From an uncultured Candidatus Saccharibacteria bacterium (lineage in GTDB: Bacteria > Patescibacteriota > Minisyncoccia > UBA6257 > 1-14-0-10-44-23), in NCBI GenBank assembly GCA_964549935.1, contig CAZJVT010000002.1, positions 121,336 through 185,335 on the forward strand: DNA of 64,000 nt. The letters run 5' to 3'. The notes under the pieces were generated by a model, which saw only the letters and a program-made list of their open reading frames with translations, was not told the origin of the DNA and ran no database searches. Position 1 is the stretch's first letter. Every line of letters starts with the position of its first letter. Positions 1 to 64,000 of this stretch are shown piece after piece. The position numbers and the translations under genes were made by a program.

Positions 1-217
1 TTTCCGGGGCAATAACAGTGACCATATCTTTCGAGCAAAGATCACATTTGCGTTTATAAAGCGTTCGCTCATTACGAAACATGATCCGCCTCTGAAATCG
101 ACAATCCGGGCAAAACGTCGGAGCCGGTACGGACATCTTCTCGTAGAACGCAAAGTCCTCCGGCTCAACGGTAAAGTTCTGCTTACAGTTTTGGCAGGTT
201 TTTGTCTCTGGCTGCAT
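1..217 (-). CDS. Partial Cys-rich zinc-ribbon protein (N-terminal 72 aa only; gene runs off the window start). Paralog of the N-terminus of 8643..10370.
   Basis: Reverse complement of 1-217 reads ATG(217)...MQPETKTCQNCKQNFTVEPEDFAFYEKMSVPAPTFCPDCRFQRRIMFRNER... The motif C-x2-C...F.V...D..FY.K..VP.PT.CP.CR.QRR matches 8643..10370 (CRQCSSTFKVEADDIEWYKKFKVPPPTLCPNCRMQRR). It is absent from the ORF track because it is truncated. Confidence 0.45.
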   Translation of the reverse strand, partial: MQPETKTCQNCKQNFTVEPEDFAFYEKMSVPAPTFCPDCRFQRRIMFRNERTLYKRKCDLCSKDMVTVIAPE

Positions 218-255
218 TACCTTTATTCTACCGCCTACCAGCCAGAAACTACAAC

Positions 256-1368
256 CTACGATACCTTAGCAATAACCCCACCGCCGAGCATCTGCCCATT
301 CTTTGCGTAAAAGACAGCGGACTGGCCGGGAGCGACAAATTTCTGCGGCTTACCAAAAGTAATCGACTTACCCTTCATCGTCGCCGGGAAAACCGACTGA
401 CGATAACGGACGCGAACGTAGACGGGAATGGGGCGAGATCCTTCGGCTTCAGGATGACGCTGGGAAATGAAATTTACATTGCTCAATGTCACTTTAGTTG
501 AGTAAAGTGCCTCATCACCTTCGGGTGCGAGGGTTACCGTATTCTTTTTGCTGTCTTTTTTTGCAACGTAGAGCGGGACCGGAGAACCGCCGATGCCGAG
601 CCCCTTGCGCTGACCAATCGTAAAATGGTGCGCGCCTGTGTGTTCGCCAAGCACCTTACCGCTCATCGTCAGCACCTTCCCCTTTTTCTGCGGGATAAAC
701 TCGTCTAAAAACTCCGGGAGTGAAATCTGCCCGAGGAAACAAACTCCCTGCGAGTCCTTTTTCTCGGCATTTGGCAGTTTATACTTCTTTGCTAAGCGGC
801 GAACCTCCGTCTTTTTAATTAAATCGCCGAGCGGGAACAAACAATGCTTGAGCTGCTTTGGCGTAAGCATCCAGAGGAAGTACGACTGGTCCTTGTCAGA
901 ATCACGTGCAGCGTACAACTTGTAACGTGTAACGTAGGAGGGGGTCTTTTTGCCGTTTTGCTTTCTCGCCGACGTTTCACGTTTCACGTTTAACGTTTTA
1001 CGTTTAACGTAGTGCCCGGTGGCAACGTAGTCAGCACCAAGCTCCATGGCGCGCTTAAAAAACATCCCAAACTTAATCTCGTGATTACACATCACATCCG
1101 GGTTTGGCGTGATACCGCTGCGGTAGCCCTCCACCATATAATCCACCACCTTCTGCCGATACTCCTTCTCAAAATCAAAAACGTAAAATGGAATTCCAAG
1201 CGTCTCGGCGGCGCGGCGCGCATCCTCGGCATCCTGTTCAGCGCAGCCATCTACATTCCAGCAACGCAAATGCACCCCAACGACGTTATAGCCCTGGTCC
1301 TTTAAAATCCCGGCGGTGACGGAGCTATCTACCCCGCCGCTCATCCCTACGAAAACAGTCTTTTTCAT
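256..1368 (-). CDS. mnmA: tRNA-specific 2-thiouridylase MnmA
   Basis: N-terminal PP-loop MKKTVFVGMSGGVDSSV, DYVATGHY and DQSYFL motifs; TAG stop. Contains a repeat-encoded insert KRKTLNVKRETSARKQNGKK between HYV and DSDKDQSYFL. Confidence 0.9.
   Translation of the reverse strand: MKKTVFVGMSGGVDSSVTAGILKDQGYNVVGVHLRCWNVDGCAEQDAEDARRAAETLGIPFYVFDFEKEYRQKVVDYMVEGYRSGITPNPDVMCNHEIKFGMFFKRAMELGADYVATGHYVKRKTLNVKRETSARKQNGKKTPSYVTRYKLYAARDSDKDQSYFLWMLTPKQLKHCLFPLGDLIKKTEVRRLAKKYKLPNAEKKDSQGVCFLGQISLPEFLDEFIPQKKGKVLTMSGKVLGEHTGAHHFTIGQRKGLGIGGSPVPLYVAKKDSKKNTVTLAPEGDEALYSTKVTLSNVNFISQRHPEAEGSRPIPVYVRVRYRQSVFPATMKGKSITFGKPQKFVAPGQSAVFYAKNGQMLGGGVIAKVS
916..1012. repeat. 7-nt-periodic array pair (GTAACGT x2 ... 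ACGTTTC/ACGTTTA/ACGTTTT x5) lying inside the mnmA coding sequence, in frame
   Basis: Direct reading: gtaacgtgtaacgta ... gacgtttcacgtttcacgtttaacgttttacgtttaacgtag. On the minus strand it translates to KRKTLNVKRETS. Confidence 0.7.
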
Positions 1369-1373
1369 TCGGC

Positions 1374-1919
1374 CTACAGCTTACCTAAGTATTTGGCAGC
1401 TTTCAAGATGAGCACGCAACTCTGCGCATGAATTATTTTGCAGTCCATAACCATTTGCACTGCCTCTGCAAGTTTCACTTTGTGAATTTTGATAAGCTCT
1501 GACCCATCAGGCCTCGGTGCCCCAAACGAAAGTTTGCGAGCGATAAATTGCCACGAGGGCGCAAATAGTGCACTTGTCATCGGATCTACCCGGCCGAGCT
1601 CAATCCACTCCTGCGCTTCGATACCAGACTCCTCTTTGAGCTCACGCTTCGCAGTCTGCAGCGGTGTTTCGCCAGGATCGACTGCACCGGAAACGACTTC
1701 GAAGCTTTGCTCGCCTATCGCGTAGCGGAATTCTTCCGTCAGGTATGCGTAACCATCATCGTCTATCGCAAGGATAGAAGACCCCTGCGCCATATTCACT
1801 AAAGCAAATGTTCCCTCTGAATTGTCGGGTCGTATCACCTGGTCGAGCCGAAGAGTTACCCATTTGTCGTGGTATCGCTCCTCACTCGATTTAATTTTCC
1901 ACGGGCCGTGGTCCTGCAT
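1374..1919 (-). CDS. NUDIX hydrolase
   Basis: Nudix box GAVDPGETPLQTAKRELKEESGI. Confidence 0.75.
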   Translation of the reverse strand: MQDHGPWKIKSSEERYHDKWVTLRLDQVIRPDNSEGTFALVNMAQGSSILAIDDDGYAYLTEEFRYAIGEQSFEVVSGAVDPGETPLQTAKRELKEESGIEAQEWIELGRVDPMTSALFAPSWQFIARKLSFGAPRPDGSELIKIHKVKLAEAVQMVMDCKIIHAQSCVLILKAAKYLGKL

Positions 1920-1921
1920 AC

Positions 1922-2461
1922 TTAACCGATAAACTTTTGAAATACCGTCAATAACTTTACGACATAACCCTTTGTCTTTTCATCAATCAGATTGCCGGCC
2001 TCATCAAAAATTCCCGGCACAAAACCATTCACATAAAATTCTGGCTGACCCAGAACGCGAGCATCAAGGTAGAGCAGGATTTCTTTCAAATGACTCTGCG
2101 CAACTGCAGTGCCAACAGAACCGCCCGCACCCATCATCGCAACCGGCTTACCGGCCCAAGCATTGTCGCCGTAGGGTCGACTCGTCCAGTCCAACAAATT
2201 TTTAAGCGCGCCGGGGATTGAGCGGTTAAATTCCGGCGTAGCGATGATGATGCCGTCTGCCGCACGAATCTTTTGCTTAAGCTCGGTGGCTGCAGCCGGA
2301 AACTGCGCTTCGAGATCCTGGTTAAACATCGGCAACTGACTAAAGTCGATAATGGTTACGCTCATCTCCGCAGGCGCAGCAGCCACAACAGCGCGCAGCA
2401 AGCCCTTGTTAATCGACTTCTCTCGTAGACTGCCGGCGAATGCAATAATGTTTTTTGCCAT
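1922..2461 (-). CDS. NADPH-dependent FMN reductase family flavoprotein
   Basis: MAKNIIAFAGSLREKSINKGL...IIATPEFNRSIPGALKNLLDW, typical of the SsuE/YieF-type FMN_red fold. Confidence 0.75.
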   Translation of the reverse strand: MAKNIIAFAGSLREKSINKGLLRAVVAAAPAEMSVTIIDFSQLPMFNQDLEAQFPAAATELKQKIRAADGIIIATPEFNRSIPGALKNLLDWTSRPYGDNAWAGKPVAMMGAGGSVGTAVAQSHLKEILLYLDARVLGQPEFYVNGFVPGIFDEAGNLIDEKTKGYVVKLLTVFQKFIG

Positions 2462-2521
2462 ATTTTTATTGTATTAGATCCCTCGGCTTCGGGATGACGC
2501 AACTAGCGTCATTTTAAATTT

Positions 2522-3910
2522 TTATTTTGAAAAGTGCGCTCGGGTACTTTTTAACTGTTCAGCGTTGTTGGCGGTGACCCAGTAGCCGACGTGACGATGC
2601 AGGACAAGCTTATTCGCGGCAGCCAGCTTCGGAAAGATATCGTTTTCAATCATGAAGCGCCCCGACATCCCATCAAATACATCCGGCTGTAAATAATAAT
2701 GCCCAATACTCACAAGCCCGTGCTCCGCACTGGGGTCTTTTTCTTTGAACTTGCAAACTCGCTTGTGCTCATCGCACTCAATCAATCCAAATGTTTTCGC
2801 ATCGCTGATATCAGCGGCCGAGAGCACGTTGTATTTGTTGCCACAACTATGCCGAATGAGCGAGGCTAAGCTAACATCCGCAAAGTCGTCACAGTTGATG
2901 CCGATAAACGACTCGCGAGTATCACCAAGTGCTAATTTCATTGCACCGCCAGTACCAAGCGGCTCCTGCTCAATGACATAGGAAACATCAGTGTGCCCAT
3001 TTTCCTTGAGCCAAGCGACGACCATCTCCGCCTTATAACCAAGCGCGAGGTGAATATTGAAAAATCCCTGCTTATGCAACTCATCAATCTGCCGCTGCAG
3101 CATCGGTTTGCCGGCCACATCAACCAAACACTTAGGCTTATCTTTTTCATTTTCGGGCATTCTCGTCCCCCTGCCCCCGGCTAAAATGATGACCGGGATG
3201 TGATATTTTTGATCCGCTGTAATTCGATACTTATCGCGCAAAACCGCCTCGGCTTTTTCGATGTCTTCGGGGTAACCAATCGGAAGCCAAAAATCAGACG
3301 GCTCAACAAAAAAAACGTGCTCCTGCATCATCTGCCGAATCTGATCGGTTGCCCAATACTCACCGGTGCGACTGAGAGCTGCCGGATACTGGAAAATCTT
3401 GCTGCTTAAAACAAAAACTGCCAGCGAAACTAGATTCGATTTAGGGTTTTCGGGAGTCTCCTCGAAACCGATCACTTTCCCCTGTGCATCTGCTTCGATT
3501 ACACCGAAGCGCTTGGGATTTTCGTGCGTATGCACTAAAACAGCGTGATCATGTTTGAGTAGTTTCTGTATCGCAGCCGTACTCTGCAAATCGTCGCCCA
3601 TCATAAACAAAAACTTCTCGTCTGAACCAATCAGGTCTTTGCAGAGCATCAAGGCATGCCCGGTACCGAGCTGCTCCTTCTGCCAAACATATGTAATTGT
3701 ACGGCCGTCAAATTTTTTACCAAAGTATTTTTCAATCTTCTCACCCTTATAACCGATGATAATGAGGAGCTCATCAATCTCTCGGGGTAGGCTTTCGATG
3801 ACATGCTGCAAAATTGGCTTGCCAAGAACCTCGAGCATCGGCTTCGGAGTCTCGAGCGTGAGCGGACGCATCCGTTTCCCTTCCCCGGCGGCAAGAATAA
3901 TGGCTTTCAT
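2522..3910 (-). CDS. Tandem (two-domain) sugar-phosphate nucleotidyltransferase
   Basis: Two NTP_transferase N-termini: MKAIILAAGEGKRMRPLT...KPML and IPVIILAGGRGTRM...KPKCL..AGKPML. Confidence 0.7.
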   Translation of the reverse strand: MKAIILAAGEGKRMRPLTLETPKPMLEVLGKPILQHVIESLPREIDELLIIIGYKGEKIEKYFGKKFDGRTITYVWQKEQLGTGHALMLCKDLIGSDEKFLFMMGDDLQSTAAIQKLLKHDHAVLVHTHENPKRFGVIEADAQGKVIGFEETPENPKSNLVSLAVFVLSSKIFQYPAALSRTGEYWATDQIRQMMQEHVFFVEPSDFWLPIGYPEDIEKAEAVLRDKYRITADQKYHIPVIILAGGRGTRMPENEKDKPKCLVDVAGKPMLQRQIDELHKQGFFNIHLALGYKAEMVVAWLKENGHTDVSYVIEQEPLGTGGAMKLALGDTRESFIGINCDDFADVSLASLIRHSCGNKYNVLSAADISDAKTFGLIECDEHKRVCKFKEKDPSAEHGLVSIGHYYLQPDVFDGMSGRFMIENDIFPKLAAANKLVLHRHVGYWVTANNAEQLKSTRAHFSK

Positions 3911-3913
3911 AGT

Positions 3914-4047
3914 TAGCGTTTAACGTACAGCGTAAAACTTGTAACGTTTGACTACAAGCATACCAAAATTGACCAAAGTATCAAAATGTACTAAAATTGC
4001 CTTCATTAAATCTTAACGTTCCACGTTGCGCGTTTCACGTTACATAC
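3914..4047. repeat. Two 7-nt-periodic ACGT-type arrays in the divergent intergenic region between the nucleotidyltransferase gene and efp
   Basis: agcgtttaacgtacagcgtaaaacttgtaacgtttgac (3914-3951) and cttaacgttccacgttgcgcgtttcacgttacatac (4012-4047). Confidence 0.6.
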
Positions 4048-4051
4048 TCCC

Positions 4052-4633
4052 ATGCTCGCATATAACGAACTCAACGAAGGTGTCATGTTTGTCTACGAAG
4101 GTCAGCCGTACCAGGTTATTTCCTTTGCATTTTTACGCATGCAGCAGCGTAAACCAGTTGCGCAGACCGATATCAAGAATTTAATAACCGGCAAGCTTTT
4201 GCAGCGCAACTTCCACTCCAACGAGGTCTTTGAAGAGGTGGAAATCGAAAAAGAAGAGTGTAAGTACATGTACAACACCAAGGGCCAGTTCTGGTTCTCG
4301 GCTAAAAACGACCCGAGCAAGCGCTTCTCTCTTACTGAAGAGCAGGCCGGAACTGCCGCTCACTTCACCAAGCCGAACACGATTGTCACTGCGCTTCGCT
4401 GGAAGGGCGATATCATCAACGTCCTCTGGCCTATAAAGGCTGACCTCAAAATCACCGAGACTCCGCCGGGCGAAAAGGGCAACTCGGCCAGCAACACGAC
4501 TAAGACGGCGAAAGTTGAAACTGGCGCAGAGATTCAGGTCCCGATGTTCGTCAACAATGGCGACATCGTCCGTATCAACACCTCGAGCGGAGCTTACGTC
4601 GAGCGCGTCGAGAAAGGAGCCGGAGGTTTATAA
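4052..4633 (+). CDS. efp: Elongation factor P
   Basis: Full-length EF-P; C-terminal GAEIQVPMFVNNGDIVRINTSSGAYVERV; TAA stop. Confidence 0.9.
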   Translation: MLAYNELNEGVMFVYEGQPYQVISFAFLRMQQRKPVAQTDIKNLITGKLLQRNFHSNEVFEEVEIEKEECKYMYNTKGQFWFSAKNDPSKRFSLTEEQAGTAAHFTKPNTIVTALRWKGDIINVLWPIKADLKITETPPGEKGNSASNTTKTAKVETGAEIQVPMFVNNGDIVRINTSSGAYVERVEKGAGGL

Positions 4634-4676
4634 CGACACCAAATCAAAACAGCCCGCGAGGGCTGTTTTGATTTAC

Positions 4677-6530
4677 TTACTTTCTACGTTGCTGTGGCGG
4701 CGGGCCGCTTCTCTGCCCCGGAGCCGGAGGTCGCGGTTGCTGACGCGGAGCTCCTGCCAGATTTTGTCGCGGCGGCTGATTCTCTGAAGGTTTCTGCTGC
4801 TGTGCGGGCCTTGGCGCTTGTGGCTGTAGTGGTTTTTCTAAAGGTTTAGCTGCTGAAGCAACATCGCGGCGTTCGTCCTCACGACGCTTTTCTTTGACCG
4901 GTTTGACCTCTGCCTTTTCAACATCAAATTCGATACCCATCGCCGCCAAAACGTCCTGGGCTCTCGCCTGCTTCTCGGCCTTCGGTTGCTTAATAAGTTT
5001 CGGCGCTTTAATCTCGCCCTTCTTAACTTTTTCGTAACAATCCGAACAGTAAACGGGACGATTTGGATTTGGCTTAAATGGTGTCTTAGCTTCTTTGCCG
5101 CAGACTGAACAGACAGCAACGAACAGCTCGTCTCCTTGTTTATTAATGCCCACCATCTCCGGACTCTGCTTAGAAGCCTCCTCCGGGGTTTCGGCCAAAC
5201 TCGAACTCCAACGCGTGATTTCAGTTTCAACCTGGAGTTGTGATTTGGTGTATAGGCGACGCGAGTGCTCGATGATAACGGCCTCACCCGGCGCGTCTAC
5301 GTTGGCCTTAAACGGTATAAGCGTATGCGCAGAAAATGGTCGGGCGTTCATACCGGCGACCATCAAGCGCACATAGAAGTGATAGTTCGGCAGGTTGACG
5401 ATATCCGGGATCATAAACTCCGGCTCAAGCTCCGGCTCTAAAAACTCTGCATCCGTAGCACCAACGCGGAAAATGACGAGCGTACCGCAGTTACCAAAAA
5501 CTGCGTCTCGCACCTTGGTCGACATATCTCCACTGACGAGCTGACCGATATACTGGTGCGCCACCGTCAAATTTAATCGATACTTACGAGCCTCAGAGAG
5601 CACGCCGGCAAATGAATCGGTGGCAAAGTTTTGGAACTCGTCGACGTAGAGGAAGAAATCCTTACGCTCATTTTCTGGAATACGCACGCGCTCCATCGCC
5701 GCCAGCTGAATCTTCGTGATGAGCATTGCGCCAAGCAGCGCCGAGTTGTCTTCTCCGATACGTCCCTTTGAAACGTTCACAAGGAAAATCTTGCGCTCGT
5801 TCATCATCTTGAAAATATCTATCGTGCTGTGAGTCTGACCGACGGTGTTACGGACGAGTCCGGTCGACAAAAACTGACCGACTTTGTTTTGAATCGGAGC
5901 GATTGCCTCACTGCGGAACTTGTCCTGCCATTCCTCGTACTCACTAATCCAAAACGCCCGAACGACGGGGTCTTTGACGTTAGAAACAATTTTTTGGCGG
6001 TAGTCTTTGTCTACCAGCAGACGCGGAATACCCAGCAGCGTCGTACCCGGCGTCTCAAGCAGCGCAAGCACGGCGTTGTTCATAATGTATTCCATACGAG
6101 CACTCCACACGTTACTCCAAATCTTGGTAAAAATACCCATCAGACCTGAAGCGACTAAGTGTTTGTACTTCGGGTCGGGCAGCTCGAGCACGTTAAAGCC
6201 CATTGGGAATTCCGTATCCGCCGGGTTAAAGTACACGACGTCGTCGAGGCGTTCCTTTGGAATCATTTTTAAAATACCTTCAACGAGCTCACCGTGCGGG
6301 TCAACGACACAAAGTCCGTCCCCGTTCATCACGTCCTGCGAGATGATATTGTGCAGCATCGAGGACTTGCCGGTACCGGTCTTACCGATAACGTACATGT
6401 GCTGACGACGGTCTTTGCGCGCAATGCCAAAAAGCCGCTCCTCGCCGCGGTAGTCAGTTTTGCCAAAATAAACAACGTCGCTCCCGACCGCATGGCCGGC
6501 GTTGCCGCCTCTCTGAATCGTTTCGGACAT
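4677..6530 (-). CDS. Type IV coupling protein (VirD4/TraG/TrwB)-like or HerA/FtsK-like P-loop ATPase. Carries a C-terminal YacG-like zinc ribbon and a Pro/Gln-rich tail.
   Basis: Walker A VIGKTGTGKS, DPHGEL, DEFQNF and AHQ motifs. C-terminus CSVCGKEAKTPFKPNPNRPVYCSDCYEK. Start placed at MSETIQ (6530). The track ORF extends to 6599 across an ACGT heptamer array at 6541-6570. Confidence 0.7.
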   Translation of the reverse strand: MSETIQRGGNAGHAVGSDVVYFGKTDYRGEERLFGIARKDRRQHMYVIGKTGTGKSSMLHNIISQDVMNGDGLCVVDPHGELVEGILKMIPKERLDDVVYFNPADTEFPMGFNVLELPDPKYKHLVASGLMGIFTKIWSNVWSARMEYIMNNAVLALLETPGTTLLGIPRLLVDKDYRQKIVSNVKDPVVRAFWISEYEEWQDKFRSEAIAPIQNKVGQFLSTGLVRNTVGQTHSTIDIFKMMNERKIFLVNVSKGRIGEDNSALLGAMLITKIQLAAMERVRIPENERKDFFLYVDEFQNFATDSFAGVLSEARKYRLNLTVAHQYIGQLVSGDMSTKVRDAVFGNCGTLVIFRVGATDAEFLEPELEPEFMIPDIVNLPNYHFYVRLMVAGMNARPFSAHTLIPFKANVDAPGEAVIIEHSRRLYTKSQLQVETEITRWSSSLAETPEEASKQSPEMVGINKQGDELFVAVCSVCGKEAKTPFKPNPNRPVYCSDCYEKVKKGEIKAPKLIKQPKAEKQARAQDVLAAMGIEFDVEKAEVKPVKEKRREDERRDVASAAKPLEKPLQPQAPRPAQQQKPSENQPPRQNLAGAPRQQPRPPAPGQRSGPPPQQRRK

Positions 6531-6618
6531 ATGAATAGTATAACGTAAAACGTAAAGCGTGTAACGTTTTCGCCAATTGCGAAGCAAGGCGTTAATCACT
6601 CAAAATGCGAAGTAAAAT

Positions 6619-6969
6619 CTAGAGCCTCCGTATGATTCCCCAAAGCATCTTGCCTATTCTATCGGCCTTCGCGAGAAGACGCTGATAATCCTCAGCAGAG
6701 ATATATTTTTGTCGTAAAGCAAAATCAATAATATATACTGACTCGCGCAACGAGCCGTAGGCTATTTCTGCAAAATTTTTCAGCACCGCCTTCCGCTGCC
6801 GAGCATAACCCTCGATATAGTTTAAGGCGACAGAAAGGGCAGATCTACGAAGCTGAGAAGTTACGCCAAATAATTCTTCTTTTGGGAATGACCGGGTAAC
6901 GCGATATATGTCGTCAACATATTCGTCTAACAATTTTTGAAATTGTTCGTGAAAATTCTCTTCCGCCAT
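6619..6969 (-). CDS. Four-helix-bundle protein (23S rRNA intervening-sequence protein family)
   Basis: ELFGVTSQLRRSALSVALNYIEGY... pattern of TIGR02436-like proteins. Confidence 0.7.
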   Translation of the reverse strand: MAEENFHEQFQKLLDEYVDDIYRVTRSFPKEELFGVTSQLRRSALSVALNYIEGYARQRKAVLKNFAEIAYGSLRESVYIIDFALRQKYISAEDYQRLLAKADRIGKMLWGIIRRL

Positions 6970-6989
6970 ATCTTTTGCATTCGCTAGTT

Positions 6990-7034
6990 TACGATCAACG
7001 CTTCACGATCTACGTTCTACGCTTCACGATCTAG
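6990..7034. repeat. 7-nt-periodic array (CGATCAA/CGCTTCA/CGATCTA/CGTTCTA...) filling the pepA to 4HB-gene spacer
   Basis: acgatcaacgcttcacgatctacgttctacgcttcacgatctag. It overlaps the pepA stop codon. Confidence 0.65.
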
Positions 7035-8581
7035 CCCAAGGTTTCACGTACTTCCGCCCACTTCATCGCAAGCGTCACAAAGTAGCGTACGCCAAAACCG
7101 GCTGCGCCCTTGCTAAGCTGCTCCTCCTCCGGGTTAGTCGTCATGCGCGGGGCCATATCGATGTGGGCAAAGTTAGCACCCTTAGCGAAGTGAGATAAAA
7201 ACGCTGCACCGTGCGAAGCGCCACCCCAACGAGTGTTAGTACGATCAGTATTGATGACGTCCGCCAAATTACCTTCAACGTCCTTTTCAAACTCTTCAGT
7301 CAGCGGCAGCGGCCAGACGCGGTCGTCACACTCATCACCTATTTTTTCAAGCGCATCCTGGAGTTTTTTATTATTTTTTACAAACAGTCCCGAAAAACGC
7401 GTACCAAGTGCAACCATCGCGGCACCGGTCAAAGTCGCCAGCGTCACGATGAGCTCCGGCTTCTTTGTCTTTGCGTACTCAATAGCGTCGGCGAGAATCA
7501 CGCGGCCCTCGGCGTCAGTGTTACCAATTTCGATTGTCTTGCCACCGTAAGCCTTCACGATGTCTCCTTGGCGATAACTGAAACCACTGACCATGTTTTC
7601 GACGGCTGGGATTAAGCCGATTATGTTAATCGGAATCTTAAGCGCAGCAATAGCTTTAATCGCGTAAATGACCGCGGCACCGCCCGACATATCCATGTGC
7701 ATCTCCGCCATCGAGGAGCCCGGCTTTAAGTTGAGCCCGCCCGAATCAAACGTTACGCCCTTACCGATAAATGCGATCGGGCGCTCCGTCTTTTTACCGC
7801 CGCTATACTCCATAATCACCAGACAGGGCTTACTAGCCGAACCCTGACCGACAGCCAAGATTGCATTCATACCCTCCTGTTTCAAACGTTTCTCATCAAA
7901 AACTGTGACTTTAATGGAACCATTCCCGCCTTTGGCGGGACCTGCGGCGTTCGTGACAGTACGCGCAGCCTCGGCCATTCCCTCCGGCTTTAAGTCGCTC
8001 GGCGGGAAGTTCGAAAGCGTACGGCATTCATTCAAACTCTCAGCCATTATCTCGCCGACTTTAACCATCTCGGAACACTTCTTGGCCTCATGATGCGTTG
8101 CGAGCATAACCGTCTCGACACGCTTCCAGCCGTCTGCCGGCGGCGTCTTAAACTGCTCACTGAAGTCGTAATGGGCGTAAAGCGCGTTCCCGGAGACAAG
8201 CGCACACATCCGCTCGGCGTTAACATTGTTACGCTCAAAGTCATCTACGTAGATAGCGGCGACTTTAAAACCCTCCACCTTGGCCGTGCGGATAAAACGA
8301 CGCGCTAAAAGCACGAGCTTCTTCTCCGTAAAATCATTCTCGATCGCGACAAAAGCAAAAGCCGGAATATTATTGAGACGAATGAGCTTGCTCTCGCCCG
8401 CTTTACGCTGACGGCTAGCGGCATAGTTTTGAAGTAGCAGCTGGTCAGCCTTAGAAAGCAGAGAAAAAAGTTCGCCCCAGACCTCTGGCTTCCCTTTGGA
8501 ATCAAGCCAAACCGGCAGTAAAATCACATCGACGTGTTTAAGCGAGGCAGCGGTCGGCTTTGTTTCAATAGTAAATTTCAT
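7031..8581 (-). CDS. pepA: Leucyl aminopeptidase (M17 family)
   Basis: M17 signature NTDAEGRVILADAI; typical N- and C-domain layout. Confidence 0.85.
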   Translation of the reverse strand: MKFTIETKPTAASLKHVDVILLPVWLDSKGKPEVWGELFSLLSKADQLLLQNYAASRQRKAGESKLIRLNNIPAFAFVAIENDFTEKKLVLLARRFIRTAKVEGFKVAAIYVDDFERNNVNAERMCALVSGNALYAHYDFSEQFKTPPADGWKRVETVMLATHHEAKKCSEMVKVGEIMAESLNECRTLSNFPPSDLKPEGMAEAARTVTNAAGPAKGGNGSIKVTVFDEKRLKQEGMNAILAVGQGSASKPCLVIMEYSGGKKTERPIAFIGKGVTFDSGGLNLKPGSSMAEMHMDMSGGAAVIYAIKAIAALKIPINIIGLIPAVENMVSGFSYRQGDIVKAYGGKTIEIGNTDAEGRVILADAIEYAKTKKPELIVTLATLTGAAMVALGTRFSGLFVKNNKKLQDALEKIGDECDDRVWPLPLTEEFEKDVEGNLADVINTDRTNTRWGGASHGAAFLSHFAKGANFAHIDMAPRMTTNPEEEQLSKGAAGFGVRYFVTLAMKWAEVRETLG

Positions 8582-8642
8582 ACGCGTTTTAAAATTAGGA
8601 TAGTATTTCCTAGCTTACTCGCTTTCATTCTGAATTGCAAAA

Positions 8643-10370
8643 TTACAGTACCTCCTGCTGGTAACAGGCTTCGCAGTAGACTTTAAGGTTCCTGGCCGGA
8701 TCCCAGCCACTTTGCGTTTGCTTACCACAGAGACTACAAGATGTGACCCAGAGCTTGTAAGGTCGCTGCAATTCAAAACGAGCCCTTACGCGCTCTAAGG
8801 GATGCACTGTTGGCAGAGGCAGCTTTTTAGCACGATAAAAATCAAACTCAAATTGGGTCAGCCTAAATGGCTTACCGGATTGCTCGCAGATCAGTATTTT
8901 TTGCAGAATATCGCTGGGCACATTCGTGATGTCTTTTGGGATCGCCTCTCCACTCAAAACATTTGGCCCCGAAGGTGTGGTAACAATTTCAGCTTCTTCG
9001 TAATGCCAACCATTTGTTTTTATTTGTCCATCGGATAGAGGGAAAACTAGATTCGCATTTGAATCTTTGTAGGCGAAAGGATTTTCGGTAAGCGGAAAAA
9101 ATTCGCCGTACTCCCCGCGAGCGAGCATCGCTGTTTTTAGATCATCAACCAGCCTCCAGTATTCACTTTCTTCGTACTGCTTATTAAAAATACAAAACTT
9201 CTTATTTTTTAAAGCAATGCAGCCAAAAACATACTCGCAATTATTACATTCAGTGGAGTACTCTACATCATTTGAAACACGCACCATAACAGAAAATTTT
9301 GCGTTCTGGCATTTTGTTACCCCGGATGACTCATAAGCCTGGGATGAACCGCTCGAACCAAAAACATCCATCATCGTGTCGATGTTGTCCACATGCTGAA
9401 CGTACTTTAAGTCCTCTCCATTCACAATCTGGAAACAGTTTTTGCAGTTCTTTGTATGCCGCAATGTATTACCGGACGAGTTCTCGGTATATAAAGCGTC
9501 AACTGCCTTATGGATTGCTTTTTTGCATAACTCGCCGAAACGTTGTTCGTACTCCCGCAAAACATCTCTATCTCCTGTGTTGATTTCAGCCATCCTCTTT
9601 TGATACTCCTCTTTGGTCAGCTGTTCATTGAAAAAGCAATATTTTTTGTTACGCAAGTTAGTGCAACCAAAACAATTTGTGCAATTTTTGCAATCAAAAA
9701 GAAACCAGCTGTCTACGCAACTGATAGAGTCAGTGCAGAAAAAACAATTATATGACTGCTCAACAAGAGTGCACTCATAGCAGTTATCGCTCTCGAGGAG
9801 CCAGTTTGTATCAATTGAATTTTTTGAGCGAATTGGAATATAGCTGTATTGAATGTCCTCTGATTCGTAAGGAATCGAAACGTAATAGCAATTCTTTGCC
9901 TGCACTCCCGAAACTACATATTCACAATTAACGCTTTTTGGATCTTTACTAAGCGCTTGGCGTGGTGCCCGCTTACTAAGCGCGCTCCATTGTTCAAAAA
10001 ATGGAGCTTGCGGATCGAGTGGTTGGCCATACTCTGCCCCTTCCCAGCCGTCACCGTAATAGAAGGGGTCATCGAAAACAACTGCGGGGTTTTTAGCAGA
10101 ATAACAGGCCAGCATGCTTTCACTGTGGCCGGGCGCACTACATGGTCGACGATAAAACAGCGGAAGGAAGCTTACGCGATACCCCAGCCGCCGCTGCATG
10201 CGACAATTCGGACACAGTGTTGGCGGCGGCACTTTAAATTTCTTGTACCACTCAATGTCGTCAGCCTCAACTTTAAAAGTCGAAGAACACTGTCGACACC
10301 TGCGCTCGTGCGGCGCAAGCTCGCCAAGGATTTTTTTTATCGCTGCATCAAACTTCGGCGTTTTAGACAT
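8643..10370 (-). CDS. Large Cys-rich multi-zinc-ribbon protein with internal duplications. Function unknown.
   Basis: N-terminal ribbon C-x2-C...CP-x-C-R-x-QRR. Internal repeats NCxNCFGCTNLRNKKYCFFNEQ and ECNNCEYVFGCIALKNKKFCIFNKQ. C-terminal ribbon CSLCGKQTQSGWDPARNLKVYCEACYQQ. A paralog fragment lies at 1..217. Confidence 0.6.
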   Translation of the reverse strand: MSKTPKFDAAIKKILGELAPHERRCRQCSSTFKVEADDIEWYKKFKVPPPTLCPNCRMQRRLGYRVSFLPLFYRRPCSAPGHSESMLACYSAKNPAVVFDDPFYYGDGWEGAEYGQPLDPQAPFFEQWSALSKRAPRQALSKDPKSVNCEYVVSGVQAKNCYYVSIPYESEDIQYSYIPIRSKNSIDTNWLLESDNCYECTLVEQSYNCFFCTDSISCVDSWFLFDCKNCTNCFGCTNLRNKKYCFFNEQLTKEEYQKRMAEINTGDRDVLREYEQRFGELCKKAIHKAVDALYTENSSGNTLRHTKNCKNCFQIVNGEDLKYVQHVDNIDTMMDVFGSSGSSQAYESSGVTKCQNAKFSVMVRVSNDVEYSTECNNCEYVFGCIALKNKKFCIFNKQYEESEYWRLVDDLKTAMLARGEYGEFFPLTENPFAYKDSNANLVFPLSDGQIKTNGWHYEEAEIVTTPSGPNVLSGEAIPKDITNVPSDILQKILICEQSGKPFRLTQFEFDFYRAKKLPLPTVHPLERVRARFELQRPYKLWVTSCSLCGKQTQSGWDPARNLKVYCEACYQQEVL

Positions 10371-10422
10371 AGTTACTACTCAAATCTACTCTAGCTACTT
10401 TCTACTGTCTACTAACTACTGC
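10371..10422. repeat. 7-nt-periodic CTACT-type array making up the whole 52-nt spacer between the ATPase stop and the Cys-rich gene start
   Basis: agttact actcaaa tctactc tagctac tttctac tgtctac taactac tg. In mRNA sense this is NNAGTAG x7. Confidence 0.65.
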
Positions 10423-11928
10423 CTAAATCAGCGGCTCCGGGTTCTCCATAACCGGGGCTTGGGCAACACCGCCTTTGCCGCCGGTAATAATCGCCTTTTC
10501 CTGCGCGCTGCGAATGATTGTGGACTCCTCCTCCATAATCAACCTCTTGGCATCGCCAACCGGAATCGTGTACTTGCGGCGACTGGCCTCTACGATGCGG
10601 TCTTTGAAGTTCGCGTGGTTTGGCGGCATCACCTTGAGTGTCTTAGCTGAAAATGGGTCGTAGCTTTCTCCGTTGATCATCTCTTTGATATAAAACTCCT
10701 GCTTGCCCAGGTTGATCATATCTTTAACTTTAAAAATCGGTGCGAACTCGTCTTCAAGTACCACAGCGTCAGCGCCGCCGACACGAAAGGTAATAATCGT
10801 ACCAGTATTACCGAGTACGGCAGAAAGCACCTTTGGCAGCAGCTGGCCCATGTACTGGTGCGCGATCGTCAAACACAAACCGTACTTACGCGCCTCGGAC
10901 ATCAAGTTCTCGAATGTTTCGGTCACCACGTTTTGGAACTCGTCGATATAGAAATAAAAGTCTTTACGGTCACGCTCGTGCATACGCGCACGACTCATAC
11001 CCGCCTGCTTAATCTTCGTCACGAACATCGAACCGAAGAACGAGGAGTTTTCTTCGCCGAGTCGTCCCTTAGAAAGATTGATGAGCACAATCTTCTCCTC
11101 GTTCATCAACTTTTCCAAATCAATCTTGTTGGTTTTTTGTCCGAAAATATTGCGCAACATCGGATCAGACAAAAACTGCCCGAGCTTGTTGACGAGCGGG
11201 ATAATGGCGTCAGTATCAAACTTTTCACTCCAGTCCGCGAATTCAATTGCCCAGAAGCGCTTGACCATGTCGTCCTCGATATACTCGATAACCTTTTGGC
11301 GGTAGTTACGGTCAGTCAACATTGAAATCATGCCGCGCATCGTGGCGTGCGGGTAATCAAGTAAAGCGAGTGTGGTAAAACGAAACACGTGCTCCAGACG
11401 CGGCGTCCAGTTAGCACCGAACTGCTTTTCCATGACTTCGATAAGCCCCTGCGTCAACTGATGCTTAAACGCCGGGTCGACATTGGCGAGCGGATTAAAC
11501 GACGCCGGAAAGTCCATGTCAGACGGATCAATAATACAAACGTCTTCAATGCGTCGCTCCGGAATTGCGGCGAGCACGTCCTCGATGACGTCGCCGTGCG
11601 GATCCATCAAGCAAATGCCTTTGTTGAACTCTACATCCTGACGGATGAGCAACTCGAGTAGCTTTGTTTTACCAACGCCGCTTTTACCAATGATGTATAA
11701 ATGACGACGGCGATCGTCGCGCTTAATACCAAAAACGAACTTTTTCTCTTCCAGTGCAGCGACGTAGTTGGTGCGGCCGAAAAAGTTAATATCTTTCGGG
11801 TCAACTTTACCGAGCATCGGCAAATCGGGCGGCGGCGGTGCGTATTTAACAATCTGTACGCGAGCCGAAATCGGCGGGAGTTGCGCCGGTGTAGCAGCTT
11901 GCTGTGGTTTTACATCGTCTGGAGGCAT
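10423..11928 (-). CDS. Type IV coupling protein (VirD4/TraG)-like P-loop ATPase, paralog of 4677..6530
   Basis: Walker A IIGKSGVGKT, DPHGDV, DEFQNV and AHQ motifs; collinear similarity to 4677..6530. Confidence 0.7.
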   Translation of the reverse strand: MPPDDVKPQQAATPAQLPPISARVQIVKYAPPPPDLPMLGKVDPKDINFFGRTNYVAALEEKKFVFGIKRDDRRRHLYIIGKSGVGKTKLLELLIRQDVEFNKGICLMDPHGDVIEDVLAAIPERRIEDVCIIDPSDMDFPASFNPLANVDPAFKHQLTQGLIEVMEKQFGANWTPRLEHVFRFTTLALLDYPHATMRGMISMLTDRNYRQKVIEYIEDDMVKRFWAIEFADWSEKFDTDAIIPLVNKLGQFLSDPMLRNIFGQKTNKIDLEKLMNEEKIVLINLSKGRLGEENSSFFGSMFVTKIKQAGMSRARMHERDRKDFYFYIDEFQNVVTETFENLMSEARKYGLCLTIAHQYMGQLLPKVLSAVLGNTGTIITFRVGGADAVVLEDEFAPIFKVKDMINLGKQEFYIKEMINGESYDPFSAKTLKVMPPNHANFKDRIVEASRRKYTIPVGDAKRLIMEEESTIIRSAQEKAIITGGKGGVAQAPVMENPEPLI

Positions 11929-12034
11929 ATATAGTGTTCACGAACATACTAACTCACGAATCATACTAACGGCATAGTAAGATTGGAATTTTTTAGTTCG
12001 TATGCTTAGAGTGTTCGCATGTTAGTGATTACTG
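11929..12034. repeat. About 105-bp dispersed MITE-like repeat, copy 1 (second copy at 27066..27170)
   Basis: tatatagtgttcacgaacatactaac...gtatgcttagagtgttcgcatgttagtgattact. The ends are imperfect inverted repeats. It is nearly identical at both termini to 27066..27170. Confidence 0.6.
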
Positions 12035-12760
12035 TTAGAATTCCTTAAGCTCTTTTAAGAAATCTCGGAATGAAACAAGGGCTCGTTCAGCCTGATGACT
12101 GCTCATTTGGAAGCCCGGCGTGTGTGCGAGCTCGTTGCGCAAGCGGTGCGCCTCAAAAACTTTCTCAACTATTTTGCTACCGGTAAAACGAGCTTCGTTT
12201 AATCTGTCGGCAAAGGTCTCCCCTGGCATACCGCGCTGTTTTAGAACATGGTCAACGAGCGCGTCCGCTTCCATCACGGCCCAACGCAGGTTTTCCGGCG
12301 TACCCGTGTTGGCCCGATGCACAATATTAGACCAGTGACGCAGCGTCGCCGGATTGCCGGTCGGAGCATGCCCGCCATGAGCTGGTGCGTGCGCCTCGCC
12401 ATGCGCGCCGCCATGACCTCCGTGGGCATCGTGACCATGCTCGTGCGGCTTCAAGCCAAAGAGTGTCATTCCCTGTTTAAGTGGCCAGACGCGGACAAGT
12501 GCATACATACCCGTAATAATCAGAAGGATATCGAGGATGACAAAAATCGGCGTGATATTTTGCCGCCAAACGATTACAAAAACATCCCAGGCCTGAACCG
12601 CAAAGTCGCTAGCGCTAAAGCCGCTACCGAAGATACCGTGCTGTGTCCCCTCGACGAAGAAGGAAAGCCCGAGGTAGCCAAAAAACAAAGTTACGGCCGC
12701 CCAAACAGCCCAGACCTCTTGTTGGAGCAATTTGTGATGTATGTGGTGTCCGTCGGCCAT
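12035..12760 (-). CDS. Membrane protein with His/Gly-rich linker and a possible C-terminal HEPN-like (R-N-x-x-A-H) domain
   Basis: N-terminal TM helices; HEHGHDAHGGHGGAHGEAHAPAHGGH; C-terminal ...EAHRLRNELAHTPG. Confidence 0.5.
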   Translation of the reverse strand: MADGHHIHHKLLQQEVWAVWAAVTLFFGYLGLSFFVEGTQHGIFGSGFSASDFAVQAWDVFVIVWRQNITPIFVILDILLIITGMYALVRVWPLKQGMTLFGLKPHEHGHDAHGGHGGAHGEAHAPAHGGHAPTGNPATLRHWSNIVHRANTGTPENLRWAVMEADALVDHVLKQRGMPGETFADRLNEARFTGSKIVEKVFEAHRLRNELAHTPGFQMSSHQAERALVSFRDFLKELKEF

Positions 12761-12762
12761 AA

Positions 12763-14079
12763 TTATTTGAATTTATCTAAGACGCTTTCGTCAGCGTAAA
12801 TCGGCAAGCCGGCCGGAGCACCCATCTTACGACTCTCAACACGCTGCGTGAGCGGGCCGGTTGTGACTAAGATTGTCGGCGGGTGGAACAACGTGGCTAA
12901 CACTTCAGAGGTCAGAATATCGCTCCGCGAGCCCCACTTATTAAATGTGTGCCCGGAGAGCCACTGCCCCATCCACTCATGAATACCGAGCTCGCGTTCA
13001 ATCCAGAGGTGTAAATTTCGATTTTTACGTGCACGACGGCGAGTGCGTTTAAAAATAAACGGCGGGTCGAACCACCCCGGCTTGGTGTTCATGCGGTCAT
13101 TAAACACGAGACTGTTTAAGTCAGCTGCATTGTACTGCGCAAACGAACCTTTGATAGCACGTCGCGGCACACGGTCAGAAAAAATCTTACGCGGGGCAAC
13201 ATACAAAATACGGATGTTAGTATCAAACGCCGGCTTACTTAAATTGCGCTCAACGGCTTTTAAAATATCTGTCTGCCCCGGAGACTTTTGCAGAAGTGAC
13301 ATCTTGAGAGTGGCGGCAAGATCTTCCGCTGCTGCCCCGTGCCCCGCTCCTTTTGCCACCTGCGGCGTACGCAATTTTTCAACAATGTGTTCGTACTGAT
13401 GCCCCCAGTTTAAACCAGCAGGCGCAATATTGTACTGAATGCCGACAAACTCCTGCGGCCCGACGGCAGCGAGCGCCTCCATGAACACAGCCATCGGATC
13501 TACCTGATATTCTTCAGTGCTGCTTTCAAACTGCTGGTATGTTTTGATGGGATAGGCGGGATCTTTTGCAAATACGAACTCGTTGGCGTACAGATCCTTA
13601 CCGGCGAGCTCAAGCTCCAAGATATTGTGCGGAATCCACTTCGGCACGTAGTCTTCGGCCTCCACGATTTCTACCTCCGGGTATGTCGCGTACATCGCAC
13701 CTTTAAAAATACTGACGTACTGATCAAATACGCGGGCGTAAAAGTGAATCTCGCCGCCTAAGCTCACGACTTCAAACGTCCACCAAATAGTGATTTCACC
13801 GAGTCCATACTTTTCACCAATGTGGCCGGCCCAGTTACCCATACCGGAGATTGCGTGGAAAAACTGGTCCATACTGCGCGGACTGCGCGTAATTTCACGC
13901 GGCATTTTCATCTCTAAGAATTTGTAATTGAGCGAGACCTCGAAGGTACGATTACGCCAATACACCCACAGCGAGCGGACAACCGGGAACAAGAAAAAGA
14001 AAAGCGCCGCTGGCCAGATAGCCTTCAGAAATGAAATAATAACAGGTAGCGCAGCATCAAGCGCGTTTGAGAACCACAT
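12763..14079 (-). CDS. Hypothetical membrane-anchored protein. Its stop overlaps the start of 12035..12760.
   Basis: N-terminal hydrophobic segments followed by a large soluble domain; 3-nt gap to the downstream gene suggests an operon. Confidence 0.5.
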   Translation of the reverse strand: MWFSNALDAALPVIISFLKAIWPAALFFFLFPVVRSLWVYWRNRTFEVSLNYKFLEMKMPREITRSPRSMDQFFHAISGMGNWAGHIGEKYGLGEITIWWTFEVVSLGGEIHFYARVFDQYVSIFKGAMYATYPEVEIVEAEDYVPKWIPHNILELELAGKDLYANEFVFAKDPAYPIKTYQQFESSTEEYQVDPMAVFMEALAAVGPQEFVGIQYNIAPAGLNWGHQYEHIVEKLRTPQVAKGAGHGAAAEDLAATLKMSLLQKSPGQTDILKAVERNLSKPAFDTNIRILYVAPRKIFSDRVPRRAIKGSFAQYNAADLNSLVFNDRMNTKPGWFDPPFIFKRTRRRARKNRNLHLWIERELGIHEWMGQWLSGHTFNKWGSRSDILTSEVLATLFHPPTILVTTGPLTQRVESRKMGAPAGLPIYADESVLDKFK

Positions 14080-14117
14080 ACCTATACAGTATAGCAGAAA
14101 AGATGCCGAAAACGGTT

Positions 14118-14143
14118 CCGGGCGCCGCAGTAGCGGCGCCCGG
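14118..14143 (-). terminator. Hairpin ccgggcgccgc-agta-gcggcgcccgg downstream of the sigma-like gene. The same hairpin recurs at 23589..23614.
   Basis: 11-bp perfect stem. A near-identical copy with one substitution lies at 23589-23614 between dnaK and the next gene. Confidence 0.45.
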
Positions 14144-14159
14144 ATACCTACCTTCTCTC

Positions 14160-15221
14160 TTATTTAGCCATTGCCACGGCGTACTCGCCAGTCGGCATTC
14201 GCTTGAAATACTTTTTGTTCTGGAGGTTAAAGAGAATTGTCGTCTCTTTAAAGATTCGGTGCTTGAGCACTTTGGCGATCAAGTCCTTCGGCTTCATCGG
14301 ACCCTCACTCTGCAAAACGTGGAGCAAGATGTCGCGAATCGTACCGGCTGGAAGCGCATCGTGTTCGCGCAGGCTGTAGATACCGCGGCCAACGAGCAGG
14401 AAACGGCGGTCTTTGATGAGCTCGTTGTGAATAGTCTGGGTGTTAGTCTTGCGGCGTGGGCGCAAACGGCGAATCTCACCGGCGATTTCGTTAAAGTGGA
14501 GCGGCTTGCTCGCCTTTTTGAGAATCAAATAAATCCAGTCGCGAGAAACCTTCGGGCTTACCTCCGGCCACTCGGTCAAACCGAAGTCACCATACAAGTT
14601 GCTTCCGAACTTACGGCTGATATGCAAATAGTGACGAGCAACCTCGGCCTCAAGCTTGTGCAGCTCGCGAACTTCGTGGAAAAACTGTTCGAACTTTTTT
14701 TCGTTGATGGTCTCTCCTTTGCGCTCACGAAGGTGCTTAACCAGGGCGTCCAAAAACTCCTGCGCCTTCTGCTGGTGACCTTCAGAAAGGTGCCAGTGTG
14801 AGTTTAACTCCTCGTCCTCGCGGTGGTACAAAACTTCGCCGGAGATTTCAAGCAAAAAGCGAACCTGGTTGGCGAAGTTGACCGGCAAGTCCTTACCGCC
14901 ATCGGCAAAGTGCTTGAGGTCGGTCAGCAAGTGGTCCTCGCGGCGAACGCCACCGGTCTTTGTAAGCTCGCTGATAGCGTGTTTAACAAGCGCGGCGAGA
15001 TCTGAGCGCTGCATGTGCTTACGGACTTCGTTGATAGCTGAAGATTCAATCTGGCGGATGCGCTCACGGGTAACACCGAACGACTTACCAAGCTCGGCGA
15101 GGGTCTGTTCCTCTCCGGAATCCAGACCGTAACGCTTCGTCAGCACTTTGCGCTGGCGAGCATCAAGACCGGCAAAAAGTTGCTCAATAATCTGGGCTGT
15201 CGTTGGGTTGGTTTGTGTCAT
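14160..15221 (-). CDS. Sigma-70 region-4 domain protein (sigma-factor-like HTH DNA-binding protein)
   Basis: QRKVLTKRYGLDSGEEQTLAELGKSFGVTRERIRQIESSAI, a classic region 4.2 HTH. Confidence 0.6.
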   Translation of the reverse strand: MTQTNPTTAQIIEQLFAGLDARQRKVLTKRYGLDSGEEQTLAELGKSFGVTRERIRQIESSAINEVRKHMQRSDLAALVKHAISELTKTGGVRREDHLLTDLKHFADGGKDLPVNFANQVRFLLEISGEVLYHREDEELNSHWHLSEGHQQKAQEFLDALVKHLRERKGETINEKKFEQFFHEVRELHKLEAEVARHYLHISRKFGSNLYGDFGLTEWPEVSPKVSRDWIYLILKKASKPLHFNEIAGEIRRLRPRRKTNTQTIHNELIKDRRFLLVGRGIYSLREHDALPAGTIRDILLHVLQSEGPMKPKDLIAKVLKHRIFKETTILFNLQNKKYFKRMPTGEYAVAMAK

Positions 15222-15424
15222 GGGTTATAAAAAGCTATAAATTTGACAGTGTTGTATTGCTATTAAGGTAGCATTAATGGGATTTAATGTCAAACGCTAC
15301 CCCTTTCCGCTGCTCGAGCCACATGCAGTTTCTGCATTTGAATCGAGTGGCGGGCAGGAGCGTCGGTCTAAGACCGAGCTCCTGCGCCGTTTGCGACCTA
15401 GGCACCGGCTGAAACCGGTGATCC

Positions 15425-15991
15425 TCACTCTGCGTCATTGTGCTTGGCGAGGATCTGCCAGAGCACCTGCTCGATCGGACCGACCGAGTCCTTCGGGTCA
15501 GGATGAGCGCAGACGATGGGTGCATCGTTGGCCATCTTGTTTTCCCGGACGAGCCTCTTGAACGCCTTGCGACAGACACCGCAGGGCTCGAGCAACTCAG
15601 TCGGGACACCCGACTCGTTGTCGACTTGGATGTCGCCGACAACGCACCCGCCGATGATGTGGCGGTAGCCGGCACGCCACGCCTTGTGAATCGCGCGGCG
15701 CTCGGCGCAGCATTTCTTCCGCGGCTTCATCTCCTTGTGAGTGTGCCGCTTGATCTTCCTCCCGGCGACCTCGCCGCCGCTCTCGCAGAAACATTCATCC
15801 TTTTTGCGACAAGGACGCTTCATGTTTCCCGCGGAGAAGATCTGGAAGTCACCGCAGTCGTTTTCCGCCAAGAAGGCGGCGCCGACACAGAAACCGCGGT
15901 AACTATCCGCATCCTCGGCGTGTGCCACGCGCGCCGAGAGTATGAGGCCTTCCTTGCGAGCAAGGTAGGCAGCAAGCTTTCGGTCGTCCAT
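15425..15991 (-). CDS. CDA-fold cytidine/deoxycytidylate-type deaminase; high-GC cassette gene
   Basis: SYRGFCVGAAF...CCAERRAI...EPCGVCRKAF, i.e. C/H-A-E ... P-C-x2-C zinc motif. High GC. GGAGG ribosome-binding site 6 nt before the ATG. Confidence 0.55.
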   Translation of the reverse strand: MDDRKLAAYLARKEGLILSARVAHAEDADSYRGFCVGAAFLAENDCGDFQIFSAGNMKRPCRKKDECFCESGGEVAGRKIKRHTHKEMKPRKKCCAERRAIHKAWRAGYRHIIGGCVVGDIQVDNESGVPTELLEPCGVCRKAFKRLVRENKMANDAPIVCAHPDPKDSVGPIEQVLWQILAKHNDAE

Positions 15992-16041
15992 GGTGCACCT
16001 CCGAAAATGACCCGCAGAGTACGCCTCTGTGGTTAATGTAT

Positions 16042-16071
16042 ATTATATCACACAAATGCCTATTTTGTCAA
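16042..16071 (-). promoter_or_regulatory. Consensus sigma70-type promoter for the deaminase cassette
   Basis: Minus-strand sense TTGACA-18 nt-TATAAT, then about 45 nt of leader with GGAGG before the ATG at 15991. Confidence 0.55.
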
Positions 16072-16133
16072 TACCCCAGTACCAGAGCCTGCTGGCGCGG
16101 TACGGGGCTAAGGCTCAAAAAGTACATAACGAA

Positions 16134-16228
16134 AAAGCCCCCTCCAAAGGCGGGCAAGCCTGACGCGGGGCTTTAAGGATGCAGCAAGGGCAAAAAGCAA
16201 CCGGGCGGCCTACTGGCCGCCCGGTTGA
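16134..16228. repeat. U1 dispersed repeat module plus a 13-bp-stem hairpin that is the secDF terminator on the minus strand
   Basis: ccccctccaaaggcgggcaagcctgacgcggggctttaaggatgcagcaagggcaaaaagc, then caaccgggcggcc-tact-ggccgcccggttg. Minus-strand sense is hairpin followed by UUGCUUUUUGCCC. Confidence 0.6.
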
Positions 16229-16239
16229 AAATCCCCTAT

Positions 16240-16275
16240 TTACCCTACTGACTAACCGACTAACTGATTAGCCGG
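16240..16275. repeat. 7-nt-periodic CTAAC/CTGAC-type array abutting the secF stop
   Basis: cctactgactaaccgactaactgattagccggttaacg. Confidence 0.5.
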
Positions 16276-17202
16276 TTAACGATTCCGCTTACCCTGCCAG
16301 ACAACCAATAACGGGCTTGCGACGAAGATCGAAGAGTAGGTTCCGGCGATAGTACCAACGAGCATCGCGAGCACGAACCACTTCAAAGTCGCGGCACCGA
16401 GCAAGAATAAGACGGCGAGGACAATGAAGAGCGTCATCGACGTATTCAGCGAACGAGCAAAGGTCTCATTGATAGAACGGTTGACGAGGCCGCCGAAGTC
16501 TTCGTTGGCTTTACCGGTGCGAAGGTTTTCGCGAATGCGGTCGAAGACAACGATGGTGTCGTGTACCGAGAAACCGATGACGACGAGCACGGCGACGATG
16601 AAGTTGGTATCAACTTCGATGCCCATAAAGTGACCGAGGAAGGCAAACAGTCCGACCGGGATAATCGCGTCGTGGAACAAGGTGAGCAGCGTGATTAACG
16701 CGTACTTCCATGATGAAACCGGCTGGCTAACCTTGCGGAAGGCGTAGGCAACGTAAAGTGCGATAGCGATCAGGTTGATGCCGAAGGCCCAGAGCGCCTT
16801 ATCGGCAAGCTCGCGACCGATCGAAGCACCGATTGACTCAAAGGAGAGCTCGTCAAACTTTCCAAACTTTGCGCGAAACTCGGTGACCATCGCCTGGTGG
16901 GTCGGCTCGGTCATCTCTTTTGTTTTGACGATAAAGGTCGCCCCATCATCCTGCGGAGTCACGACGGCATCGGTAATCCCCTTAGCAACTAAAACCGCAG
17001 AAATGCTTTCCTGTGTCGGCTTCGCTAAAGTCGCCGGAGTTGTCGATGAAACAGCGACCGGAGTGAACTGGATCTGCCAGAGTGTACCTCCGGTAAAATC
17101 AATAGCCGGCTTAAGACCAAAACCAAAGTATCCGTAAATACTTGCGACAACGAGTACCGCCGAGAATCCGAGGAAGAGCCACTTGTGTTTGATGACGTTC
17201 AT
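16276..17202 (-). CDS. secF: Protein translocase subunit SecF
   Basis: MNVIKHKWLFLGFS...AIDFTGGT; six TM segments. Confidence 0.9.
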   Translation of the reverse strand: MNVIKHKWLFLGFSAVLVVASIYGYFGFGLKPAIDFTGGTLWQIQFTPVAVSSTTPATLAKPTQESISAVLVAKGITDAVVTPQDDGATFIVKTKEMTEPTHQAMVTEFRAKFGKFDELSFESIGASIGRELADKALWAFGINLIAIALYVAYAFRKVSQPVSSWKYALITLLTLFHDAIIPVGLFAFLGHFMGIEVDTNFIVAVLVVIGFSVHDTIVVFDRIRENLRTGKANEDFGGLVNRSINETFARSLNTSMTLFIVLAVLFLLGAATLKWFVLAMLVGTIAGTYSSIFVASPLLVVWQGKRNR

Positions 17203-17217
17203 ACGTGTATTTCTAGA

Positions 17218-18534
17218 TTAAGCTTTTTTCTCCGCGACCTTCTTTTCGTGCACAAAGATTTCAAGCAGTGTGCGCGTTACGGTAATCGCCGTAAACATCG
17301 AGACGATAACTCCGAGCAGGAGTGAGAGCGCGAAGCCTCGGATAAAGCTCGAGGTAAATCCGTACAGCACCAGCGAGGTGATCATCGTGGTGATATTTGA
17401 ATCACGGATTGACGGCCAGGCGCGGCGAAAACCCTCCATGATGGCGGCGGTCTTAGTAATTCCCTTCTTGAGCTCCTCTTTACTGCGCTCGAAAATAAGA
17501 ATGTTGGCGTCGACGGCCATACCGATAGAAAGCACGATACCGGCGATACCGGCGAGCGTCATCGTGATACCAAGTAGCTTGGTAATAGCGAGAAGCAAGA
17601 CGATATAGATAACGAGTGCGATTGAGGCGAAGATACCGAGCTTGCGGTAGTAGATGAGCATGAAGAGCATAATAATAGCTGTACCGATAAGACCGGCGAA
17701 GAGCGTTTTGTCTAAGCTGTCGGTACCAAGCGTGGCACCAATCGTCTGCTGACTAACAAGCTTAATCGGAGCAGCAAGAGCGCCGTCCTTAAAGCGGCTG
17801 ACGAGCTGCTGGGCCTCGGCAACGGTAAACTGACCGGTTATTTGCGCCTTACCGCCGCTGATCTTTTCGTTGACAGTTGGAGCAGTCAAAATCTGACCGT
17901 CGACATAAATCGCGACGCGCTTGCCGACATTTTTACCGGTCAAATCAGCAAACATTTTCGCCCCGGTGTCGTCGAATTCTAAGAAAACCTCTGGACGGTG
18001 TGTGACGTTGTCGAAGTTGAGCGTCGCGCTCTTGACGTAGCGACCGGTCAGCTCGGTCGGGACAAACCCCGGAGTTGGGGCGCCGCTGCTGGTTGGCAGG
18101 TCAATCACGCGACCGTCTTCAGTCGTGGCTTTGATAGAAGCACCCGGAGCGCTGACCATTCCTTCCTCTGCAAAAACGAGGAACGGCGTCTGACCAATCT
18201 GTGCGATGGCGGCGGAGGTGTCTTTAATGCCGGCGATATCCACGATGAGTCGGTAGGTGTCGCCCTGCTTGGCGGTTAAAACCTGCGGCTCACGAACGCC
18301 GGTGGAGTTAACGCGGGCTTCGATACGATCGCGGATACCGGAAACGACGTCGGCGCGGTCAGTGGCCGCGACACCGGTCATATCAACTTCGTAAACTAAA
18401 TGACTACCGCCGACGAGGTCGAGACCAAGACGCCACGGGCGGGTCTCACCCCAAAAGCTCGGGTGTAAAAAAAATACTCCTAATACAGAAACGACCGTCA
18501 CGATACCAATGAGTGCAAGTGCTCCTTTACGCAT
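17218..18534 (-). CDS. secD: Protein translocase subunit SecD
   Basis: LGLDLVGGSHLVYEV; C-terminal TM bundle; immediately upstream of secF. Confidence 0.9.
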   Translation of the reverse strand: MRKGALALIGIVTVVSVLGVFFLHPSFWGETRPWRLGLDLVGGSHLVYEVDMTGVAATDRADVVSGIRDRIEARVNSTGVREPQVLTAKQGDTYRLIVDIAGIKDTSAAIAQIGQTPFLVFAEEGMVSAPGASIKATTEDGRVIDLPTSSGAPTPGFVPTELTGRYVKSATLNFDNVTHRPEVFLEFDDTGAKMFADLTGKNVGKRVAIYVDGQILTAPTVNEKISGGKAQITGQFTVAEAQQLVSRFKDGALAAPIKLVSQQTIGATLGTDSLDKTLFAGLIGTAIIMLFMLIYYRKLGIFASIALVIYIVLLLAITKLLGITMTLAGIAGIVLSIGMAVDANILIFERSKEELKKGITKTAAIMEGFRRAWPSIRDSNITTMITSLVLYGFTSSFIRGFALSLLLGVIVSMFTAITVTRTLLEIFVHEKKVAEKKA

Positions 18535-18765
18535 GCAAGTAAGGGTTAATGAGTATTAAATAGTACGAGAAACAATAGAGAGCAGTGTACTGAAAAAAGG
18601 CTTGTTTAGCAAGGAGCTTTACTGGATATAATTCTTATTGTATTATCTAACAATCGAAAACGCCTCTATGGCGACTTGCTAGTCTTGTCGCTCATGGTTG
18701 CGATTGCATCGCATTGATAACCGCCGCCAAAGGCGGCTCGCGATAAGTTTGTCGAGATAGTAGCG

Positions 18766-18838
18766 CCCCTATAGCTCAGTGGTAGAGCAACGGACTTTTA
18801 ATCCGCTGATGATGGTTCGATTCCATCTGGGGGCACCA
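18766..18838 (+). tRNA. tRNA-Lys (anticodon TTT)
   Basis: Acceptor gccccta/tgggggc; D-arm tagctcagtggtagagc; anticodon loop cTTTTaa; T-arm gatgg-ttcgatt-ccatc; encoded CCA. Confidence 0.85.
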
Positions 18839-19041
18839 GCATAGAAGAATTTACCCCCGATGATCCATTGAGCCAGTAAACAAGGGATAATTTGGCGGTT
18901 CTAAATTTCTCCCCGTCAAATTTGATTTTTCCGAAAAAATCTGTTTCTGGAACCGTAGGCGGTCAGGATGCTTCAATTTCTACCACTTAGCTACGGTGTT
19001 CCTAGGTATAACCTTTGACGTAGGTAGTTGCGGAGGGTAGG

Positions 19042-19359
19042 ATGCATTTTATGGGGTCATTCTTTAGCTCAGTCAGTAGCGGCGTCCTAGTAGCCATTGT
19101 AGTGGCTGTATTCGGCTTAGGAACAGTCACGGTAAGGATTGTCAGCGGCCCCGCCAAGCAAGCTTCTAAAATCGGGGACCGTCTTATTGGCGCCGCCTGG
19201 ATTATGATGATTCTAGGTGCCGTTTTATTTGGTTCCCATCAGGGCCAATTCGTAAACCTGGGCGCCAATGATATTTATGCAATGCTCGGAGCTGATTTGA
19301 TGGGTCTTAGTATTTTTTTCTGGTGCGCTGGTAAGCTCAGCCGGTTATTTTTCCGATAA
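19042..19359 (+). CDS. Small hypothetical membrane protein
   Basis: Three predicted TM segments; lies just downstream of tRNA-Lys. Confidence 0.45.
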   Translation: MHFMGSFFSSVSSGVLVAIVVAVFGLGTVTVRIVSGPAKQASKIGDRLIGAAWIMMILGAVLFGSHQGQFVNLGANDIYAMLGADLMGLSIFFWCAGKLSRLFFR

Positions 19360-19363
19360 AGAC

Positions 19364-20239
19364 ATGACTGATAATACGCAGAAACAGCAAGGTAAAAATC
19401 CGTTAAAGACCGAGCTGGATGAGTCGCATGCTGCGAGAATCAAAAAGCTCAGGGACCAGGAACCGCAGCTTGCTATATTTCTCCAGAGACACCCTGACGC
19501 TCCCGCTGAACAACGCGAAAAGGATAAAATGGCCATCGCGATAGAAATTACACGCCTGGAGGCGATTCTTGAAGGCGTCGCCCCCTTCGTTTACAAGATT
19601 CGCGGATTGATTCCCGATATGCTTGCAGAGACAAAAATTGCAGCCAGCTATTTCATCTTCGGAAAAATATTGCAGAGTTTACAGGCCATATTCGTACTTG
19701 CGAGAGGTGGTTTCCACTATGAATGCATGGAACTTATCCGCTCTATAACAGAATCAAGTGACTTAATATTTTTATTCATGTCAGGCAATGATGAGTCTGC
19801 CGATTTGAAAAAGTGGTTTTCGGGTGGGATTGTTGCAAACGAAAAGGCCCGATTAGCAATGGAAAAATTCATGAATGAGCAAGCCGCTAAGGCAGGCGTG
19901 ATCTTGCCTGTAGGTCCAATGATGGCCGGCATCTATGGGGGTCTATCAAAATACACCCACATTTCTTACGGCGCCCTCCTTGATTCATACGACCTATATA
20001 AAAAGGATTTTGATTTCGGAAGGCAGGCGGGGCACCACTATACACAGCAAAGCAGTTTGCCGTATACAGCAGATGTACTTAACGCAACGATTGTTGCGCT
20101 CAAATTTTTCTATCACTCGCTAAATGATTCGGCTACTTTCGCAGAGCTAGACGCCGCTCTAAGAAAGATTGCCCCAGAAATGTACGACCCTGAGCGGATT
20201 GAAGAGCTTACCAAGCGCACGCTAGAGAGATTCTCCTAG
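19364..20239 (+). CDS. Hypothetical protein (291 aa)
   Basis: Long ORF with backbone-like composition and no recognised motif; sits between tRNA-Lys and a high-GC cassette. Confidence 0.5.
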   Translation: MTDNTQKQQGKNPLKTELDESHAARIKKLRDQEPQLAIFLQRHPDAPAEQREKDKMAIAIEITRLEAILEGVAPFVYKIRGLIPDMLAETKIAASYFIFGKILQSLQAIFVLARGGFHYECMELIRSITESSDLIFLFMSGNDESADLKKWFSGGIVANEKARLAMEKFMNEQAAKAGVILPVGPMMAGIYGGLSKYTHISYGALLDSYDLYKKDFDFGRQAGHHYTQQSSLPYTADVLNATIVALKFFYHSLNDSATFAELDAALRKIAPEMYDPERIEELTKRTLERFS

Positions 20240-20351
20240 AGCACATGGACTGGACATTTGTCTCAAAATAGTTTATTATCCTGCCTACGGTTTCGTTGGC
20301 ATTTTCGGCATGTGCCGAAGTGTTGCAACGAGCCAGACAAGGAGAGAAGCG

Positions 20352-20837
20352 ATGATGAAACGTTTCGGACCGCCCTACCTGACGAAAGGCTCCGATGGAC
20401 CGTTCGTTCTGGCGATGCAGATCGCCATCAAGGCCGCGATGATGCCGCACGAGGCGGCGCTCAACATCATCTGCGATGGCGAGTTCGGCGACATGACCGA
20501 GCTCGGCGTCAAGTGTCTCCAGTCCAACCTCGGCTTCGAGGGAAGCGGCGTCGACGGCTGCTTCGGGCCGAGGACCAGGGACGCGTTCTTCCAGAAGTAC
20601 GGGATCGACTTCAACTCGATGCCCTACGGCATCTTCGCCGGAGAGACCACCTGGTTCAACGGAGACAAGAACATGGGCGTCTGGACCGGCGAGATCGCGG
20701 AAGACCCGCGCCGGCCCTGCCGCTGCAGTGCCCCGTTCTTCCTCCACGACGAGGACGGGATTCCGGATCAGTGCTCGGGGTTCAAGGAGCCCGAGCAGGC
20801 CGCCACCTCCGGCAGCACCAACTGCGGGGGTCTGTAG
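20352..20837 (+). CDS. Peptidoglycan-binding-domain (PG_binding_1-like) protein; high-GC cassette gene
   Basis: AAGGAGAG ribosome-binding site then ATGATG. Motif DGEFGDMTELGVKCLQSNLGFEGSGVDGCFGPRTRDAFFQKYG. GC much higher than its flanks. Start refined from the track ORF 20310. Confidence 0.55.
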   Translation: MMKRFGPPYLTKGSDGPFVLAMQIAIKAAMMPHEAALNIICDGEFGDMTELGVKCLQSNLGFEGSGVDGCFGPRTRDAFFQKYGIDFNSMPYGIFAGETTWFNGDKNMGVWTGEIAEDPRRPCRCSAPFFLHDEDGIPDQCSGFKEPEQAATSGSTNCGGL

Positions 20838-20974
20838 GCCATGGAGGCGCTCGAGAGGAACCCCGACCCGCCTCCCGGCGGTCATGACCACTCGACGGGC
20901 AAGCACGTGAACTAGCCCGTCTCCAACGCCCGGCGCCACGGCAGCGCAAGCTGTCGTGCGCGCCGGGCCGCAAT

Positions 20975-21235
20975 TCGCCCCTACCTCGCCCAACCGTGAG
21001 GAGGGGCGTCGTAGTTTTTGCCCTTACTGCATCCCTAAAGCCCCGCGTCAGGGGCTTATATAATGATCAGTAAGGGCACACCCGGCGATTATGTATTCAT
21101 AAGCGGTAAGGGTGCTTCAAATAGTTTGCATCCTTAAGCGCCGCTTCAGGCGCTTTTTAAATTGAGGAGCGAGGAGCGCACCCGACGATTGCGTACTCGC
21201 AATCGGAAAGGGTGTTTCCATGCCCACGTACTCCG
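20975..21235. repeat. Composite cassette-end repeat: hairpin, TTTTTGCCC, U1 (reversed), U2, U3, U2
   Basis: tttttgcccttactgcatccctaaagccccgcgtcaggggctt...gcacacccggcgattatgtattcataagcggtaagggtg...gcatccttaagcgccgcttcaggcgcttttt...gcgcacccgacgattgcgtactcgcaatcggaaagggtgtttcc. The modules recur at 16134, 43864, 45971 and 46755. Confidence 0.6.
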
Positions 21236-21264
21236 TATCACTTTACCAAACTAAAGTGCCACCA

Positions 21265-22371
21265 TTAACTCACCTCCCCCTCTGACTCCTCGAGCAATTT
21301 TCGTAACTTGCCACTCACCTTCTTCGGCGTCTTTACTTCGAACTGGACATACAAGTCACCATGGTTGCGCCCGCCAAATCGCGGCATACCTTTTCCGGAA
21401 ACACGAAGTGTCTCGCTCAAATTAAATCCGCTTGGAATTTCTACGGTCGTTATCCCGCCGGCAATCACCGGCACCTCAACTTTTTTACCCAGCAAAATCT
21501 CCATTACTCCGAGCGTCTGGCGAATATACAAATCATCTCCCTCGCGGCGGAATACTTTGTTCGGTACAACGCGAATCTGGACGTATAGGTCGCCACTGCG
21601 CGCACCACGCTCGCCCGCCTCACCGGCTCCAGTGATTTTAATCAGCTGGCCGTCAGAAACGCCGGCAACTATTTCGATCTGCAAAGTGCGGGTCGCTGAC
21701 ACGCGGCCAACGCCTTTACACCCCTCGCACATCTTGTTTGGAATCTCGCCACGGCCTGCGCACTTCGAACACGCTTTCGACTGTGCAAAAGTACCAAAGA
21801 CTGTGCGGCGCGTCTCGCGAACCTCGCCCGCTCCTTTACAAACGTCACACTGTTTTACGCCGGCGGACTTTTCGTAACCCACTCCCTTACACGTACCACA
21901 CGAATCAAACGTTTTAAACTTTAACTCCTTCGTCACTCCCGTGTACGCCTCCTCGAGAGTGATTTCTTGAGTAATTTGTAAATCACTACCGCTTAAGTCG
22001 CGTGCCCGCGGACCGCCGCGACGGCGCCCACCGCCGAAAAATGTTTCAAAAATATCGCCGACGTCGCCAAGGTCGTCCATATTGATGCCGTTTACATCAA
22101 AACCAAATCCGCCCTGGCCGAAGCCGCCAAAGCCCGCTCCCTGCCCGCCAAAACCGGCGCCGGCAGCGCCGGCTTTACCAAAACGGTCGTACTGGGCGCG
22201 CTTCTCTTTATCCGACAAAACCTGATAGGCCTCGTTGATTTCTTTAAACTTTTTTTCATCACCCCCCTCTTTATCCGGGTGGTGTTGATGTGCCAGCTTC
22301 CTAAAAGCCTTTTTTATCTCATCCTCGCTGGCGGTTTTGCTGACTCCAAGTAGTTCGTAGTAGTCGGCCAT
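21265..22371 (-). CDS. dnaJ: Chaperone DnaJ
   Basis: J-domain with HPD; Gly/Phe-rich region; four CxxCxGxG zinc repeats. Confidence 0.9.
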
Positions 22372-22524
22372 AAATTAACGATGCAAATATACAAATGTAT
22401 ACTAATAATACGAATGGGCTGCAGAGGTGCAACTATATCTTAAAATACATCTCTTATCAAATAAACGCTGCAGCAACATTCATTGTGCTTTGCGCATTCG
22501 CACCCATTCGTATATTGGCATCGT

Positions 22525-23562
22525 TTATTTAATAAGTAATATCTCTTTCGGGCGCGATTCCGAACCGATGCTGATCACGCCGACAGAGAACAAAAGCGTG
22601 TATAGCAAATAGGTCAGGGCTAAAACCGGGAGTTTCACAATGATCAAAATGCTGCGCAGAGAGAAAGCCGCAAGTAAAAGCGCGAGTAGCGCCGCGGGCG
22701 CTCCCAGCCCAAGCGTATTCACCTTATCAAGTCCGAGCTGCAAAATGCGATAAGCATACTCGCCGATCGTTTCGTTTGGAGCGACGGGAATGCCGACCTG
22801 TTCGCCAATACGATCAAGTACGCCCTGTGTCGTGAGCTGCTCGGCTGCGCCTTGTTGGGCCACCGACAAAGCGGCAAACTGCGCCTGATTCAAAAGCTGC
22901 TTACGTACGTATTCACTTACAGCGTCATGCACTTTCGTATTTACCGTTACCGGAAAGTTGAGGGCATAGCTAATTGGCCTTTCCGCTCCTTTAAAAATCA
23001 ATTCGAATGTCGATTGCGGAACACCGCCTGCCGCTTGGTACAGGCCGATAGTAAATACCGCGGCAAAAACGGTAAAGGCTGTAAAAAATGAAGCATCGAA
23101 GGCGCTCGCGTATTTAAAAAACCTAATTTGCATTCCCTCATCAAACGTCGATCGCGCGGCGATGTATCCCCGAACGATGAAGGCGAAAAATAAAGCGGCG
23201 GCGGCAATAAACCAGCCGCTAATACCGACATAGAAAGAGAAAAGGACTGCGGCTGACTGTGCAGCAACGAGGACAATATTCCAAAACCTGCTCACAACTA
23301 ATATGGACTGCATAATCATCAGCGAAGCAAGGCAAACTGCTGCTGCGGCGATAACGCCGGCAGTCCCAAAGTTCGGAATATCTAAAAATCCGCGGATACT
23401 TATGCTAAACCAAATCGCGCAGGCAACGCCCAAAACACCAAAAATGCTTGCGTACAAGAAATCATGATCGACGCCGGCGCTAGCGACTTCAGAACTGATT
23501 TTCTGAGCCCCCTCGACGCTGTCGTCTTGCAGACCGCGCATTCGGATAAGCGGATTTTCCAT
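22525..23562 (-). CDS. Multi-pass membrane protein, hypothetical, lying within the dnaK operon
   Basis: Six or more hydrophobic helices; no recognised motif. Confidence 0.5.
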   Translation of the reverse strand: MENPLIRMRGLQDDSVEGAQKISSEVASAGVDHDFLYASIFGVLGVACAIWFSISIRGFLDIPNFGTAGVIAAAAVCLASLMIMQSILVVSRFWNIVLVAAQSAAVLFSFYVGISGWFIAAAALFFAFIVRGYIAARSTFDEGMQIRFFKYASAFDASFFTAFTVFAAVFTIGLYQAAGGVPQSTFELIFKGAERPISYALNFPVTVNTKVHDAVSEYVRKQLLNQAQFAALSVAQQGAAEQLTTQGVLDRIGEQVGIPVAPNETIGEYAYRILQLGLDKVNTLGLGAPAALLALLLAAFSLRSILIIVKLPVLALTYLLYTLLFSVGVISIGSESRPKEILLIK

Positions 23563-23656
23563 ATAGTTAGTATACCCTAGATGGAAACGTTCCGGGCGAC
23601 GCAGTAGCGTCGCCCGGCCGATCTCTCTATCCTAAATACTATCTACTAACTCCTGT

Positions 23657-25525
23657 CTACTGCCCCTTCGGCTGCTCACCCTCCGGCGGCGCTCCCGCCT
23701 CCGGACCGGCAGCTCCCGGCTGTGCGCCACCCTGCATCGCCGGACCCATTTTCTGGAGTTCGGCTCCAAGCGCATCAATTTCTTTTTTGATTCCATCAGC
23801 AGTACCGGTCTCGCGCGCAGTCTTTAAATCAGCAATGCGCTTGGTAATCGAGTCCTTAAGTTCGCCCGGCACCTTGTCGCCGCCATCCTTCAAAGCTTTT
23901 TCGGCAGTATAGATAAGCTGCTCGGCGTGGTTACGCGCCTCAGCCAATTCTTTTTTCTGCTTGTCGGCCTCGCGGTTAGCTTCGGCATCACGCTTCAACT
24001 TTTCAATCTCATCTTTGGAAAGTGCGGTCGAGGCCTCGATCTTAACTGTCTGCACTTTACCAGAGGTCTTGTCTTTCGCCGAAACTGAAACGATACCGTT
24101 AGCATCAATGTCAAAAGAAACCTCAACCTGCGGCATACCGCGTGGCGCCGGCGGAATCCCGTCGAGGATAAATCGAGCGAGCGTCTTGTTGTCCGCAGCC
24201 ATCTCACGCTCTCCCTGGAGCACGTGGATTTCTACCGAAGTCTGATTGTCCGCGGCGGTTGAGAAGACCTGACTCTTGGTCGTCGGGACGGTTGTGTTGC
24301 GCTCAATGAGCTTGGTCGAAACGCCTCCAAGTGTTTCGATACCGAGTGAGAGCGGTGTAACGTCGAGCAGCAGCACGTCTTTGACGTCGCCCTGCAAAAT
24401 ACCAGCCTGCACTGCAGCACCGGCGGCGACAACCTCGTCCGGGTTGATACCCAGGTGCGGCTCCTTGCCAAAAAATTTCTGGACAGCGGCCTGCATCGCC
24501 GGCATACGAGTCTGACCACCAACGAGAATCACCTCGTTAATATCGGCGACTTTAAAACCGGAGTCGTTCAAAACTTTTTCAACGATTTTAATCGAGAGCG
24601 CGATTTCGTTACCCACGAGCTCCTCGAGCTTGGCGCGCGTCATCTTCATCAAAAGATGCTTCGGCCCACTGGCATCAGAGGTTATATAAGGAATGTTGAT
24701 TTCGGTTTCGATTGAAGTCGAAAGCTCGTGCTTCGCACGCTCGGCCGCCTCCTTTAAGCGCTGGACCGCGAGAGCGTCTTTGCTGACATCAATACCGTCC
24801 TGCTTCTTATACTCCGCGGCGATGTACTCCTGAATCTTCTTATCAAAGTCGTCACCACCGAGGTGTGTGTCACCACCGGTCGCCTTAACCTCAACGACGT
24901 CGTCGCCTACTTCAAGCACTGAAACGTCAAAGGTTCCGCCACCGAAGTCGTAGACGACAATCTTTTCATTTTTCTTTTTGTTAAAACCGTAGGCGAGCGC
25001 GGCGGCAGTCGGCTCGTTGATGATGCGCTTTACGGTGAGCCCGGCGATTTCACCGGCGTTCTTCGTCGCCTGACGCTGACCGTCATCGAAGTAAGCCGGC
25101 ACGGTGATGACGGCTTCGGTAACCGGTTCGCCAAGACGCGCCTCGGCGTCGGCCTTAAGCTTGCCAAGCACCATGGCCGAGATCTCCTCCGGCGTATACC
25201 ACTTGTCACCCATCTTCACGTCCACACCACCATTCGCTGAAGCTTTGATCTCATACGGCAACCACTTCGCGTCACGAGCAACCTCCGGGTCGCTAAACTT
25301 ACGGCCGATGAGGCGCTTAACTGAAAAGATGGTGTTCTTCGGATTCGTCACCGACTGGCGCTTGGCCAGCAAACCGACGACGCGCTCGTTCGTTTTTGAA
25401 ACTGCGACGATTGACGGCGTAGTGCGATTACCCTCCGCATTTTCTAAAATTTTTGGCGCACCGCCCTCCATGACGGCAACCGCCGAGTTTGTCGTTCCCA
25501 AGTCGATACCAATAATTTTTCCCAT
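23657..25525 (-). CDS. dnaK: Chaperone DnaK (Hsp70)
   Basis: [22 protein letters not shown] and the rest of the Hsp70 architecture. Confidence 0.95.
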
Positions 25526-25561
25526 AGTGTTGTAAATATATAGTACAGTTTTTTGACCTTT

Positions 25562-26065
25562 TTATTTCACCAATTTTACTTTCGCCGCTCGGATAACTCT
25601 GCCTTCCATTTCGTACCCTGCAACCAACTCTTCTAAAATCTTGCCGGAGAGATTCTCACTATCCGGAGGTGCGTCTACCTCCATCATCGCCTCATGCTTA
25701 CTCGGATCAAACATATCTCCTTTCGCGACTGCGATTTTTTCGACACCCAAGCGTTTCAGAATTTCCAAAAATTGACTTTGAATCAGCGCAACGCCCTTGA
25801 CCGCCGGGTCATCTTTTTTGAATGTTGCGAGAGCAAAGCCAACGCTATCGAGCACGGGTAACAACTCACGAACCATCCGGACACTCGCGTAACCAGCCGC
25901 TTCGTCAAACCGCTTTGCTTCGTCTTTTTTATAGTTTACAAAATCTGCCTGGGCGCGCTTCCAACCGTTTAAATACTCATCGCGCTTTGCCTCGGCTTCT
26001 TGCAGCTTGGCCGCAAACTCATTTGCGGCGTCAGGCTGGGCCTGGTTGTTTTGATCGTCGCTCAT
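25562..26065 (-). CDS. grpE: Nucleotide exchange factor GrpE
   Basis: Coiled-coil N-terminus plus GrpE C-terminal domain; directly upstream of dnaK. Confidence 0.85.
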   Translation of the reverse strand: MSDDQNNQAQPDAANEFAAKLQEAEAKRDEYLNGWKRAQADFVNYKKDEAKRFDEAAGYASVRMVRELLPVLDSVGFALATFKKDDPAVKGVALIQSQFLEILKRLGVEKIAVAKGDMFDPSKHEAMMEVDAPPDSENLSGKILEELVAGYEMEGRVIRAAKVKLVK

Positions 26066-26153
26066 AGTTTTAGTGCTTCTATTTTAGTCGAGTTTGCACC
26101 TCTGTCAACCGTCCTACACAGCCAATTCCCCGAAGTACGAGTATAATGTACAT

Positions 26154-27065
26154 ATGCGCTCACTCAAAGGCAAAAATATTACCTGGTACGACATCGTCAA
26201 ACCAAACGACGAGGATCTGGCCGAAATCGTCAAAGTCCACCCGCTCCACCCGATTATCGTCGAGGAGCTCGCTCATCAAAGCAACCGAACTCGCATTGAA
26301 CACTACGGCGACTATTTATTTTTGGTCTACCACTTCCCTGAATACGACCCGGTGACCAAAACCAGCCGCCGCACCGAACTCGACTTCGTCATCACGAAAA
26401 ATAAAATCATCACCGTCCACTACGAGCCGCTTAAACAGCTCGACGGTCTTTTCGATTACCTCGGCAAAGATGCAAAAGAGCGCGCTCGTATTCTTTCCGG
26501 CGACACGCTGCTTGGCACCTATTATATTTTCGAACGCCTTATCGCCTTCAGCCTTCGCCAACTGCGCCACATCGAAGAAGAGGTCGCTAAAATCGGCGCC
26601 AACATCTTTACTGACCGCGAAGAAGAACTGCTACGCGACATTTCGACGATCAAGCGTGACATTATTGATTTCCGCCTCATCACCCACTCACAGGAGCACT
26701 TCTTAAACACGCTGCGTGAACTCGGCGAACGCTTCTGGGGCAAGAAGAGCGAGATTTATATGAACGACCTGGTCAACGACAACCAGCCGGTTCACCGCAA
26801 TATCGAAAACTACTACGAAACGATTGAGTCACTGGAAAGCACCAATGGCCAACTGCTTGATGCAAAAACCAACCGCATCATCAAACGCTTCACCGTCGGC
26901 GCGTTCCTCTTTTCAATTCCGCTCTACTTCGTCTTCTACTCCGAGTTTTCGTATATCCACGCCATCTTTGCAGCAACTCCGCTGGCGTTTTGGACCTCGT
27001 TTGTCGTTATTCACAGCGTCGTGATAACGCTTTGGTTTGTTTTCAAAAAACGGAAAATTATATAG
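26154..27065 (+). CDS. CorA-family divalent cation transporter-like protein lacking the canonical GMN motif
   Basis: Cytoplasmic N-domain plus two C-terminal TM helices. KRFTVGAFLFSIPLYFVFYSEFSYI occupies the place of ...PLTFIAGIYGMNF. Start placed at MRSLKG, with TATAAT 6 nt upstream. Confidence 0.6.
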   Translation: MRSLKGKNITWYDIVKPNDEDLAEIVKVHPLHPIIVEELAHQSNRTRIEHYGDYLFLVYHFPEYDPVTKTSRRTELDFVITKNKIITVHYEPLKQLDGLFDYLGKDAKERARILSGDTLLGTYYIFERLIAFSLRQLRHIEEEVAKIGANIFTDREEELLRDISTIKRDIIDFRLITHSQEHFLNTLRELGERFWGKKSEIYMNDLVNDNQPVHRNIENYYETIESLESTNGQLLDAKTNRIIKRFTVGAFLFSIPLYFVFYSEFSYIHAIFAATPLAFWTSFVVIHSVVITLWFVFKKRKII

Positions 27066-27170
27066 TGTTCACGAACATACGAACTCTCGAAACACACTAA
27101 CGGGAGTGAGATTTTTGTTCGCATGATTAGTGTGTTTGTATGTTAGCGATTACTATAAAAAACACATAGC
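27066..27170. repeat. About 105-bp dispersed MITE-like repeat, copy 2
   Basis: tatagtgttcacgaacatacgaactc...gtatgttagcgattacta; matches 11929..12034. Confidence 0.6.
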
Positions 27171-27232
27171 CGCCCGACACGACTAGAGGTGTTGGACGGC
27201 TTAGATTGCGAAGTGTCGGGTAGAACTAGCGG

Positions 27233-27670
27233 TCACTCGGGAACGAGCCTGGTGAAGTGGCCGTCGGAGGCGACGACGCCTTCGGGGCGAAGCGCCAGAA
27301 CCCAGTCGACGACCCTGATGAAGACCGGGAACTCTTCCCATGCCTGCGAGAAGAGTCTGTGTCTATACCAGAGGTCAACGATCACGTAGTGACAGGAAAC
27401 GGATGCCGCGGACTTGTAGGAATACGGATGCTCTTTGGTCCCGTACCCTACGACATAGTTCACTTGATCACCCCCGCTGTATGGCCGCGAGTCATACCGT
27501 CCATCGTCCGGGTTCGGTTCGAGGACGGTGATGCCGTCTTCCTTGGAGAGGTGGATCGGACCGGCCTTGCGCCGGGCTTCAGCGAACGAGAAGTCTCTAC
27601 TCATGTCTCCCTCCCGGAGCATGGCCGGACAATACCGGCATTGGTGTTTTCTACCCGAATTTGGGTGCAT
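27233..27670 (-). CDS. Hypothetical protein; high-GC cassette gene, leaderless
   Basis: High-GC ORF MHPNSGRKHQCRYCP... directly downstream of a perfect promoter. Terminator hairpin cccgacac...gtgtcggg plus T-tract at 27164-27215. Confidence 0.5.
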   Translation of the reverse strand: MHPNSGRKHQCRYCPAMLREGDMSRDFSFAEARRKAGPIHLSKEDGITVLEPNPDDGRYDSRPYSGGDQVNYVVGYGTKEHPYSYKSAASVSCHYVIVDLWYRHRLFSQAWEEFPVFIRVVDWVLALRPEGVVASDGHFTRLVPE

Positions 27671-27672
27671 AT

Positions 27673-27701
27673 ATTATACACCCATTTATCTATTTTGTCA
27701 A
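27673..27701 (-). promoter_or_regulatory. Consensus promoter TTGACA-17-TATAAT, with the -10 element 2 nt from the ATG (leaderless)
   Basis: Minus-strand sense TTGACAaaatagataaatgggtgTATAATatATG. It shares the TTGACAAAATAG -35 context with the promoter at 16042..16071. Confidence 0.55.
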
Positions 27702-27742
27702 TCCCCCTGCCCTAAGTTTTCTTTTTCTAGTAAACTAGATAC

Positions 27743-29179
27743 ATGCGTATTTTTGACACCCTCTCCGGCGAGAAAAAAGAACTCAAGCAGCCAAAGGCGT
27801 TTGGGATTTTTAAGAAGCCAATTAATATGTTTGTCTGCGGACCGACTGTTTACGACTACCCGCACATCGGCAACGCGCGCACGTTTGTCTTCTTCGATAT
27901 GTTTACCCGCTACCTGCGCAGCCAGGGTATACAAATAAAGTATTTGCAAAACATTACCGACATCGACGACAAGATTATCCAGAAGGCCAAAGACGAAAAC
28001 ACCACCTGGCAGGAGGTGAGTAAAAAGTACGAGGCGATTTATTTTGCCGACCTCAAGGCGCTCGGCGTGGATACTGCAAACATGCAGTTTGCGAAAGCGA
28101 CCGAATTTATTCCGGAAATTATCGCCCAGGTAAAGCGTCTGCGCGACAAAGGCTTCGCCTACAAAATCGATGGCGACGGTTGGTATTTTGATATCACGAA
28201 GTACGTCGGTTACGGCGAGCTCGCCCACCGCACGGTGCAGCAGGCAGAGGACGGCGTCACCCGCGTGGATAACAGCGACAAGAAGCGTAATGCGGGCGAC
28301 TTTTGTTTGTGGAAGTTGAGTTCGCAAATCGTAAATCGTGAATCGCAGATCGTTGAAAAAGCAGAACCAAGCTGGGAAAATGCCGAGCTCGGTGCCGGCC
28401 GCCCGGGTTGGCACATCGAGGACACGGCAATAACCGAAAAGATTTTAGGCGCGCAGTACGATATCCACGGCGGCGCGATTGACCTCAAGTTCCCCCACCA
28501 CGAAGCCGAACGCGCGCAGCAGGAGTCCGCGAGCGGCAAAACCCCGTTTGTGAACATTTGGATGCACGCTGGCTTTTTGACAATCAACGGAGCGAAGATG
28601 AGTAAATCACTGGGCAACTTCCTGACAGTTGATGACGTGCTTAAAAAAATGACGGCGGACGAGTTCCGGATGATGCTGCTCATGACCCACTACCGAAAGC
28701 CGCTGGATTTTACCGATGAGAGAATGCATTCTGCAAAAAAAGTTATTGCTCAAACCCATGAATTACTTTGGGAGCTCATTCAGGCTAAATCAGAAAAACG
28801 AAATGAAGCGATGGAAAATGAATTCGCTGTGGCTCGTCAAAAATTCGACGAATTTATTAATGATGATTTTGATACCTACAAAGCGTTTGGGTTGGCAATC
28901 GGCGTCTTAGAGAACCAAGCGCATGCGCTAAGAGGATCTTTGACTGCTGACCAAGCCCTAGAGATTTCCAATTACATTAAGAAAATCTTCGCCTTTTTCG
29001 GCATAATACTGCCTACTCCGGAAATCCCTGAACAAGTCCAAAAACTACTTGAGCAGCGCGAGTTATCCCGTGTTAATAAACAGTTTGCTCAATCTGACGC
29101 CTTGCGTAAGGAAATAGAAGGGTTAGGATATGTCATAGAAGACACTCCTGCCGGACCGCTCGTTTTACCTAAATCGTAA
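27743..29179 (+). CDS. cysS: Cysteinyl-tRNA synthetase
   Basis: HIGN and KMSKS motifs. Contains an extra SQIVNRESQIV segment encoded by an ATCGT heptamer array at 28322-28354. Confidence 0.9.
   Translation: MRIFDTLSGEKKELKQPKAFGIFKKPINMFVCGPTVYDYPHIGNARTFVFFDMFTRYLRSQGIQIKYLQNITDIDDKIIQKAKDENTTWQEVSKKYEAIYFADLKALGVDTANMQFAKATEFIPEIIAQVKRLRDKGFAYKIDGDGWYFDITKYVGYGELAHRTVQQAEDGVTRVDNSDKKRNAGDFCLWKLSSQIVNRESQIVEKAEPSWENAELGAGRPGWHIEDTAITEKILGAQYDIHGGAIDLKFPHHEAERAQQESASGKTPFVNIWMHAGFLTINGAKMSKSLGNFLTVDDVLKKMTADEFRMMLLMTHYRKPLDFTDERMHSAKKVIAQTHELLWELIQAKSEKRNEAMENEFAVARQKFDEFINDDFDTYKAFGLAIGVLENQAHALRGSLTADQALEISNYIKKIFAFFGIILPTPEIPEQVQKLLEQRELSRVNKQFAQSDALRKEIEGLGYVIEDTPAGPLVLPKS
28322..28354. 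repeat. 7-nt-periodic array (AAATCGT x2, GAATCGC, AGATCGT) lying in frame inside cysS
   Basis: tcgcaaatcgtaaatcgtgaatcgcagatcgtt. Confidence 0.65.
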
Positions 29180-29253
29180 AACGTAGATCGTAGATCCTGC
29201 TCGGAGGTCTCCCACGTTTCACGTTTTACGTTCTACGCTTCACGTTCCACGCT
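29173..29253. repeat. Inverted pair of 7-nt-periodic arrays forming a hairpin; spans the cysS stop and abuts the dnaB ATG
   Basis: aatcgtaaaacgtagatcgtagatc [ctgctcggaggtctccc] acgtttcacgttttacgttctacgcttcacgttccacgct. Confidence 0.65.
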
Positions 29254-30591
29254 ATGGCAACAAAACTCCCTCCACAAAACTTAGAGGCTGAAGAATCCGT
29301 CCTCGGCGGATTGATGATCGACCACACCGCCATAATCCGCGTCGCGGATATTCTTAAGACTGAAGATTTTTATAAGCCGGTACACGCCGCTATTTACGGT
29401 GCCTTTTTGAAATTATTTGAAAAGCGTCAGCCAATCGACATTTTGACGGTTACCAATGCGCTCAAAGAAGCCGGCCAACTGGAAAGTGTTGGCGGCGCGA
29501 CCTACCTAACCAGCCTTGCCGAACGCGTCCCGACCGCGAGCCACATCGAGCACTACGCCAAACTCGTAAAAGAAAAGAAAATCCTACGTGAGCTCATCAA
29601 TACTTCGGCGGAGATAAGCGAGGGGGCCTTCGCCTCCCCCGAGGACATTGCCACGCTGCTCGACCAAATCGAGAGCAAAATCTTTTCAATTTCGCAGGGC
29701 TCTGTCAGCCAAAAGTTTTTCCAAATTAAAGACGAGTTGAAGTCGGCCTACGAGCGTATCGAGCGCCTCCACCAAGGCGACGGCTCAATGCGCGGCGTCC
29801 CAACCGGTTTTACGGGACTCGACAACATTCTTTCTGGCTTCCAAAAGTCTGACCTGGTCATCATCGGCGCCCGTCCGTCTGTCGGTAAGACCTCGCTCGT
29901 GTTAAACATGGCGGCCCACGCGGCCATCAAGTGCGGACTCCCCGTCGGTATTTTCAGTATCGAAATGAGTCGTGAACAGGTCGTCGACCGTATCATCGCC
30001 GCCGAAGCCGGCGTCGCGCTTTGGAAACTCCGCACCGGTAAGCTGCGCGATGAAAACGACTTTGCCTTAATTCAAAACTCACTTGATACCTTGTCGCGCA
30101 CGCCGCTGTTTATCGACGACAGCCCGAGCCCGTCAATTCTCCAAATGCGCGCGATGGCCCGCCGCCTGCAATCCGAACACGGATTGGCGATGATCATCGT
30201 CGACTACCTCCAGCTCATTCAACCGAAAACCGGCAGCGACAACGTCGTCAGCCAGATCACCGAAATCAGCCGCGGACTCAAAGGACTCGCTCGTGAACTC
30301 AACGTGCCGGTTATCGCGCTTTCCCAGCTCTCCCGTGGCGTTGAAAGCCGCGAGACCGGAATCCCACGCCTAGCCGACCTGCGCGACTCCGGCTCTATCG
30401 AACAAGACGCCGACGTCGTTATGTTCATCTACCGTAAAGACCGCAACAAAGTCGGCCTCGACCCGGCAGACGAAAACATCGCCGAACTTATCGTCGCTAA
30501 GCACCGTAACGGTCCGCTCGGCACCGTCCAGGTCCGCTTCGACCCCGACACGACCACGTTTAAAAATATCGACACCCGCCATGCCGCATAA
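29254..30591 (+). CDS. dnaB: Replicative DNA helicase DnaB
   Basis: Walker A GARPSVGKTS and RecA-like C-domain; no intein. Confidence 0.9.
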   Translation: MATKLPPQNLEAEESVLGGLMIDHTAIIRVADILKTEDFYKPVHAAIYGAFLKLFEKRQPIDILTVTNALKEAGQLESVGGATYLTSLAERVPTASHIEHYAKLVKEKKILRELINTSAEISEGAFASPEDIATLLDQIESKIFSISQGSVSQKFFQIKDELKSAYERIERLHQGDGSMRGVPTGFTGLDNILSGFQKSDLVIIGARPSVGKTSLVLNMAAHAAIKCGLPVGIFSIEMSREQVVDRIIAAEAGVALWKLRTGKLRDENDFALIQNSLDTLSRTPLFIDDSPSPSILQMRAMARRLQSEHGLAMIIVDYLQLIQPKTGSDNVVSQITEISRGLKGLARELNVPVIALSQLSRGVESRETGIPRLADLRDSGSIEQDADVVMFIYRKDRNKVGLDPADENIAELIVAKHRNGPLGTVQVRFDPDTTTFKNIDTRHAA

Positions 30592-30952
30592 TTTCAAGCT
30601 CCCATTTAACATGGAATCGGTAGTCCATAAAGTTTCAGTGACTAGCGCAGTGAACGCCCCACTTTGGGCTTGCGGCGTCATTGCTCTGCCTGCTTTTTTC
30701 CTTGCAACCTACAATGAAGGCTGGCTTAAAATTGCTTTTTTTGTTGTCGGAGGAGTACTCATACTAACGTTTGTCGGTAGCTACTTACTCTTCGCGATCC
30801 GAAATCCTGATTACTTACGCTCGGAAGAATATCAACTAAAAAAAGAGTCTTTAAAGCTATTGGGAGATAGAGATAACCCTTTGCACGCAGAAGCTAATGA
30901 CTTAGTCGCCGTTGTAAATAATCCTGTTTTGCCGCCGCCGGCGAACGACTAA
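30581..30952 (+). CDS. Small hypothetical membrane protein
   Basis: Overlaps the dnaB end by 11 nt; two TM helices. Confidence 0.4.
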   Translation: MPHNFKLPFNMESVVHKVSVTSAVNAPLWACGVIALPAFFLATYNEGWLKIAFFVVGGVLILTFVGSYLLFAIRNPDYLRSEEYQLKKESLKLLGDRDNPLHAEANDLVAVVNNPVLPPPAND

Positions 30953-30956
30953 ATTC

Positions 30957-31241
30957 ATGAAGCTCTATCTGGTAACATATAATTCTGATGCTGTCGTCGA
31001 CCGGGCATCTTTTCATAAATTCATAACTGGTCTTTATCCAGCGTATTTCACTGATTGGTGGCACTACTTAGACAATGTCTATATTATTGCTACTAATCTT
31101 GATGTGAATAAGTTATATAATTTGGTATATCCAGTTATCCCAAACCAGAAGCTATTGATAATTGAAATTGAGCCAAGTAATAATCAAGGATGGCTCCACC
31201 CAGATGCATGGAAGTGGATCAATAAATACAGAGCGCAATGA
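30957..31241 (+). CDS. Hypothetical protein (94 aa)
   Basis: 4-nt overlap with recR (operon-like). Confidence 0.4.
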   Translation: MKLYLVTYNSDAVVDRASFHKFITGLYPAYFTDWWHYLDNVYIIATNLDVNKLYNLVYPVIPNQKLLIIEIEPSNNQGWLHPDAWKWINKYRAQ

Positions 31242-31819
31242 CCCCGGAAGCAATCAAAAAACTTGCGGCGTTGCTCGCGCAGCTTCCCTCGCTCGGTCCG
31301 CGTCAGGCCACGCGTCTCGCCTTTCATATCGCCGGGATGCAGACCGCCGAGGTTGCCGAACTGGCTAAAACAATCGCCGAAACTGCAAAGCTCAAGCGCT
31401 GCACGCAGTGCTTTAGAATTGACGCGCTCGAGAGTGGCAAGTGCACTATTTGCGCTAACCCGCGCCGCGAGCAAAACCTCGTTGCCATCGTCGAAAAAGA
31501 AACCGACGTCTTAACGTTAGAAAAAACAAAGGCCTTTAAAGGACGCTACCTGGTCCTTGGCGACCTGCCGAAGGACGGAATCCTTAGTGGCGAGCAAAAG
31601 CGTCGCCTGGCCAACCTCCACGGCAGTGGCACGCTCGCAGAAGTCGTCATCGCCTTCTCGCCAACTACCTACGGCGACTTAAACGCCAGCATCGTCTCCA
31701 ATGCCCTGCGGGGAGCGACACAAAAAATCACCCGCCTTGCCCGCGGTATCCCAACCGGCGGCGAAATTGAATTCGCGGATGAAGACACGCTTTCGGCAGC
31801 GCTTAAGAACCGGAACTAA
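31238..31819 (+). CDS. recR: Recombination protein RecR
   Basis: HhH region, C4 zinc finger CTQC...CTIC, Toprim domain. Confidence 0.85.
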   Translation: MTPEAIKKLAALLAQLPSLGPRQATRLAFHIAGMQTAEVAELAKTIAETAKLKRCTQCFRIDALESGKCTICANPRREQNLVAIVEKETDVLTLEKTKAFKGRYLVLGDLPKDGILSGEQKRRLANLHGSGTLAEVVIAFSPTTYGDLNASIVSNALRGATQKITRLARGIPTGGEIEFADEDTLSAALKNRN

Positions 31820-32438
31820 CGATAATCGCTCTGCCGGTAAATCCTTTTTTAAACTCCTCCAGCGGAACGAGTCGGTTTTCCCAATTCTGTTCTTTTATTT
31901 TTGACGTGTGGTGCACGTAAAACCCGCGTAGCTCGCCTCCCTGCTCCTCGAAGCCAACGACAACCGCAAGATGCCCGCCGTACTTTTTCCAAAATAAAAT
32001 TTTCTCTTTTAATGATTTGTTATTTTTGAACGCCCATTTTATAGAAATAATGGGGAGCTGACGGTTTTCTAAAGCTTCGCGTAACTCCTGCACGGTAAAG
32101 TGAGCGGCGCGCGCCTTATAATCAAAACTCTCGAGTAATCCCACGAGTCCCTGGTGACTCCAGCCTGCACTATCGCTATATGCCCCGCGAGCAAGGCCAA
32201 GGGCAATAAGTTTCTTAACAGAGGGCGTGAGCGGCTCCTTGCGACTCAACCGGAAACTATCCATTGCCATTTTCGAACACAAAATCCCGCAGCAGGACTG
32301 CATCCAATACGCCGCGTCTTCACGGCTGACGTATCCGAGCTTGTGCCACTCATCTAAATCCCAGTGTTGTCCGTAAAACGGAACTTGCATCTGCATTGCA
32401 AAATTATAACAGCTCCCGAAGGAGCTGTTATATATCAT
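31803..32438 (-). CDS. Papain-like (C39-type) cysteine peptidase domain protein
   Basis: WMQSCCGILCSKMAM resembles the C39 Q...CG.ACL.M catalytic-Cys motif, with a downstream GGHLAVVVG His region. Confidence 0.45.
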   Translation of the reverse strand: MIYNSSFGSCYNFAMQMQVPFYGQHWDLDEWHKLGYVSREDAAYWMQSCCGILCSKMAMDSFRLSRKEPLTPSVKKLIALGLARGAYSDSAGWSHQGLVGLLESFDYKARAAHFTVQELREALENRQLPIISIKWAFKNNKSLKEKILFWKKYGGHLAVVVGFEEQGGELRGFYVHHTSKIKEQNWENRLVPLEEFKKGFTGRAIIVSSGS

Positions 32439-32746
32439 TACTTGATTCCCGTAATCTCAACCTCGGTAAAAGGTTGTCTGTGGGTGTTCTTGGTGCGGCG
32501 GCGGGTCTTGCTCTTGTACTTGAAAACGATGACCTTGTCGTGGCGACCCTGCTGAACGATCTTGGCTGAAACAGCGGCGCCGGCAACAACCGGGGTACCG
32601 AGCTTCATAGCCTCTCCGTCAACGGTCAAATAAACCTGATCAAAGGTTACGGTGTCACCGACGGCTCCAAGAAGCTTCTCAATTTTAAGCTTGTCTCCTG
32701 GCTGCACGCGATACTGCTTTCCTCCTGTGTGAATGACTGCGAACAT
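32438..32746 (-). CDS. rplU: 50S ribosomal protein L21
   Basis: MFAVIHTGGKQYRVQPGD... Confidence 0.9.
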   Translation of the reverse strand: MFAVIHTGGKQYRVQPGDKLKIEKLLGAVGDTVTFDQVYLTVDGEAMKLGTPVVAGAAVSAKIVQQGRHDKVIVFKYKSKTRRRTKNTHRQPFTEVEITGIK

Positions 32747-32773
32747 ATAAATAAAAAATGCCTCAAAGGACTT

Positions 32774-33112
32774 TTATTGGTTGTTGACTACAATAACAAA
32801 TACGGCTACAAAAAGCAAGAGGGCGACCATTAAGCCTGTGATACTAAGCCCCAGAGCGAAAAATCCCTCTCGTTTCGACAGCGAACGCGCGAGCAGATAG
32901 TTCAGCAAAACGACGACTCCCCCGGTTACCACGGCACCGATGACATCAGCCTGCGAACCGGTATAATCCGGCTGACCGGCCTGCGTAAAGTGCAAAATCA
33001 ACTCGTTGCTCGGCGACAAATGTAAGTAGCCGTACCCGCCAGCGGCCAGTAAGATAACAACCGCTATAAGAAATAAGATGTTAATTAAACGCATGGTGTT
33101 AAACGTTATCAA
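32774..33112 (-). CDS. Small hypothetical membrane protein
   Basis: Three TM helices. Confidence 0.4.
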   Translation of the reverse strand: MITFNTMRLINILFLIAVVILLAAGGYGYLHLSPSNELILHFTQAGQPDYTGSQADVIGAVVTGGVVVLLNYLLARSLSKREGFFALGLSITGLMVALLLFVAVFVIVVNNQ

Positions 33113-33566
33113 TCAGCACCACCTTTTCTTTGAATGCCTTAATGAGCGGTGCGTGAACCCATAGAATATCTTTATTCGGCAGATCTTTCAAATCAAACCA
33201 CTCCCACTCCGAAAACTTTTCCGGCTCCATCAGCTTCGGCTCCCCGCTTACGCCGGTAGCCAGCATACCGAAGTGGATATACGGCTCCTCGCGGTTGTTG
33301 TTATTAAACACAACGACAAACTCCGCCGAAGCGGCCACCAGCCCAGTCTCTTCCTTGAGTTCCCGCAGCGCCGCCTGTACGACCGTCTCGCTCTTTTCCA
33401 AGTGCCCACCGGGCAGACCCCAAAAACCGGCACCAAAGGTGTTTTGTCGCTTGCCCAAAAGTATCTTCCCGTCTTTCACGACGAAGACATCAACCGCAGT
33501 AGTGAATTGGAGTCTAGAGGGCATAATGCTTTTTAAACTCCTCCATCGAGTTATACAAGTGCGCAT
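33099..33566 (-). CDS. NUDIX hydrolase
   Basis: GGHLEKSETVVQAALRELKEETGL. Confidence 0.75.
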   Translation of the reverse strand: MRTCITRWRSLKSIMPSRLQFTTAVDVFVVKDGKILLGKRQNTFGAGFWGLPGGHLEKSETVVQAALRELKEETGLVAASAEFVVVFNNNNREEPYIHFGMLATGVSGEPKLMEPEKFSEWEWFDLKDLPNKDILWVHAPLIKAFKEKVVLIDNV

Positions 33567-34107
33567 TCATACCAAAGGCCTTAGCCGCGGCGACGTTTTT
33601 CGCATCGTCATCCCAGAAGTCGATTTCACTTGGCTTCAGCTTGAGGTCTTTGGCGATATGTTCAAAGAACTTCGGGTCCGGTTTTTTGAGACCGACTCGC
33701 GCCGAAGAAAAGCGGTGCTCCTCATTGAACCACTTGCCGATCCCCTTCTTATGCAATAGGTCGTGCGTCCGATACTTCTCATTATTTGTCCCAAGGCCAC
33801 AGATAATGCCCTGCTGCTTGAAGTTATTAATAACGGCATCAAAGCGGTGGTCGACACGGTTTGAGTCCTCGTGGAACCAGTACTCAAAAAGCTCATCGAT
33901 GCTCTTCTCCCACTTCCACTCGGGAAGTACTGCCTGCACCTCCTCGCGCAAATCCGCGTGCCCGGTCAAACACTTCTGAAACGGCCCGCCGAAAAAACGG
34001 TCAAACGACTCCGCCGCCGGCGCACCCGCCGACTTCATAAGCCGTGAACTTAAAAACTCGCTGATTACGAGAACCCCGTCTGCGTCGAAAATGATTGCTT
34101 TGGGCAT
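33514..34107 (-). CDS. HAD-superfamily hydrolase
   Basis: Motif I IIFDADGVL. Confidence 0.7.
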   Translation of the reverse strand: MPKAIIFDADGVLVISEFLSSRLMKSAGAPAAESFDRFFGGPFQKCLTGHADLREEVQAVLPEWKWEKSIDELFEYWFHEDSNRVDHRFDAVINNFKQQGIICGLGTNNEKYRTHDLLHKKGIGKWFNEEHRFSSARVGLKKPDPKFFEHIAKDLKLKPSEIDFWDDDAKNVAAAKAFGMNAHLYNSMEEFKKHYAL

Positions 34108-34110
34108 ATC

Positions 34111-34893
34111 CTAGAGAGGCTTAGAAAACTTAATAATCATAAAGGCCGGTATTTTGCTAAGCTTAGCATAATCGAACGATGATACTTTTTTCATCACAGC
34201 TTGCGGCTTGGGTTCAACAAATTGATCTATCAAAAACCCAGCGTTTTTCGCTTCGGAGAAAATTTCCCCTAGCGGCTTGTGCCACGTAGTGACTGGCCCT
34301 ATGCTTTCTTGATGATCATTTATTTTTTTCGTTGACAAATAATCACCAATAATCTCTATATCATGGGCATCTTTTGAGATGACGGTGGCTAGCTGCCTTA
34401 CTTTACGACGCGCAGAATCTTCGGTCACAACACGTGCAGTATTGACTGGATGGAAACAAGAAAGGAGAAAAGATCCGCCCGGCTTCAAAACTCTAAAAAC
34501 CTCTGCGAGCCCCTTCTCCCAGTTTTGAAGATAATGCATCGCTAGACTAGAGTACGCAAAATCAAAATACTCTTTTTTAAAATCAAGTTGCTCAATGCTC
34601 ATCACACGGAAATCAGAACCAGGATAGCTTTTGCTAGCAATTTCAATCATTCCTTTGGCGATGTCGATACCAACAACCTCTCTGGGACCTAAAGACTTTA
34701 AGTGTTGTACGTCTTCGCCAGTCCCACAACCCAAACTAATAATTTTTTTGCCAGATAGATCTGGTAAAAGTGCATACATCGCTGGCTTCTCATATAAAGA
34801 ATGGTAAACGGACCCTGCTTTGTCACGAACGTGCTTAGCATAAGCCAACGCATTTTTGCTATACATGCGAATAGTTTTTTGGTCGGTAGCCAT
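34111..34893 (-). CDS. Class I SAM-dependent methyltransferase
   Basis: Motif I LGCGTGEDV. Confidence 0.75.
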   Translation of the reverse strand: MATDQKTIRMYSKNALAYAKHVRDKAGSVYHSLYEKPAMYALLPDLSGKKIISLGCGTGEDVQHLKSLGPREVVGIDIAKGMIEIASKSYPGSDFRVMSIEQLDFKKEYFDFAYSSLAMHYLQNWEKGLAEVFRVLKPGGSFLLSCFHPVNTARVVTEDSARRKVRQLATVISKDAHDIEIIGDYLSTKKINDHQESIGPVTTWHKPLGEIFSEAKNAGFLIDQFVEPKPQAVMKKVSSFDYAKLSKIPAFMIIKFSKPL

Positions 34894-34904
34894 AGATTTT
34901 TCGC

Positions 34905-34980
34905 TGGCGCTCTCACGGGGAATCGAACCCCGATTTCGCCCGTGAGAGGGGCGCTTCCTAAGCCATTAGAAGATGAGAGC
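34905..34980 (-). tRNA. tRNA-Glu (anticodon CTC)
   Basis: Reverse complement reads gctctca...cgccc-ctCTCac-gggcg...cgggg-ttcgatt-ccccg-tgagagc-g-cca. Confidence 0.75.
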
Positions 34981-35119
34981 AGTGGAGATATAATACAAAA
35001 CTTTGACAAAAAAATCAATTTCCGCAAAGATAAATGTCTGTGAGCCTCGCTTCGGGGCTCGAGAAAGGAGAAGGCCCATTAATACTTCAACTTGGCGTAC
35101 CAAACCGCATCCCGGCAAG

Positions 35120-35419
35120 ATGCTGGCATCAATGCGACTCGGATTCGATTACATCGAAGAGTACAACGCCTTCGTTCGGATCGGTCCTGTCGGCCCGGGA
35201 AATCCGGGGAAGCATCGAATCGAAACTCGAGACCGCTCCATGCGCGTTCCCGCTAGATCGGAAACCAAGTCCGGAGAGCGCCGCGCCAGACGCTACTTCG
35301 TGCTTGACGCTCTCGCAGGCGACAAGCGCCAGTGGTTCCTAAGGCACCTTGCCCCCTTCCTGAACGAACCGGGCGTCTACTACGTCGACGACGGCTTCAA
35401 GGTCGTTCCGGCCACCTAG
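35120..35419 (+). CDS. Hypothetical protein; high-GC cassette gene next to tRNA-Glu
   Basis: High-GC ORF ending at 35419. The start is uncertain: the track ORF begins at 35003 and ATG 35120 is taken here. Confidence 0.4.
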   Translation: MLASMRLGFDYIEEYNAFVRIGPVGPGNPGKHRIETRDRSMRVPARSETKSGERRARRYFVLDALAGDKRQWFLRHLAPFLNEPGVYYVDDGFKVVPAT

Positions 35420-35444
35420 CGCGGGAGCTCGTCGCGACGACCCG

Positions 35445-35480
35445 AAAGGAGTTCGTCCCGTGACGGGCTCCTTTTCGTTC
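35445..35480 (+). terminator. Intrinsic terminator of the high-GC cassette
   Basis: aaaggag-ttcgtcccgtgacggg-ctccttttcgtt. Confidence 0.5.
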
Positions 35481-35685
35481 TGACCGAAATCACTCCGTTA
35501 CAGTGTACTAGTACACTGTAACATGGTCAGATGAGATTTTTCGGAGTAAATTTAAGCTCAAATTCTCACGGCTCAACGGCGCGCCGTTGACCCGTGAGAT
35601 CCCTGGTGGCCTTGTGACAGAAGGCTTGCACCCAACGGCTCAACGGGCCGCCGTTGAGCCGTTCAGCCTAAAAACCCTTATCCCG

Positions 35686-35722
35686 TCTACTCTCCCCCTA
35701 TCTACTGTCTACTAAATACTAA
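35686..35722. repeat. 7-nt-periodic CTACT-type array abutting the murF stop
   Basis: ctatctactgtctactaaatactaactactg. Confidence 0.55.
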
Positions 35723-37018
35723 CTACTGCGCGCGAAGCGCGCTCACCGCCTTGCTCAAGTGAATACCGTGTGAGGCCTTAACAAGCACTAGGTCGCCGGG
35801 CTTGATAAACTCCCCGATGTTCTGGAGCGCCGAGACGTTTTCGACATACATACAATTTTTCTTAGCGATACGCGCCTTACTCGCCGCATCAGCGTAGTAC
35901 TTGGCCTGCGGGCCGACGGCGATAATCACGTCAAAAATCTTAGCGGCAAGCGCACCGATCTCCTTGTGCGCCGGCACCGAGAAGCTGCCGAGCTCGAGCA
36001 TATCCCCGATGATGGCGATTTTGCGCGCGGCCTTAATTTCTTTAACTGTCTCGATAGCGAGGCGCAGCGAGAGCGGCGAGGCGTTATAGCTGTCGTCAAT
36101 AATCGTGCTCTTATTAATCCCCGGCAAAAACTGCATACGCGAGTGCGGCGGTTTGTAGTACGCGAGCGCCTCGGAGACGTCTACGAGGTTTAAGTTAAAG
36201 GCGAGACCGACACAGGCGGCGGCCGCGGCTGAATAGGCCTGCGAGTAACCGAGCGTTCCGTTAATGCGCACCGGCACAAACGCACCGTCGTACCCCAATT
36301 TAAAAACGATACCAGTTGGTTTTAAAATACCGTCTTTGTTTTCTATTTTGTTTTCAAAATCAATTATGCGCACGTCGCAGTTTTCGGCGAAGCCAAATGT
36401 CAGCGAGGTGGCACGCGTCTTTTGGGCCATCACGCTCACGCGTAGCTCATCCCCGCTTAATACCGCCAGCCCGCTGGCCGGCAAAGCCTCGACGAGGTGC
36501 GCCTTTTCTTTTGCCACCGCCTCGGCGGTCGGATAAAACTCCACGTGTACCGGAATGTCGCCGACGGCGGTTACCACGCTGATGTTTGGTTTTACGATTT
36601 TCGTTAAGTAGGACAAATCCCCCGATTTGTCGGCGGCGTACTCAAGCACGAGCACCTCCGGGTAGAGCTTCTTCCATCCAAAGGCCAAGCGGAAAGAGCT
36701 GGTGATGATGATCCGCGAGAAAAACAGCACCTTCTGCCCCGCCGTTGGCGGGTTAGTAACATCGCGCGAGATAACCTCGAGCTCCTTTTCAGTCCAATCG
36801 CCGAGTACTGTCAGCGGCACGCCATACTCGCTGTTGAAGTTGCCGACATTGCAACGCGCCCGCTTCTTCTTCTCAAGAATGGCAAAAATAGCCTCTTTGG
36901 TTGAGGTCTTGCCGACGCTTCCGGTTACACCGATAACGACCGGCTTAAACTTGGCGATGGTCTTGTGGGCCAGCCAATTTATGATGCTTGTGAGTAGTAC
37001 CTTCAGCTTTTTCTGCAT
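35723..37018 (-). CDS. murF: UDP-MurNAc-tripeptide--D-Ala-D-Ala ligase MurF
   Basis: Mur ligase P-loop VIGVTGSVGKTSTKE. Confidence 0.8.
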   Translation of the reverse strand: MQKKLKVLLTSIINWLAHKTIAKFKPVVIGVTGSVGKTSTKEAIFAILEKKKRARCNVGNFNSEYGVPLTVLGDWTEKELEVISRDVTNPPTAGQKVLFFSRIIITSSFRLAFGWKKLYPEVLVLEYAADKSGDLSYLTKIVKPNISVVTAVGDIPVHVEFYPTAEAVAKEKAHLVEALPASGLAVLSGDELRVSVMAQKTRATSLTFGFAENCDVRIIDFENKIENKDGILKPTGIVFKLGYDGAFVPVRINGTLGYSQAYSAAAAACVGLAFNLNLVDVSEALAYYKPPHSRMQFLPGINKSTIIDDSYNASPLSLRLAIETVKEIKAARKIAIIGDMLELGSFSVPAHKEIGALAAKIFDVIIAVGPQAKYYADAASKARIAKKNCMYVENVSALQNIGEFIKPGDLVLVKASHGIHLSKAVSALRAQ

Positions 37019-37060
37019 ACCTTATATCTTAGTCAAAAATGATAGAATAAGCCACCTAGC

Positions 37061-37165
37061 AAATCCGAAATTCGAATATCGAAATCCGAAACGTTCCTGA
37101 TTAAATAATTTAAAGATTGAGCTCTTTTGTTTCGAGCTTCGTGCTTCGGATTTCGAATTTGAAAA
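37061..37165. repeat. Inverted pair of 7-nt-periodic arrays (TCCGAAA-type) forming a long hairpin between ftsI and murF
   Basis: aaatccgaaattcgaatatcgaaatccgaaacgttcc [33-nt loop] ttcgagcttcgtgcttcggatttcgaatttgaaaag. Confidence 0.65.
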
Positions 37166-37166
37166 G

Positions 37167-38810
37167 TTACGGTTTTTCGTTATCCGGCGGAACGGTGTAG
37201 TAGTTGAGCAGGAACTCGGCGAGGTCATGGAAGGCCGGAACAACGGTGGTGCCGGCGAGCGGTGCGTTTTCCGGTTCGTTTAATTTAATCAGCGCGATAA
37301 AGCGCGGCTTACTCGCGGGAGCAAAGCCGATGTAGGTATTGATAACCTTGTCGCTGTAGCCGCCGTGCACAAAGTCCGGAACAAAGGCGGTGCCTGTTTT
37401 ACCCGCGACGGTGTAGTTTGGAATCGCGGCAATCTTGGCTTTTGTAACCGCCGAGACCATCATCGCCGTCACCTGCTTCGCCGTCTCCGGCTTAATCACC
37501 TGCCAGGACTTTTTAGTATCCATTCCTTCGACAATATATGGCTCGTGAATCACGCCACCGTTAGCAATCGCCGAAAGCGCCGCGATTAAGCGAATCGGGG
37601 TAACCGCCACACCTTGTCCGTAGGAGGCCGTGGCGAAGTTGATGTCACGCGGATACTTTTCGAGCGGTGTCAGCCGACCACTCGCCTCGCCCGGCAAGCT
37701 GATGCCGGTTGGCTCTTTAAGAGCGAACTTAATTAAGTAGTTGTAAAACGTTTTGTGTCCGGTCTTTTTTTCTGCGAAGACCGTACCGGTGTTAATGGAC
37801 TGCTCGATGACGTTGGTCATCGTCAGCGTGCCGTGCGACAAAAGATCCCAGTTTTTGATCGTCTTGCCATCGGCGGTAAAGTAACCGGGGTCGTAAAACG
37901 TTGTCTCCGGAGTAATCGCACCGGTATCGATACCGATTGCCATCGTGAGCGGCTTAAACACCGAGCCCGGCTCGTAGAGCCCCTGTACCGCTGGGTTGAT
38001 GAAGTTTTCAAGCGGACTCTTACCGAAGTCGCTCGGGTCGAACGTCGGATAATTCGTCATCGCCAAAATTTTGCCGGTTGCGGGCTCCTCGACGATAATT
38101 GTGCCGCCTTTTGCGCGCTTTTCTTTAACCAAATTTTCGAGCAAATCCTCGGCGTGCTGCTGAATGTTTTGGTCAATCGTGAGCTGCACGGCCTTGCCCG
38201 GCTCCGGCGCGGTTACGACGCGTTCTTCGTCCAACTTACCCGGCACGCCCGCCAGACTGTCGTTTAAAAACTTTTCGATGCCGTACTGCCCCGCCGGCAA
38301 AGTGCTTTCATCCTTTTGGCTCACAAAGCCGACGACCTGCGCCGCCACTGTACCGAAAGGATACTTACGCCCGCGCTTAGTCGTTGCATACACGCCTTTG
38401 ATGTCGGCAGTTTCAATCGCCTTTACCTGTTCGTCGGTCGCCTTAATCACGAGTTCCTTATATAAGCTCCCCGAACCCGTCTTCGTAAGTTTGGCGATCG
38501 TCTCCTCCAGATCAAGATCAAGCAGCGTGGCGACCTGCGTCCCGGCTTCGGTCGCGTCATCAATTTCTTTTGGAACGACGAAAATAATGTTGTAGTCCTG
38601 GTTTACGGCGAGCGGAATCGAACGACCTTCTTTATCAATCATCGCTATTGTCCCTCGCTCGGCTACCAAGTTGGAATTCAAAAGTTGCTGCGCCTTTGCC
38701 CGCGCCGAGTAGGTATCGGCGTGCATAATTTGCAGCGTATACAAAGTACCTATTAGAAACAAAAAAGCACACGCAGTGCCGCCGATCAACAATCCAAAAC
38801 GTATCCGCAT
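37167..38810 (-). CDS. ftsI: Peptidoglycan D,D-transpeptidase FtsI (PBP2/3 family)
   Basis: SxxK motif PGSVFKP; N-terminal TM; located in the dcw cluster. Confidence 0.85.
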   Translation of the reverse strand: MRIRFGLLIGGTACAFLFLIGTLYTLQIMHADTYSARAKAQQLLNSNLVAERGTIAMIDKEGRSIPLAVNQDYNIIFVVPKEIDDATEAGTQVATLLDLDLEETIAKLTKTGSGSLYKELVIKATDEQVKAIETADIKGVYATTKRGRKYPFGTVAAQVVGFVSQKDESTLPAGQYGIEKFLNDSLAGVPGKLDEERVVTAPEPGKAVQLTIDQNIQQHAEDLLENLVKEKRAKGGTIIVEEPATGKILAMTNYPTFDPSDFGKSPLENFINPAVQGLYEPGSVFKPLTMAIGIDTGAITPETTFYDPGYFTADGKTIKNWDLLSHGTLTMTNVIEQSINTGTVFAEKKTGHKTFYNYLIKFALKEPTGISLPGEASGRLTPLEKYPRDINFATASYGQGVAVTPIRLIAALSAIANGGVIHEPYIVEGMDTKKSWQVIKPETAKQVTAMMVSAVTKAKIAAIPNYTVAGKTGTAFVPDFVHGGYSDKVINTYIGFAPASKPRFIALIKLNEPENAPLAGTTVVPAFHDLAEFLLNYYTVPPDNEKP

Positions 38811-38812
38811 GG

Positions 38813-39151
38813 TTACCGTTGTTCCAATAATGAAACTTTGGTCCCCTCGCGAACCGAGCCGTCGGCCAAAAAGGAGATGTAGTGCGGGTTGCTTTCTTTA
38901 ATATAACCAAGCCGCTCCGCCTGGGTAATAAGCGAGCGACTATCAATCATCGTGTACAAATCGTTTTTAAGCTTTGCGTTGGCGACATTCAGCTGGTCAA
39001 CCGTCTTAACGAGCTGATCACTGCCGCGGCGTGCGACGACCATCCGGTTGTAAAGGAAGATACTGGCTACGACGGAAACGACAATGACCCCGAGCAGGAT
39101 TTTAATCGCGCGCGAGGCGTAACGTTCCGGTTGTGCCTGTGAAATCGTCAT
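38813..39151 (-). CDS. ftsL: Cell division protein FtsL-like
   Basis: Small bitopic coiled-coil protein between rsmH and ftsI. Confidence 0.6.
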   Translation of the reverse strand: MTISQAQPERYASRAIKILLGVIVVSVVASIFLYNRMVVARRGSDQLVKTVDQLNVANAKLKNDLYTMIDSRSLITQAERLGYIKESNPHYISFLADGSVREGTKVSLLEQR

Positions 39152-40162
39152 TTATAAAAAAGTAATTGCCCGTAATTTTGCCGATCGGCTGCGAGGATTA
39201 CGTGCAAGCTCCTCGTCAGTCGCCATCATTGGCTTTTTGTTGATCAACTCTGCATCTCGCGATGCAGCGGTGGAGTTCGGTGTCTCCCCAGAATGGCCAA
39301 AGTTACTTTCGTAACCGGCACCCACCGAACGCCCACCGCTATTTCGCACGAATGCTTGAAAATGATGCTTAACAATCCTGTCCTCCAGTGAATGAAAACT
39401 GATAATCGCCACTCGACCACCTGGCGCCATAATGCTCGGTAACGATTCGAGCAATGACTCAAGTTGCTTAAACTCCTGGTTCACGTAAATGCGTAGCGCC
39501 TGAAACGTACGCGTCGCCGGATGCAGCCGCCCGCCTTCGTAGTGCGCCGGTACAGCCGCCTTGATTGCTTCGACAAGCTTCCCCGTCGTCGCAATGCCCT
39601 CCTTCTTTGCGTACTGCACGATGCTTTTTGCAATCGCATCGGCGTAGCGCTCCTCACCATACTCCCGAATCACCGCCGCTAAGTCAGCCACGGAAAGTCC
39701 GGCTAACACTTCTGCCAGCGATGGAGTCTCGTCGTCATACGTCATCAGGAGTGGCTCGTCTACATTAAACGAGAACCCGCGACCGGATAACGTCCCGCCG
39801 ACAATCTGCTCGGAGGAAAAGCCAAGGTCGAGCAAAAGCCCATCAAGCTTCGCAATGCCAAATTGCTGCATCAGCTTTGGAATCTGCGCATAGCTCCCCG
39901 CCTCGACGAGCACTCGCGTGCTGGCATCATGCGGCAATGTTTTTGCAGTCGCCTCGACTGCCCGTTTATCACGATCAACAGCGAGCAACACTCCCCCGGG
40001 CGTGACGCGCGCAAGCATCTCTCTCGCGTGTCCACCGGCGCCAAGCGTTCCGTCTGCAAATCGTTCTCCGGGCTTCGGAGCAAGGACCTCTAACACCTCA
40101 TGTAAAAGAACTGGAATGTGGGCCATTTGTTTTTTGCTGACGGCCCACGACTTACGACTCAA
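39152..40162 (-). CDS. rsmH: 16S rRNA m4C1402 methyltransferase RsmH
   Basis: IPVLLHEVLEVL...DGTLGAGGHA. Confidence 0.9.
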   Translation of the reverse strand: MSRKSWAVSKKQMAHIPVLLHEVLEVLAPKPGERFADGTLGAGGHAREMLARVTPGGVLLAVDRDKRAVEATAKTLPHDASTRVLVEAGSYAQIPKLMQQFGIAKLDGLLLDLGFSSEQIVGGTLSGRGFSFNVDEPLLMTYDDETPSLAEVLAGLSVADLAAVIREYGEERYADAIAKSIVQYAKKEGIATTGKLVEAIKAAVPAHYEGGRLHPATRTFQALRIYVNQEFKQLESLLESLPSIMAPGGRVAIISFHSLEDRIVKHHFQAFVRNSGGRSVGAGYESNFGHSGETPNSTAASRDAELINKKPMMATDEELARNPRSRSAKLRAITFL

Positions 40163-40200
40163 GCCTCACACTCAAGTCGTCAGTCGCGGGTCGCCCGCTG

Positions 40201-40632
40201 TTAAATGCCTAGTTCACCTAATCGTTCGGCGATCTCATCGCCGGCTGCCTCAGTCTTTGTTTTGTATTCGTTCCAAGCGGTCTCGTTCCAAATTTCAATG
40301 CGGTCATACACGCCGGCGATAACAGTCTGCTTACCAAGCTTCGCGTACTCGCGCAGATAATCCGGAACCAGCGCGCGACCCTGCGAATCAAGTTCAACCT
40401 CAACAGCACCGGCGAGCATCAAACGTTGAAACGCACGAGCGTTGGCGTTAGTCATCGGCAGGGCCTTAATCTTTCCGGCAATCTCAACCCAAGCATTTGC
40501 AGTGAATACATAGAGACAGTGATCGAGTCCGCGCGTGATGACCGCGGCGTGACTTAGATCAGACCGAAACTTCACCGGAATGGCGAGGCGGCCTTTGTCG
40601 TCTATTGAGTGTTTGTATTCGCCGATAAACAT
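40201..40632 (-). CDS. mraZ: Transcriptional regulator MraZ
   Basis: MFIGEYKHSIDDKGRLAIPVKFR; two MraZ repeats. Confidence 0.9.
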   Translation of the reverse strand: MFIGEYKHSIDDKGRLAIPVKFRSDLSHAAVITRGLDHCLYVFTANAWVEIAGKIKALPMTNANARAFQRLMLAGAVEVELDSQGRALVPDYLREYAKLGKQTVIAGVYDRIEIWNETAWNEYKTKTEAAGDEIAERLGELGI

Positions 40633-40641
40633 GGGTTCAAT

Positions 40642-40670
40642 AATTTACAATTGGCAGATAATTTACAATT
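40642..40670 (-). promoter_or_regulatory. Direct repeats AATTTACAATT x2 (18-nt period) just upstream of mraZ; candidate MraZ operator
   Basis: aatttacaattggcagataatttacaatt. Confidence 0.4.
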
Positions 40671-41024
40671 TTCAATAACGGAAAAACTTGCAGATTCTTC
40701 TCGAGCCCAACCTGGAACTTTGAGCTTATCTGTCTCGGGCAATTCTCGCAGCGGCTTGGCCGCGAGAGCATAGGATGCGGCGCCACCAGGCAACGACATG
40801 CGGTGCCCGAACAGCATAAGCGAGAAGTTATCCCCTGAATCGAGGCTTATCCCCACCTTTCTCCACAGTTCCCCACTTACCTACCGAGTATGCCACACTC
40901 TCCCACCTCGTCAAACCCAGACTGTGCATATGTTGTGCACAAGCTGTGCAGTTACACACAGGCTTGAGCTCAAATAGCAGCAAATACTGATATACTTAAA
41001 AGCAATACAAAAAAACTAAAAATT

Positions 41025-42716
41025 ATGGATCACCACAAAAAAGGTATTCATCACATGGAGATGCACAGCGCATTTGCCTGGCTGATGATCGGTATCGTAA
41101 CCGGAATGGCGATGACGGTTTTATACGTCGCTAATATTTCAGTCAGCTCGCTCCAGACCGTAGAGGCGGCCGGGAATAAAATTGTCGTTACCGGACCAGT
41201 CGCGGCCGGCTCCCGACTCCTAAGCACCTGGCTCTACGAGAGCGGAGGCGTCATTTCCGACGACCTACAAAGAGGCAAAATAATCAGCACCGCGGGCACA
41301 TACACCTTGCCGACGCCGAGCATGACGACAAACGGCCAATACTTTGGTGTTGCCGGCGACGATCTACCATCCGGTAAAGCATCGGGCGCTCTCCTTTTGA
41401 GCACGCCGGCCGGAGCTCCGGGCTTTCTCTACTTAAGCAAAGGATCCACGATTGATACTAATGGTGCTTATCTCAATCTGAACAAGGCATACACGCACAC
41501 CTTCACCGCTTACTATGTTAAGAAAAACGGCACTAAGGTTCCTGTCGCCTTCGCCGGCAGCTTCCTTCCTATCACCGATATCGAAAACATTCCTACCTCC
41601 TGGGGTTCTTACAACCGCGCCCGAACGACTGATGGGAAGAACTCAATCCAGGTTCCGGGTGGCATTCCTTACTACGTAAGCCCACAGCTTGGCATTCACT
41701 TCACAAACGTTCCTGAATCGGGTGACCAGGAGGCAAACCGTAAGTTCAATATATATCGGGCGCTCACCTTCCCTTCGCAGCCGCACAACGGCACCTGGGA
41801 ACTCAATATCCGCCAAAAAGTCTACGGTCACCCGGAGAGCGGTTACACCCTCATCAGCAAGACGTTTATCCCTGACCCGAATCGCTCACCAAAGCTTGAC
41901 CCTCTCTCTGACCAAAGTGTGATTGGCGGGCAAGCGCTCACCTTCACAGTAAAAGCAACCGACGCCGATGACGATGCAGTTGTCTACATTCCCTCAAACT
42001 TCCCGTCGGGCGCTCGCCTTGCAGGAGTTTCCGGTGTGTTTACCTGGACTCCGCCAACGACCTCCGTCGCCTACGACAAGACAATTACTGTCCGCGTCTT
42101 CGATAACCGTGGCGGTAGTGACAGCAAAGATATCAAGATAACTGTTTTGCCTACGCCGATTGCACCTCCGGTAGACACCGGCTCATCAACGAACACTCCT
42201 CCGGTCAGCGGTCCGGCGACGGAGAGCAGCGATATAACCTTCTCAACCGGCAGCGCGTATTCGGGTGTTTCAAACCATGCCCGCCGACCGAATGACGACG
42301 TTATGTTCACGATAAATACAAAGCCGAATGCCTCGCCGGTAGTTAAAAAAATTGTGATCACTTTGTCAGGATCAGCAATCGCAACTGGTACGCAGCCGTT
42401 TACGGTTCAGCTCATTAATGGGGGCGACGGCCAGCCTTTTGGCTTTGATTACGCCGAACACATCTGCTCTCCGGTTAACAGCAGCTGCCAAGTAACCTTC
42501 AACCCAACCTACACGCTTTCGGCGGGAGTACAGACACCACTGAAATTACGTCTTAATTCGACGAATTTTGCAAACTCGGCTTCGACGAACGACGTTCTCG
42601 TTGCTTCGATCCAAAATGCGGACGACGTAATGTGGGCAGAGCGCGTCAGTGGGCAGATGCACACAATTGAGACTTCGACAGTACCATTCAATATCATCGG
42701 GATCAGCTACGAATAG
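41025..42716 (+). CDS. Secreted or surface protein with a putative Ig (He_PIG/cadherin-like) domain
   Basis: N-terminal signal/TM segment; DPLSDQSVIGGQALTFTVKATDADDDAVVYIPSNFPSGARLAGVSGVFTWTPP. Confidence 0.6.
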   Translation: MDHHKKGIHHMEMHSAFAWLMIGIVTGMAMTVLYVANISVSSLQTVEAAGNKIVVTGPVAAGSRLLSTWLYESGGVISDDLQRGKIISTAGTYTLPTPSMTTNGQYFGVAGDDLPSGKASGALLLSTPAGAPGFLYLSKGSTIDTNGAYLNLNKAYTHTFTAYYVKKNGTKVPVAFAGSFLPITDIENIPTSWGSYNRARTTDGKNSIQVPGGIPYYVSPQLGIHFTNVPESGDQEANRKFNIYRALTFPSQPHNGTWELNIRQKVYGHPESGYTLISKTFIPDPNRSPKLDPLSDQSVIGGQALTFTVKATDADDDAVVYIPSNFPSGARLAGVSGVFTWTPPTTSVAYDKTITVRVFDNRGGSDSKDIKITVLPTPIAPPVDTGSSTNTPPVSGPATESSDITFSTGSAYSGVSNHARRPNDDVMFTINTKPNASPVVKKIVITLSGSAIATGTQPFTVQLINGGDGQPFGFDYAEHICSPVNSSCQVTFNPTYTLSAGVQTPLKLRLNSTNFANSASTNDVLVASIQNADDVMWAERVSGQMHTIETSTVPFNIIGISYE

Positions 42717-42717
42717 T

Positions 42718-42763
42718 TTAAGTAAACTAAAAAGCCCCGTGCGGGGCTTTTTAGTTTACTTAA
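42718..42763. terminator. Perfect 46-nt palindromic bidirectional terminator between convergent genes
   Basis: ttaagtaaactaaaaagcccc-gtgc-ggggctttttagtttacttaa. Confidence 0.7.
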
Positions 42764-43007
42764 ATAACTTGTGATACCATCTAACAAAAACTTCTTTGAT
42801 AAAAGTTTCGAACGAGCTGGAGCGACTGTTTTTATTTTTCACGCCCTTACGCAGCTTCGCGTAATCTTGTGGCAGCTGGTTTACCTCCCCCGTCGCCCAG
42901 CCAAGAATCTTTTTAAGTCCCAAGAGTGTAAATACAAAAATAGCAATGTAATACAAAACTGTGAGCGCGACAATGCCGAAAAGAATCCAAAGAATTAAAG
43001 ATAACAT
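42756..43007 (-). CDS. Small hypothetical membrane protein (83 aa)
   Basis: MLSLILWILFGIVALTVLYYIAIFVF... The track ORF extends to 43256 through a hairpin-rich high-GC region that is probably non-coding. Confidence 0.4.
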   Translation of the reverse strand: MLSLILWILFGIVALTVLYYIAIFVFTLLGLKKILGWATGEVNQLPQDYAKLRKGVKNKNSRSSSFETFIKEVFVRWYHKLFK

Positions 43008-43372
43008 CAAATTACAAATTTTAAATTGTAAACAACTTCGTAACAATACCATAGTTAGAAGCGTTACAAGAAGTAAGTGGGAGAAAGTTCTCGCCTCTTG
43101 ACACGGATGCCAAGACTTACCTATTCTTGCCCCGCGTTGCTCAGCCGTTTGCCTCTGATGCACGACGCGGGCAGTGAGACAGAAGCTCGGCTTCGGCTCA
43201 CTGCCCGCAACACAGCAGCAGACCAAACGCCTGGCAACCCCTTGGGCTCTGGTCAATTTTCACCATCTCTGTGTCGGAATGTCCTCGAAGTGTAGCTACG
43301 CACACTCCTTGCGGCATTCCTTCGTGAGCTGATGAAAATTGACCTAGAGCGCGGGGTAAAAATAGGTATGTC

Positions 43373-43401
43373 TTGACATCTTGCTTATAGCGTGCTATAA
43401 T
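43373..43401 (+). promoter_or_regulatory. Perfect consensus promoter TTGACA-17-TATAAT
   Basis: TTGACAtcttgcttatagcgtgcTATAAT, followed by a roughly 200-nt structured leader. Confidence 0.6.
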
Positions 43402-43601
43402 GACCTTGTCAGCTAATAAACGACTGCTCTTTGAAATACGGGCCACCGAACAGGTGCAGCCCGTTTTTTGTTACCCGCGTCTCTCCTGCCTTGCCTCGCC
43501 GAAGCTTCAGCGAAGGCGGGCGCCCAATACCAAGCCGGGCGTTCGCCTTCGTGGCTACTTCGGCGGAACAAGGCAGGAGGGAGTTCATCTCACAATATGA
43601 G

Positions 43602-43811
43602 ATGGATCGCGGTCGTCACGCGATTTTCAACCCACTCACCCTGTACACCCGTACTATGTCTAGAGCAATCGGGTTTGCGATCGCGCTTGTTACGATCGCG
43701 GTCTTCTTACCGGATGTCTTCCATTCGGTAGAAGCTCTTCTCCTGAAGAGTCTTGTTCTCGCCAATGCGAGTCTCGACTCGCTCGCTTCCGTCGGACACC
43801 TTGTCCGATAG
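43602..43811 (+). CDS. Small high-GC membrane protein (69 aa), putative
   Basis: GGAGGGA ribosome-binding site; MDRGRHAIFNPLTLYTRTMSRAIGFAIALVTIAVFLPDVF... An alternative ATG exists at 43597 in another frame. Confidence 0.35.
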   Translation: MDRGRHAIFNPLTLYTRTMSRAIGFAIALVTIAVFLPDVFHSVEALLLKSLVLANASLDSLASVGHLVR

Positions 43812-43863
43812 AGCTTGAGCACCATCGCCACCTTCAACAGGTGGCGGTGCTCGTTCGCCCTTG

Positions 43864-43959
43864 CTACATCCTTAAGCGCCGCATCAGGCGCTTTTATAAT
43901 TAAGTAGCAAGGAGCGCACCCGACGATTGCGCAATCGCAATCGGAAAGGGTGTTTCCAT
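43864..43959. repeat. Cassette-end repeat modules U3 and U2
   Basis: ctacatccttaagcgccgcatcaggcgctttt...gagcgcacccgacgattgcgcaatcgcaatcggaaagggtgtttcc. Confidence 0.6.
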
Positions 43960-43961
43960 GA

Positions 43962-44618
43962 CTAGCTTTTCCAATTTTCTTCTCTATCTGGATCACCGGC
44001 TAAAACTGCCGCGCAAATACGCTCAGCTCCCGAATTCTGTAATAATTCAGCGCATCTACGGAGACTTGCTCCAGAGCTCACAACATCATCAACCAGCATG
44101 ATGCATTTTGGAACAGGCTGCTTGTTCTTAAGCTGATACATAGCACCAGCCATCGCATCACGGTCCTTCCAGTTGTGGCGTTTTATAGGCAATTCTTTTC
44201 TGCGCGATAATAATTTATTATTTACAGAACAAGAGTAAGGCGTTTGCTCATTAATCACTTTAGCCAACGAAGACGCGAGAACTTCAATTGATCCGAAGCG
44301 GCTTGGTATCGGAACAAGCACAACCTGCCCGCCGATGCTTCTTATCCATTTTAAGATTTTGGGAATAAGGATTGGCCAACCCACCCGGGCAAGCTCTTTG
44401 GCGACATCAAGCTTTCCAGCTCGCGCCTCTTTTTTCATTCGATTCTTGAGATATGAAAAATAACCGCCACTCTCAAAAAGCCAGCCTGCAAAAACCATCT
44501 CGATTTCAGAGCCTTTCAGCAAAGAAAGATAACGAGCGTGCGCCCTCGTGCTCGAAAAAGGCTTAACAATTTCTGGCCGCAGGTCGACTTTAAAGTTGTT
44601 TGCCGCAGAATTTCTCAT
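43962..44618 (-). CDS. comFC: ComF-family phosphoribosyltransferase-domain protein (competence protein ComFC-like)
   Basis: C-terminal PRTase motif IMLVDDVVSSGASL. Confidence 0.7.
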   Translation of the reverse strand: MRNSAANNFKVDLRPEIVKPFSSTRAHARYLSLLKGSEIEMVFAGWLFESGGYFSYLKNRMKKEARAGKLDVAKELARVGWPILIPKILKWIRSIGGQVVLVPIPSRFGSIEVLASSLAKVINEQTPYSCSVNNKLLSRRKELPIKRHNWKDRDAMAGAMYQLKNKQPVPKCIMLVDDVVSSGASLRRCAELLQNSGAERICAAVLAGDPDREENWKS

Positions 44619-44628
44619 GTCCTTAGTG

Positions 44629-44700
44629 TGCGTCTTGCTGGGATCGGACCAGCGGCCTTCTCAATGTGAATGAGACGCTCTACCACTGAGCTAAAGACGC
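44629..44700 (-). tRNA. tRNA-Val (anticodon CAC); CCA not encoded
   Basis: Reverse complement reads gcgtctt-ta-gctcagtggtagagc-g-tctca-ttCACat-tgaga...gctgg-tccgatc-ccagc-aagacgc-a. Confidence 0.75.
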
Positions 44701-44740
44701 GTAGCAGTATTATCCTCAAACTTCGCTCTCCCGTCAAACC

Positions 44741-44766
44741 AAAACCCCGCCTTTCGGCGGGGTTTT
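44741..44766 (-). terminator. Intrinsic terminator after rplL
   Basis: aaaaccccgcc-tttc-ggcggggtttt. Confidence 0.6.
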
Positions 44767-44779
44767 GGGATTCGTTCGG

Positions 44780-44813
44780 CGTTACACGTTATACGTTTCA
44801 CGCTTCACGATTC
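44780..44813. repeat. 7-nt-periodic ACGT-type array abutting the rplL stop
   Basis: gttacacgttatacgtttcacgcttcacgattcc. Confidence 0.55.
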
Positions 44814-45185
44814 CTATTTCAATTCGACAGTCGCACCGGCTGCTTCGAGCTTTTTCTTGAGCTCTTCAGCGTCAGCCTTTGAGAGGCCCTTCTTGACCTC
44901 CTTCGGAGCACCATCAACGATATCCTTAGCCTCCTTCAAGCCAAGACCAGTCGCCTCACGGATAACCTTGATGACCTGGATCTTTTGCTCGCCGCCTGAC
45001 TTAATAACAACATCCCAAGCGGTCTTCTCCTCCGCAGCCTCACCGCCAGCTGCACCACCCGCGGCCGGACCAGCAGCCATAGCCGCTGAAACGCCAAACT
45101 TTACCTCCATCGCCTTCACGAGCTCGCTGAGTTCAGCTACGGTGAGCTTCTCAACGGCGCTGATGATTGTGTCAAAATCTGCCAT
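44814..45185 (-). CDS. rplL: 50S ribosomal protein L7/L12
   Basis: Typical Ala-rich linker and C-terminal domain ending ...[10 protein letters not shown]. Confidence 0.9.
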
Positions 45186-45227
45186 ATAGATAATTAATTT
45201 TCGATTTATAATTTACAATACTGACGA

Positions 45228-45746
45228 CTACGCTGCCGGCTGAGACTCCTTCTTCTTCGCAACCTCCTGCAAAGCGATCATGAACTTGCGAATCGGACCG
45301 GCCATCGTACCGACAACCTGACCAAGCAACACTTCGCGAGTCGGGAGTTTAGCAATGATGTTAAACTCGGCTGGCGAAACTGCTGCGTTACGATCGCGGT
45401 CGTAGGCACCAAGAACCTTGAAATCAACCTTCATTTTCGCAAGATCCTTGCTGAACTTAAAGATTGACGCGGCAACTGAAGTCAAATCACCAGGGCTAAA
45501 GACCGTGGCGGCCTGACTCTTACCCTCCAAAGCTTCGGTCGGGATTCCCGCTTCCTTGAGTGCAATTTTGAGCAAACGCTTTTTGAAAACTTTGAACGTT
45601 GCGCCGGATTTCTTGAGCTCGTTCTTGAGCTTGTTGATTTCTTTAGTTGGCGCCGCGGTAAAATCGGCAAAAATGAGTGCCTTACTGCCACTAACGAGCT
45701 TAGCGCTCGCTGCGACGTGCTCCTGCTTTTGTTTTTTTGTAAGCAT
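45228..45746 (-). CDS. rplJ: 50S ribosomal protein L10
   Basis: Start placed at MLTKKQKQ. Upstream of rplL, with a leader region at 45750-45950. Confidence 0.85.
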   Translation of the reverse strand: MLTKKQKQEHVAASAKLVSGSKALIFADFTAAPTKEINKLKNELKKSGATFKVFKKRLLKIALKEAGIPTEALEGKSQAATVFSPGDLTSVAASIFKFSKDLAKMKVDFKVLGAYDRDRNAAVSPAEFNIIAKLPTREVLLGQVVGTMAGPIRKFMIALQEVAKKKESQPAA

Positions 45747-45970
45747 GAAATTTATTCTATAAATTTCACCCCATGAGATACCGTACTCGGTCATCTCTTA
45801 GGGGTAACTATTGTTCGACCCGGGTTTTTAATAAAAAACGACCCGTATGGGCCGTAGAAAAACACAGAAAACGCAACTTTCGTTGCGACTCCTCGGCAGG
45901 ACTTACGTGTTCGCCTGCTTTCTACGGATGTGGATATAGTACATGAAAACCGCTAAGCCGTCAAACAACC

Positions 45971-46131
45971 GCGCCCTCCAGAGGCGGGCAAGCCTGACGC
46001 GGGGCTTTAGGGATGCAAGACCGTTGAAACACCCTTACCGATTGCGAATACGCAACCGTCGGGTGTGCCCTTACTGCTTAATTATATAAGCCCCTGACGC
46101 GGGGCTTTAGGGATGCAGTAAGGGCAAAACA
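45971..46131. repeat. Composite repeat: U1, U2 (reversed), U1, then a terminator hairpin
   Basis: cgccctccagaggcgggcaagcctgacgcggggctttagggatgcaag...(U2 reversed)...aagcccctgacgcggggctttagggatgcagtaagggcaaaacacg. Confidence 0.6.
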
Positions 46132-46368
46132 CGAAAGGGGCCGAGAGACTGCCACTTTCGTGGTACCTCGAGGCCCCTTCATTGCTTGCCCGGCTCCGCG
46201 CGGGTGTTGTCCCCGCGCGGAGGCCGATATTGTCGCGACGCTAGCAGCGTCGCGGCGGACGGTGGCCGCTCGGCCGCATGTTGGCCGGCGGCTTGCCACG
46301 AGGGTGCTGTGCGCCCCCGTGCTGGTGACCACGCCTGACTGCCGCCACCTTGAAGACCTTGTTGGCCC

Positions 46369-46590
46369 TCACGGCTGCATCCCCATGTAGGGGGCGCGAC
46401 CGACGATCTTGCTCTGGTTCGTCGGCGGCGGGAGTTTCCCGTTCGGCGAGATGAAGCTCTGAGCTCCCTTGTGCCACGCCCCGCCGTGGGGTCGGAGGTC
46501 CGACACCGGCGTCTCATCGAGCACTTGATGGGCCTGTGCCGCCTCGGAACGCCTTGCCCGCGACGATCGCGGACGTCCTTTACTGCTCAT
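46369..46590 (-). CDS. Hypothetical small protein; high-GC cassette gene
   Basis: GGGAGG ribosome-binding site 8 nt before the ATG. Promoter-like TTGATT-16-TATAGT at 46724-46751. Structured leader. The reading frame is uncertain in a very GC-rich region. Confidence 0.35.
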   Translation of the reverse strand: MSSKGRPRSSRARRSEAAQAHQVLDETPVSDLRPHGGAWHKGAQSFISPNGKLPPPTNQSKIVGRAPYMGMQP

Positions 46591-46754
46591 CCGGCGCCTC
46601 CCTGATCGAATCCCTTCCTCGCCATCGACCCCCCAAGGTCGGAGCGGGAGTTTTATCCTCGCCTAAAAGACAAAACTCCAGCTCCGATTCCTAGTGGAAT
46701 GAGTGCGAAAGAAGATTACAGAAACTATACACCTGACGCAATAAAAATCAATTA

Positions 46755-46797
46755 AAGCCCCTGGCCCGCGCTTTAAGGATGCAGCAAGGGCAAAACA
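46755..46797. repeat. U1 repeat module
   Basis: aagcccctggcccgcgctttaaggatgcagcaagggcaaaacac. The terminator hairpin ggggtcgt...acgacccc follows immediately. Confidence 0.5.
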
Positions 46798-46857
46798 CTA
46801 AGGGGTCGTTGACACCTCAGTGTACGACCCCCTGATTGCTCCTCCCTGACCTTGCGG

Positions 46858-47016
46858 TCAAATCTTCGCCAAACGGGCGATGATGTCCTTGTCCTCGGAT
46901 ACTTCGCCGAGGGCCTCCTCCGTTTCTTCTGCGGGCGCCATGATAGTCACCCGCAGCTCGGGGCAGAAGTACCCCGCCGAGCAGACCGGACAGACACGGT
47001 TGTCTTCGTCCATCAT
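46858..47016 (-). CDS. Small zinc-ribbon protein (52 aa), absent from the ORF track
   Basis: Ribosome-binding site GGAAGGAGGG then ATGATG; MMDEDNRVCPVCSAGYFCPELRVTIMAPAEETEEALGEVSEDKDIIARLAKI; TGA stop. A terminator and U1 module lie downstream. Confidence 0.45.
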   Translation of the reverse strand: MMDEDNRVCPVCSAGYFCPELRVTIMAPAEETEEALGEVSEDKDIIARLAKI

Positions 47017-47252
47017 CTTCCCTCCTTCCCGCCCCGCGCGCGAAGCGCGCGGGGCCGTGACTACTGATCAGTACCGCGGTTCGAACCCCGCGAACTTGCG
47101 CTGCGGATCACGCAGCACTTCGTAGATCGCCGGCGGCCCCTTGCGAGGCGGCACGATGACCGGACTTCCGGTGACCGTCTTCGGCGACGAAGCCGGCGAG
47201 ATGGGCTGCCCACCCACCGGCACTCCCTTGAGCGACACTCCGATGGTGCGCT

Positions 47253-47639
47253 TCACGAGCGCACCGTCTGAAAGGTCCGGGTCGCGGTCGTGTCGTCGTC
47301 GCATTCGCCCATTGCGCGGCACTGCTCCACCGCGGCATGGAAACGACTGAGCGCGAGCTTCCGCATCTTCTCGCGATAGGCCTTGGGCGAGACGAGCTGG
47401 TCCGGATCGACTCCGGCCACCGTCTTCTCGTCGTAGAAGACATGCTCGTCTTCCGTAGCGAACTCGACCATGCGCCCCGTGGGACGCGTGAACGGCGTCT
47501 TCCGTTCTTCGAGCACATCGTTCGGCAGATCGGCATCGCCGACCTCGCAGCAGTCGGCCCTTCCGCGGCCGACCAGCGACTCCGAGCCCGGGTCCTTCCC
47601 GCCACCCAGAGTCACTGCCAGAACCAAGAAAATGCTCAT
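47253..47639 (-). CDS. Small secreted protein (signal peptide); high-GC cassette gene
   Basis: GAGGAGG ribosome-binding site 4 nt before the ATG; MSIFLVLAVTLGGG...; promoter TTGACT-17-TATAAC at 47784-47812. Confidence 0.45.
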   Translation of the reverse strand: MSIFLVLAVTLGGGKDPGSESLVGRGRADCCEVGDADLPNDVLEERKTPFTRPTGRMVEFATEDEHVFYDEKTVAGVDPDQLVSPKAYREKMRKLALSRFHAAVEQCRAMGECDDDTTATRTFQTVRS

Positions 47640-47783
47640 CCTGCCTCCTCAATCCCTCTCTTGCCCCCTCGACCGCGTCAGCTCCCCCCGGAGCCAATCA
47701 CAAATCGAGCTTCAGGCGAGAAATCAGAGCTCGTCAAAGCACTGAATTCTCGCCTGAAAATAAAAAGGCACCTACAAAGAACT

Positions 47784-47812
47784 AGAGTGTGTTATACATC
47801 TATTGGTAGAAA
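47784..47812 (-). promoter_or_regulatory. Promoter TTGACT-17-TATAAC for the high-GC cassette. A 12-bp-stem hairpin (47716-47772) follows immediately in the leader.
   Basis: Minus-strand sense TTGACTttttctaccaatagatgTATAAC. Confidence 0.45.
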
Positions 47813-47908
47813 AAGTCAATAGCACTAGAGCCCGAGACTCACGCTAGAAACAGACGCATACCACACTTTCATTGTATGCCCGCTCGCTCAACTACGCAAT
47901 CAAACTTA

Positions 47909-48574
47909 TTAACTCCCGCGCTGCACACGCCACTCGTTAATCAACTTGTGATTGCCTTCCATCAAAACCGCTGGAACTTTTAAAGACTTTTTGCCGAGCT
48001 TAACCACCTCCGGCTTTGTATACACCGGGTAGCTGCCCTGATTTTCTTCGAGCGATTCTGTTTTGCCAAGAACTCCTGGGATCTGACGCGAGACCGCGTC
48101 GATGATAATGGCCGCACCCAGCTCTCCCCCGGTAATCACGTACTCACCGAGCGAGATCTCCTCATCGGCGACGTACTGCGCCACGCGCTCATCTACGCCT
48201 TCGTAACGGCCGCAGATAAAGATAATCTGATCGTAAAGCGCTAAACGTTTAGCGTCTTTATTGGTGAATTTTTCCCCGCGAGTGCTGAGCAGTATCACTC
48301 TCCTACGTTTCACGTTGCGCGTTTTACGTTTCACGGCCGCGACTGCGTCGGCAATCGGCTGAAAGGCCATTACCATCCCCGCCCCACCGCCATACGGCCG
48401 GTCGTCCACCTTTTTGTGCTTATCTTTTGAAAACGCACGAATGTCGTGCCCCTTTACGGCAATCAGCTTCTTTTCCTGCGCGCGCTTTAAAATCGACTCG
48501 GAAACGTACGAGTCGAGCATCTTCGGGAAAATCGTGAGAATATCAAACTTAATCATGGCATCTAGTTTTACCAC
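47909..48574 (-). CDS. trmD: tRNA (guanine37-N1)-methyltransferase TrmD
   Basis: SPOUT knot motifs RPYGGGAGMV and ICGRYEGVDERV. The loop KRKTRNVKRRR is encoded by the heptamer array at 48304-48336. Confidence 0.9.
   Translation of the reverse strand: MVKLDAMIKFDILTIFPKMLDSYVSESILKRAQEKKLIAVKGHDIRAFSKDKHKKVDDRPYGGGAGMVMAFQPIADAVAAVKRKTRNVKRRRVILLSTRGEKFTNKDAKRLALYDQIIFICGRYEGVDERVAQYVADEEISLGEYVITGGELGAAIIIDAVSRQIPGVLGKTESLEENQGSYPVYTKPEVVKLGKKSLKVPAVLMEGNHKLINEWRVQRGS
48304..48336. repeat. 7-nt-periodic ACGTTTC-type array lying in frame inside trmD
   Basis: tacgtttcacgttgcgcgttttacgtttcacgg. Confidence 0.65.
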
Positions 48575-48609
48575 GAATGCAAAAAAAATACAAAATACGC
48601 GGGAAACTA

Positions 48610-48834
48610 CTATTTTTTGTGCCTAGCTGTTATGAAAAGTAAAATGCCTATCAAAATAAGCGCTCCTGCTACTTTCAAAATCAGTATGCCTAAAAAAGCG
48701 AAAAAAAACGCGATCAACATACCCGCTGCTGCTGCAAACCCGCTAAAAAACGCAACGCATAGGGAAACTATAACCGGTAATGCTATTATACCAATTGCGA
48801 GGCCGAATGCGATTCTGGCTATACTCCTAAGCAT
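48610..48834 (-). CDS. Small hypothetical membrane protein
   Basis: Two TM helices; occupies the position where rimM usually sits. Confidence 0.35.
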   Translation of the reverse strand: MLRSIARIAFGLAIGIIALPVIVSLCVAFFSGFAAAAGMLIAFFFAFLGILILKVAGALILIGILLFITARHKK

Positions 48835-48850
48835 ATTCTTATCCTAACAC

Positions 48851-48904
48851 AAAACCCGCCCATCGCCTCGCAGAAGCTTTAGCGAAGGCGGGTGGCGGGT
48901 TTTG
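48851..48904 (-). terminator. Long imperfect hairpin terminator. Its core GAAGCTTTAGCGAAGGCGGG recurs at 43505 and, in frame, inside smc at 52400.
   Basis: aaaacccgcc catcgcctcgcagaagctttagcgaaggcgggt ggcgggtttt. Confidence 0.55.
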
Positions 48905-48939
48905 ACTGTCTGCTAGCTACTGTCTCCTGACTACTGGCC

Positions 48940-49383
48940 CTAGAACGTTAACTCGTCCGCGACCGGACCATCAAACTTCGGAGTGCTCGGCACATACGGA
49001 CCGGATGGAATCGCAGCCTCCTCCTCGTGGTGCGTCTGGGACGGCGCGTGACCGGCACCATAGGCGGTTGTCTGCGTCTGGCGCGGAGCAATCGGACGAG
49101 CAGCAGCCTCCGGACGGACGAAGGTCGAACCCTCCGGCTCCTCAATCTTAAGATTGACGCGAGCCTGGTGCTTAATACCGACGATACGCAGCAGTGAGCG
49201 AATCGCCTTTGCGGTTGCGCCCTGACGACCGACGACCTGGCCCATATCCTCTTTATGCACCTTCAAGCGAAGCAGCACGCCGAGGTCATCAATCGTGCGC
49301 TCTACCTTCACCTCCTCCGGATGATCAACGAGAGACTTTACTAAATACTCCAGAAACTCCTGATCTAAGAATTTATCTGCCAT
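48940..49383 (-). CDS. KH-domain RNA-binding protein (KhpA-like) with a C-terminal extension
   Basis: ...KVHKEDMGQVVGRQGATAKAIRSLL... (GxxG loop); lies between rpsP and trmD. Confidence 0.7.
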   Translation of the reverse strand: MADKFLDQEFLEYLVKSLVDHPEEVKVERTIDDLGVLLRLKVHKEDMGQVVGRQGATAKAIRSLLRIVGIKHQARVNLKIEEPEGSTFVRPEAAARPIAPRQTQTTAYGAGHAPSQTHHEEEAAIPSGPYVPSTPKFDGPVADELTF

Positions 49384-49539
49384 ACAATCATTTCTTTCAT
49401 TTCATTCAAACGACCTTTTAATATGTAATATTTACCTTGTCTAGTGTAACAAATCCTAAGAATCTGTAAACAAACGGGCGCCCTACTGGGCGCCCGTTTG
49501 TTTCTGTACGATTTGTGATACGCGCTTTGCGCGAAGGTA

Positions 49540-49824
49540 CTACTTCGCAGCCTTCACCTTCTTGATCTCGTGGTTTGCACGGGCTTTGCCCTCTACCACC
49601 TTGCTTCTAACGAGGAGGTTGTAGACGGTATCGCTCGCCTGCGCACCGACGCTCATCCAGTACTTCACGCGTTCAACTTTGAACTCGGCTTTCTTGGTGT
49701 GCGGGTTGTACCAGCCCAAATCCTCGAGCGAATCCCCCTTCAGCTTGCTGCGGCGTTCGCCGACAACAAGACGAAAAGCGGCCTGGTGCTTCTTTCCAAT
49801 TCTTTTTAAACGAAGTGCTAACAT
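49540..49824 (-). CDS. rpsP: 30S ribosomal protein S16
   Basis: MLALRLKRIGKKHQAAFRLVV... Confidence 0.9.
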   Translation of the reverse strand: MLALRLKRIGKKHQAAFRLVVGERRSKLKGDSLEDLGWYNPHTKKAEFKVERVKYWMSVGAQASDTVYNLLVRSKVVEGKARANHEIKKVKAAK

Positions 49825-49928
49825 AGTATTTGTTTTTTAAGTATCACTGACTCCGCTCTAGCAGCGCGGGGAGGCCCGCACAGCGAGGTCAGCAATGGGA
49901 GAAATAATACGCGAAAAGAGCCAAAGTG

Positions 49929-51053
49929 TCAACGCCGGTCCTCTAGAGACGGCGGATTATATTCGGGCAATTCTTCTTTTTTTATCTTTTCCCATTCTAA
50001 TTTGACCTTGTTGTTCAACTTAACAAACCCGAAACCTTGCGCCTTTCCCTGCTCATGCATTCGCCGTAAATTACCCGAAAAATCATGGGCATTGCCATAA
50101 ATTATCGCAATAAACTTCTTACTATCCTTAACTGCCCCTTGAAGGGCGGCATCGAGAGCAATGTCCTCGCGTTGATTTTGTAACTGAATGACAGGGGCGG
50201 TATCTGCCTCTTTCAAAACTCCCTCCTCGTCTTTTTTATACATCTCCCTAGTCATTGCCTCAGTTTTGTCTACCACCTCTTTATTTTCGGCGGCCCGCAC
50301 GCGGAATATATGTTCGGAGCGAAGTTTTTCGGCAGCTCCCCACACCCAGATGTTTTCGCCGGCTATCAGCCGATCATTCTTGAAATTTGCTCTTGCAGAA
50401 GATAGGGCTTGCAATAAGGCTTCCGGGAGACGTTCGGGTTGAGGAGTTGCTTCGTACGCAGTGAAAAAATCATTGAGACGACAAAGTAGAAAATAAGAAA
50501 ACAAAGCTTTCCCTTCATCGCGCGGAAAATCACCCTCTGCAAGCCGTTTATAATACCCGTTGGTCCACTGCATTATAGTTTGGCCAACGACGACAAATTT
50601 TTTCGCTTCCAAATCTTTGGAAAGCCGGTCAACTGCGGCATCGTCTTCGGCAAACATTTTTTCAATATCCGGAGTCACGCCTTCCACATAGACATCCTCT
50701 ACTCCATGCGTTTTCCGTAAATACAGCAAAGCCTCTTCGATAGCCTTTTGCGCTTCAATAACTGCAGCCTTGGTACGAGGAGCAGCTTCAATGTCATTGA
50801 GATTGTGCTGACCATGAAACTGGCCGATGTGAACGATGTAGCGCTGTCCTAAAGATTTCCATTCGATGTCGAATTTTTCACTGAGAACACCAAGATCGTC
50901 TGGGATTTTTTCAATTTTTTCTTCAATGGGTGGCGGGCTGTCCTGCAAAATACTGCCCCCGGCACCTAGGACAGCAATAATAAGCAATTCTCGAATCTTT
51001 TTTTTGAGATCAGGATTTTCAGAGCTGTGCTCTGATTTTTCGAAGCTCGCCAT
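49929..51053 (-). CDS. Hypothetical protein (374 aa) with an N-terminal hydrophobic segment
   Basis: No recognised motif. Confidence 0.5.
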   Translation of the reverse strand: MASFEKSEHSSENPDLKKKIRELLIIAVLGAGGSILQDSPPPIEEKIEKIPDDLGVLSEKFDIEWKSLGQRYIVHIGQFHGQHNLNDIEAAPRTKAAVIEAQKAIEEALLYLRKTHGVEDVYVEGVTPDIEKMFAEDDAAVDRLSKDLEAKKFVVVGQTIMQWTNGYYKRLAEGDFPRDEGKALFSYFLLCRLNDFFTAYEATPQPERLPEALLQALSSARANFKNDRLIAGENIWVWGAAEKLRSEHIFRVRAAENKEVVDKTEAMTREMYKKDEEGVLKEADTAPVIQLQNQREDIALDAALQGAVKDSKKFIAIIYGNAHDFSGNLRRMHEQGKAQGFGFVKLNNKVKLEWEKIKKEELPEYNPPSLEDRR

Positions 51054-51058
51054 ACAAA

Positions 51059-53257
51059 TTAAACTTTTTGTACTATCTGCTCTGCCTGCTCAATCTTAAT
51101 CGAAAGCAGCTTACTTGTTCCATCTGCAGCCATCGTAACTCCGTAGAGCACGCTGGCGGCTGACATCGTCGCGCGGTTGTGGGTAACAATTACAAACTGC
51201 GTCTTTCCGCCAAAGTTTTCGACTAAGTTGGCAAAACGCTTGGTGTTGTTTTCGTCGAGCGCCGCGTCTACCTCGTCTAAGACTAGAAATGGCGGCGGGC
51301 TGACCGCGATAAGCGCAAAGAGCACGGCGATAGAAACGAGGCTGCGCTCACCGCCGGAGAGCAGATCCAGGCCCTTGATGTTTTTACGCGGAATCGAGAG
51401 CTCGATATCCAGCCCAGCCTCCTGGGCCTGCTGCTCCTCTGAAATTTCCGGAACTGGGCTTTCCTCGCCCTCCATAGCTTTAGCGACGGATGGGTCTTTC
51501 TTCTCTAAATGCAGCTTCGCCTTACCTCCGTTGAACATTAAACGGAAGTAGTTGTTGAACTCATCGTTAACTTTATGCAGTGAGCTCGCGAACTCCTCGT
51601 GCAACTTTCTCTTTAAGTCCGCGATAAGCTGCTTTAAGTCCTTGCCGGCCTTCTCGAGGTCGGTTATCTGCTGCTCCAAAAAGGCATAACGCTCCTCCAT
51701 CTGCTTGGCCTGCTCAATCATTGCTGGGTCGATGTCGCCAATAGCAGCAAGTTCGCCGCGTAGACGCAACATTTTGCGCTCCAGCTCAGCCAAACTCGCC
51801 CCATCCGTTTCTTGCGCAGTAAAATCAGCCAAGGCTCGGCCGGACTGCTTTGCCTGATGCTCGAGCTCATTCCGGCGCATCGTAATCTTTTCTCGTTCAA
51901 ACTGCAGACGGCTCTTTTGCGTCTCGAGTCCGTTAATTTCATTTTGCTTGGCCTGCACTTTTTCAAAGGCGGCTTTAAACAGCACGTTAAACTCACGCAT
52001 CTCACCGGCCAACCGGTTTTCCATCGTGCCCAATTCTTGTAGATGCTTTTCGAGCTGCTCAAGTTCGCCGAGCAGCTTCTTTTTTACAGCACCGAGCTCC
52101 TCGTGACGCGTCTGCGCCTCACGACTCCCACCGTCTAACACGCCTTCAATCTTCTCCGAAAGCATCTTGAGCAGCTGCTTAATCGCAGCAATATCGTCAG
52201 CCGCGAGCGCCTTATTGACCGCCTCTTTCGCGTCCTTAACCACAGCCAGTAACTCCGCCTCTTTGACGGTCGCCTTGGGTCGCGAGAGTAAAAACTCAAT
52301 CTCCGCCTCTAATCTTCCGAGCTCTTTTTGAATCTGCCCGCGACGCTGCAGTAGCTCCGCTTGTTTTTGTTTGAAAGTGTCGTACTCACTCTTGGCCGGC
52401 TTGCCCGCCGAAGCTTCAGCGAAGGCGGGCTGACGCTTCTCTACTCCCGCGAGCTCCTCGCGCAAAGCGTGTAGCTCCTTAGCCTTTTCAGCGAGCTGAC
52501 CATCAAGCAGTTTTACCTGTGGCGCGATTCTTTCTTCATCAATGGCGAGCTCAAACAGCTTCGCGCCGAAGTAGGACTGCTCAAACTGCGCGAGCTCGGC
52601 CTTAACCTGATCGTGCTTTTCGAAGCGGCCTGCCTGGCGGCGCAGCAGACGCAGTGACGGCAACAGCTCCTCGACGAGTGCCTTGGCTTTATCTAAATTG
52701 ACCTGCGTGGTCTCGAGCTTGTTTTCCGCCTCGTGCCGCTTAATCTGATACTGGCGCAATCCCAAAACCTCCTCGAGCATCACGCGGCGCTCAATCGGCG
52801 AGGCTTTAATAAACAAATCAGCGTTGCCCTGGTTAATAATGGCAAAACCTTTGGTACCTAGGCGTGCTTTTGAAAAGAAATCAACGATGTCGCGCATGCG
52901 CACCTCCCCGTCGTTAATAAAGTAGGCGGAGGTGCCATCACGAGTGACGCGGCGGCGAATCGTTACCTCGGTGTAGTCTACCGGGAAAAAGTGCGTGCTG
53001 TTATCAAACGTAATTTTAACTTCAGCGAAGCTGGAGCGTGGGCGCGTCAGCGTACCGGAATACAAAAGGTTCTCGCTTTTTTCCGCACGAATGTTTTTAG
53101 CCGAGCTTTCACCGAGAATCCAACGCAACGCGTCGATGACGTTTGATTTACCGCTTCCGTTTGGCCCGACGATGGCAGTTACCCCGTCGCCAAATTCCAG
53201 CGTAGTTTTATTCGCAAAACTCTTGAATCCGAATAATTCGAGGCGCTTTAAATACAT
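51059..53257 (-). CDS. smc: SMC-family chromosome-segregation ATPase, unusually short (732 aa); no obvious hinge
   Basis: N-terminal GPNGSGKSN; C-terminal LSGGERSLVSIAVLFAL...LVLDEVDAALD; coiled-coil middle region. A GAAGCTTCAGCGAAGGCGGGC repeat is inserted in frame. Confidence 0.75.
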   Translation of the reverse strand: MYLKRLELFGFKSFANKTTLEFGDGVTAIVGPNGSGKSNVIDALRWILGESSAKNIRAEKSENLLYSGTLTRPRSSFAEVKITFDNSTHFFPVDYTEVTIRRRVTRDGTSAYFINDGEVRMRDIVDFFSKARLGTKGFAIINQGNADLFIKASPIERRVMLEEVLGLRQYQIKRHEAENKLETTQVNLDKAKALVEELLPSLRLLRRQAGRFEKHDQVKAELAQFEQSYFGAKLFELAIDEERIAPQVKLLDGQLAEKAKELHALREELAGVEKRQPAFAEASAGKPAKSEYDTFKQKQAELLQRRGQIQKELGRLEAEIEFLLSRPKATVKEAELLAVVKDAKEAVNKALAADDIAAIKQLLKMLSEKIEGVLDGGSREAQTRHEELGAVKKKLLGELEQLEKHLQELGTMENRLAGEMREFNVLFKAAFEKVQAKQNEINGLETQKSRLQFEREKITMRRNELEHQAKQSGRALADFTAQETDGASLAELERKMLRLRGELAAIGDIDPAMIEQAKQMEERYAFLEQQITDLEKAGKDLKQLIADLKRKLHEEFASSLHKVNDEFNNYFRLMFNGGKAKLHLEKKDPSVAKAMEGEESPVPEISEEQQAQEAGLDIELSIPRKNIKGLDLLSGGERSLVSIAVLFALIAVSPPPFLVLDEVDAALDENNTKRFANLVENFGGKTQFVIVTHNRATMSAASVLYGVTMAADGTSKLLSIKIEQAEQIVQKV

Positions 53258-53304
53258 TGCTTATATTGTACAGGATTGGCGTTCCGAAAACTACAGATCG
53301 CGAC

Positions 53305-53790
53305 CTAGTAGCCCTTCTGTATGAAATTTACACTCGTCGGAACATTAAAGATGCTCTCGCCACCCGTCCAAACAGCACATTCAAAACCCTGCATCCCATA
53401 CGTAGGTATGGCCTGATAATATGCCGCTGCCGTTGTACCGGATTGCGTAGAGCTTTTTGAAGCGCCGAAACTTATCTTTCCGTTGTCGGTAGCCCACGTG
53501 TATGACATATCATCGCGAACTAAATGATAATCAACAGCAACCCGAGTCGACCCCATCTTGGAAACAATCTCAGTACGCACCTTATCCGGTGCAAGGTACA
53601 TAGTTGTCCCTGTCTTGTCCACACACTTATACATCGCCCCAGTTTTTGTCTCTGCTGCAGCAAACAGCGCCTGCGTTTGCGGGTCTCCTACTGGTTCAAT
53701 TACTGCTACTTTCCCACCGGAATTACTGAAAACGTAATACCCTAATCCGAGAGCAGCCGCGATCACGATGATGATAATGAACATTTTCAT
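53305..53790 (-). CDS. Hypothetical secreted protein
   Basis: Signal peptide MKMFIIIIVIAAALGLG. Confidence 0.45.
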   Translation of the reverse strand: MKMFIIIIVIAAALGLGYYVFSNSGGKVAVIEPVGDPQTQALFAAAETKTGAMYKCVDKTGTTMYLAPDKVRTEIVSKMGSTRVAVDYHLVRDDMSYTWATDNGKISFGASKSSTQSGTTAAAYYQAIPTYGMQGFECAVWTGGESIFNVPTSVNFIQKGY

Positions 53791-53807
53791 CTTGATAGAA
53801 AGAAAAA

Positions 53808-54290
53808 TTACATTGTCGGCGAAACCGGGGGCTGTTGATTCGGGAGGGTTGGTGCCTGGCTCACAGTTGCCATACCGATGTAATACGGACGAACCTGCAT
53901 AAGCAGATAGAGCTCAATCGCTATTGAAATGAGAGCCGTTACGACATTACCCATCAACAAGCTGCCGATTGCCCCAACGGCGACGCTGTAAAACATAAAA
54001 GTCCAACCCGTCTTCGCCCGTTTAAACAAGCCCGGAACGGCCAATATATTAAGCACAATGCCGATTACAAGGAAAATCCAGTACCAACTAAAGAAACCGG
54101 ACATTGCCAGCCCTCCGTAGGTCGCAAAATACGAGCCAAACCCTAAAACAGCCAGTATCGCCGGAATGCCCAGCAAAATCCCGAGAATCGCTAAATATGG
54201 AGCGACTTTCACAAGAAACTCGCGCAGACCGGTCGGAAGCGCTGGAAGACTTGCATTAATTCCCTCGAGCCAAGTAATTAAACTGTCCAT
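53808..54290 (-). CDS. Hypothetical membrane protein
   Basis: Four TM helices. Confidence 0.45.
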   Translation of the reverse strand: MDSLITWLEGINASLPALPTGLREFLVKVAPYLAILGILLGIPAILAVLGFGSYFATYGGLAMSGFFSWYWIFLVIGIVLNILAVPGLFKRAKTGWTFMFYSVAVGAIGSLLMGNVVTALISIAIELYLLMQVRPYYIGMATVSQAPTLPNQQPPVSPTM

Positions 54291-54348
54291 AGTTTAATAA
54301 ATATTTAATATTGACTTTTATCAAGCATACCATGGAACTCTAGGCTGA

Positions 54349-54942
54349 TCATGCCCGCTGTAAATAATAGCCTATATAGAGAATATAGAAGGCTGTCCAG
54401 GCAAATGCGTAGAGAACCAGCCAGCGGTCCGGGTAACGCTGAAACGAGCTCCTAAAAATAAACTTAATGAGCGCGGCCAAAAGAACGCCGGGGGCAACGC
54501 GCACGATACGGTTAAAGACGGTCCAGAGTAAAACAGAAAGTAGCGGCAGGTGCGCACTAAACGCAGCGAAGGCGTAGACCTTGAGCGGCGGGATGATACC
54601 GTTTGGTAATAAAATATTATATGGCAACCCGTGACTTACCTGACTGACGGTTTGCGTGATTAAATTTTTATGAATACCGGGAATGTGCGCCAAAAATCCG
54701 GCTATCGGAAATGAAGTATACGTATAAATAATGTAGGAAAATGTCACGGCCGTAAGGCCGCCGAGGATTGCAAAGAGCCAGGCGCGGATGCTGCGACGCG
54801 GCTCAAAAAGTACCAGGAAATAAATGTACACGTCCGGCACGATAAAAAAGGCGATCCCTTCCGCGAAGCCCCACCAAAAACCTATCAAGGCGGCGGCGCG
54901 CTTCGACCGAACCGGCGCAAGAGTTTCGAGCATAGAACTCAT
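54349..54942 (-). CDS. Hypothetical membrane protein
   Basis: Multi-pass. Confidence 0.45.
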   Translation of the reverse strand: MSSMLETLAPVRSKRAAALIGFWWGFAEGIAFFIVPDVYIYFLVLFEPRRSIRAWLFAILGGLTAVTFSYIIYTYTSFPIAGFLAHIPGIHKNLITQTVSQVSHGLPYNILLPNGIIPPLKVYAFAAFSAHLPLLSVLLWTVFNRIVRVAPGVLLAALIKFIFRSSFQRYPDRWLVLYAFAWTAFYILYIGYYLQRA

Positions 54943-54961
54943 ATCACCAGTATAACGCGCA

Positions 54962-55588
54962 CTACGCCACTCGCCTTTTGTGACTGCGATAGATATACCA
55001 CAAAATCAGGCTACTGGTTATCGCCGCGAAGAAGCACCAAACCGAGGCAAAGGTCGCGGAGTAGAAAAGCTGCGCGATAACGGCGGCGAGTAAAACTATG
55101 GAATCGAGCAGGCGTAGGAGCGGCTTGTGGCTCATCAGCAGCGCGCCGAAAACCGCCAGCGAGTAGAGTATCCCGCCGACAAAATGAACTGGTACAATGA
55201 CACCGTAATCAATGCTCTGCCCGACGACGTGAATATTCAGCGGGTGCATAATCAGCCCGATAAGCGAAAGTAGCGATGAAACCGCGCCCATGGCGATAAA
55301 CCAGCGCAGGATTTTTCTACTCCCTCGGTCGAGGTAGTACATCGCAACCGGCACGTAGACCGGCCACAGCAGATAAGCGAAGAAAACAAACCCATACCCG
55401 GCAAGTAACGACTGTTCGCCGCGATTTATAAATAACCACTGCACTCCCTCCAGACCCTGTTGCACCGCAAATAAAAGCGAGATGAGCGCGGTTAGTTTTT
55501 GTTTCTTACTTGCGAACTTGAGCGAGCCGACACCGACCGCAGCAAGCCCGCCGCTTGCAATGAAGCTAGCTTCAGGAGAAAAACACAT
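54962..55588 (-). CDS. Hypothetical membrane protein
   Basis: Multi-pass. Confidence 0.45.
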   Translation of the reverse strand: MCFSPEASFIASGGLAAVGVGSLKFASKKQKLTALISLLFAVQQGLEGVQWLFINRGEQSLLAGYGFVFFAYLLWPVYVPVAMYYLDRGSRKILRWFIAMGAVSSLLSLIGLIMHPLNIHVVGQSIDYGVIVPVHFVGGILYSLAVFGALLMSHKPLLRLLDSIVLLAAVIAQLFYSATFASVWCFFAAITSSLILWYIYRSHKRRVA

Positions 55589-55591
55589 GGA

Positions 55592-56296
55592 CTAAATAAG
55601 CGGCTTGCGTTGCTTTTCAATAATCTCCAGCGCCTTTTTAGCAGCATCTACCTCGCCGTCCTGCTTACTCGGCCCACTGCCCTGCGCGATGAGCTGTTCA
55701 CCAAAGTAGACACCGATGCTGAAAACTTTTTTGTGATCCGGACCTTCACTGGAGAGCACGCGGTAGGTCGGAGTTATCTTCAGCGAGGCCTGCACCTTTT
55801 CCTGGAGCTGACTCTTAGCATCAACATGGAGCTCCTGACGGATGATTTCTTCTAAGTGACTCGTAACAAAAGTATTAATAAACTTACGCGCTGGGATATA
55901 CCCGCCGTCCTGGTAAATCGCACCGATGATTGATTCAAGCGCGTTGGCTAAAATAACATCACGAGCCCGACCCATATCCTTTGCTTCGCCGCGAGAAAGA
56001 AGCACGACGGCATCAATCCCCGCCTCTCGGGCAACTCCGGCAAGCATCACGTAGTTGACGAGCGCGGCGCGGACCGAGGTCATCCATCCCTCCTCCTGAT
56101 CCGGGTAACGATTAAAAAGCTCCTCGGTAATGACGAGTTCGAGTACGGCGTCGCCTAAAAACTCCAAACGCTCGTTGTGCGGGACCTTCCACTCCGGGTG
56201 CTCATTTAAATAGGAACGGTGAGTCAAAGCCTCATTGAGCAAGGCTTCATTCTTAAACTCGTATTTGATTGATGCTTGAAAGTCGTTTTTTGGCAT
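55592..56296 (-). CDS. rnc: Ribonuclease III
   Basis: ERLEFLGDAV signature plus C-terminal dsRBD. Confidence 0.9.
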   Translation of the reverse strand: MPKNDFQASIKYEFKNEALLNEALTHRSYLNEHPEWKVPHNERLEFLGDAVLELVITEELFNRYPDQEEGWMTSVRAALVNYVMLAGVAREAGIDAVVLLSRGEAKDMGRARDVILANALESIIGAIYQDGGYIPARKFINTFVTSHLEEIIRQELHVDAKSQLQEKVQASLKITPTYRVLSSEGPDHKKVFSIGVYFGEQLIAQGSGPSKQDGEVDAAKKALEIIEKQRKPLI

Positions 56297-56300
56297 AGGA

Positions 56301-58289
56301 CTACTGTAACATATTTAAAACTTTTTTTAATTGCGAAAAAACAGGGGCATCGCGCGGAATTTTTTCAATAGCCGAACAACGATTAAGGACGCCCTCAATC
56401 GCTTCCTTGTAAGCTGCGCGAAACTCAGAAGATTTAGCCGAGAGAGCCTTTTCTAAATCAGGGTGGTTCATTGAGTTGAACATGCTGGCAAGAAATTCCG
56501 CCGGATTGTCTTGTGCGTGACCAGCGTTTTCAACATTTGGAAGGAAATGATCCTCATTAAGTTCCGCGAAAAAAGAACCCGCGACAAGAAGCTCTGTGTG
56601 CAGCTTCTTTAAAGCATCATCCGCAGTGATGCCAAAGCGCAAATCAATGACATGAATCGTCTCGTGAAAACCCGTCACGCGCTGTGAGCCTTTTTCTTTA
56701 AAAATTTCATCTTGTAAATTAACTATTCTTGGGTCTTTGCGGTTTACAAAAGCATTTGCCCGCCTCGAGTTCACGACATATATAGAATCAACAGCTCCTC
56801 CTTCTTCAAGACCAAAAAGGTTTTCGGCATCATGAATCCCGCTCGCAGCCTCCTCGAGACTTCTTTGGCTGGCGATCTTGAGGAAATTCTCAGAACTTAA
56901 ATTGGTGAAAATTCCATATTCCCCGATTTTCCGTACTGATGCCTCCGGCATACACTGCAGTAGGCCCGTAAACTGTGGCAAAGAAAGATAGGTCAAATCG
57001 GCGCAAAGTTCTTTGGCTCGTGGCTCTTCTCCGTTACTTAAGAGAGCAAGGGGCGGCTGGACGATAAAAGAACGACCAACCTCCTTCCAATATTTTCCGC
57101 CATCAGCTTCAATTCTTTCGAGTGTCCGAATCGGTGAACCCAAAACAATATTGCCGAAATTATCTTTTTCGCATTTAATTTCCACGGAAGAGGTGGTCGC
57201 CTTCCCCTGCTCTGATTCAGGGAAAAACTTACGAAAGAAAAGCTCTCGAACTTGGCCGTTGACCTTAACCTTGGAATAAGCATTACGCGCCAGAATTTCT
57301 TTTGTTAGACGTAAATCGACTGGAGGACGATCTATTTCTGCGCCCGCTGGAAGAGCTTCGATCGTCACCATATCGCATGTTGAGAAAATAGCCTCAAGGT
57401 TCTTTATTTCTTCCTGGCTTACGGGCTGATCAGACAACAATTCATAAGTAAAATTTTTCTTTTCAATGTGTTCCGGCTGGATTGAGTCAAGGAAAACCTG
57501 CTCCTTAGTACGGTCTTGCTCGGACGCAAAAAGAACGTCAAGCTCTTGCTGCTGTTCAGCAGTAAAAAAATTACCTTTATTTGATTGTGCCCGTACGGCA
57601 TCAAGATTGGTCTGATAGACTAAGGGCTCGTCTAGGCTGAGGTCAATAAAACGAAGGGTCAGCTGCCCGTCCTTGCCTCCGCTTACCTGGAGCTGCAAAG
57701 AAGGAATTTGTAAGGTATCGCTTTCTGCCAAAGACGGGTCAATCTCTTTGTTGATTCCATATTTAATGGCAATAAAATCATCAACTGTTCCATCTACGTA
57801 TCGTGAGACATTATTTCTGTGCGCTATATCTGAGAGCGCTGGCTCCATAATAGCTGTCGCGAAAGAACGCGCACTTTTTTCGACTGAGCTGCTATCGATC
57901 ACGTAGCCCCCCGCTGCCTGCACTTTATAACCGAGCCCCTTAAACCTAGAAACTTCGGCCCGAAACTTCTTAGCCTGATCTGCGATTTTTTCATCAGATC
58001 GTTGCGCGGCTTCCTGATGAACATCTTTTGGAGAAAAATCCTGCTCCTTTTCAACTGCTTTGGTTGCCGCGCATGCACTGAGTACATTTAAAGCTGCAAT
58101 ACTGATACCTAGGGTCAGTTGTTTCTTGGCTCTCTCATCAAACAATGAACCTGCTGCTTGCCGGACTCTCTCGAAAAACTTTTCTCGAATCGTGCGCGAT
58201 GTGGCGATAAGAGTTGAGCCAAAATCCTCCTTCTCTACAGCGAGAACTGCCCCGTGTTCTTCGTTTTGCGCAAAAAAATGCTCCGACAT
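56301..58289 (-). CDS. Large hypothetical protein with a lipoprotein-like signal (LSAC) and an HExxH motif; possible metallopeptidase
   Basis: KKQLTLGISIAALNVLSAC lipobox-like; GFHETIHVIDLRFG. The true start may be internal. Confidence 0.5.
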   Translation of the reverse strand: MSEHFFAQNEEHGAVLAVEKEDFGSTLIATSRTIREKFFERVRQAAGSLFDERAKKQLTLGISIAALNVLSACAATKAVEKEQDFSPKDVHQEAAQRSDEKIADQAKKFRAEVSRFKGLGYKVQAAGGYVIDSSSVEKSARSFATAIMEPALSDIAHRNNVSRYVDGTVDDFIAIKYGINKEIDPSLAESDTLQIPSLQLQVSGGKDGQLTLRFIDLSLDEPLVYQTNLDAVRAQSNKGNFFTAEQQQELDVLFASEQDRTKEQVFLDSIQPEHIEKKNFTYELLSDQPVSQEEIKNLEAIFSTCDMVTIEALPAGAEIDRPPVDLRLTKEILARNAYSKVKVNGQVRELFFRKFFPESEQGKATTSSVEIKCEKDNFGNIVLGSPIRTLERIEADGGKYWKEVGRSFIVQPPLALLSNGEEPRAKELCADLTYLSLPQFTGLLQCMPEASVRKIGEYGIFTNLSSENFLKIASQRSLEEAASGIHDAENLFGLEEGGAVDSIYVVNSRRANAFVNRKDPRIVNLQDEIFKEKGSQRVTGFHETIHVIDLRFGITADDALKKLHTELLVAGSFFAELNEDHFLPNVENAGHAQDNPAEFLASMFNSMNHPDLEKALSAKSSEFRAAYKEAIEGVLNRCSAIEKIPRDAPVFSQLKKVLNMLQ

Positions 58290-58507
58290 TATAGCGTCTC
58301 AATGATTTTCTTTAATGCGGCGACTTCATCTTCGCAAATCTTCTGAACTTTCAGGGGGTCACCGTCTTTCAATGCACTTATTTTTTCTCCTACTGCAATT
58401 GCGAAAGGCTCGTAAAGCTCAGGGTATTTTGCCAATAATTCGAAAACTTCGAGTTGCTGACTACTCTCTAAATCGCGGACTAAATAAGCAAGATCAATTT
58501 GTGTCAT
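58289..58507 (-). CDS. Small hypothetical protein (72 aa)
   Basis: ATGA start/stop overlap with nusB. Confidence 0.35.
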
Positions 58508-58941
58508 GCGGTGGGATTCTCTTTCTGCATCTTATGATACACGGTACCAAGCACGCCGTTAATAAACTTACCGGAGTTCGGGCCGCCGTAACTCTTAGCC
58601 ATCTCAATCGCCTCGTCGATGGCGACCGGAGCCGGAACCTCTTTGCGGTCGGCAAACAAAAGTTCGTAGAGTCCGATGCGCAGGGCGTTTCTGTCTATCG
58701 GCGCGATCTGGTCAATCGGCCACTCCGGAGCCGCCTCCATGATCGTCTTATCAATCTCCTTCATATGCGTCACCACGCCCGTCTTAAGCTTCGACATAAA
58801 CTCCTTTTCGGCCTCAAGACCCGGACCAAACTCGGCGGTGTTACGCGCGATGATAGTATCGAGGTCTTCTTTCTGGCCATAAAAATCCCACTCATAGAGG
58901 GACTGCAAAACTATTGAGCGTGCTAATTGACGACTGGCCAT
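58504..58941 (-). CDS. nusB: Transcription antitermination factor NusB
   Basis: [18 protein letters not shown]...; start placed at MASRQ; TGA stop. Confidence 0.8.
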
Positions 58942-58956
58942 AGTGATAGATATACA

Positions 58957-58996
58957 ATAAACGAAAAACAATAAACAATCAAAGAAACGAAAACGG
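58957..58996. repeat. 7-nt-periodic A-rich array upstream of nusB
   Basis: caataaa cgaaaaa caataaa caatcaa agaaacg aaaacgg. Confidence 0.45.
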
Positions 58997-59022
58997 GGCT
59001 TGCGCCCCATTTTCTTACATTC

Positions 59023-59178
59023 TTATTTAGCAAGCCACTTCTTCGGGATAATCTTGTGCGGGAAGGTCGGCAGCTTGGTCTCCTTGTCTGCAACAATATT
59101 AAGAGGCTTTAAAGCCAAGTGGCTGCGGCGGCGGCGAACTTTACCGCTGGTAGGATGTTTAGGAGGTAGTGAACCCAT
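59023..59178 (-). CDS. rpmF: 50S ribosomal protein L32 (51 aa), absent from the ORF track
   Basis: MGSLPPKHPTSGKVRRRRSHLALKPLNIVADKETKLPTFPHKIIPKKWLAK. Confidence 0.65.
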   Translation of the reverse strand: MGSLPPKHPTSGKVRRRRSHLALKPLNIVADKETKLPTFPHKIIPKKWLAK

Positions 59179-59304
59179 AGTGGTAGCTGTAATTACTAAT
59201 GCAAAAGAGAATACCAGAAAGACTTAAAATATGCAAATGGGTTCTCTGTCGGGGCGGCGCGCGCGGCGCCGCCCCGATCAGATCGCTCCCGGCCGAAGCC
59301 GGGG

Positions 59305-59802
59305 CTACTTCTTCGGCTGCTCGTCCGTAGTGACGTACGACACGAGCGCGATGTCCTTGAACTTGATCCCACGCTCGGGCGCGCTGCGCCAACCAGCATC
59401 GTCATAGAAGACTGTGTCGCCACGCAGATAGGGCACGAGGTCACCGTTGGACCGGACTTCGATGACGAACTCGCCGTTCTCGCCCGGTACCGCCGGCGTT
59501 TCGTCGCCCGCCCACAGGTACAGCTCGCCTTCGTAGACGCAGACGTCGAGCCTGGTCACCGAGCAGAAGAGAGGCTTGTTCTGGGCCTTGGCAGCCTCCT
59601 TGATCTCCAGCAGCTTGGGTCGATGGACGAAGTAGTCCACCGGAACCTTGGCGCTACCGACGTAGTCGATCTTCTGGGTTCGGTCGAAATCGCCAGCCTG
59701 GGCCGTCTCGACTCGGGTGACCGCGATCACCGCAATGACGATTGCGACCACCAACGCAACCGGAATCGCCACCTTCATCATCTTATCCAACGGATCTCTC
59801 AT
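59305..59802 (-). CDS. Hypothetical membrane or secreted protein; high-GC cassette gene
   Basis: MMKVAIPVALVVAIVIAVIAV...; high GC; 12-bp GC hairpin terminator at 59252-59280. Confidence 0.45.
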   Translation of the reverse strand: MRDPLDKMMKVAIPVALVVAIVIAVIAVTRVETAQAGDFDRTQKIDYVGSAKVPVDYFVHRPKLLEIKEAAKAQNKPLFCSVTRLDVCVYEGELYLWAGDETPAVPGENGEFVIEVRSNGDLVPYLRGDTVFYDDAGWRSAPERGIKFKDIALVSYVTTDEQPKK

Positions 59803-60017
59803 CGAACCCTCCCTGCCACCTGCGGGACCATTCCCGTTTCGGACTCAACAACCCTAACAATTTTCTAGTAAAATCGTCAATTTGAGCCGGTGATTAAAAT
59901 GCGCTATCATATTAGTGTTAATTTTTTATCCAACTGGATAAAAAATTAAAAATAAATTGTATGTACACCCAATCTGCAACATATCTTAAACATCTTCCAG
60001 CGCGAGGTGTTTTTATT

Positions 60018-60056
60018 TTTTCCTATCTACTATCTACTGACTACTAACTACTACCC
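60018..60056. repeat. 7-nt-periodic CTACT-type array immediately 5' of the dnaE ATG
   Basis: tatctac tatctac tgactac taactac tac. Confidence 0.6.
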
Positions 60057-60058
60057 TT

Positions 60059-63000
60059 ATGAGCAAGTTCGTCCATTTACATACACACACGCATTACTCA
60101 TTGCTCGACGGGATGAGTAAAATTCCTGATTTAGTTGCTAAAGCCAAAGAACTCGGCATGACCTCACTGGCGATGACCGACCACGGCAATCTGTACGGCG
60201 CGATTGAGTTTTATAAAGAATGTTTAAAGGCCGGCATCAAGCCGATTCTTGGCGTTGAAGCGTATATCGCCCCGGGAGACCATAAAGACCGGTCCAGCGA
60301 CGGCGCGAACTCCGACCGGTACTACCACTTGATCCTTTTAGTCCAAAACGAAAAGGGCTGGAAAAACCTGCTCGAACTCGTTACGACCTCCTGGCTCGAA
60401 GGCTTTTACTACAAGCCCCGTATGGATAAGGCGATGCTGCGTGAGCGGCACGAGGGCTTAATCGCCACCTCGGCCTGTTTGGGCGGCGAACTTTCGCAGC
60501 TTATTCTGGCCAACCGACTCGCGGAGGCGGAAAAATTAATCCACGAGTATCAGGACATTTTCGGTAAAGAAAACTTTTATATCGAAATCGGCCGGCACCC
60601 GAAGATTCCGGATATCGAAAAAGTTAACCCGCACCTTATCGCACTGGCTAAAAAAACGGGTGCACCCCTAGTCGCCACCCAGGACAGTCACTACCTGAAC
60701 TCGGACGACAAAGACGTCCACGATATTTTGCTCGCCATTCAAACCGGTAAAAAAGTAAACGACCCGAAAAAGTTTACGCTCACGGACGACTTCTCGCTGA
60801 TGGCCGGTTCGCAGATGGAAAAGATTTTTGCCGACCTCCCCGAAGCAATCAGCAGCACGGCCGAAATCGCAGAGAAGTGCAACTTCTCGCTTGAGCTAGG
60901 TAAAATCCTGCTGCCGAAGTTCGATACGCCGGACGGATCGGATTCAAAGGCCTACCTGCGTAAGCTCGTTAATGAACGCGTCGCCGAACGCTACCCGAAG
61001 TTAGACGAAGTAACGACCACGCGCATTGAGTACGAACTTGGCATCATTGAAAAAACCGGTTTCGCCGATTACTTCTTAATCGTGCAGGACTTCATCAACT
61101 GGGCTAAGGACCGCGGTGTCGTCGTCGGCCCGGGCCGTGGTAGCGCCGCCGGTTCAATTATTTCGTACATCCTTCGCATCACCGACTTAGACCCAATTCA
61201 CTACGAACTGCTTTTTGAGCGTTTCTTAAACCCGGAGCGTATTCAAATGCCGGATATCGACGTGGACATCACCGACGTGCGTCGCGACGAGGTGTTTGGT
61301 TACCTCGAGGAAAAATACGGCAAGGACCGCGTTGCCCACATTATCACCTTCGGAACGATGGCGGCCCGCGCTTCAATCCGCGACGTCGGACGTGCGCTGG
61401 ATATCGAACTCGCCTTCTGTGACCGCCTCGCCAAACTTATTCCGATGGGTAAAGACCTGGATGAGGCTTTGGACGAAGTTGATGAGCTGGCCCAGATTTA
61501 TAAAGCCGATGAACGCGCCAAAACGATTATCAACGCCGCGCGTAAATTAGAAGGTGTCGCCCGCCACGCCTCGGTCCACGCCTGTGGTACGGTTATCGCC
61601 GCTGAGCCGCTGCCCCGCCGCGTGCCGCTGCAACACGCGCCACAGGATGATAAGGTCACTCTCACGCAGTTTGAAATGCACGCCATTGAAGATCTGGGCC
61701 TCCTGAAAATGGATATCTTGGGTCTTAAGAACCTGACTATTATAGAAGACACGATTCGCCTCGTGCAGGAGAAGACCGGCGAGCTGATGGATATGAGCAA
61801 ACTGCCGCTTGATGACAAAGCGACCTTTGAACTTTTCCAGAAGGCCGACACGGTCGGTGTCTTCCAGCTGGAATCCGGCGGTATGCGCCGCTACTTAAAG
61901 GAGCTCAAGCCGACGGAACTCGAAGACATCATCGCTATGGTCGCACTGTACCGCCCGGGTCCAATGGAACTAATCCCGAGCTACATCAACCGTAAGTACG
62001 GCAAGGAGGCGGTCTCCTACCAGCACCCGAAGCTGGAGCCAATCATGAAAAAGACCTACGGTATCGGTATTTATCAGGAGCAGATGATGCGCATCGCTTC
62101 AGATCTCGCCGGCTACTCGCTCGCCGAAGCCGACACGCTGCGTAAAGCCATCGGTAAAAAGATTAAAAAACTGCTCGACGAGCAGGAGGCTAAACTCGTC
62201 GCCGGTATGATTAAAAACGGCATTCCGGAAAAAACCGCCCGCATTATTTGGGAGCTCTTCCCGCCATTTGCCCGCTACGGTTTTAACCGCAGCCACGCGG
62301 CTTGTTACGCGATGATCGCCTACCGCACTGCTTATCTTAAGGCGCACTACCCGACGGAGTTTTTGACCGCACTCCTTAACTCCGAAAGCTCCGACATCGA
62401 CCGTATCTCATTCCTCATCGGCGAGGCGAAAAAAGCCAACGTCATTGTATTGCCGCCGGACATCAACAAAAGCTCCTCGGCCTTTGCACCGGAGGGCAGT
62501 AATGTCCGCTTCGGTCTGGCCGCCGTCAAAAATGTCGGTACCAACATCGTCGCAGCCATTATTGAGGAGCGTAGCCGTCGTGGCGAGTTTGCAACCTTTA
62601 GCGACATTCTTACTCGCGTGCAGCACAAAGACTTAAACAAAAAGTCACTGGAGTCGCTCATCAAATGTGGCGCCCTTGATTCATTTAATATCGAACGCAA
62701 TACCCTACTCGGGAGCATCGACGACATCACCAAATTTGCCCAGGCCGCGCGCAAAACCGCCGCGCCGCAAAGCGCAGGACTTTTTGGCAGCAGCTTTGTT
62801 TCAACAGCAGCCTCAAAAGCACTGCAACTTAAAGACGCGACTCCGGCAACGAATAAAGAAAAGTTGGCCTGGGAAAAAGAGTTGCTCGGCTTGTACGTCA
62901 GCGATCACCCGCTGACCATGATGGCGGCGCAAATTGAAACGATGAAGCCGACGAAGGTCAAGGACATGCTACTCGAGCGTAGCAACGTCAAAAACTACCG

Positions 63001-63235
63001 CGTCTGCGGAATGATCAGTTCGGTAAAGTCCATCATCACCAAAACTGGTAAGCCGATGTGCTTTGCCAAACTCGAGGACCACTCTGGCACCGTCGAGGTT
63101 GTCGTCTTCTCTGATGTCTACGCCAAAAACCAGACCTGCTTCAAAGAGGGTGCCATCATTGTCTGCATCGGCAAATTAAACTTTAGAAACGGCGAGACCA
63201 GCATGGTCTGCGATCAGGTGAAAGAAATAGTTTAG
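60059..63235 (+). CDS. dnaE: DNA polymerase III alpha subunit
   Basis: PHP domain HLHTHTHYSLLDG; polymerase core; OB fold; 1058 aa; no intein. Confidence 0.95.
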   Translation: MSKFVHLHTHTHYSLLDGMSKIPDLVAKAKELGMTSLAMTDHGNLYGAIEFYKECLKAGIKPILGVEAYIAPGDHKDRSSDGANSDRYYHLILLVQNEKGWKNLLELVTTSWLEGFYYKPRMDKAMLRERHEGLIATSACLGGELSQLILANRLAEAEKLIHEYQDIFGKENFYIEIGRHPKIPDIEKVNPHLIALAKKTGAPLVATQDSHYLNSDDKDVHDILLAIQTGKKVNDPKKFTLTDDFSLMAGSQMEKIFADLPEAISSTAEIAEKCNFSLELGKILLPKFDTPDGSDSKAYLRKLVNERVAERYPKLDEVTTTRIEYELGIIEKTGFADYFLIVQDFINWAKDRGVVVGPGRGSAAGSIISYILRITDLDPIHYELLFERFLNPERIQMPDIDVDITDVRRDEVFGYLEEKYGKDRVAHIITFGTMAARASIRDVGRALDIELAFCDRLAKLIPMGKDLDEALDEVDELAQIYKADERAKTIINAARKLEGVARHASVHACGTVIAAEPLPRRVPLQHAPQDDKVTLTQFEMHAIEDLGLLKMDILGLKNLTIIEDTIRLVQEKTGELMDMSKLPLDDKATFELFQKADTVGVFQLESGGMRRYLKELKPTELEDIIAMVALYRPGPMELIPSYINRKYGKEAVSYQHPKLEPIMKKTYGIGIYQEQMMRIASDLAGYSLAEADTLRKAIGKKIKKLLDEQEAKLVAGMIKNGIPEKTARIIWELFPPFARYGFNRSHAACYAMIAYRTAYLKAHYPTEFLTALLNSESSDIDRISFLIGEAKKANVIVLPPDINKSSSAFAPEGSNVRFGLAAVKNVGTNIVAAIIEERSRRGEFATFSDILTRVQHKDLNKKSLESLIKCGALDSFNIERNTLLGSIDDITKFAQAARKTAAPQSAGLFGSSFVSTAASKALQLKDATPATNKEKLAWEKELLGLYVSDHPLTMMAAQIETMKPTKVKDMLLERSNVKNYRVCGMISSVKSIITKTGKPMCFAKLEDHSGTVEVVVFSDVYAKNQTCFKEGAIIVCIGKLNFRNGETSMVCDQVKEIV

Positions 63236-63255
63236 ATGTTGTTATACTAACAATC

Positions 63256-64000
63256 ATGAAAAGAATCGGGCTCATCAGCCTCCTGCTCCTTAGTCTCCCG
63301 CTTATCGCCTCGGCATATGTCAGCCCCGGTAAACCAACTGGCTTTGTTAACGACTTTGCAAATGTTTTAAAATCCGAGGACAAACAAGTCATCGAGCAAA
63401 AAGCTCAAACCGTAAAAAATCAAACCGGTGCAGAAATCGCCATTGCCATCGTCCCCTCCCTCGGCGAGGACTCCGTAGAAGAATACGCGGTCTCGCTTTT
63501 TGAGGACTGGAAAATCGGACAGAAAGAAAAAGACAACGGCGTCTTGATCCTGCTTGCGATGGATAGCCACGATATCAAAATCGAAACCGGCTACGGCGCC
63601 GAAGGCAATCTGACCGATGCGCAGTCAAAGCAGATTATCGAGAAGATAATGGTCCCGGCCTTTAGAAATAACGACTTCGCCGGCGGACTAGCAGGCGCGG
63701 TTGAGGCTATTGGGCAAACCTTCGCCACCGGTGAGGTGTCGGTAACACAACCTGCGGGTAGTTTTCATTTCAATCTGTCGCCCAGCTTTTTTATCGCCCT
63801 GATGGTACTTTTCCAGATCTTAATAAGCATCATGGGTCGCAGCAAGTCTTGGTGGCTTGGTGGCGTGCTCGGTGGCATTGGCGCCACTGTTATCGGCCTG
63901 CTGTTTGGTTTTCTCTTCGCCGGCGCAATCGGTTTTCTTTTTCTTGTGCCGATAGGACTCTTGATTGACCGAGCCGTCTCGAAACAATACGCGGCGGCGG
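63256..64000 (+). CDS. TPM-domain (YgcG-like) membrane protein, partial; runs off the window end
   Basis: Signal peptide; TPM core GVLILLAMDSHDIKIETGYG; C-terminal TM segments; no stop before 64000. Confidence 0.6.
   Translation, partial: MKRIGLISLLLLSLPLIASAYVSPGKPTGFVNDFANVLKSEDKQVIEQKAQTVKNQTGAEIAIAIVPSLGEDSVEEYAVSLFEDWKIGQKEKDNGVLILLAMDSHDIKIETGYGAEGNLTDAQSKQIIEKIMVPAFRNNDFAGGLAGAVEAIGQTFATGEVSVTQPAGSFHFNLSPSFFIALMVLFQILISIMGRSKSWWLGGVLGGIGATVIGLLFGFLFAGAIGFLFLVPIGLLIDRAVSKQYAAA

Follow-up and report, generated by a model that had tools for sequence, protein, structure and literature searches.

How did tandem arrays with a 7-nt period come to lie in the spacers and inside several core genes of an uncultured member of Patescibacteria (CPR; Paceibacteria/Harrisonbacteria-like)? 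The question arises from an earlier note on a 64,000-nt stretch of this genome (below, the window), which described the arrays as pervasive, strictly periodic and inserted in frame into essential genes, and named Rickettsia palindromic elements (RPEs) as the closest precedent. We suppose, with a probability of about 0.55, that they are heptanucleotide simple-sequence repeats of the same kind as the STRR, TAACTGA and GGGAATC repeats, made by slippage and filtered by selection.

Census and enrichment of the arrays

A looser scan of the window combined with inspection revealed about 20 degenerate arrays of 3-7 units at about 16 loci, 720 nt in total (Table 1), in agreement with the more than 15 loci claimed before. 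Tandem Repeats Finder (TRF) returned 15 rows of period 7 (2.1-6.3 copies, 62-100% matches) at the places named in the earlier note, concordant with our own scans. The word "strict" overstates the periodicity: according to TRF, the units match by 62-91% and one array contains indels.

Enrichment of lag 7 over shuffled sequence, set beforehand as a check, was evident in the run test, in which a segment is counted when at least 16 of 21 positions match at lag k. At lag 7 the window yielded 12 segments, whereas 30 block shuffles gave 0.03 on average and 1 at most; lag 14 yielded 4, and each of the remaining lags from 4 to 15 yielded 0-2. When run at lag 7 on 50 kb of E. coli K-12, the identical test found none. 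Autocorrelation, also proposed as a check, is unremarkable at lag 7 for the whole window (0.251), but in its non-ORF sequence lag 7 has the highest value (0.288) among lags 1-28, i.e. the signal is local rather than global. The arrays were said to fill spacers, and indeed 490 of the 720 array nucleotides fall in the 8,292 nt that are not covered by ORFs of 100 aa or more; among the strict arrays, 9 of 12 lie outside ORFs, which make up 87% of the window sequence. As in the window, the excess in about 2 Mb of related Paceibacteria loci is confined to lags 7 and 14 (91 and 123 lag-7 arrays versus 5-48 at lags other than 14). At the cysS loci of relatives, 68 of 91 arrays are situated outside long ORFs (the ORFs cover 83%, the remainder about 17%), and array density per base is about 14-fold greater there. 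The Logan contig L164, an independent assembly, is 100% identical to positions 1-1399 of the window and carries the same mnmA arrays.

The unit families ACGTTTN/NAAACGT, CTACTNN/NNAGTAG and TCGAAAT were confirmed by scans and inspection of the window, together with CGACTNN and AATAAAC. The vocabulary ACG[TCA]T[TCA]N is common to about 11 unlinked arrays spread across 48 kb; CTACTNN recurs in 5. Best matches between arrays span 26-36 nt, and shuffling of unit order within arrays gives similar similarity (p = 0.09); the arrays share a unit vocabulary only, without a consensus element. A conserved core with a variable spacer inside the units was tested with a negative result (z = 0.2). ATG is avoided (ATG/CAT in 8 of 114 distinct units versus 26.7 +/- 4.3 expected), while TAG is mildly enriched.

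Table 1. Heptanucleotide arrays of the window
Feature	Position	Strand	Remarks
mnmA internal array, 3' arm	912..941	-	sense CCTACGT TACACGT TACAAGT TGTACG
mnmA internal array, 5' arm	968..1013	-	sense (AAACGTN)x5
NTP-transferase 5' leader array (predicted leader; gene 2522-3910)	3913..3934	-	ends 2 nt before ATG
efp 5' leader array (predicted leader; gene 4052-4633)	4013..4045	+	ACGTTCC ACGTTGC GCGTTTC ACGTTAC
Promoter-overlapping array	6534..6567	-	promoter-like site GTTACA-17-TATACT
Post-pepA array	6998..7030	-	directly 3' of pepA stop
(AGTAGNN)n whole-spacer array	10371..10425	-	between co-directional genes 10423-11928 and 8643-10370
AGTAG-type array post-dnaK	23628..23658	-	directly 3' of dnaK stop
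cysS internal array	28318..28353	+	TCGCAAA TCGTAAA TCGTGAA TCGCAGA
cysS-stop array	29167..29200	+	TAAATCG TAAAACG TAGATCG TAGATC; stop codon within; purine-rich in sense
Pre-dnaB array	29209..29253	+	ACGTTTC ACGTTTT ACGTTCT ACGCTTC ACGTTCC ACGCT
AGTAG-type array over murF stop	35698..35730	-	stop codon spanned
TCGAAAT-type array upstream of murF	37060..37092	-	3' arm, ftsI-murF spacer hairpin
TCGAAAT-type array directly post-ftsI stop	37127..37165	-	5' arm, spacer hairpin
mraZ-rsmH (mraW) inverted CGACTNN / NNAGTCG units	40139..40195	-	strong hairpin
Post-rplL array	44773..44815	-	between rplL stop and separate canonical intrinsic terminator 44740-44772
trmD internal array	48303..48335	-	encodes KRKTRNVKRRR
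AGTAG-type array post KhpA-like gene (48940-49383)	48916..48938	-	directly 3' of stop
A-rich AATAAAC-type array	58949..58986	+	between stop of gene 58315-58917 and its terminator hairpin
Pre-dnaE (CTACTNN)x5 array	60016..60057	+	ends 1 nt before dnaE ATG

Positions relative to genes and RNA structure

In the window the arrays occupy 5' leaders, sites 3' of stops, one whole spacer, one promoter and coding sequence. The abutment on gene ends that had been noted for dnaE, murF, rplL and pepA is real, at the start of the first and the stops of the other three, and arrays also adjoin the starts of dnaB, efp and the NTP-transferase gene and the stops of cysS, dnaK and khpA. The distance to the start is only a few nucleotides for efp, NTP-transferase, dnaB, dnaE and gene 8643-10370; the stop codons of cysS, murF and gene 10423-11928 lie inside arrays. 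The spacer 10371-10422, previously described as consisting entirely of array, does so over its 52 nt, and the array continues into the upstream gene, taking in its stop codon. After pepA, TAG/TGA triplets recur every 7 nt in the sense strand, upstream of a small ORF (6619-6969). The pre-dnaB array, whose inverted partner is the cysS-stop array, reaches the dnaB ATG. A further copy, tentatively placed at the N-terminus of an ATPase (6541-6570), is not coding: it belongs to the promoter/5' region that immediately precedes what is probably the true start (ATG 6530) of this VirD4/TraG-like protein.

Shine-Dalgarno (SD) sites are lacking in this genome, which is largely leaderless: an SD-like motif was found at only 2 of 55 genes, and 19 of 55 have a -10-like hexamer at a distance of 4-10 nt from the start. 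Read in sense, 79 of 89 coding arrays are purine-rich, arrays immediately 5' of start codons tend to be pyrimidine-rich (34 versus 16), and post-stop arrays across relatives are unbiased in orientation (23 versus 23). By our own classification, 17 of 19 window arrays would fit a rule of purine-rich arrays after stops and in coding sequence and pyrimidine-rich arrays before starts.

Hairpins had been predicted from the inverted pairs. The prediction stands for mraZ-rsmH (-41.6 kcal/mol, z = -7.2), the only array pair of the window that forms a strong hairpin, whereas the cysS-dnaB pair (z = -1.4) and the ftsI-murF spacer (z = -2.55) fold more weakly than implied. Arrays of direct units show no structure (z = +1.0 and +0.1). 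The two "inverted" arrays of the divergent efp/NTP-transferase spacer sit in two separate 5' leaders and thus cannot form one RNA hairpin. A role as intrinsic terminators was rejected: the arrays that follow rplL and gene 58315-58917 each have a separate canonical terminator downstream, and the mraZ-rsmH hairpin is followed by an A-run, not a U-tract. At the gathering threshold Rfam matched no array, its matches in the window being two tRNAs only. ARAGORN identified three tRNAs in the window.

Arrays inside coding sequence

The in-frame arrays reported in mnmA, cysS and trmD proved to be lineage-specific, length-variable loop insertions that coincide with alignment gaps relative to solved structures. 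Comparison of orthologues thereby spoke against ancestral protein sequence. In MnmA the 5' arm encodes KRKTLNVKRETS and the 3' arm encodes ..PSYVTRYKL.., the first and second strands of an extended beta-hairpin predicted with a mean pLDDT of 92 (strands 120-129 and 145-153). The loop comprises 32 aa in the window and 9 aa in a relative of 81% identity (L162/P0002), and of the relatives at 75-81% identity some carry the insertion and others do not. Among 78 Paceibacteria mnmA genes, about half have a heptamer array in the identical beta-hairpin loop with lineage-specific units, among them perfect x4-x5 arrays of GACAAGA, AAATCAA, ACTTACA, AGTCAAA or CCAAATT, depending on the lineage; the units of relatives are wholly unlike despite 86-93% identical flanks. 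The two arms are complementary in four species though their sequences differ (z = -1.5 to -3.9), and mnmA of AT-rich relatives carries other, GC-rich palindromic insertions.

The cysS array encodes SQIVNRESQIV in a variable loop, and cysS of the relative L002 is free of this insertion. Compared with the solved TrmD structure 8byh, the trmD array accounts for 4 additional residues, and relatives with a short loop exist. All recovered orthologues of these genes are in frame, and for the window species two independent assemblies are concordant (L164 for mnmA, P0121 for TrmD). Unit counts of coding copies, which it had been proposed to check for being multiples of 3, are 5.6, 4.6 and 4.4 (TRF) and hence no such multiples.

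Evolution of the arrays among relatives

In four syntenic species arrays are found at both ends of the efp/NTP-transferase spacer, against both start codons. Their units vary by species (ACGTTNN, CTATAAC, CTATAAG) and match between the arms within each genome; the position of an array persists while its units turn over, and the arms co-vary. At orthologous sites the arrays resemble homologues that have diverged (CTATAAG/CTATACG in L166 versus CTGTACG/TTTTACG in the window), which favours change in place, and unit turnover combined with perfect arrays implies homogenisation. A unit family (at least 6 of 7 positions) is shared by 20% of within-locus array pairs versus 9% between genomes. In a few kb of near-identical locus pairs, two 7-nt indels were present among about 220 gaps, one of them within an mnmA array; no 7-nt step polymorphism was seen in this very small set of loci.

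Discussion

If the arrays are simple-sequence repeats, replication slippage between direct units would both make and homogenise them and, where two arrays are opposed, the inverted arms would template each other, within one strand or by strand switching, to the same effect, so that an array would stay at one site in the long term with its unit sequence turning over, and would need no dedicated function. Selection would act as a filter, which our data bear out in part: spacers and UTRs of a compact, non-SD genome would tolerate arrays, hydrophilic surface loops would tolerate them when the purine-rich strand is the sense one, and only units without ATG would survive. All-frame stop triplets after genes, start-abutting leaders, part of one promoter, a few hairpins and the beta-hairpin extension of MnmA would be by-products.

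Several observations stand against this explanation. Local slippage fails to explain why ACG[TCA]T[TCA]N and CTACTNN recur at unlinked arrays or why unit families are shared more often within a locus than between genomes; step polymorphism was absent from the very small near-identical sample; in-frame periodicity needs 21-nt or paired events, which are rare by slippage alone; and the choice of period 7 is not accounted for by the data. Besides, the pyrimidine bias of pre-start arrays and their abutment on the ATG of SD-less leadered genes in four species hint at a role at the RNA level.

Closer precedents than RPEs are the bacterial heptanucleotide repeats, namely the LSSRs of Mrazek 2007, cyanobacterial STRR, TAACTGA and GGGAATC (PMC4692102, PMC4679880). 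As Mrazek 2007 is summarised in these two papers, most genomes have more heptamers than SSRs of any other class, and the heptamers were proposed to arise by polymerase slippage. According to the same summaries, heptamer LSSRs, including Calothrix/Nostoc STRR, are tandem 7-nt units, mostly intergenic, of few genome-specific types and far commoner than neighbouring unit lengths; the window arrays likewise have at least 3 tandem units, exceed chance and other lengths, and are mainly non-coding. As far as these summaries go, the differences are that our arrays are short (3-7 units), degenerate and in several cases in frame in housekeeping enzymes, and that the host has a reduced CPR genome, whereas 5-11 nt units are reported to be abundant in large ones.

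The TAACTGA repeats of marine Beggiatoaceae, some cyanobacteria and Bacteroidetes (MacGregor 2015, PMC4679880) resemble the window arrays in having 2-6 copies with a minority inside ORFs, in lying mostly a few nucleotides upstream of SD-less starts, often over the upstream stop, and in providing stops in all three frames. The TAACTGA unit itself is not among the units of the window. In that case one near-perfect unit occurs across phyla, inverted pairs are rare and coding copies lie at protein ends, whereas here each genome has several degenerate families, close relatives differ in their units, inverted pairs are frequent and coding copies occupy internal loops of conserved enzymes. The GGGAATC / GGGGA(T/C)T repeats of Xanthomonas and Nostoc (Rehm et al. 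2015, PMC4692102) are similarly located between co-directional genes, within 50 bp of stops or upstream of ORFs, some as inverted pairs, and related species share occupied intergenic loci with extensive length and sequence variation; they are, however, G-rich with G-quadruplex potential and a preference for four units, while our arrays are A/T-rich, without G-tracts, and also coding. For in-frame 7-nt repeats the closest precedent is the NeuO poly-heptad, (AAGACTC)n in the 5' coding region of E. coli K1 neuO (PMC13001214), where a repeat inside a functional enzyme is also read in three frames to give a 7-residue peptide repeat; it consists of 3-53 perfect units and makes a phage accessory gene phase-variable by slippage, as opposed to 4-6 degenerate units in core genes here.

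It is possible, albeit rather doubtful, that the arrays are functional RNA cis-elements, i.e. phased platforms that would offer one site per 7 nt to a single-strand-binding protein, the obvious candidate being an OB-fold Csp/S1-type or a KH-type factor. They would prevent leaders from folding and, in an SD-less genome, would bring ribosomes to internal and leadered starts or position them there; purine-rich, stop-rich arrays after genes would insulate translation, and copies in coding loops would be collateral. The adjoining of starts of leadered genes without SD motifs, kept in four species with the identical sense-strand unit in both divergent leaders, agrees with this, as do the pyrimidine bias before starts, the placement rule suggested by our classification, the genome-wide unit families, and the avoidance of ATG with mild enrichment of TAG. 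There is also the parallel proposal of Csp, S1 or CsrA binding for the Beggiatoaceae TAACTGA repeats at SD-less starts, CspB binding one heptamer per protein (PMC4679880). However, unit families within a genome are several and unrelated, and those of close relatives are wholly different, so the binding factor, still hypothetical, would have to be non-specific or very fast-evolving; post-stop arrays across relatives are unbiased in orientation, promoters and coding loops hold arrays too, and the units have no conserved core with a variable spacer.

We consider it unlikely that a small mobile palindromic element (RPE-, MITE- or REPIN-like) gave rise to the arrays as its copies or remnants, each genome having its own active family inserting into spacers and in frame into permissive loops. 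Genome-specific unit families at many loci in both orientations speak for it, as do inverted pairs around a short spacer (cysS-dnaB, ftsI-murF, mraZ-rsmH, inside mnmA), the GC-rich palindromes of AT-rich relatives, and in-frame arrays at permissive sites of mnmA, cysS and trmD that are absent from close relatives, as with the mnmA presence/absence pattern. RPEs are reportedly (Ogata et al. 2000) palindromic DNA tolerated in frame in conserved genes, surface-exposed, and also found in intergenic DNA, and the likeness to our arrays is there; but they are said to measure about 100-150 nt each and to share a family consensus, whereas here there is only a 7-nt vocabulary with tandem periodicity, and many copies are non-palindromic. 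The RPE reading of the earlier note was not supported: similarity between arrays is not above that of unit-order shuffles, and inspection of the flanks of 20 arrays disclosed neither shared termini nor target duplications. Moreover, many arrays are direct-only and unstructured, those at orthologous sites appear to be diverged homologues, and no transposase was found among about 20 window proteins scanned.

Finally, it is very improbable that the coding arrays are contingency loci in which gain or loss of one unit switches mnmA, trmD or cysS: although each 7-nt unit shifts the reading frame by one and NeuO sets a precedent, CysS and TrmD are essential proteins, slippage is suppressed by the small number (4-6) and the degeneracy of the units, every recovered orthologue is in frame and the independent assemblies agree.

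Read as simple-sequence repeats, the arrays would add to the earlier cases of cyanobacteria, Xanthomonas and Beggiatoa a new and unusually pervasive one.

Heptanucleotide arrays of the window

The 7-nt arrays are a real and statistically robust feature of the window. Tandem Repeats Finder (TRF) returned 15 rows of period 7, in the places where the earlier note had put them, and a run statistic (at least 16 matches per 21 positions at lag k) found 12 segments at lag 7 against a mean of 0.03 in 30 block shuffles, which bears out the enrichment expected of such arrays. Lag 14 gave 4 segments, because the units alternate, the remaining lags from 4 to 15 gave 0-2 each, and 50 kb of E. coli K-12, taken as a control, gave 0. 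A global autocorrelation peak at lag 7, another sign by which the arrays were to be recognized, is absent from the window as a whole, the signal being shown by the local-run and non-ORF statistics only; in the non-ORF sequence, lag 7 is the highest among lags 1-28. Nor is the period "strict", as had been claimed, since the arrays are degenerate (62-91% matches). With a looser scan and inspection the number of arrays rises to about 20 (720 nt in total), and array DNA accounts for 490 of 8,292 nt (~6%) of the sequence that is not in long ORFs. In the cysS-anchored loci of relatives, array density is ~14-fold higher outside ORFs.

Eleven arrays belong to the unit family ACG[TCA]T[TCA]N and its complement and five to CTACTNN/NNAGTAG, while TCGAAAT and CGACTNN form one inverted pair each and the A-rich unit AATAAAC one array; one unit vocabulary is found again at unlinked loci. 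3' of rplL and of the gene at 58315-58917, the stop codon is followed first by the array and then by a distinct canonical terminator, so that these arrays are not the terminator. The hairpins that the earlier note predicted for the inverted pairs are supported between mraZ and rsmH (z = -7.2) and between ftsI and murF (z = -2.55), and only weakly between cysS and dnaB (z = -1.4); direct-only arrays gave z = +1.0 and +0.1.

Arrays and other features of the window
Feature	Position (strand)	Remark
mnmA array, two arms	912-941, 968-1013	Coding, in frame
efp/NTP-transferase spacer arrays	3913-3934 (-), 4013-4045 (+)	Divergent spacer
Sequence preceding efp start	4046-4051	CTCCC/CTCTC/ACTCC type
ATPase gene, VirD4/TraG/HerA-like	4677-6530 (-)	Treble-clef zinc finger; ORF 4677-6599 has GTG start
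ORF, 116 aa	6619-6969 (-)	Between pepA and ATPase gene
Gene for 575-aa protein	8643-10370 (-)	Between both ATPase genes; treble-clef zinc finger
Array	10371-10422	Entire 52-nt spacer
Second ATPase gene, VirD4/TraG/HerA-like	10423-11928 (-)
Repeat 3' of secF stop	16230-16275 (-)	Period ~8, not 7
cysS array	28318-28353	Coding, in frame
trmD array	48303-48335	Coding, in frame
KhpA/KhpB-type KH-domain protein, 147 aa	48940-49383 (-)
Arrays reaching a start codon		efp, NTP-transferase gene, dnaB, dnaE, gene 8643-10370
Arrays starting at or containing a stop codon		cysS, murF, pepA, rplL, dnaK, khpA-like gene, ftsI, gene 10423-11928
Example starts, SD-less/leaderless survey	27670, 14079, 53257, 23562, 6530

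The repeat behind secF (GTTAGTCG GTTAGTCA GTAGGGTA) is missing from the TRF output. Among the stop codons of 55 window genes (TAG 22, TAA 27, TGA 6) the share of TAG is unusually high; in many genes that end in TAG, the stop forms part of the first unit of an AGTAG-type array. Further stops, phased at +7/+14/+21 past the annotated ones, occur in 6/9/8 of 62 window genes (about 3 expected) and are weakly enriched among 1,813 genes of relatives. We do not regard them as functional: they are largely a by-product, because an ORF that runs into an array containing stops ends where the first of these is in frame.

Variation among relatives

Arrays of lag 7 and lag 14 predominate both in cysS-anchored loci of relatives (91 arrays in 1.30 Mb) and in mnmA-anchored ones (123 arrays in 0.71 Mb), which points to heptamer arrays as a lineage-wide phenomenon. 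In the mnmA loop that follows ATGHYxR, the lag-7 match is 0.5-0.74 in 37 of 78 metagenomic genes; the units are specific to the lineage, several being perfect x4-x5 repeats, and wholly different units are found in relatives with 86-93% identical flanks. Loop length varies from 9 to ~60 residues in the best 75 protein hits (55-100% identity), and the 81% relative represented by contig L162 has no insertion at all. Inverted arms with other units are likewise complementary in the relatives' contigs L081 (AAAGTCN, z = -3.9), L166 (CAGTAGG/CTACTNN, z = -2.4) and L165 (GTGTAGC-type, z = -2.0); the value for the window is -1.5.

AT-rich relatives carry within mnmA a second type of in-frame palindromic insert, namely G+C-rich insertions or duplications such as TCCCCGCCTCGCTCGCGAGGCGGGG (contig L112 at ~10838 compared with L132; L146 compared with L152 at ~590). 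An 18-nt duplication in these relatives, CCTGCGCAGGCGGGCCTG, encodes PCLRRR/ACLRRR.

In the divergent efp/NTP-transferase spacer, arrays adjoin both start codons in the window, L162, L165 and L166, and the unit differs by species (ACGTTNN in the window, CTATAAC in L162 and L165, CTATAAG in L166), while inside each genome both arms have an identical sense-strand unit. Promoter-like sites are central in the spacer, which would place both arrays in 5' leaders. Since the arms then belong to different transcripts, their co-variation cannot be due to an RNA hairpin being selected for, which leaves two explanations: the inverted repeats are homogenised at the DNA level, or one trans-acting reader is common to both. 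The indel spectrum of near-identical loci had no 7-nt excess, in very little sequence.

Coding copies in MnmA, CysS and TrmD

Compared with the structures 9hlv, 2hma and 2der, MnmA of the window has 10 + 7 extra residues flanking a hairpin tip. In its AlphaFold model (mean pLDDT 91.9) residues 120-129 and 145-153 are the strands of a long beta-hairpin whose tip is of lower confidence, in which case the two heptamer arms would encode the two strands. In CysS the array occupies a loop which most Paceibacteria have in a short form; at the same site one relative (L001) has another heptamer array (AGTCGCG/AGTAGCG) and another (L002) has none. In TrmD the array makes the loop 4 residues longer than in 8byh, and this loop ranges in relatives from a short KKVKKAKSRV to 7-residue-periodic forms such as KLKTRNKKLKTR and KLKTQNSKLKTR. 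In all three enzymes the copies are lineage-variable insertions and not ancestral protein sequence, in agreement with the earlier note; the coding unit counts, which it proposed to check, are not multiples of three.

Gene boundaries and translation starts

The sense strand is purine-rich in 79 of 89 coding arrays, which gives K/R/E/N/Q/S/T and not hydrophobic residues. Arrays before starts tend to be pyrimidine-rich (34 vs 16); those after stops have no strand bias across relatives (23 vs 23), so that a rule of purine-rich arrays after stops, true in the window, fails there. Of 114 distinct units, only 8 contain ATG/CAT, where shuffling the letters inside each unit predicts 26.7 +/- 4.3 (z = -4.3), a clear selective signature; TAG/CTA is slightly enriched (36 vs 26.8) and the remaining permutations are at expectation. 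Start-codon avoidance would fit a genome whose initiation is independent of Shine-Dalgarno (SD) sites. Indeed, SD-like tetramers at -17 to -4 precede 2 of 55 genes (below the random background of 10%) and a TANNNT hexamer ends 4-10 nt upstream of the start in 19 of 55 (background 7%); the genome therefore appears to be devoid of SD sites and largely leaderless. The efp start is preceded in 4/4 species (window, L162, L165, L166) by CTCCC, CTCTC or ACTCC, which resembles the anti-SD sequence and not an SD site.

The first ATPase gene had been suspected to encode an array at its N-terminus. Its ORF has an in-frame ATG at 6530 directly 3' of the array, four homologues start just 7-15 residues ahead of the first conserved block, and a promoter-like GTTACA-17-TATACT, made of array units, ends 6 nt upstream of that ATG. 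By these features the array is non-coding, and the layout agrees with the leaderless pattern common in the window.

Genomic setting

The window has a G+C content of ~51%, a GC skew that is negative throughout and most of its genes on the minus strand. Judging by CysS, MnmA and TrmD, the organism belongs to the Candidate Phyla Radiation (CPR), within Paceibacteria; the closest species representatives are MAGs of Candidatus Harrisonbacteria (CysS identity 66%). Metagenome and GTDB scans found no contig of the window species; the one match was Logan contig L164 of run SRR14271332, 100% identical across positions 1-1399. That run (L163, L164) holds the window species together with a relative in one sample, the MnmA of the latter being 81% identical and without the loop insertion. 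Pfam upheld the earlier identification of mnmA, efp, pepA, dnaK, cysS, dnaB, murF, ftsI, mraZ/rsmH, rplL, trmD, dnaE and secF.

The 116-aa ORF was too short for the length cut-off used at first. Its product matches PF05635, the family of 23S rRNA-intervening-sequence proteins (E = 1e-28), and has a weaker match to bAvd-like proteins; the ORF is missing in the orthologous spacer of L162. The two VirD4/TraG/HerA-like ATPase genes lie inside 7 kb, and the gene between them has no counterpart in the syntenic L162. The only Pfam match of the KhpA/KhpB-type protein is the 73-position KH_KhpA-B model (residues 8-80), with ~65 C-terminal residues unaccounted for.

Origin and possible role of the arrays

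Heptamers were reported to be the commonest class of simple sequence repeats in most prokaryotic genomes, with polymerase slippage over a contact of ~7 nt as the proposed cause (Mrazek 2007, as cited in PMC4679880 and PMC4692102). In Xanthomonas and Nostoc, GGGAATC/GGGGAYT repeats are found at corresponding intergenic loci of related species, vary in length and sequence and include inverted pairs (PMC4692102), and in NeuO a 7-nt repeat is translated in three frames inside an enzyme (PMC13001214). Our literature search found no report of heptanucleotide repeats in Parcubacteria or CPR/Patescibacteria. We consider it most likely (probability about 0.55) that slippage and strand-switching drive self-homogenising arrays, which are then filtered by selection. 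At the orthologous sites (the mnmA and trmD loops, the efp/NTP-transferase spacer) the array is kept across species while its unit changes, and both arms vary together, a combination that gives a direct measure of homogenisation.

The main rival, somewhat unlikely in our opinion, regards the arrays as phased RNA-binding platforms for SD-less translation. The TAACTGA repeats of Beggiatoaceae, cyanobacteria and Bacteroidetes lie directly 5' of SD-less starts and overlap upstream stops, and binding of S1, Csp or CsrA proteins was proposed for them (PMC4679880); in the window, a column-concentration test for a conserved core with variable spacer within units, as in TRAP/HutP-like sites, was negative (z = 0.2). 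Less likely still is a further reading, by which the arrays serve SD-less Paceibacteria, throughout the lineage, as a "punctuation" system both cis-regulatory and structural: phased 7-nt platforms specific to each genome, to which an OB-fold or KH protein binds, could govern how translation is initiated and insulated at the boundaries of genes, and a dedicated homogenising process could keep the arrays alike at unlinked loci and in the two inverted arms. If so, new peptide hairpins would constantly be added by this process to the loops of core enzymes such as MnmA and TrmD.

As to other identities, no Rfam family matches any array, 4-nt palindromes within units are not enriched (p = 0.13), and a DNA-uptake sequence is rejected, the units not being over-represented as single words. 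The Rickettsia palindromic element, offered in the earlier note as a precedent, and MITE-like elements are unsupported, because inter-array similarity is no higher than in unit-order shuffles (dispersed-copy homology not significant) and no shared termini were seen on inspection. Phase variation is unlikely because the tracts are degenerate and the orthologues uniformly in frame.

In bacterial genomes, heptanucleotide repeats are a known peculiarity, as yet without explanation, and a compact, SD-less, largely leaderless genome with arrays adjoining start and stop codons makes the problem more tractable. Gene calling in CPR genomes is affected, as ORFs are readily over-extended across arrays, the ATPase gene being an example. 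The coding arrays show, too, that non-triplet repeats can persist long inside essential enzymes by encoding both strands of a surface beta-hairpin, which bears on the origin of new protein loops.

Follow-up and report, generated by a model that had tools for sequence, protein, structure and literature searches.

What do two coupling-protein-like (T4CP-like) ATPases do on either side of a Cys-rich zinc-ribbon protein, in surroundings that consist of conserved housekeeping synteny (secDF ... efp, mnmA) with no island or mobile element? We addressed this question for a window of 64 kb, the whole stretch of DNA that was analysed, which comes from the tiny genome of a symbiont of the Patescibacteria. 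On its minus strand, from 14079 down to 4677, lie in order the genes for a DUF8128 protein, a HEPN-like protein, ATP1, a Cys-rich protein (575 aa), pepA, a four-helix-bundle protein and ATP2. The initial annotation had given the same gene positions and order, and had put the gaps at 3 to about 60 nt; the intergenic gaps actually measure 2-106 nt. A search of the literature returned orphan T4CPs and no twin-ATPase/Cys-rich module. The features are as follows:

1..217, minus strand, N-terminus of a second Cys-rich paralogue, downstream of mnmA and leaving the window (tblastn)
4641..4674, no strand, predicted hairpin with a 15-bp stem, between the convergent ATP2 and efp genes (pattern match)
4677..6530, minus strand, ATP2, paralogous T4CP-like ATPase, 617 aa (Pfam and NCBIfam matches)
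5028..5129, minus strand, zf_Tbcl_2 treble-clef zinc finger inside ATP2 (PF23477/TIGR04272, 51.8 bits)
6619..6969, minus strand, four-helix-bundle protein (23S rRNA IVP family, Avd-like), 116 aa (23S_rRNA_IVP, 99.9 bits)
7031..8581, minus strand, pepA, M17 leucyl aminopeptidase (Pfam Peptidase_M17, 365 bits)
8643..10370, minus strand, Cys-rich multi-zinc-ribbon protein, 575 aa, 31 Cys (database matches, AF2 model, conserved Cys columns)
8655..8756, minus strand, zf_Tbcl_2 treble-clef zinc finger at the C-terminus of the Cys-rich protein (PF23477, 26.9 bits, cut-off 27)
10423..11928, minus strand, ATP1, soluble T4CP (VirD4/TrwB)-like ATPase, 501 aa (Pfam and NCBIfam matches)
12035..12760, minus strand, membrane-anchored HEPN-like protein, 241 aa (two hydrophobic segments, weak HEPN_Swt1 match)
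12763..14079, minus strand, DUF8128 (PF26449) protein, 438 aa (precomputed PF26449 on the protein and homologues)
14160..15221, minus strand, protein with sigma-70 region 4 and HARE-HTH (Pfam matches)
16042..16071, minus strand, sigma-70 consensus promoter-like site, 12/12 positions, extended -10 TG (pattern match)

Judging by the sequence patterns, the predicted promoter could be the start of the co-directional unit, and the predicted hairpin is likely to be a bidirectional terminator. The sigma-70 region 4/HARE-HTH gene is a conserved upstream neighbour, in a secD-secF-sig-DUF8128 block that recurs elsewhere (L005, L010, L012, L013, L024, L034 and many of L083-L157); whether its product is a member of the module is uncertain.

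Twin ATPases, a detached N-terminal domain and a HEPN-like protein

Both ATPases score above the gathering thresholds of TrwB_AAD_bind, T4SS-DNA_transf, DUF87 and TraG-D_C (Pfam), with Walker A and B motifs intact in the nucleotide-binding domain, and they share 44% identity over 440 aa (E 1e-135). They are thus paralogues of one family, as had been proposed, and not members of unrelated families. Their closest solved relative by sequence is TrwB; VirB4_CagE reaches only 20.8 bits on the ATPase domain, and the sequence is nearer to VirD4 than to VirB4. These are likenesses to the VirD4/TrwB/TraD/TraG T4CPs and to the monoderm 'CD1115' family. However, although conju_CD1115 is the best NCBIfam match, the scores fall far under the equivalog cut-offs (55 vs 250). 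The ATPases also differ from T4CPs in having no TM domain (no transmembrane segment is predicted in ATP1 or ATP2), their N-terminal domain being a separate gene, DUF8128; in forming two conserved orthogroups per genome; and in lying on the chromosome amid housekeeping genes and away from relaxase and T4SS genes, no T4SS channel gene being found within the 64-kb window.

The presence of two copies had been called unusual. Two T4CP-like genes per genome are instead the norm of the phylum, with 5,713 in 2,918 genomes, or 96% of genomes, whereas VirB4 is found in fewer (2,417) (PMC12102498). Relaxases are nearly absent from Patescibacteria and T4CP homologues rarely lie near virB4, which we count in favour of a role other than that of a conjugation coupling protein; the authors of that survey themselves allow for exaptation of patescibacterial T4CPs (PMC12102498).

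ATP1 is unusually conserved, its orthologues being 67-79% identical across lineages where SecD is 49-58% identical, and a 'YAPPPPxLP' motif marks its N-terminal part and an 'EPLI' tail its C-terminus. For ATP2 the most probable start is the ATG at 6530, which yields 617 aa; the alternative GTG at 6599 (ORF list, NCBI) would give 640 aa. Besides an 'MGIEF' motif, ATP2 carries the zf_Tbcl_2 finger and a basic low-complexity tail in its C-terminal region, and residues 470-617 (zinc finger plus tail) have a pI of 9.98.

The 438-aa protein at the head of the unit had been described as a membrane protein. Its TM helix stands (one segment, residues 13-39, followed by a cytoplasmic alpha/beta domain), and the description is revised by its relatives: in Peribacteria, DUF8128 and the ATPase form one polypeptide of 745-747 aa, and hhalign matches the profile of the DUF8128 protein to the first 310 aa of the 747-aa chain (probability 98.8%, E 9e-17). 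The fusion also occurs in many of the best 150 representatives, and phrog_5156 spans both the DUF8128 protein and the ATPases. We conclude that the DUF8128 protein is the split-off N-terminal domain and membrane anchor of a T4CP-like ATPase. In its predicted fold (AF2 model, pLDDT 78.8) it recalls VirB4/TrwK with VirB3, the best 13 PDB matches all being TrwK/VirB4 chains at E 1e-4 to 2e-3 with low TM-scores of 0.28-0.34. The single chain of N-domain and ATPase in Peribacteria is a further likeness to VirB4/TrwK, and the arrangement of TM helix, N-domain and then ATPase recalls VirB3-VirB4 fusions. In contrast, a sequence-level match of DUF8128 to a VirB4-like protein was looked for and not found, and the ATPase is nearer to VirD4.

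A fused homologue of 812 aa is encoded on the Embleya plasmid NZ_CP108778, within an actinobacterial T4SS/relaxase cluster, a setting that the window genes do not share. It belongs to the same ATPase subfamily (31% identity over 81% of ATP1) and, with phrog_5156, has an 'ELAxLxHLP...PPxxLP' linker before the ATPase, as at the DUF8128 C-terminus, whereas similarity in the N-domain is weak (hhalign E 0.035).

For the 241-aa protein a HEPN domain had been guessed. HEPN_Swt1 scores 18.5 bits, under the cut-off of 27.5; the guess is borne out by the Rx4H motif 'AH(R/K)xRNxL(V/A)H', near-invariant in 22 homologues, with the final H replaced in two. With HEPN proteins (Swt1-like and other Rx4-6H RNases) it has in common R-N-x-x-x-H in a helical domain of ~120 aa. 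It differs from them in being membrane-anchored, in its score below the Pfam cut-off, and in having a T4CP-like ATPase as partner, with no toxin-antitoxin or CRISPR context. It also bears a lineage-specific His/Gly-rich insert. In 12 of 34 ATP1-anchored loci its gene immediately precedes ATP1.

The Cys-rich family and the shared zinc finger

The single Cys-rich gene described initially is real, and it belongs to a very large family, ancient and arrayed in tandem, with 2,761 database matches, all of about 577 aa, mostly in Paceibacteria-type lineages and in Peribacteria too. The longest arrays comprise at least ten tandem copies and copy number varies; the paralogues are ancient, forming old orthogroups and not recent diversifications. 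The second N-terminus reported at 1-217 was also recovered (217-74 on the minus strand, 44% identity over 48 aa, tblastn E 3e-10). A further 320 aa of this paralogue are visible on a Logan contig, and the mnmA-then-Cys order recurs in three loci (L040, L072, L077).

The AF2 model of the Cys-rich protein (pLDDT 84.8, pTM 0.87) had no significant structural match in either PDB or BFVD, and Pfam recognised nothing besides the C-terminal zinc finger; across Pfam, NCBIfam and fold searches no known housekeeping family was matched. In a set of 292 Cys proteins, TM and signal-like segments are absent throughout, and the extreme C-terminus is conserved in 90% in the form ...CxxCYxxEV-x. Conservation extends over the whole length, and R57, R61 and R65, next to ribbon 1, are at least 90% conserved in the family. 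The ribbon-bearing ends are basic (pI 9.75 for residues 1-70 and 9.1 for 481-575) and the core is acidic.

That ATP2 and the Cys-rich protein carry the same ribbon, as first noted, is supported by the match of both to PF23477 and by 41% identity over 34 aa between the two fingers, the only zf_Tbcl_2 motifs in the 64-kb window. Both match the CxxC-x17-CxxC/zf_Tbcl_2 zinc-binding domain (TIGR04272, PF23477), clearly for ATP2 and at a borderline score for the Cys protein; 17 of 26 Cys family members match PF23477 at E <= 0.1. The ribbon had been labelled 'YacG-like' and placed at the end of ATP2. The searches gave no hit to YacG, this family was rejected in favour of zf_Tbcl_2, and about 115 aa of the ATP2 tail come after the finger. 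The zf_Tbcl_2 domain binds zinc in small M. mazei proteins (PMC12704099), whereas here it is appended to a T4CP-like ATPase and a 575-aa multi-ribbon protein.

Conservation of the neighbourhood

Synteny was counted from 34 ATP1-anchored metagenome loci, which avoids bias towards Cys genes. A Cys gene is adjacent to ATP1 in 19 of them, at most two genes away in 26, showing that the neighbourhood is conserved in relatives, and up to 10 kb away in 28; in 24 loci ATP2 too is no farther than 10 kb from ATP1. All 74 Cys genes in these loci are on the same strand as ATP1. The linkage is found in several orders, namely ATP1-Cys-ATP2, ATP2-Cys-ATP1, and a fused ATPase with Cys arrays. Of the 80 Cys-anchored loci, 52 lack an ATPase inside a 10-kb range, and four loci (L136, L148, L151, L157) have DUF8128-HEPN-ATP1-ATP2 without a Cys gene.

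The EP[LM]I tail was present on every ATP1 protein from Cys-anchored loci (21/21), and every tail-less ATP1 locus lacked a Cys gene (6/6). Fisher's exact test, restricted to loci flanked on either side by 3 kb or more, gave p = 0.003, a value that is per locus, from small numbers and uncorrected for phylogeny.

The initial annotation had included pepA and the four-helix-bundle gene in the operon. They are not core, each being present in 1 of 80 Cys-anchored loci: the four-helix-bundle gene is found near Cys genes in L029 alone, and pepA recurs in some closer relatives only (L083, L086, L091, L104, L144). Both pepA and the sporadic four-helix-bundle gene are passengers inside the unit.

Possible roles of the module

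Tentatively, and with clearly less than even confidence, we favour a machine that is conserved in Patescibacteria and made from a T4CP by splitting and duplication, with the Cys proteins as secretion clients and no part in conjugation. The DUF8128 protein, through its TM helix and VirB4-N-terminal-domain-like fold, would hold ATP1 at the cytoplasmic side of the membrane, with the TM-anchored HEPN-like protein beside them, and ATP2 would be a second motor with its own zinc finger and basic disordered tail. The clients would be the cytoplasmic multi-zinc-ribbon proteins of ~577 aa from neighbouring co-directional arrays. We infer that they dock on the ATPases via conserved termini, for which the candidate contacts are the treble-clef finger common to ATP2 and the Cys protein, the EP[LM]I tail of ATP1 and the Cys-family ...CxxCYxxEV-x C-terminus, and are then passed on to a channel in the membrane whose genes lie elsewhere, the chromosomal patescibacterial T4SS being the most plausible one; the Cys proteins would thus be dedicated secretion substrates or adaptors. 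In Bartonella (virD4-bepA-G) and Xanthomonas (X-Tfe/XVIPCD), VirD4-adjacent genes encode paralogous T4SS effectors with a common C-terminal signal domain. The window resembles these arrays in a coupling-protein gene flanked by co-directional tandem paralogues with a conserved C-terminal module, and by analogy with the Bep genes beside virD4 the Cys proteins would be T4SS-type clients. They differ in being zinc-rich, with no recognisable effector domain, and, since they are conserved over their full length in ancient orthogroups, they are unlike typical fast-evolving effectors. Further points against secretion are the missing channel gene, the awkwardness of multi-zinc proteins as cargo for an unfolding translocon, the zinc finger on ATP2 as well, and the conserved HEPN partner, which protein export leaves unexplained. 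The excess of genomes with T4CP homologues over those with VirB4 hints at a T4SS-independent function, and the Southlakia t4cp homologue, as cited in PMC12102498, is non-essential for epibiotic growth, which also argues against secretion. The module may explain the role of the orphan coupling proteins present in nearly all Patescibacteria.

Uptake, secretion or defence had all been suggested at the outset; uptake and secretion stay candidates. It is possible, if doubtful, that the module handles nucleic acid. The twin T4CP-like hexamers would then be RNA/DNA translocases docked at the membrane, with imported host nucleic acid as a possible substrate; the TM-HEPN protein would cut RNA at the membrane, and the ATP2 finger and tail and the basic Cys ribbons would bind the nucleic acid, making the Cys proteins accessory factors and not cargo. 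Canonical T4CPs such as TrwB, the nearest solved relative, are DNA-dependent ATPases. The Rx4H motif encoded beside ATP1, the basic ATP2 C-terminal region and Cys ends, and the conserved arginines by ribbon 1 are consistent with this, and the conservation of ATP1 above SecD together with a family in 96% of genomes fits core physiology. A cultivated Patescibacterium takes in host RNA, by a mechanism still unresolved (bioRxiv 10.64898/2026.06.21.733656). However, nucleic-acid handling explains neither the need for dozens of ancient 577-aa paralogues nor the absence of Cys genes in tail-less ATP1 lineages; the Cys protein body has no nucleic-acid-binding domain recognised by Pfam or fold search, non-catalytic members are frequent among HEPN domains and the Pfam score here stays below cut-off, and both a direction of transport and a channel would have to be assumed.

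Anti-phage defence or abortive infection, with a HEPN effector, ATPase motors and diversified Cys paralogues as sensors, is quite unlikely. In its favour, defence systems often contain HEPN domains, the Cys family has expanded and varies in copy number, the ATPases weakly match mad8 (56.6 and 39.6 bits) and HerA models in PADLOC, and the sigma-r4 protein upstream has a weak match to MzaA that is confined to region 4. Yet PADLOC has no model that matches the Cys, DUF8128 or HEPN-like protein, and the housekeeping synteny, the strong conservation of ATP1 and the near-universal family differ from defence systems, which are patchy and fast-diverging; nor are the paralogues recent diversifications. 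Very improbable, finally, is inherited gene order without joint function, in which the ATPases, DUF8128 and HEPN genes and the Cys genes would be neighbours by descent. The loci with one group and not the other agree with it, and the region tolerates unrelated genes, since pepA, CutA and the four-helix-bundle gene are present as passengers. Against it, adjacency is kept through at least three gene orders and the Peribacteria fused ATPase, the Cys genes are invariably co-directional with ATP1, ATP2 and the Cys proteins have a zinc-finger module in common, and the ATP1 tail goes with Cys genes.

Two T4CP-like ATPases and the genes around them

Patescibacteria account for much of bacterial diversity; they are epibionts with very small genomes. 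Nearly every one retains around two 'orphan' T4CP homologues whose role is unknown: 5,713 VirD4-like homologues were counted in 2,918 of 3,035 genomes, VirB4 was present in fewer (2,417), and 148 of the 5,713 lay near virB4, with relaxases almost absent; the authors of that survey state that exaptation of these T4CPs 'cannot be ruled out' (PMC12102498). Two T4CP (VirD4/TrwB)-like ATPases, here called ATP1 and ATP2, lie in the window among the following genes.

Minus-strand genes of the locus
14160-15221, minus: sigma-70 region 4 + HARE-HTH protein, 353 aa
12763-14079, minus: DUF8128 protein, 438 aa
12035-12760, minus: HEPN-like protein, 241 aa
10423-11928, minus: ATP1, 501 aa
8643-10370, minus: Cys-rich multi-zinc-ribbon protein (Cys protein), 575 aa
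7031-8581, minus: pepA (M17 aminopeptidase)
6619-6969, minus: four-helix-bundle protein
4677-6530 or 4677-6599, minus: ATP2, 617 or 640 aa

The head-to-tail arrangement described in the initial annotation holds, while the gaps of 3 to about 60 nt reported there are in fact 2-106 nt. A pattern scan located a promoter-like site with a 12/12 match to the sigma-70 consensus and an extended -10 at 16071-16042(-), 5' of a cytidine-deaminase-like gene, and a hairpin with a 15-bp stem at 4641-4674, between the convergent ATP2 and efp genes. Between the two, the scan returned weak terminator-like patterns only, almost all of them intragenic. The promoter-like site and the hairpin would enclose approximately 11.4 kb, an arrangement compatible with a single long transcription unit. 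Elsewhere in the window, the scanned genes have housekeeping roles (DnaK/J, CysRS, DnaB, Mur ligase, PBP, MraW, SMC, RNase III, DnaE), and no T4SS, relaxase or mobile-element genes were present among the 20 largest remaining ORFs of the 64 kb. Homologues carry Patescibacteria names (Paceibacteria / 'Parcubacteria' lineages).

The initial annotation had proposed that the unit encodes two paralogous T4CP-like ATPases, and named HMM searches as the way to check this. Both proteins passed the Pfam cut-offs for T4SS-DNA_transf (33.9 bits for ATP1, cut-off 20.1; 26.5 for ATP2), TrwB_AAD_bind (33.4, cut-off 20.5; 48.2) and TraG-D_C (28.3, cut-off 22; 26.5), as well as that of DUF87. ATP1 and ATP2 are 44% identical over 440 aa, retain intact Walker A (GKSGVGKT / GKTGTGKS) and Walker B (DEFQN) motifs, and have TrwB as their closest solved relative by sequence, so the proposal is borne out by the family matches and the mutual identity. 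At the NCBIfam equivalog level neither protein was assigned: the best model was conju_CD1115 (55.5 bits for ATP1 and 46.8 for ATP2, cut-off 250), and the TraD models gave at most 45 bits against cut-offs of 366-647.

The pair also departs from canonical T4CPs in architecture and context. Canonical T4CPs have an N-terminal TM domain that anchors the hexamer, whereas no hydrophobic segment was detected in ATP1 or ATP2. T4CPs also adjoin T4SS (virB4) and/or relaxase genes, whereas for ATP1 and ATP2 no such genes were recognised among the scanned ORFs of the window or in the related loci.

ATP1 and ATP2 form separate orthogroups. ATP1-type proteins share 67-79% identity with the window copy, where SecD of the same loci reaches 49-58%, and are marked by an N-terminal 'YAPPPPxLP' motif and the C-terminal end EP[LMI][IVL]. 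ATP2-type proteins, at 54-68% identity, have a zinc finger, the motif 'LGIEF' and a tail that varies. A phage collection yielded distant ATPase-domain matches in Bacillus phages only (G gp156, SPO1-like; at most 26% identity), and a homologue on a Sulfitobacter plasmid (38% identity) is a lone gene amid transposases.

Membrane proteins of the locus

PF26449 (DUF8128) is precomputed on the 438-aa protein and on almost every one of the 120 homologues listed for it, one entry flagging the match as 'weak'. The protein has a single N-terminal TM helix. In Peribacteria, an ATPase of 745-747 aa begins with this protein's soluble domain, which takes up its first 310 aa (hhalign probability 98.8%, E 9e-17), and phrog_5156 spans both the DUF8128 part and the ATPase. 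Proteins of 700-1,100 aa that join the N-domain to the ATPase account for many of the best 150 of 21,375 ATPase-family clusters (E ≤ 1e-3), and in the fusions the DUF8128 domain sits 5' of the ATPase domain. DUF8128 may supply the membrane anchor of the ATPases in trans, as backed by the Peribacteria fusion.

An AF2 model of DUF8128 (pLDDT 78.8) was compared with the PDB by Foldseek. The top 13 matches were all TrwK/VirB4, with probabilities of 0.96-1.0 and E-values of 1e-4 to 2e-3, but with TM-scores of 0.28-0.34 and rmsd of 9-11 Å. Because these TM-scores are low, we regard the modeled likeness to the VirB4 N-terminal domain as suggestive. The DUF8128 sequence profile found no match in the PDB, and hhalign aligned nothing between DUF8128 and a VirB4-like protein; against a fused T4CP from Embleya, the linker motif alone aligned (hhalign E 0.035). 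In Embleya, the 812-aa fusion of N-domain and T4CP homologue is encoded on plasmid NZ_CP108778 (280205-282643, locus L164) within an actinobacterial T4SS-like cluster, beside TrbL-like, PrgI, VirB4-like, relaxase-like and NlpC/P60 genes. This plasmid is typed 'non-mobilizable' despite its VirB4-like, PrgI, TrbL-like and replication-relaxation genes.

The 241-aa protein consists of a helical domain with a TM anchor, and 'AHRLRNELAH' in the window copy corresponds to the HEPN Rx4H motif. The pattern AH(R/K)xRNxL(V/A)H is near-invariant in 22 homologues, the final H being replaced in two, and the Pfam model HEPN_Swt1 scored below its cut-off (18.5 bits vs 27.5, E 0.0025). The window protein, alone among the 22 aligned homologues, has a His/Gly-rich insert, HEHGHDAHGGHGGAHGEAHAPAHGGH (window 12370-12460, residues ~100-130), that separates the TM segment from the HEPN-like domain and looks like a metal-binding linker.

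The zinc-ribbon family and its association with the ATPases

For the Cys family, a database search returned 2,761 matches, all of about 577 aa and from Patescibacteria wherever the source names the organism. No TM or signal-like segment was predicted in any of 292 full-length members, and 90% of these end in CxxC[YFW]xx[ED]xx-COOH. Conserved cysteine columns define an N-terminal ribbon (C25/28/53/56), a penultimate ribbon (495/498/523/526) that is degenerate in the window copy, and a terminal treble clef (545/548/566/569); both ends of the protein are basic and the core is acidic. Structure prediction, which the initial annotation had put forward as a check, gave a confident AF2 model (pLDDT 84.8, pTM 0.87) with no significant fold match in the PDB or BFVD. 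In the PDB the family profile met nothing but LIM-type zinc-finger noise (E ≥ 0.07), and for 26 members Pfam at E ≤ 0.1 returned no families other than zinc fingers. In the middle of the protein, a CxxCxxCxxC cluster at residues 227-236 and a looser second copy at 375-393 each close one half of an internally duplicated region; by their spacing, these clusters resemble Fe-S ligand motifs as much as zinc sites.

The same C-terminal ribbon had been reported on ATP2 and the Cys protein, and this was confirmed: the two copies are 41% identical, and the window has no third motif of this kind. The ATP2 copy is a treble-clef zinc finger of the zf_Tbcl_2 family (PF23477, 51.8 bits, cut-off 27; TIGR04272, 53.1 bits, cut-off 36), whereas the terminal finger of the Cys protein is borderline (26.9 and 24.8 bits against the same cut-offs), with 17 of 26 family members matching zf_Tbcl_2 at E ≤ 0.1. 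The label 'YacG-like' was abandoned, since neither protein matched YacG in Pfam or NCBIfam at E ≤ 0.01. In ATP2, the finger is followed by a basic low-complexity tail of ~115 aa, and the protein from residue 470 on (finger and tail) has a pI of 9.98. Zinc binding has been demonstrated for this domain (zf_Tbcl_2 / CxxC-x17-CxxC) in small proteins of M. mazei (PMC12704099).

To compare gene neighbourhoods, 80 genome loci were fetched with the Cys-family profile and searched with the window proteins. In these Cys-anchored loci, the Cys genes are arrayed in tandem and in one direction, with 2 to at least 10 diverged copies per array, and ATPases lie within 10 kb in 28 of the 80, often flanking the arrays on both sides. 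Two stretches of contig JALLOO010000001.1 (1-15232 and 21319-34438; L046 and L066) hold eight Cys genes each, at least 16 within ~35 kb. Patescibacteria genomes are typically smaller than 1 Mb; if this one is too, its Cys genes would amount to several per cent of the genome. The second Cys paralogue noticed at the edge of the window, an N-terminus at 217-74(-), is real. The paralogues are ancient and split into dozens of subfamilies. Of the copies, 95% are closer to one from another locus than to any in the array they belong to (median identity 58% vs 42%), and a model of recent duplication or antigenic variation for the arrays was rejected on this ground.

To avoid the selection bias of Cys-anchored loci, 80 metagenome loci were fetched with an ATPase profile, and synteny was counted in the 34 loci where ATP1 has 4 kb or more of sequence on either side; these loci are not phylogenetically independent and were labelled by simple ORF calls and BLAST. 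A Cys gene directly adjoins ATP1 in 19 of the 34 loci, lies at most two genes away in 26 and at most 10 kb away in 28; ATP2 is no more than 10 kb away in 24. The Cys genes of these loci, 74 in all, are without exception on the strand of ATP1. The association occurs in several gene orders (sig-DUF8128-HEPN-ATP1-Cys...ATP2-efp; DnaK-ATP2-Cys-ATP1; DUF8128-ATP2-Cys-Cys-ATP1), and in Peribacteria Cys arrays lie beside the fused ATPase. The neighbourhood, whose conservation the initial annotation had named as a check, is conserved in relatives.

Some lower-identity ATP1 lineages have the order DUF8128-HEPN-ATP1-ATP2-efp with no Cys gene in the locus, and most of their ATP1 proteins are shorter and end without the EP[LM]I tail. 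One such tail-less ATP1 (L151), used as query, has ordinary Paceibacteria ATP1 proteins as nearest relatives (~62% identity). The tail is present on 21 of 21 ATP1 proteins from Cys-anchored loci, and none of the six tail-less loci has a Cys gene in the stretch covered. Across loci flanked by 3 kb or more, the tail and Cys genes are associated (2 x 2 table 30/3/0/3, Fisher p = 0.003, counted per locus and uncorrected for phylogeny). Since the Cys-free lineages keep DUF8128-HEPN-ATP1-ATP2 and tail-less ATP1 loci lack Cys genes, the core of the module is DUF8128 / HEPN / ATP1 / ATP2, and the Cys arrays, which go with the ATP1 tail, are a variable addition.

Candidate functions and accompanying genes

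No description of the module, the Cys family, DUF8128/PF26449 or a link between T4CPs and zinc-ribbon arrays was found in the literature searched. In our reading, the locus encodes a T4CP-type machine that is split, duplicated and docked at the membrane, and the zinc-ribbon proteins would be its clients. Our tentative first choice is that these proteins would be recruited through their conserved termini and then exported by way of a channel whose genes lie elsewhere. A close rival, possible though doubtful, is that the ATPase machine translocates and processes nucleic acid, for which the HEPN partner, the basic finger and tail of ATP2, the basic ribbons of the Cys protein and the extreme conservation all speak, as does a 2026 preprint on host-RNA uptake of unknown mechanism (bioRxiv 10.64898/2026.06.21.733656). 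That the ATPases and Cys genes are merely syntenic, with no joint function, is the least probable explanation, as their adjacency survives rearrangements, ATP2 and the Cys protein have a finger in common, and the ATP1 tail correlates with Cys genes. Anti-phage defence is also improbable: the module lies in core synteny and is near-universal and highly conserved, and PADLOC gave generic ATPase matches only (mad8, HerA), with no system-level match and none at all for the Cys, DUF8128 and HEPN-like proteins.

A broader proposal, which we consider unlikely as it stands, is that DUF8128, the TM-HEPN protein, ATP1 and ATP2 are the cytoplasmic engine of a Patescibacteria-specific macromolecule trafficking central to the epibiotic lifestyle, either as a motor and processor of host nucleic acid or as a new secretion route with zinc-ribbon cargo. 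If such an engine handles host nucleic acid, it would supply the missing mechanism of host-RNA feeding; in either version, the zinc proteins of ~577 aa would represent a new fold class, acting as clients or adaptors that are recognised by short conserved termini. The locus links orphan T4CPs to a putative detached VirB4-like anchor (DUF8128), to a membrane-anchored HEPN-like protein and to a paralogous family that ranks among the largest in Paceibacteria-type genomes. It thereby offers concrete candidate partners for how Patescibacteria move macromolecules to or from their hosts, such as in host RNA uptake, and, should the zinc proteins be substrates or adaptors, a T4CP client of a new class.

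The sigma-70 region 4 + HARE-HTH protein is kept in a secD-secF-sig-DUF8128 block in many lineages, and it weakly matches the MzaA defence sigma factor in the region-4 part of the latter; it may be a regulator of the module or merely syntenic. The pepA and four-helix-bundle genes, counted initially as parts of the module, each occur in one of the 80 Cys-anchored loci. In several closer relatives, pepA recurs within or beside Cys arrays (L083, L086, L091, L104, L144, L061), and its position is therefore inherited in the sub-lineage. The four-helix-bundle protein scored below threshold for Avd (bAvd 39.6 bits, cut-off 40; DivGenRetAVD 30.7, cut-off 80), and the scanned window genes include no reverse transcriptase; the idea of a diversity-generating retroelement was rejected on these grounds. 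A gene of ~102 aa, absent from this position in the window, lies beside ATP1 and Cys arrays in about a dozen related loci; by eye, it looks like CutA (divalent-ion tolerance protein), and a small metal-related gene beside zinc-rich proteins may or may not be meaningful.

CutA-like genes (~102 aa) in related loci
L005, 9631-9945
L010, 9102-9410
Also in L012, L013, L034, L082, L088, L117, L126, L135, L139, L147

Elsewhere in the window, uncharacterised genes at 19364-20239(+), 54962-55588(-), 22525-23562(-) and 56301-58289(-) include those of a DUF5677 protein and a DUF6629 protein, together with 345-aa and 662-aa proteins that gave no Pfam match. No tandem repeat, Rfam family or tRNA was found at 46000-48000, where the GC content is 60% against ~50% elsewhere and ORFs are open in several overlapping frames.

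Follow-up and report, generated by a model that had tools for sequence, protein, structure and literature searches.

The GC-rich loci dispersed along the stretch of DNA analyzed here (the window, 64 kb) are explained best, with about an even chance of being right, as autonomous "moron-like" accessory units that occupy a limited number of intergenic slots flanked by housekeeping genes, belong to a clade-wide pool with fast turnover and are separate from the repeat module lying beside some of them. The window has an overall GC content of 50.9% and comes from the chromosome of a member of the Paceibacteria (CPR/Patescibacteria), a tiny genome of the episymbiont type; the first-pass annotation, which had judged the backbone to be episymbiont-like, was correct in this respect. 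The analysis was based on these 64 kb of the genome and a few loci of 10 to 20 kb from five relatives.

Windowed GC analysis detected GC-rich patches at 15.6-16.0, 20.4-21.2, 27.2-27.6, 46.0-47.6 and 59.2-59.6 kb. At least seven loci with 65 to 70% GC had been proposed; seven of the eight were richer than the 51% backbone, but the GC contents of these seven transcription units were lower than estimated (0.59 to 0.65). Codon usage was likewise nonuniform, with GC3 values of 0.71 to 0.90 in cassette ORFs compared to a mean of 0.567 ± 0.078 and a maximum of 0.694 in the 57 backbone genes used as the reference for GC3 and Shine-Dalgarno (SD) counts (Mann-Whitney p = 1e-5). The shift was regional, affecting nearly every codon family and the untranslated regions (GC of 0.53 to 0.82 versus 0.44 in other intergenic DNA), and GC1 and GC2 were only mildly raised. 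The segment at 43.1-43.9 kb does not belong among the GC-rich cassettes in which it had been placed, as its ORF has an ordinary GC3 and the local GC content is due to two very stable RNA-like hairpin regions. Judging from 90% amino acid identity in relative L086, c43 is a conserved gene and not a variable cassette. The adjacent noncoding segment, nc43, had no Rfam match and was missing from the equivalent gap of L086.

The predicted anatomy of a unit comprised a sigma-70-type promoter, a GC-rich and often structured leader, a strong SD motif, one to three small ORFs and a GC hairpin (Table 1; promoters, leaders and terminators are predictions from sequence). As had been proposed, the loci can be regarded as a distinct class of accessory units, each self-contained and deviating in composition. 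Textbook promoters had been reported at several loci: TTGACA-N17/18-TATAAT was matched at 12 of 12 positions in c15, c27 and c43, but the matches were weaker at c20, c46b, c47a and c59 and no convincing promoter was detected at c35. The extended -35 context TTGACAAAATAG was indeed common to c15 and c27 (family D13). All loci ended in a hairpin, followed in most by a T-tract, which was not clear at c15 and c59. Two cassettes had been described as abutting tRNA genes; c35 does start ∼25 nt from tRNA-Glu, but c20 is separated from tRNA-Lys by 1.5 kb of DNA that includes two accessory genes without GC enrichment. The predicted products were mostly exported or membrane orphans, with the addition of a cytidine deaminase-like protein (c15; Pfam, 1e-6; PDB 1zab, 6e-5) and a protein whose N terminus matched peptidoglycan-binding domains (c20). 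Both matches were weak, and c46zn, a putative "zinc ribbon," contains only three Cys residues.

Table 1. Positions in the window of predicted units, genes and repeat module copies
Feature	Position	Strand	Description
c15 unit	15425..16071	-	Promoter TTGACA-18-TATAAT 16071-16042; SD GGAGGT
c15 CDS	15425-15991	-	188 aa, cytidine deaminase-like; GC3 0.77
secF terminator + module a	16126..16227	-	Hairpin 16227-16198, followed directly by partial module 16195-16137
c20 unit	20251..21019	+	Promoter TGGACA-17-TATTAT 20251-20279; SD AAGGAGAG
c20 CDS	20352-20837	+	161 aa, N-terminal peptidoglycan-binding-like domain; GC3 0.90
c20 terminator	20976-21008	+	Hairpin, then T-tract
Modules b + c	21012..21224	+	Tandem; b 21012-21125 full, c 21126-21224 variant
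c27 unit	27167..27701	-	Promoter TTGACA-17-TATAAT 27701-27673; SD GGGAGGGAG; terminator 27185-27167; no module
c27 CDS	27233-27604	-	123-aa orphan; GC3 0.73
c35 unit	35003..35480	+	TTGACA at 35003, no good -10 box; hairpin 35437-35478; no module
c35 ORF	end 35419	+	Putative start ATG 35120 or non-ATG after AAGGAGAAGG ∼35070; GC3 0.71
nc43	43098..43357	+	Promoter TTGACA-18-TATTCT, then 228-nt GC-rich, highly structured, apparently noncoding segment; fold z = -8.4
c43 unit	43373..43852	+	12/12 promoter 43373-43401; short hairpin + T-run; terminator 43818-43852
c43 hairpin	43478-43585	+	110 nt, buries GGAGGGAG; fold z = -9.3
c43 CDS	43656-43811	+	51-aa membrane protein; GC3 0.58
Module d	43849..43962	+	Full length; variant with compensatory stem changes
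Modules e + f	45955..46133	-	Tandem; e 46133-46020 full, f 46033-45955 partial
c46b unit	46131..46751	-	Promoter TTGATT-16-TATAGT 46751-46724; 130-nt leader; SD GGGAGG; terminator ∼46175-46131
c46b CDS	46369-46590	-	73 aa, basic, low complexity; GC3 0.77
Module g	46715..46799	-	Partial; directly 3' of c46zn terminator, overlaps c46b promoter
Three-gene unit (c47a-c47x-c46zn)	46800..47819	-	Promoter TTGACT-17-TATAAC 47819-47791; conserved leader hairpin; terminator 46833-46800
c46zn	46858-47016	-	52 aa; GC3 0.77
c47x	47068-47259	-	63 aa; GTG start overlaps c47a stop codon; GC3 0.81
c47a	47253-47639	-	128 aa, hydrophobic N terminus; GC3 0.81
c59 unit	59245..59880	-	Promoter TTGACG-18-TAGGGT 59880-59851; SD GGGAGGG; GC hairpins 59250-59304; no module
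c59 CDS	59305-59802	-	165 aa, N-terminal membrane anchor; GC3 0.81

A contrast in predicted translation signals between cassette and backbone genes had been overlooked in the first-pass annotation. SD matches of at least 5 nt were detected in seven of nine cassette genes, at a spacing of 5 to 9 nt from the ATG, versus 2 of 57 backbone genes (Fisher p = 1.6e-6), and at most 6 of 57 backbone genes had one when other possible start codons nearby were considered. The motif was correctly placed more often than cassette composition predicts (P = 7e-5). A -10-like hexamer was located 5 to 12 nt 5' of the start in 21 of 57 backbone genes compared to 9% at random positions, and many backbone genes look leaderless. 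Two gene "dialects" seem to coexist in the genome, one of SD-led GC-rich units and one of backbone genes without an SD. The association between SD and GC richness was weaker in relatives (Fisher p = 0.017), and SD-led accessory genes in the higher-GC relative L085 were barely GC deviant.

Backbone proteins were 65 to 92% identical among the compared genomes, and the cargo was much less similar (54% or 35% identity, or no similarity). Slots, often together with promoter and leader, were kept in syntenic relatives. The c15 promoter was kept in three genomes, with positional orthologues in L084 (54% amino acid identity) and L003; the cargo was 54% identical in one genome and ∼33% identical over the core in another. 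An orthologue of c20 with 35% identity and a GC3 of 0.82 occupied the same site beside dnaJ in L003, and a 45% homologue of c59 (P0011) was present beside dnaE in L085, with promoter and leader kept. These positional orthologues span genera and have conserved promoters; c15, c20 and c59 are long-term residents and not recent insertions. Other slots varied in occupancy between relatives, which supports this part of the earlier interpretation. The corA-cysS site that holds c27 was empty in L003 (39-nt gap), no relatives of c27 were found in JGI metagenomes, and L040 had a cassette (GC3 of 0.87) at a site empty in both the window and L003. In the trmD-rplJ slot, four genomes kept the promoter and a hairpin in the leader that showed compensatory changes. 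Promoter and leader of the three-gene unit were conserved in L086, L087 and L089 with unrelated cargo (c47a and the L086 cargo had no similarity; E > 100), and the slot was empty in L090.

The sequence TTTTGCCCTTRCTGCATCC occurred five times in the window, versus 0.01 expected, at 16177(-), 21016(+), 43853(+), 46111(-) and 46777(-). It marked the module that had been described after the T-tracts at 20.3, 43.6, 46.1 and 46.8 kb, and a second palindromic module was also confirmed. The copy at 16.18 kb, 3' of the backbone gene secF, had been missed. The module is ∼105 nt long and has two hairpins (fold z-scores of -4.8 to -6.9), compensatory changes at 6 of 32 pairs among four copies and weak terminal inverted repeats (GCCCTTAC...GTAAGGGTG). 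Modules b and c end ∼40 nt from the stop codon of the convergent dnaJ gene, module d ends at the stop codon of a convergent gene (43962-44618), and modules e and f, the latter of the same subtype as a, are flanked by the c46b terminator on one side and by the rplJ promoter and L10 leader on the other. No convincing copy was found in 36 related loci. The secF terminator was identical in L084 and L003, which lacked the module, and the module is therefore an independent insertion at this site. Modules had been interpreted as attC- or MITE-like cassette ends, but of the seven GC-rich transcription units only three were followed by one, and modules were also present after c43 and secF. Overall, the module is a separate, genome-specific, REP/BIME/MITE-like element, neither attC-like nor a cassette end. 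It would land directly 3' of terminator hairpins and form tandem, mosaic arrays in permissive intergenic regions that also hold units.

The model of integron-like or MITE-bounded mobile cassettes, with the modules as attC-like recombination ends, is already largely refuted and is highly improbable. It could account for the location of all seven module copies or fragments in cassette-containing intergenic regions, for three of five arrays (four of seven copies) being directly 3' of GC-rich unit terminators, and for the strong, compensated structure. However, c15, c27, c35, c47a and c59 had no 3' module, other modules followed a backbone gene or a conserved gene, the secF site was empty in relatives that had the adjacent cassette, and relatives with cassettes lacked the module. 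The cassettes were also dispersed on both strands with their own promoters, and no integrase or transposase was detected in the 64-kb window. An assembly chimera, in which high-GC reads were misjoined into a CPR bin, could be suspected from the sharp GC boundaries of a MAG-derived sequence but is extremely improbable, as independent Logan assemblies of two runs (L001 and L083) reproduced the secDF-module-c15 and DUF5677-c20-module junctions and five other MAGs from different studies had the same slots and architecture.

Repeated direct import from high-GC, SD-using donors outside the CPR, possibly the host, with genes retaining donor codon usage, SD and terminator, is an unlikely source of the units. 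Elevated GC3, a codon shift in all families, GC-rich untranslated regions and SD motifs are classic foreign signatures, presence varies between relatives, and the best structural matches of the c20 domain were to Streptomyces and endolysin domains. Against such an origin, which had been suggested earlier, every cargo protein searched was either an orphan or matched only proteins encoded at the corresponding locus of related CPR genomes, and no high-GC donor was found. No donor homologue of c15, c20 or c59 was found in libraries of 1.8 to 5.8 billion proteins; searches for c27, c35, c46b, c46zn and c47a consisted of look-ups of exact clusters, Pfam/NCBIfam/PHROGs and scans of close relatives. 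None of ten cargo proteins taken from relatives had a Pfam match, which is unexpected if the genes came from high-GC phyla that have been well sampled. Also arguing against import are the conservation of promoters and leaders across genera and the mild rise in GC1 and GC2. Horizontal transfer in Patescibacteria is mostly among Patescibacteria themselves (PMC12455944). Remnants of CPR phages, either true morons or prophage debris across the chromosome, are an improbable source: prophages have been reported in Paceibacteria (PMC12455944), the anatomy fits the moron definition and orphan cargo is typical of phage genes, but the surroundings lacked genes for phage structural proteins, integrases and repressors, and the neighbors were secDF, dnaJK, cysS, rplJL, trmD and dnaE. 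The cargo had no match in phage, plasmid and viral collections (PHROGs, INPHARED and IMG/VR among them) other than a domain-level endolysin match for c20.

Passive decay of composition (amelioration) after an old transfer does not fit the data, since the c20 genes of the window and L003 both retained a GC4 of 0.88 while backbone 4-fold sites were 36 to 45% identical (∼1 substitution per site). Under the preferred reading of autonomous accessory units, the units would belong to a gene pool shared across the clade and turning over fast, in which conserved flanks may permit homologous recombination and thereby exchange or replacement of cargo. The GC-rich, SD-led dialect would be a maintained property of this pool, as opposed to the dwindling trace of genes imported from a high-GC host. 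It may be maintained by selection for SD-dependent translation of structured mRNAs and/or by GC-biased gene conversion at recombining slots. Recorded effects of GC-biased gene conversion in bacteria are far below the GC3 excess of +0.25, and the ribosomal protein genes gave no sign of codon selection.

Like the REP/BIME elements of enterobacteria and MITEs such as the Correia elements of Neisseria, the module is extragenic, located after gene 3' ends and terminators or between convergent genes, with strong, compensated hairpins, tandem mosaic arrays of subtypes, species specificity, an empty site in a relative and weak terminal inverted repeats. It is longer than REP, having two different hairpins in ∼105 nt, and differs from REP and MITEs in having no consistent target site duplication and no RAYT or transposase in the 64 kb. 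Integron cassettes resemble the units in being small, mostly orphan accessory genes, some with a structured, imperfectly palindromic 3' repeat. In contrast to integrons, the window has no intI, attI or Pc, the units are dispersed on both strands with their own promoters, and the repeat is absent from most units, present after backbone genes and devoid of the R''/L''-L'/R' core-site organization of attC.

In Bacteroidota, translation is SD independent, the anti-SD is sequestered and rpsU keeps an SD. The anti-SD motif is missing from one Parcubacteria subgroup (PMC9297842). As in these groups, nearly all housekeeping genes here lack an SD and a small set has a strong, well-spaced one; this set, with its predicted SD, consists of GC-rich orphan accessory genes and not, as in Bacteroidota, of a ribosomal protein autoregulatory gene. 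The units resemble the horizontal transfer hot spots or "islets" of streamlined genomes in that variable genes are concentrated at a few conserved intergenic positions, some of them tRNA adjacent, but each is a single gene whose resident promoter and leader are conserved, none is accompanied by mobility genes, and the cargo lacks outside relatives. A phage moron, as defined by Hendrix and Juhala, is an extra single gene of deviant composition that carries its own promoter and terminator and is inserted between two genes lying side by side in related genomes. The units likewise consist of one to a few genes with their own predicted sigma-70 promoter and hairpin terminator, deviate in GC from the backbone and separate genes that are direct neighbors in relatives (corA and cysS in L003; trmD and rplJ in L090). 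Unlike morons, they reside in a bacterial housekeeping chromosome, keep their slots, promoters and leaders from one genus to another as the cargo changes, and differ from the backbone in the translation initiation signal.

The window had an overall GC content of 50.9%, and its long ORFs encoded housekeeping functions: secD/secF, dnaJ/dnaK/grpE, corA, cysS, dnaB, recR, a mraZ-mraW-ftsI-murE block, rplJ/rplL, trmD, rpsS16, khpA, smc, rnc, nusB and dnaE. By DnaJ comparison, the nearest genomes were L003 ('Harrisonbacteria' nzgw427; 72%) and L040 (GCA_964641225.1; 74%), both Patescibacteria MAGs of the Paceibacteria/Parcubacteria type, and hence the description of the backbone as episymbiont-like in the first-pass annotation was correct. 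The same sequence, including the junctions between the backbone and the GC-rich cassettes, was present on short Logan contigs of two separate runs. One of these contigs (L001) reproduced the order secD-secF-repeat module-c15 and another (L083) the order DUF5677-c20-repeat module, c15 and c20 being cassette genes named, like the others, by their kilobase position. These results indicated that the GC-rich inserts are not an assembly artefact. Two large VirD4/TraG-like (TrwB_AAD_bind, T4SS-DNA_transf) ATPase genes, encoding coupling proteins of the DNA transfer type, were present in the window and kept in a relative; no further conjugation genes were seen. The DnaB homologue of L003 was 904 aa in length versus 445 aa in the window, which suggests that it may contain an intein or other insertion.

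The GC-rich patches were visible in a sliding GC profile of the window. The by-eye estimate of 65 to 70% GC was too high, however, as the GC content by transcription unit was 0.59 to 0.65, about 5 points lower. GC3 was 0.77 in c15, 0.90 in c20, 0.73 in c27, 0.71 in c35, 0.77 in both c46b and c46zn, and 0.81 in both c47a and c59. In the 57 backbone genes, GC3 was 0.567 ± 0.078 and did not exceed 0.694 (cassette versus backbone, Mann-Whitney p = 1e-5). Nearly all codon families were shifted (98% TTC in cassettes versus 38% in the backbone, 89% versus 53% for AAG, and 84% versus 42% for ATC), and the GC content of the cassette UTRs was 0.53 to 0.82 compared to 0.44 in the remaining intergenic DNA. 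The deviation is therefore regional and extends beyond codon choice, and the units differ in base composition from their neighbors, as morons do.

Exact TTGACA-N17/18-TATAAT sites were detected 5' of c15, c27 and c43 (a conserved 51-aa gene). The claim of consensus promoters held for these three loci; only weaker promoter-like sites were found 5' of c20, c46b, c47a and c59, and none was convincing for c35. Consensus scans and direct reading indicated that a predicted promoter and a predicted intrinsic terminator of their own bracket one or a few genes, another moron feature. A contrast that the first-pass annotation had not remarked on was seen in the translation signals. A strong Shine-Dalgarno (SD) sequence (GGAGG or GGGAGG) lay 5 to 9 nt 5' of the ATG in seven of nine cassette genes versus 2 of 57 backbone genes (Fisher p = 1.6e-6). 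The enrichment remained when the composition of the cassettes was taken into account (P = 7e-5), and a check for start codon uncertainty detected an SD at any in-frame start within the first 40 codons in at most 6 of the 57 backbone ORFs. In relatives, SD-led genes were again small orphan accessory genes. A crude automated screen for GC-rich ORFs led by an SD, covering all 76 loci, gave results with too much noise for use. Among backbone genes, 21 of 57 had a -10-like hexamer 5 to 12 nt 5' of the start, compared to 9% at random positions, which suggests that many backbone mRNAs may be leaderless. Among Parcubacteria, only 48% of 16S rRNAs have been reported to contain a detectable anti-SD motif (PMC9297842). 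Period-7 tandem repeats (ACGTTTA, CACGTTT, CTACTGT, CTAACTA, TACGATC and others) occurred at gene boundaries of the window, several of them directly 5' of the starts of SD-less backbone genes such as dnaB and dnaE. Genes of L085 and L087 are preceded by comparable repeat leaders, and the repeats may serve as leaders without structure or as spacers rich in stop codons.

The positions of the units were compared with those in three MAGs that share synteny with most of the window (represented by loci L003/L087, L040/L084/L086, and L085) and, for the rplJ region, also with L089 and L090. As with morons, the units were located between genes that are direct neighbors in relatives. In all three syntenic MAGs, c15 was flanked by secF and a sigma-70-like gene, and its promoter (TTGACAAAATAGG...TATAAT) was conserved in relatives, with a protein identity of 54% in L084 and, for the catalytic core, ~33% in L003 compared to 79 to 90% for the neighboring proteins. 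A 35% orthologue of c20 (GC3, 0.82) adjoined dnaJ in L003, and a 45% homologue of c59 adjoined dnaE in L085, with promoter and leader conserved. At the trmD-rplJ slot, which holds c47a in the window, both the promoter, with an invariant AATAGRTGTATAAY, and a leader hairpin were kept in four genomes. The stem of this hairpin had compensatory changes and differed in each of the four (window, CAGGCGAG/CTCGCCTG; L086, CGGACGGG/CCGTCCG), and the loop motif ATTCAGTGCTTT was common to the window and L086 only. The cargo of this slot was unrelated, with no alignment at E ≤ 100 between c47a and a 129-aa protein of L086, and in L090 the slot was empty, with trmD and rplJ adjacent. The leader is a possible cis-regulatory RNA before unrelated cargo. 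The c27 site was empty in L003 (39 nt from corA to cysS) and occupied by an unrelated low-GC gene in L040. Conversely, the corA-grpE site, empty in the window and L003, held in L040 a cassette of 189 aa (GC3, 0.87) equipped with a promoter, an SD and a terminator of its own. The positional orthologues, the kept promoters and leaders, and the unrelated or absent cargo together indicate that the slots are old and that their cargo turns over or diverges very fast. Beside tRNA-Lys, which is inverted relative to L003, there were two accessory genes that are absent from L003 and not GC rich; the tRNA-Lys slot therefore also accepts cargo of ordinary composition.

Searches with the cargo proteins returned few relatives. 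The c20 protein matched only itself among 5.8 billion proteins, and the sole match of c15 in the protein search was its syntenic CPR orthologue. For c59, one full-length CPR homologue was found among 1.8 billion cluster representatives, along with short motif matches in giant proteins. No relatives were detected for c27 in JGI metagenomes, for c20 and c47a in IMG/VR, or for c59 in phage genomes, and the phage, plasmid and IMG/VR collections gave no matches. Nearly no family matches were obtained with Pfam, NCBIfam and PHROGs for the nine cargo proteins of the window and one of L040 or with Pfam for nine more from relatives; none of the 10 cargo proteins from relatives matched Pfam. Weak matches were limited to c15 (tetrameric cytidine-deaminase-like) and the N terminus of c20 (peptidoglycan-binding-like). 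The c15 protein contained the zinc motifs CCAER and PCGVCR (CAE and PCxxC of tetrameric cytidine deaminase) and a basic, Cys-rich insertion of ~40 aa. It scored 29 bits against PF00383 (cutoff, 25), 25.7 bits against TIGR01354, far below the cutoff of 113.65, and 6e-5 against PDB 1zab. An AlphaFold2 model of c20 made without an alignment had a pLDDT of 34 and was unusable.

The shared 3' repeat module was present as reported, with five matches to its core versus 0.01 expected, and the second, palindromic module was also found. The full module is ~105 nt long. Helix P1 (GCCCUUACUGC/GCAGUAAGGGC) encloses a 7-bp hairpin, and a second domain has CACCC...GGGUG around an 8-bp stem. Fold z-scores were -4.8 to -6.9, and compensatory double changes were observed in 6 of 32 pairs with only four copies compared. 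Three subtypes of the module were present in the window, as four full and three partial copies grouped into five tandem or mosaic arrays, all of which began at the T-run directly 3' of a terminator hairpin (secF, c20, c43, c46zn and c46b). Two of these terminators belong to a backbone gene (secF) and a conserved gene (c43). Among the GC-rich units, the module followed only c20, c46zn and c46b and was absent after c15, c27, c35 and c59, so that its proposed role as an attC-like cassette end was not upheld. The secF terminator hairpin CCGGGCGGCCAGTAGGCCGCCCGG was identical in relatives, leading straight to the c15 promoter in L084 and to a methyltransferase gene followed by the c15 promoter in L003, in both cases without the module. 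The module is therefore an independent insertion, with an empty site at secF in a related genome, as for a MITE. Its ends, GCCCTTAC...GTAAGGGTG, were inverted-repeat-like, and TTTTT flanked copy 'a', with no consistent duplication at other copies. Relatives carried cassettes but no module. When scanned for the exact pattern of the module core, GTDB species genomes, JGI metagenomes and IMG/VR gave no match, nor did plasmids and phages in a blastn search with the array; the module, the leaders and the structured segment nc43 matched nothing in Rfam 15 at gathering and permissive thresholds. Two weak covariance model matches (26 and 23 bits) in loci of the closest relative were different hairpins after terminators and were not accepted as module homologues. 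As relatives have cassettes without the module and c15, c27, c35 and c59 lack it at their 3' ends, the module appears to behave as a REP, BIME or MITE element and not as attC. It is a new genome-specific structured repeat family; to our knowledge, structured repeats are poorly described in this lineage.

The 43.1- to 43.9-kb locus, originally listed as a GC-rich cassette, was of a different kind. The c43 gene encodes a conserved membrane protein of ordinary GC3 that was 90% identical in L086. Its 110-nt leader hairpin stands behind a 12/12 promoter and resembles an element for translational control or the arrangement of a type I toxin. The adjacent nc43 segment had no coding signal and no Rfam match, was missing from the equivalent gap in L086, and is a candidate small RNA or structured insertion. 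Only tRNAs reached the gathering score in the Rfam 15 scan. A possible ribosomal protein L10 leader was present 5' of rplJ, behind a TTGACG-17-TACTAT promoter. A hairpin was conserved between two genera, a palindrome shared with a relative looks like an operator, and another motif recurred in several genomes.

Coordinates of structured elements, repeats and additional genes in the window and, where labeled, in loci of related genomes
Feature	Position (strand)	Description
c43 leader	43408-43655 (+)	Short hairpin and T-run, then 110-nt near-perfect hairpin sequestering GGAGGGAG; z = -9.3
nc43	43098-43357 (+)	Two-arm structure of 228 nt, GC rich, very stable and preceded by a promoter; z = -8.4
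c47x	47068-47259	Extra ORF; GTG start overlaps c47a stop codon; GC3 0.81
trmD-rplJ leader	47690-47790 (-); L086 8960-9060; L087 8950-9040; L089 3520-3610	Conserved 3' of promoter
Candidate L10 leader	45824-45945 (-)	Sub-threshold Rfam match, 33.6 bits (gathering, 44)
Hairpin CCCGTACCGNGCCAGNAGGCTCTGGTAC	16079-16106 (-); L085 4256-4283	Just 5' of c15 promoter in window; 5' of dnaE in L085
Palindrome TTACAGTGTACTAGTACACTGTAA	35497-35526; L087 6515-6548, 19400-19436	Perfect
45-nt repeat TATATAGTGTTCACGAACATAC...	11928-11972; 27059-27103	At two gene boundaries, 91% identical; 27.06-kb copy part of imperfect hairpin
Motif GCCTCGCCGAAGCTTCAGCGAAGGCGGG	43493-43520; 48865-48892; 52402-52429; L086 7688-7720; L019; L044	48.87-kb copy is core of khpA terminator hairpin
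Period-7 tandem repeats	972-1010; 4016-4041; 6990-7033; 10395-10425; 29213-29253; 44780-44802; 48305-48335; 48905-48936; 60023-60053	
VirD4/TraG-like pair	8643-11928 (-); L084 6761-11817	
DnaB homologue	L003 1120-3834	
Accessory gene pair	19042-20239 (+)	105-aa ORF with SD and DUF5677 protein, between tRNA-Lys and c20

Several explanations of the GC richness were weighed. Codon selection was dropped because ribosomal protein genes were not GC3 rich and the UTRs were GC enriched as well. One ancient import that has since ameliorated passively was rejected, as fourfold sites of the backbone were only 36 to 45% identical among these genomes (~1 substitution per site) and GC4 was still 0.88 in both members of the c20 pair and ~0.8 in both members of the c59 pair. 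At such divergence, either the GC richness is actively maintained or the cargo is repeatedly resupplied from a GC-rich pool. The cargo searches pointed to no high-GC donor, actinobacterial or otherwise, and the relatives of c15 and c59 were CPR. The most likely source is, we infer, an accessory pool internal to the clade with a maintained 'dialect'. While the original observation was largely confirmed, its interpretations as an integron- or MITE-type cassette system and as cargo from a host donor were not.

A tentative reading, which we consider somewhat improbable, is that these Paceibacteria keep two such dialects on a single small chromosome: an SD-less, often leaderless backbone of ~50% GC and an actively maintained set of GC-rich, SD-led orphan accessory genes with structured leaders, placed in fixed slots downstream of conserved promoters and leaders. 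The latter class would form a translationally insulated regulon that is read only with SD/anti-SD pairing and is evolving or swapped much faster than the remainder of the genome. In an extreme form, the dialect would be adapted to be expressed, after nucleic acid transfer, in a host cell that is GC rich and uses SDs; the T4SS coupling-protein-like genes at 8.6 to 11.9 kb may be cited beside this proposal, which is very unlikely.

CPR/Patescibacteria are thought to be host dependent, and the genes mediating this dependence are mostly unknown. High GC3 together with an SD in an otherwise SD-less genome is a simple signature for fast-evolving, mostly exported orphan genes at conserved slots, and genes so marked are natural candidates for host interaction or surface functions. 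The lasting GC richness of positional orthologues at near-saturated synonymous divergence offers a test case for selection versus GC-biased conversion versus repeated import. The contrast also bears on translation start in Parcubacteria, about half of which show anti-SD loss (PMC9297842), and on two initiation modes per cell.

Comparison with known systems placed the units and the repeat in separate categories. No integron recombinase IntI with attI and Pc was found by Pfam among ORFs of at least 140 aa at 8.6 to 63.2 kb, which yielded only housekeeping, T4SS-ATPase-like and unknown proteins. Integron arrays are promoterless, tandem and co-oriented, whereas these units lie scattered across 45 kb in both orientations, with promoter-like sites of their own; attC follows every integron cassette, whereas the module is missing after most GC-rich units and present after secF and c43. 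The units resemble morons in having their own predicted promoter and terminator, a position between genes adjacent in relatives, and deviant composition. Morons, however, sit in phages or prophages, and the neighbors here are secDF, dnaJK, cysS, dnaB, rplJL, trmD and dnaE. The module resembles REP/BIME elements in forming mosaic or tandem arrays of extragenic imperfect palindromes next to the 3' ends of genes, and no RAYT was present in the 64-kb window. No description of such an arrangement of units and repeat was found in the literature searched. Overall, the GC-rich loci are best described as moron-like accessory transcription units that occupy conserved slots in a CPR chromosome and stand out by their GC richness and by an SD, a signal otherwise lacking from the genome. 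A separate genome-specific structured repeat accumulates in the intergenic regions that hold these units. The units and the repeat are thus variants of morons, horizontal gene transfer hot spots and REP/MITE repeats.
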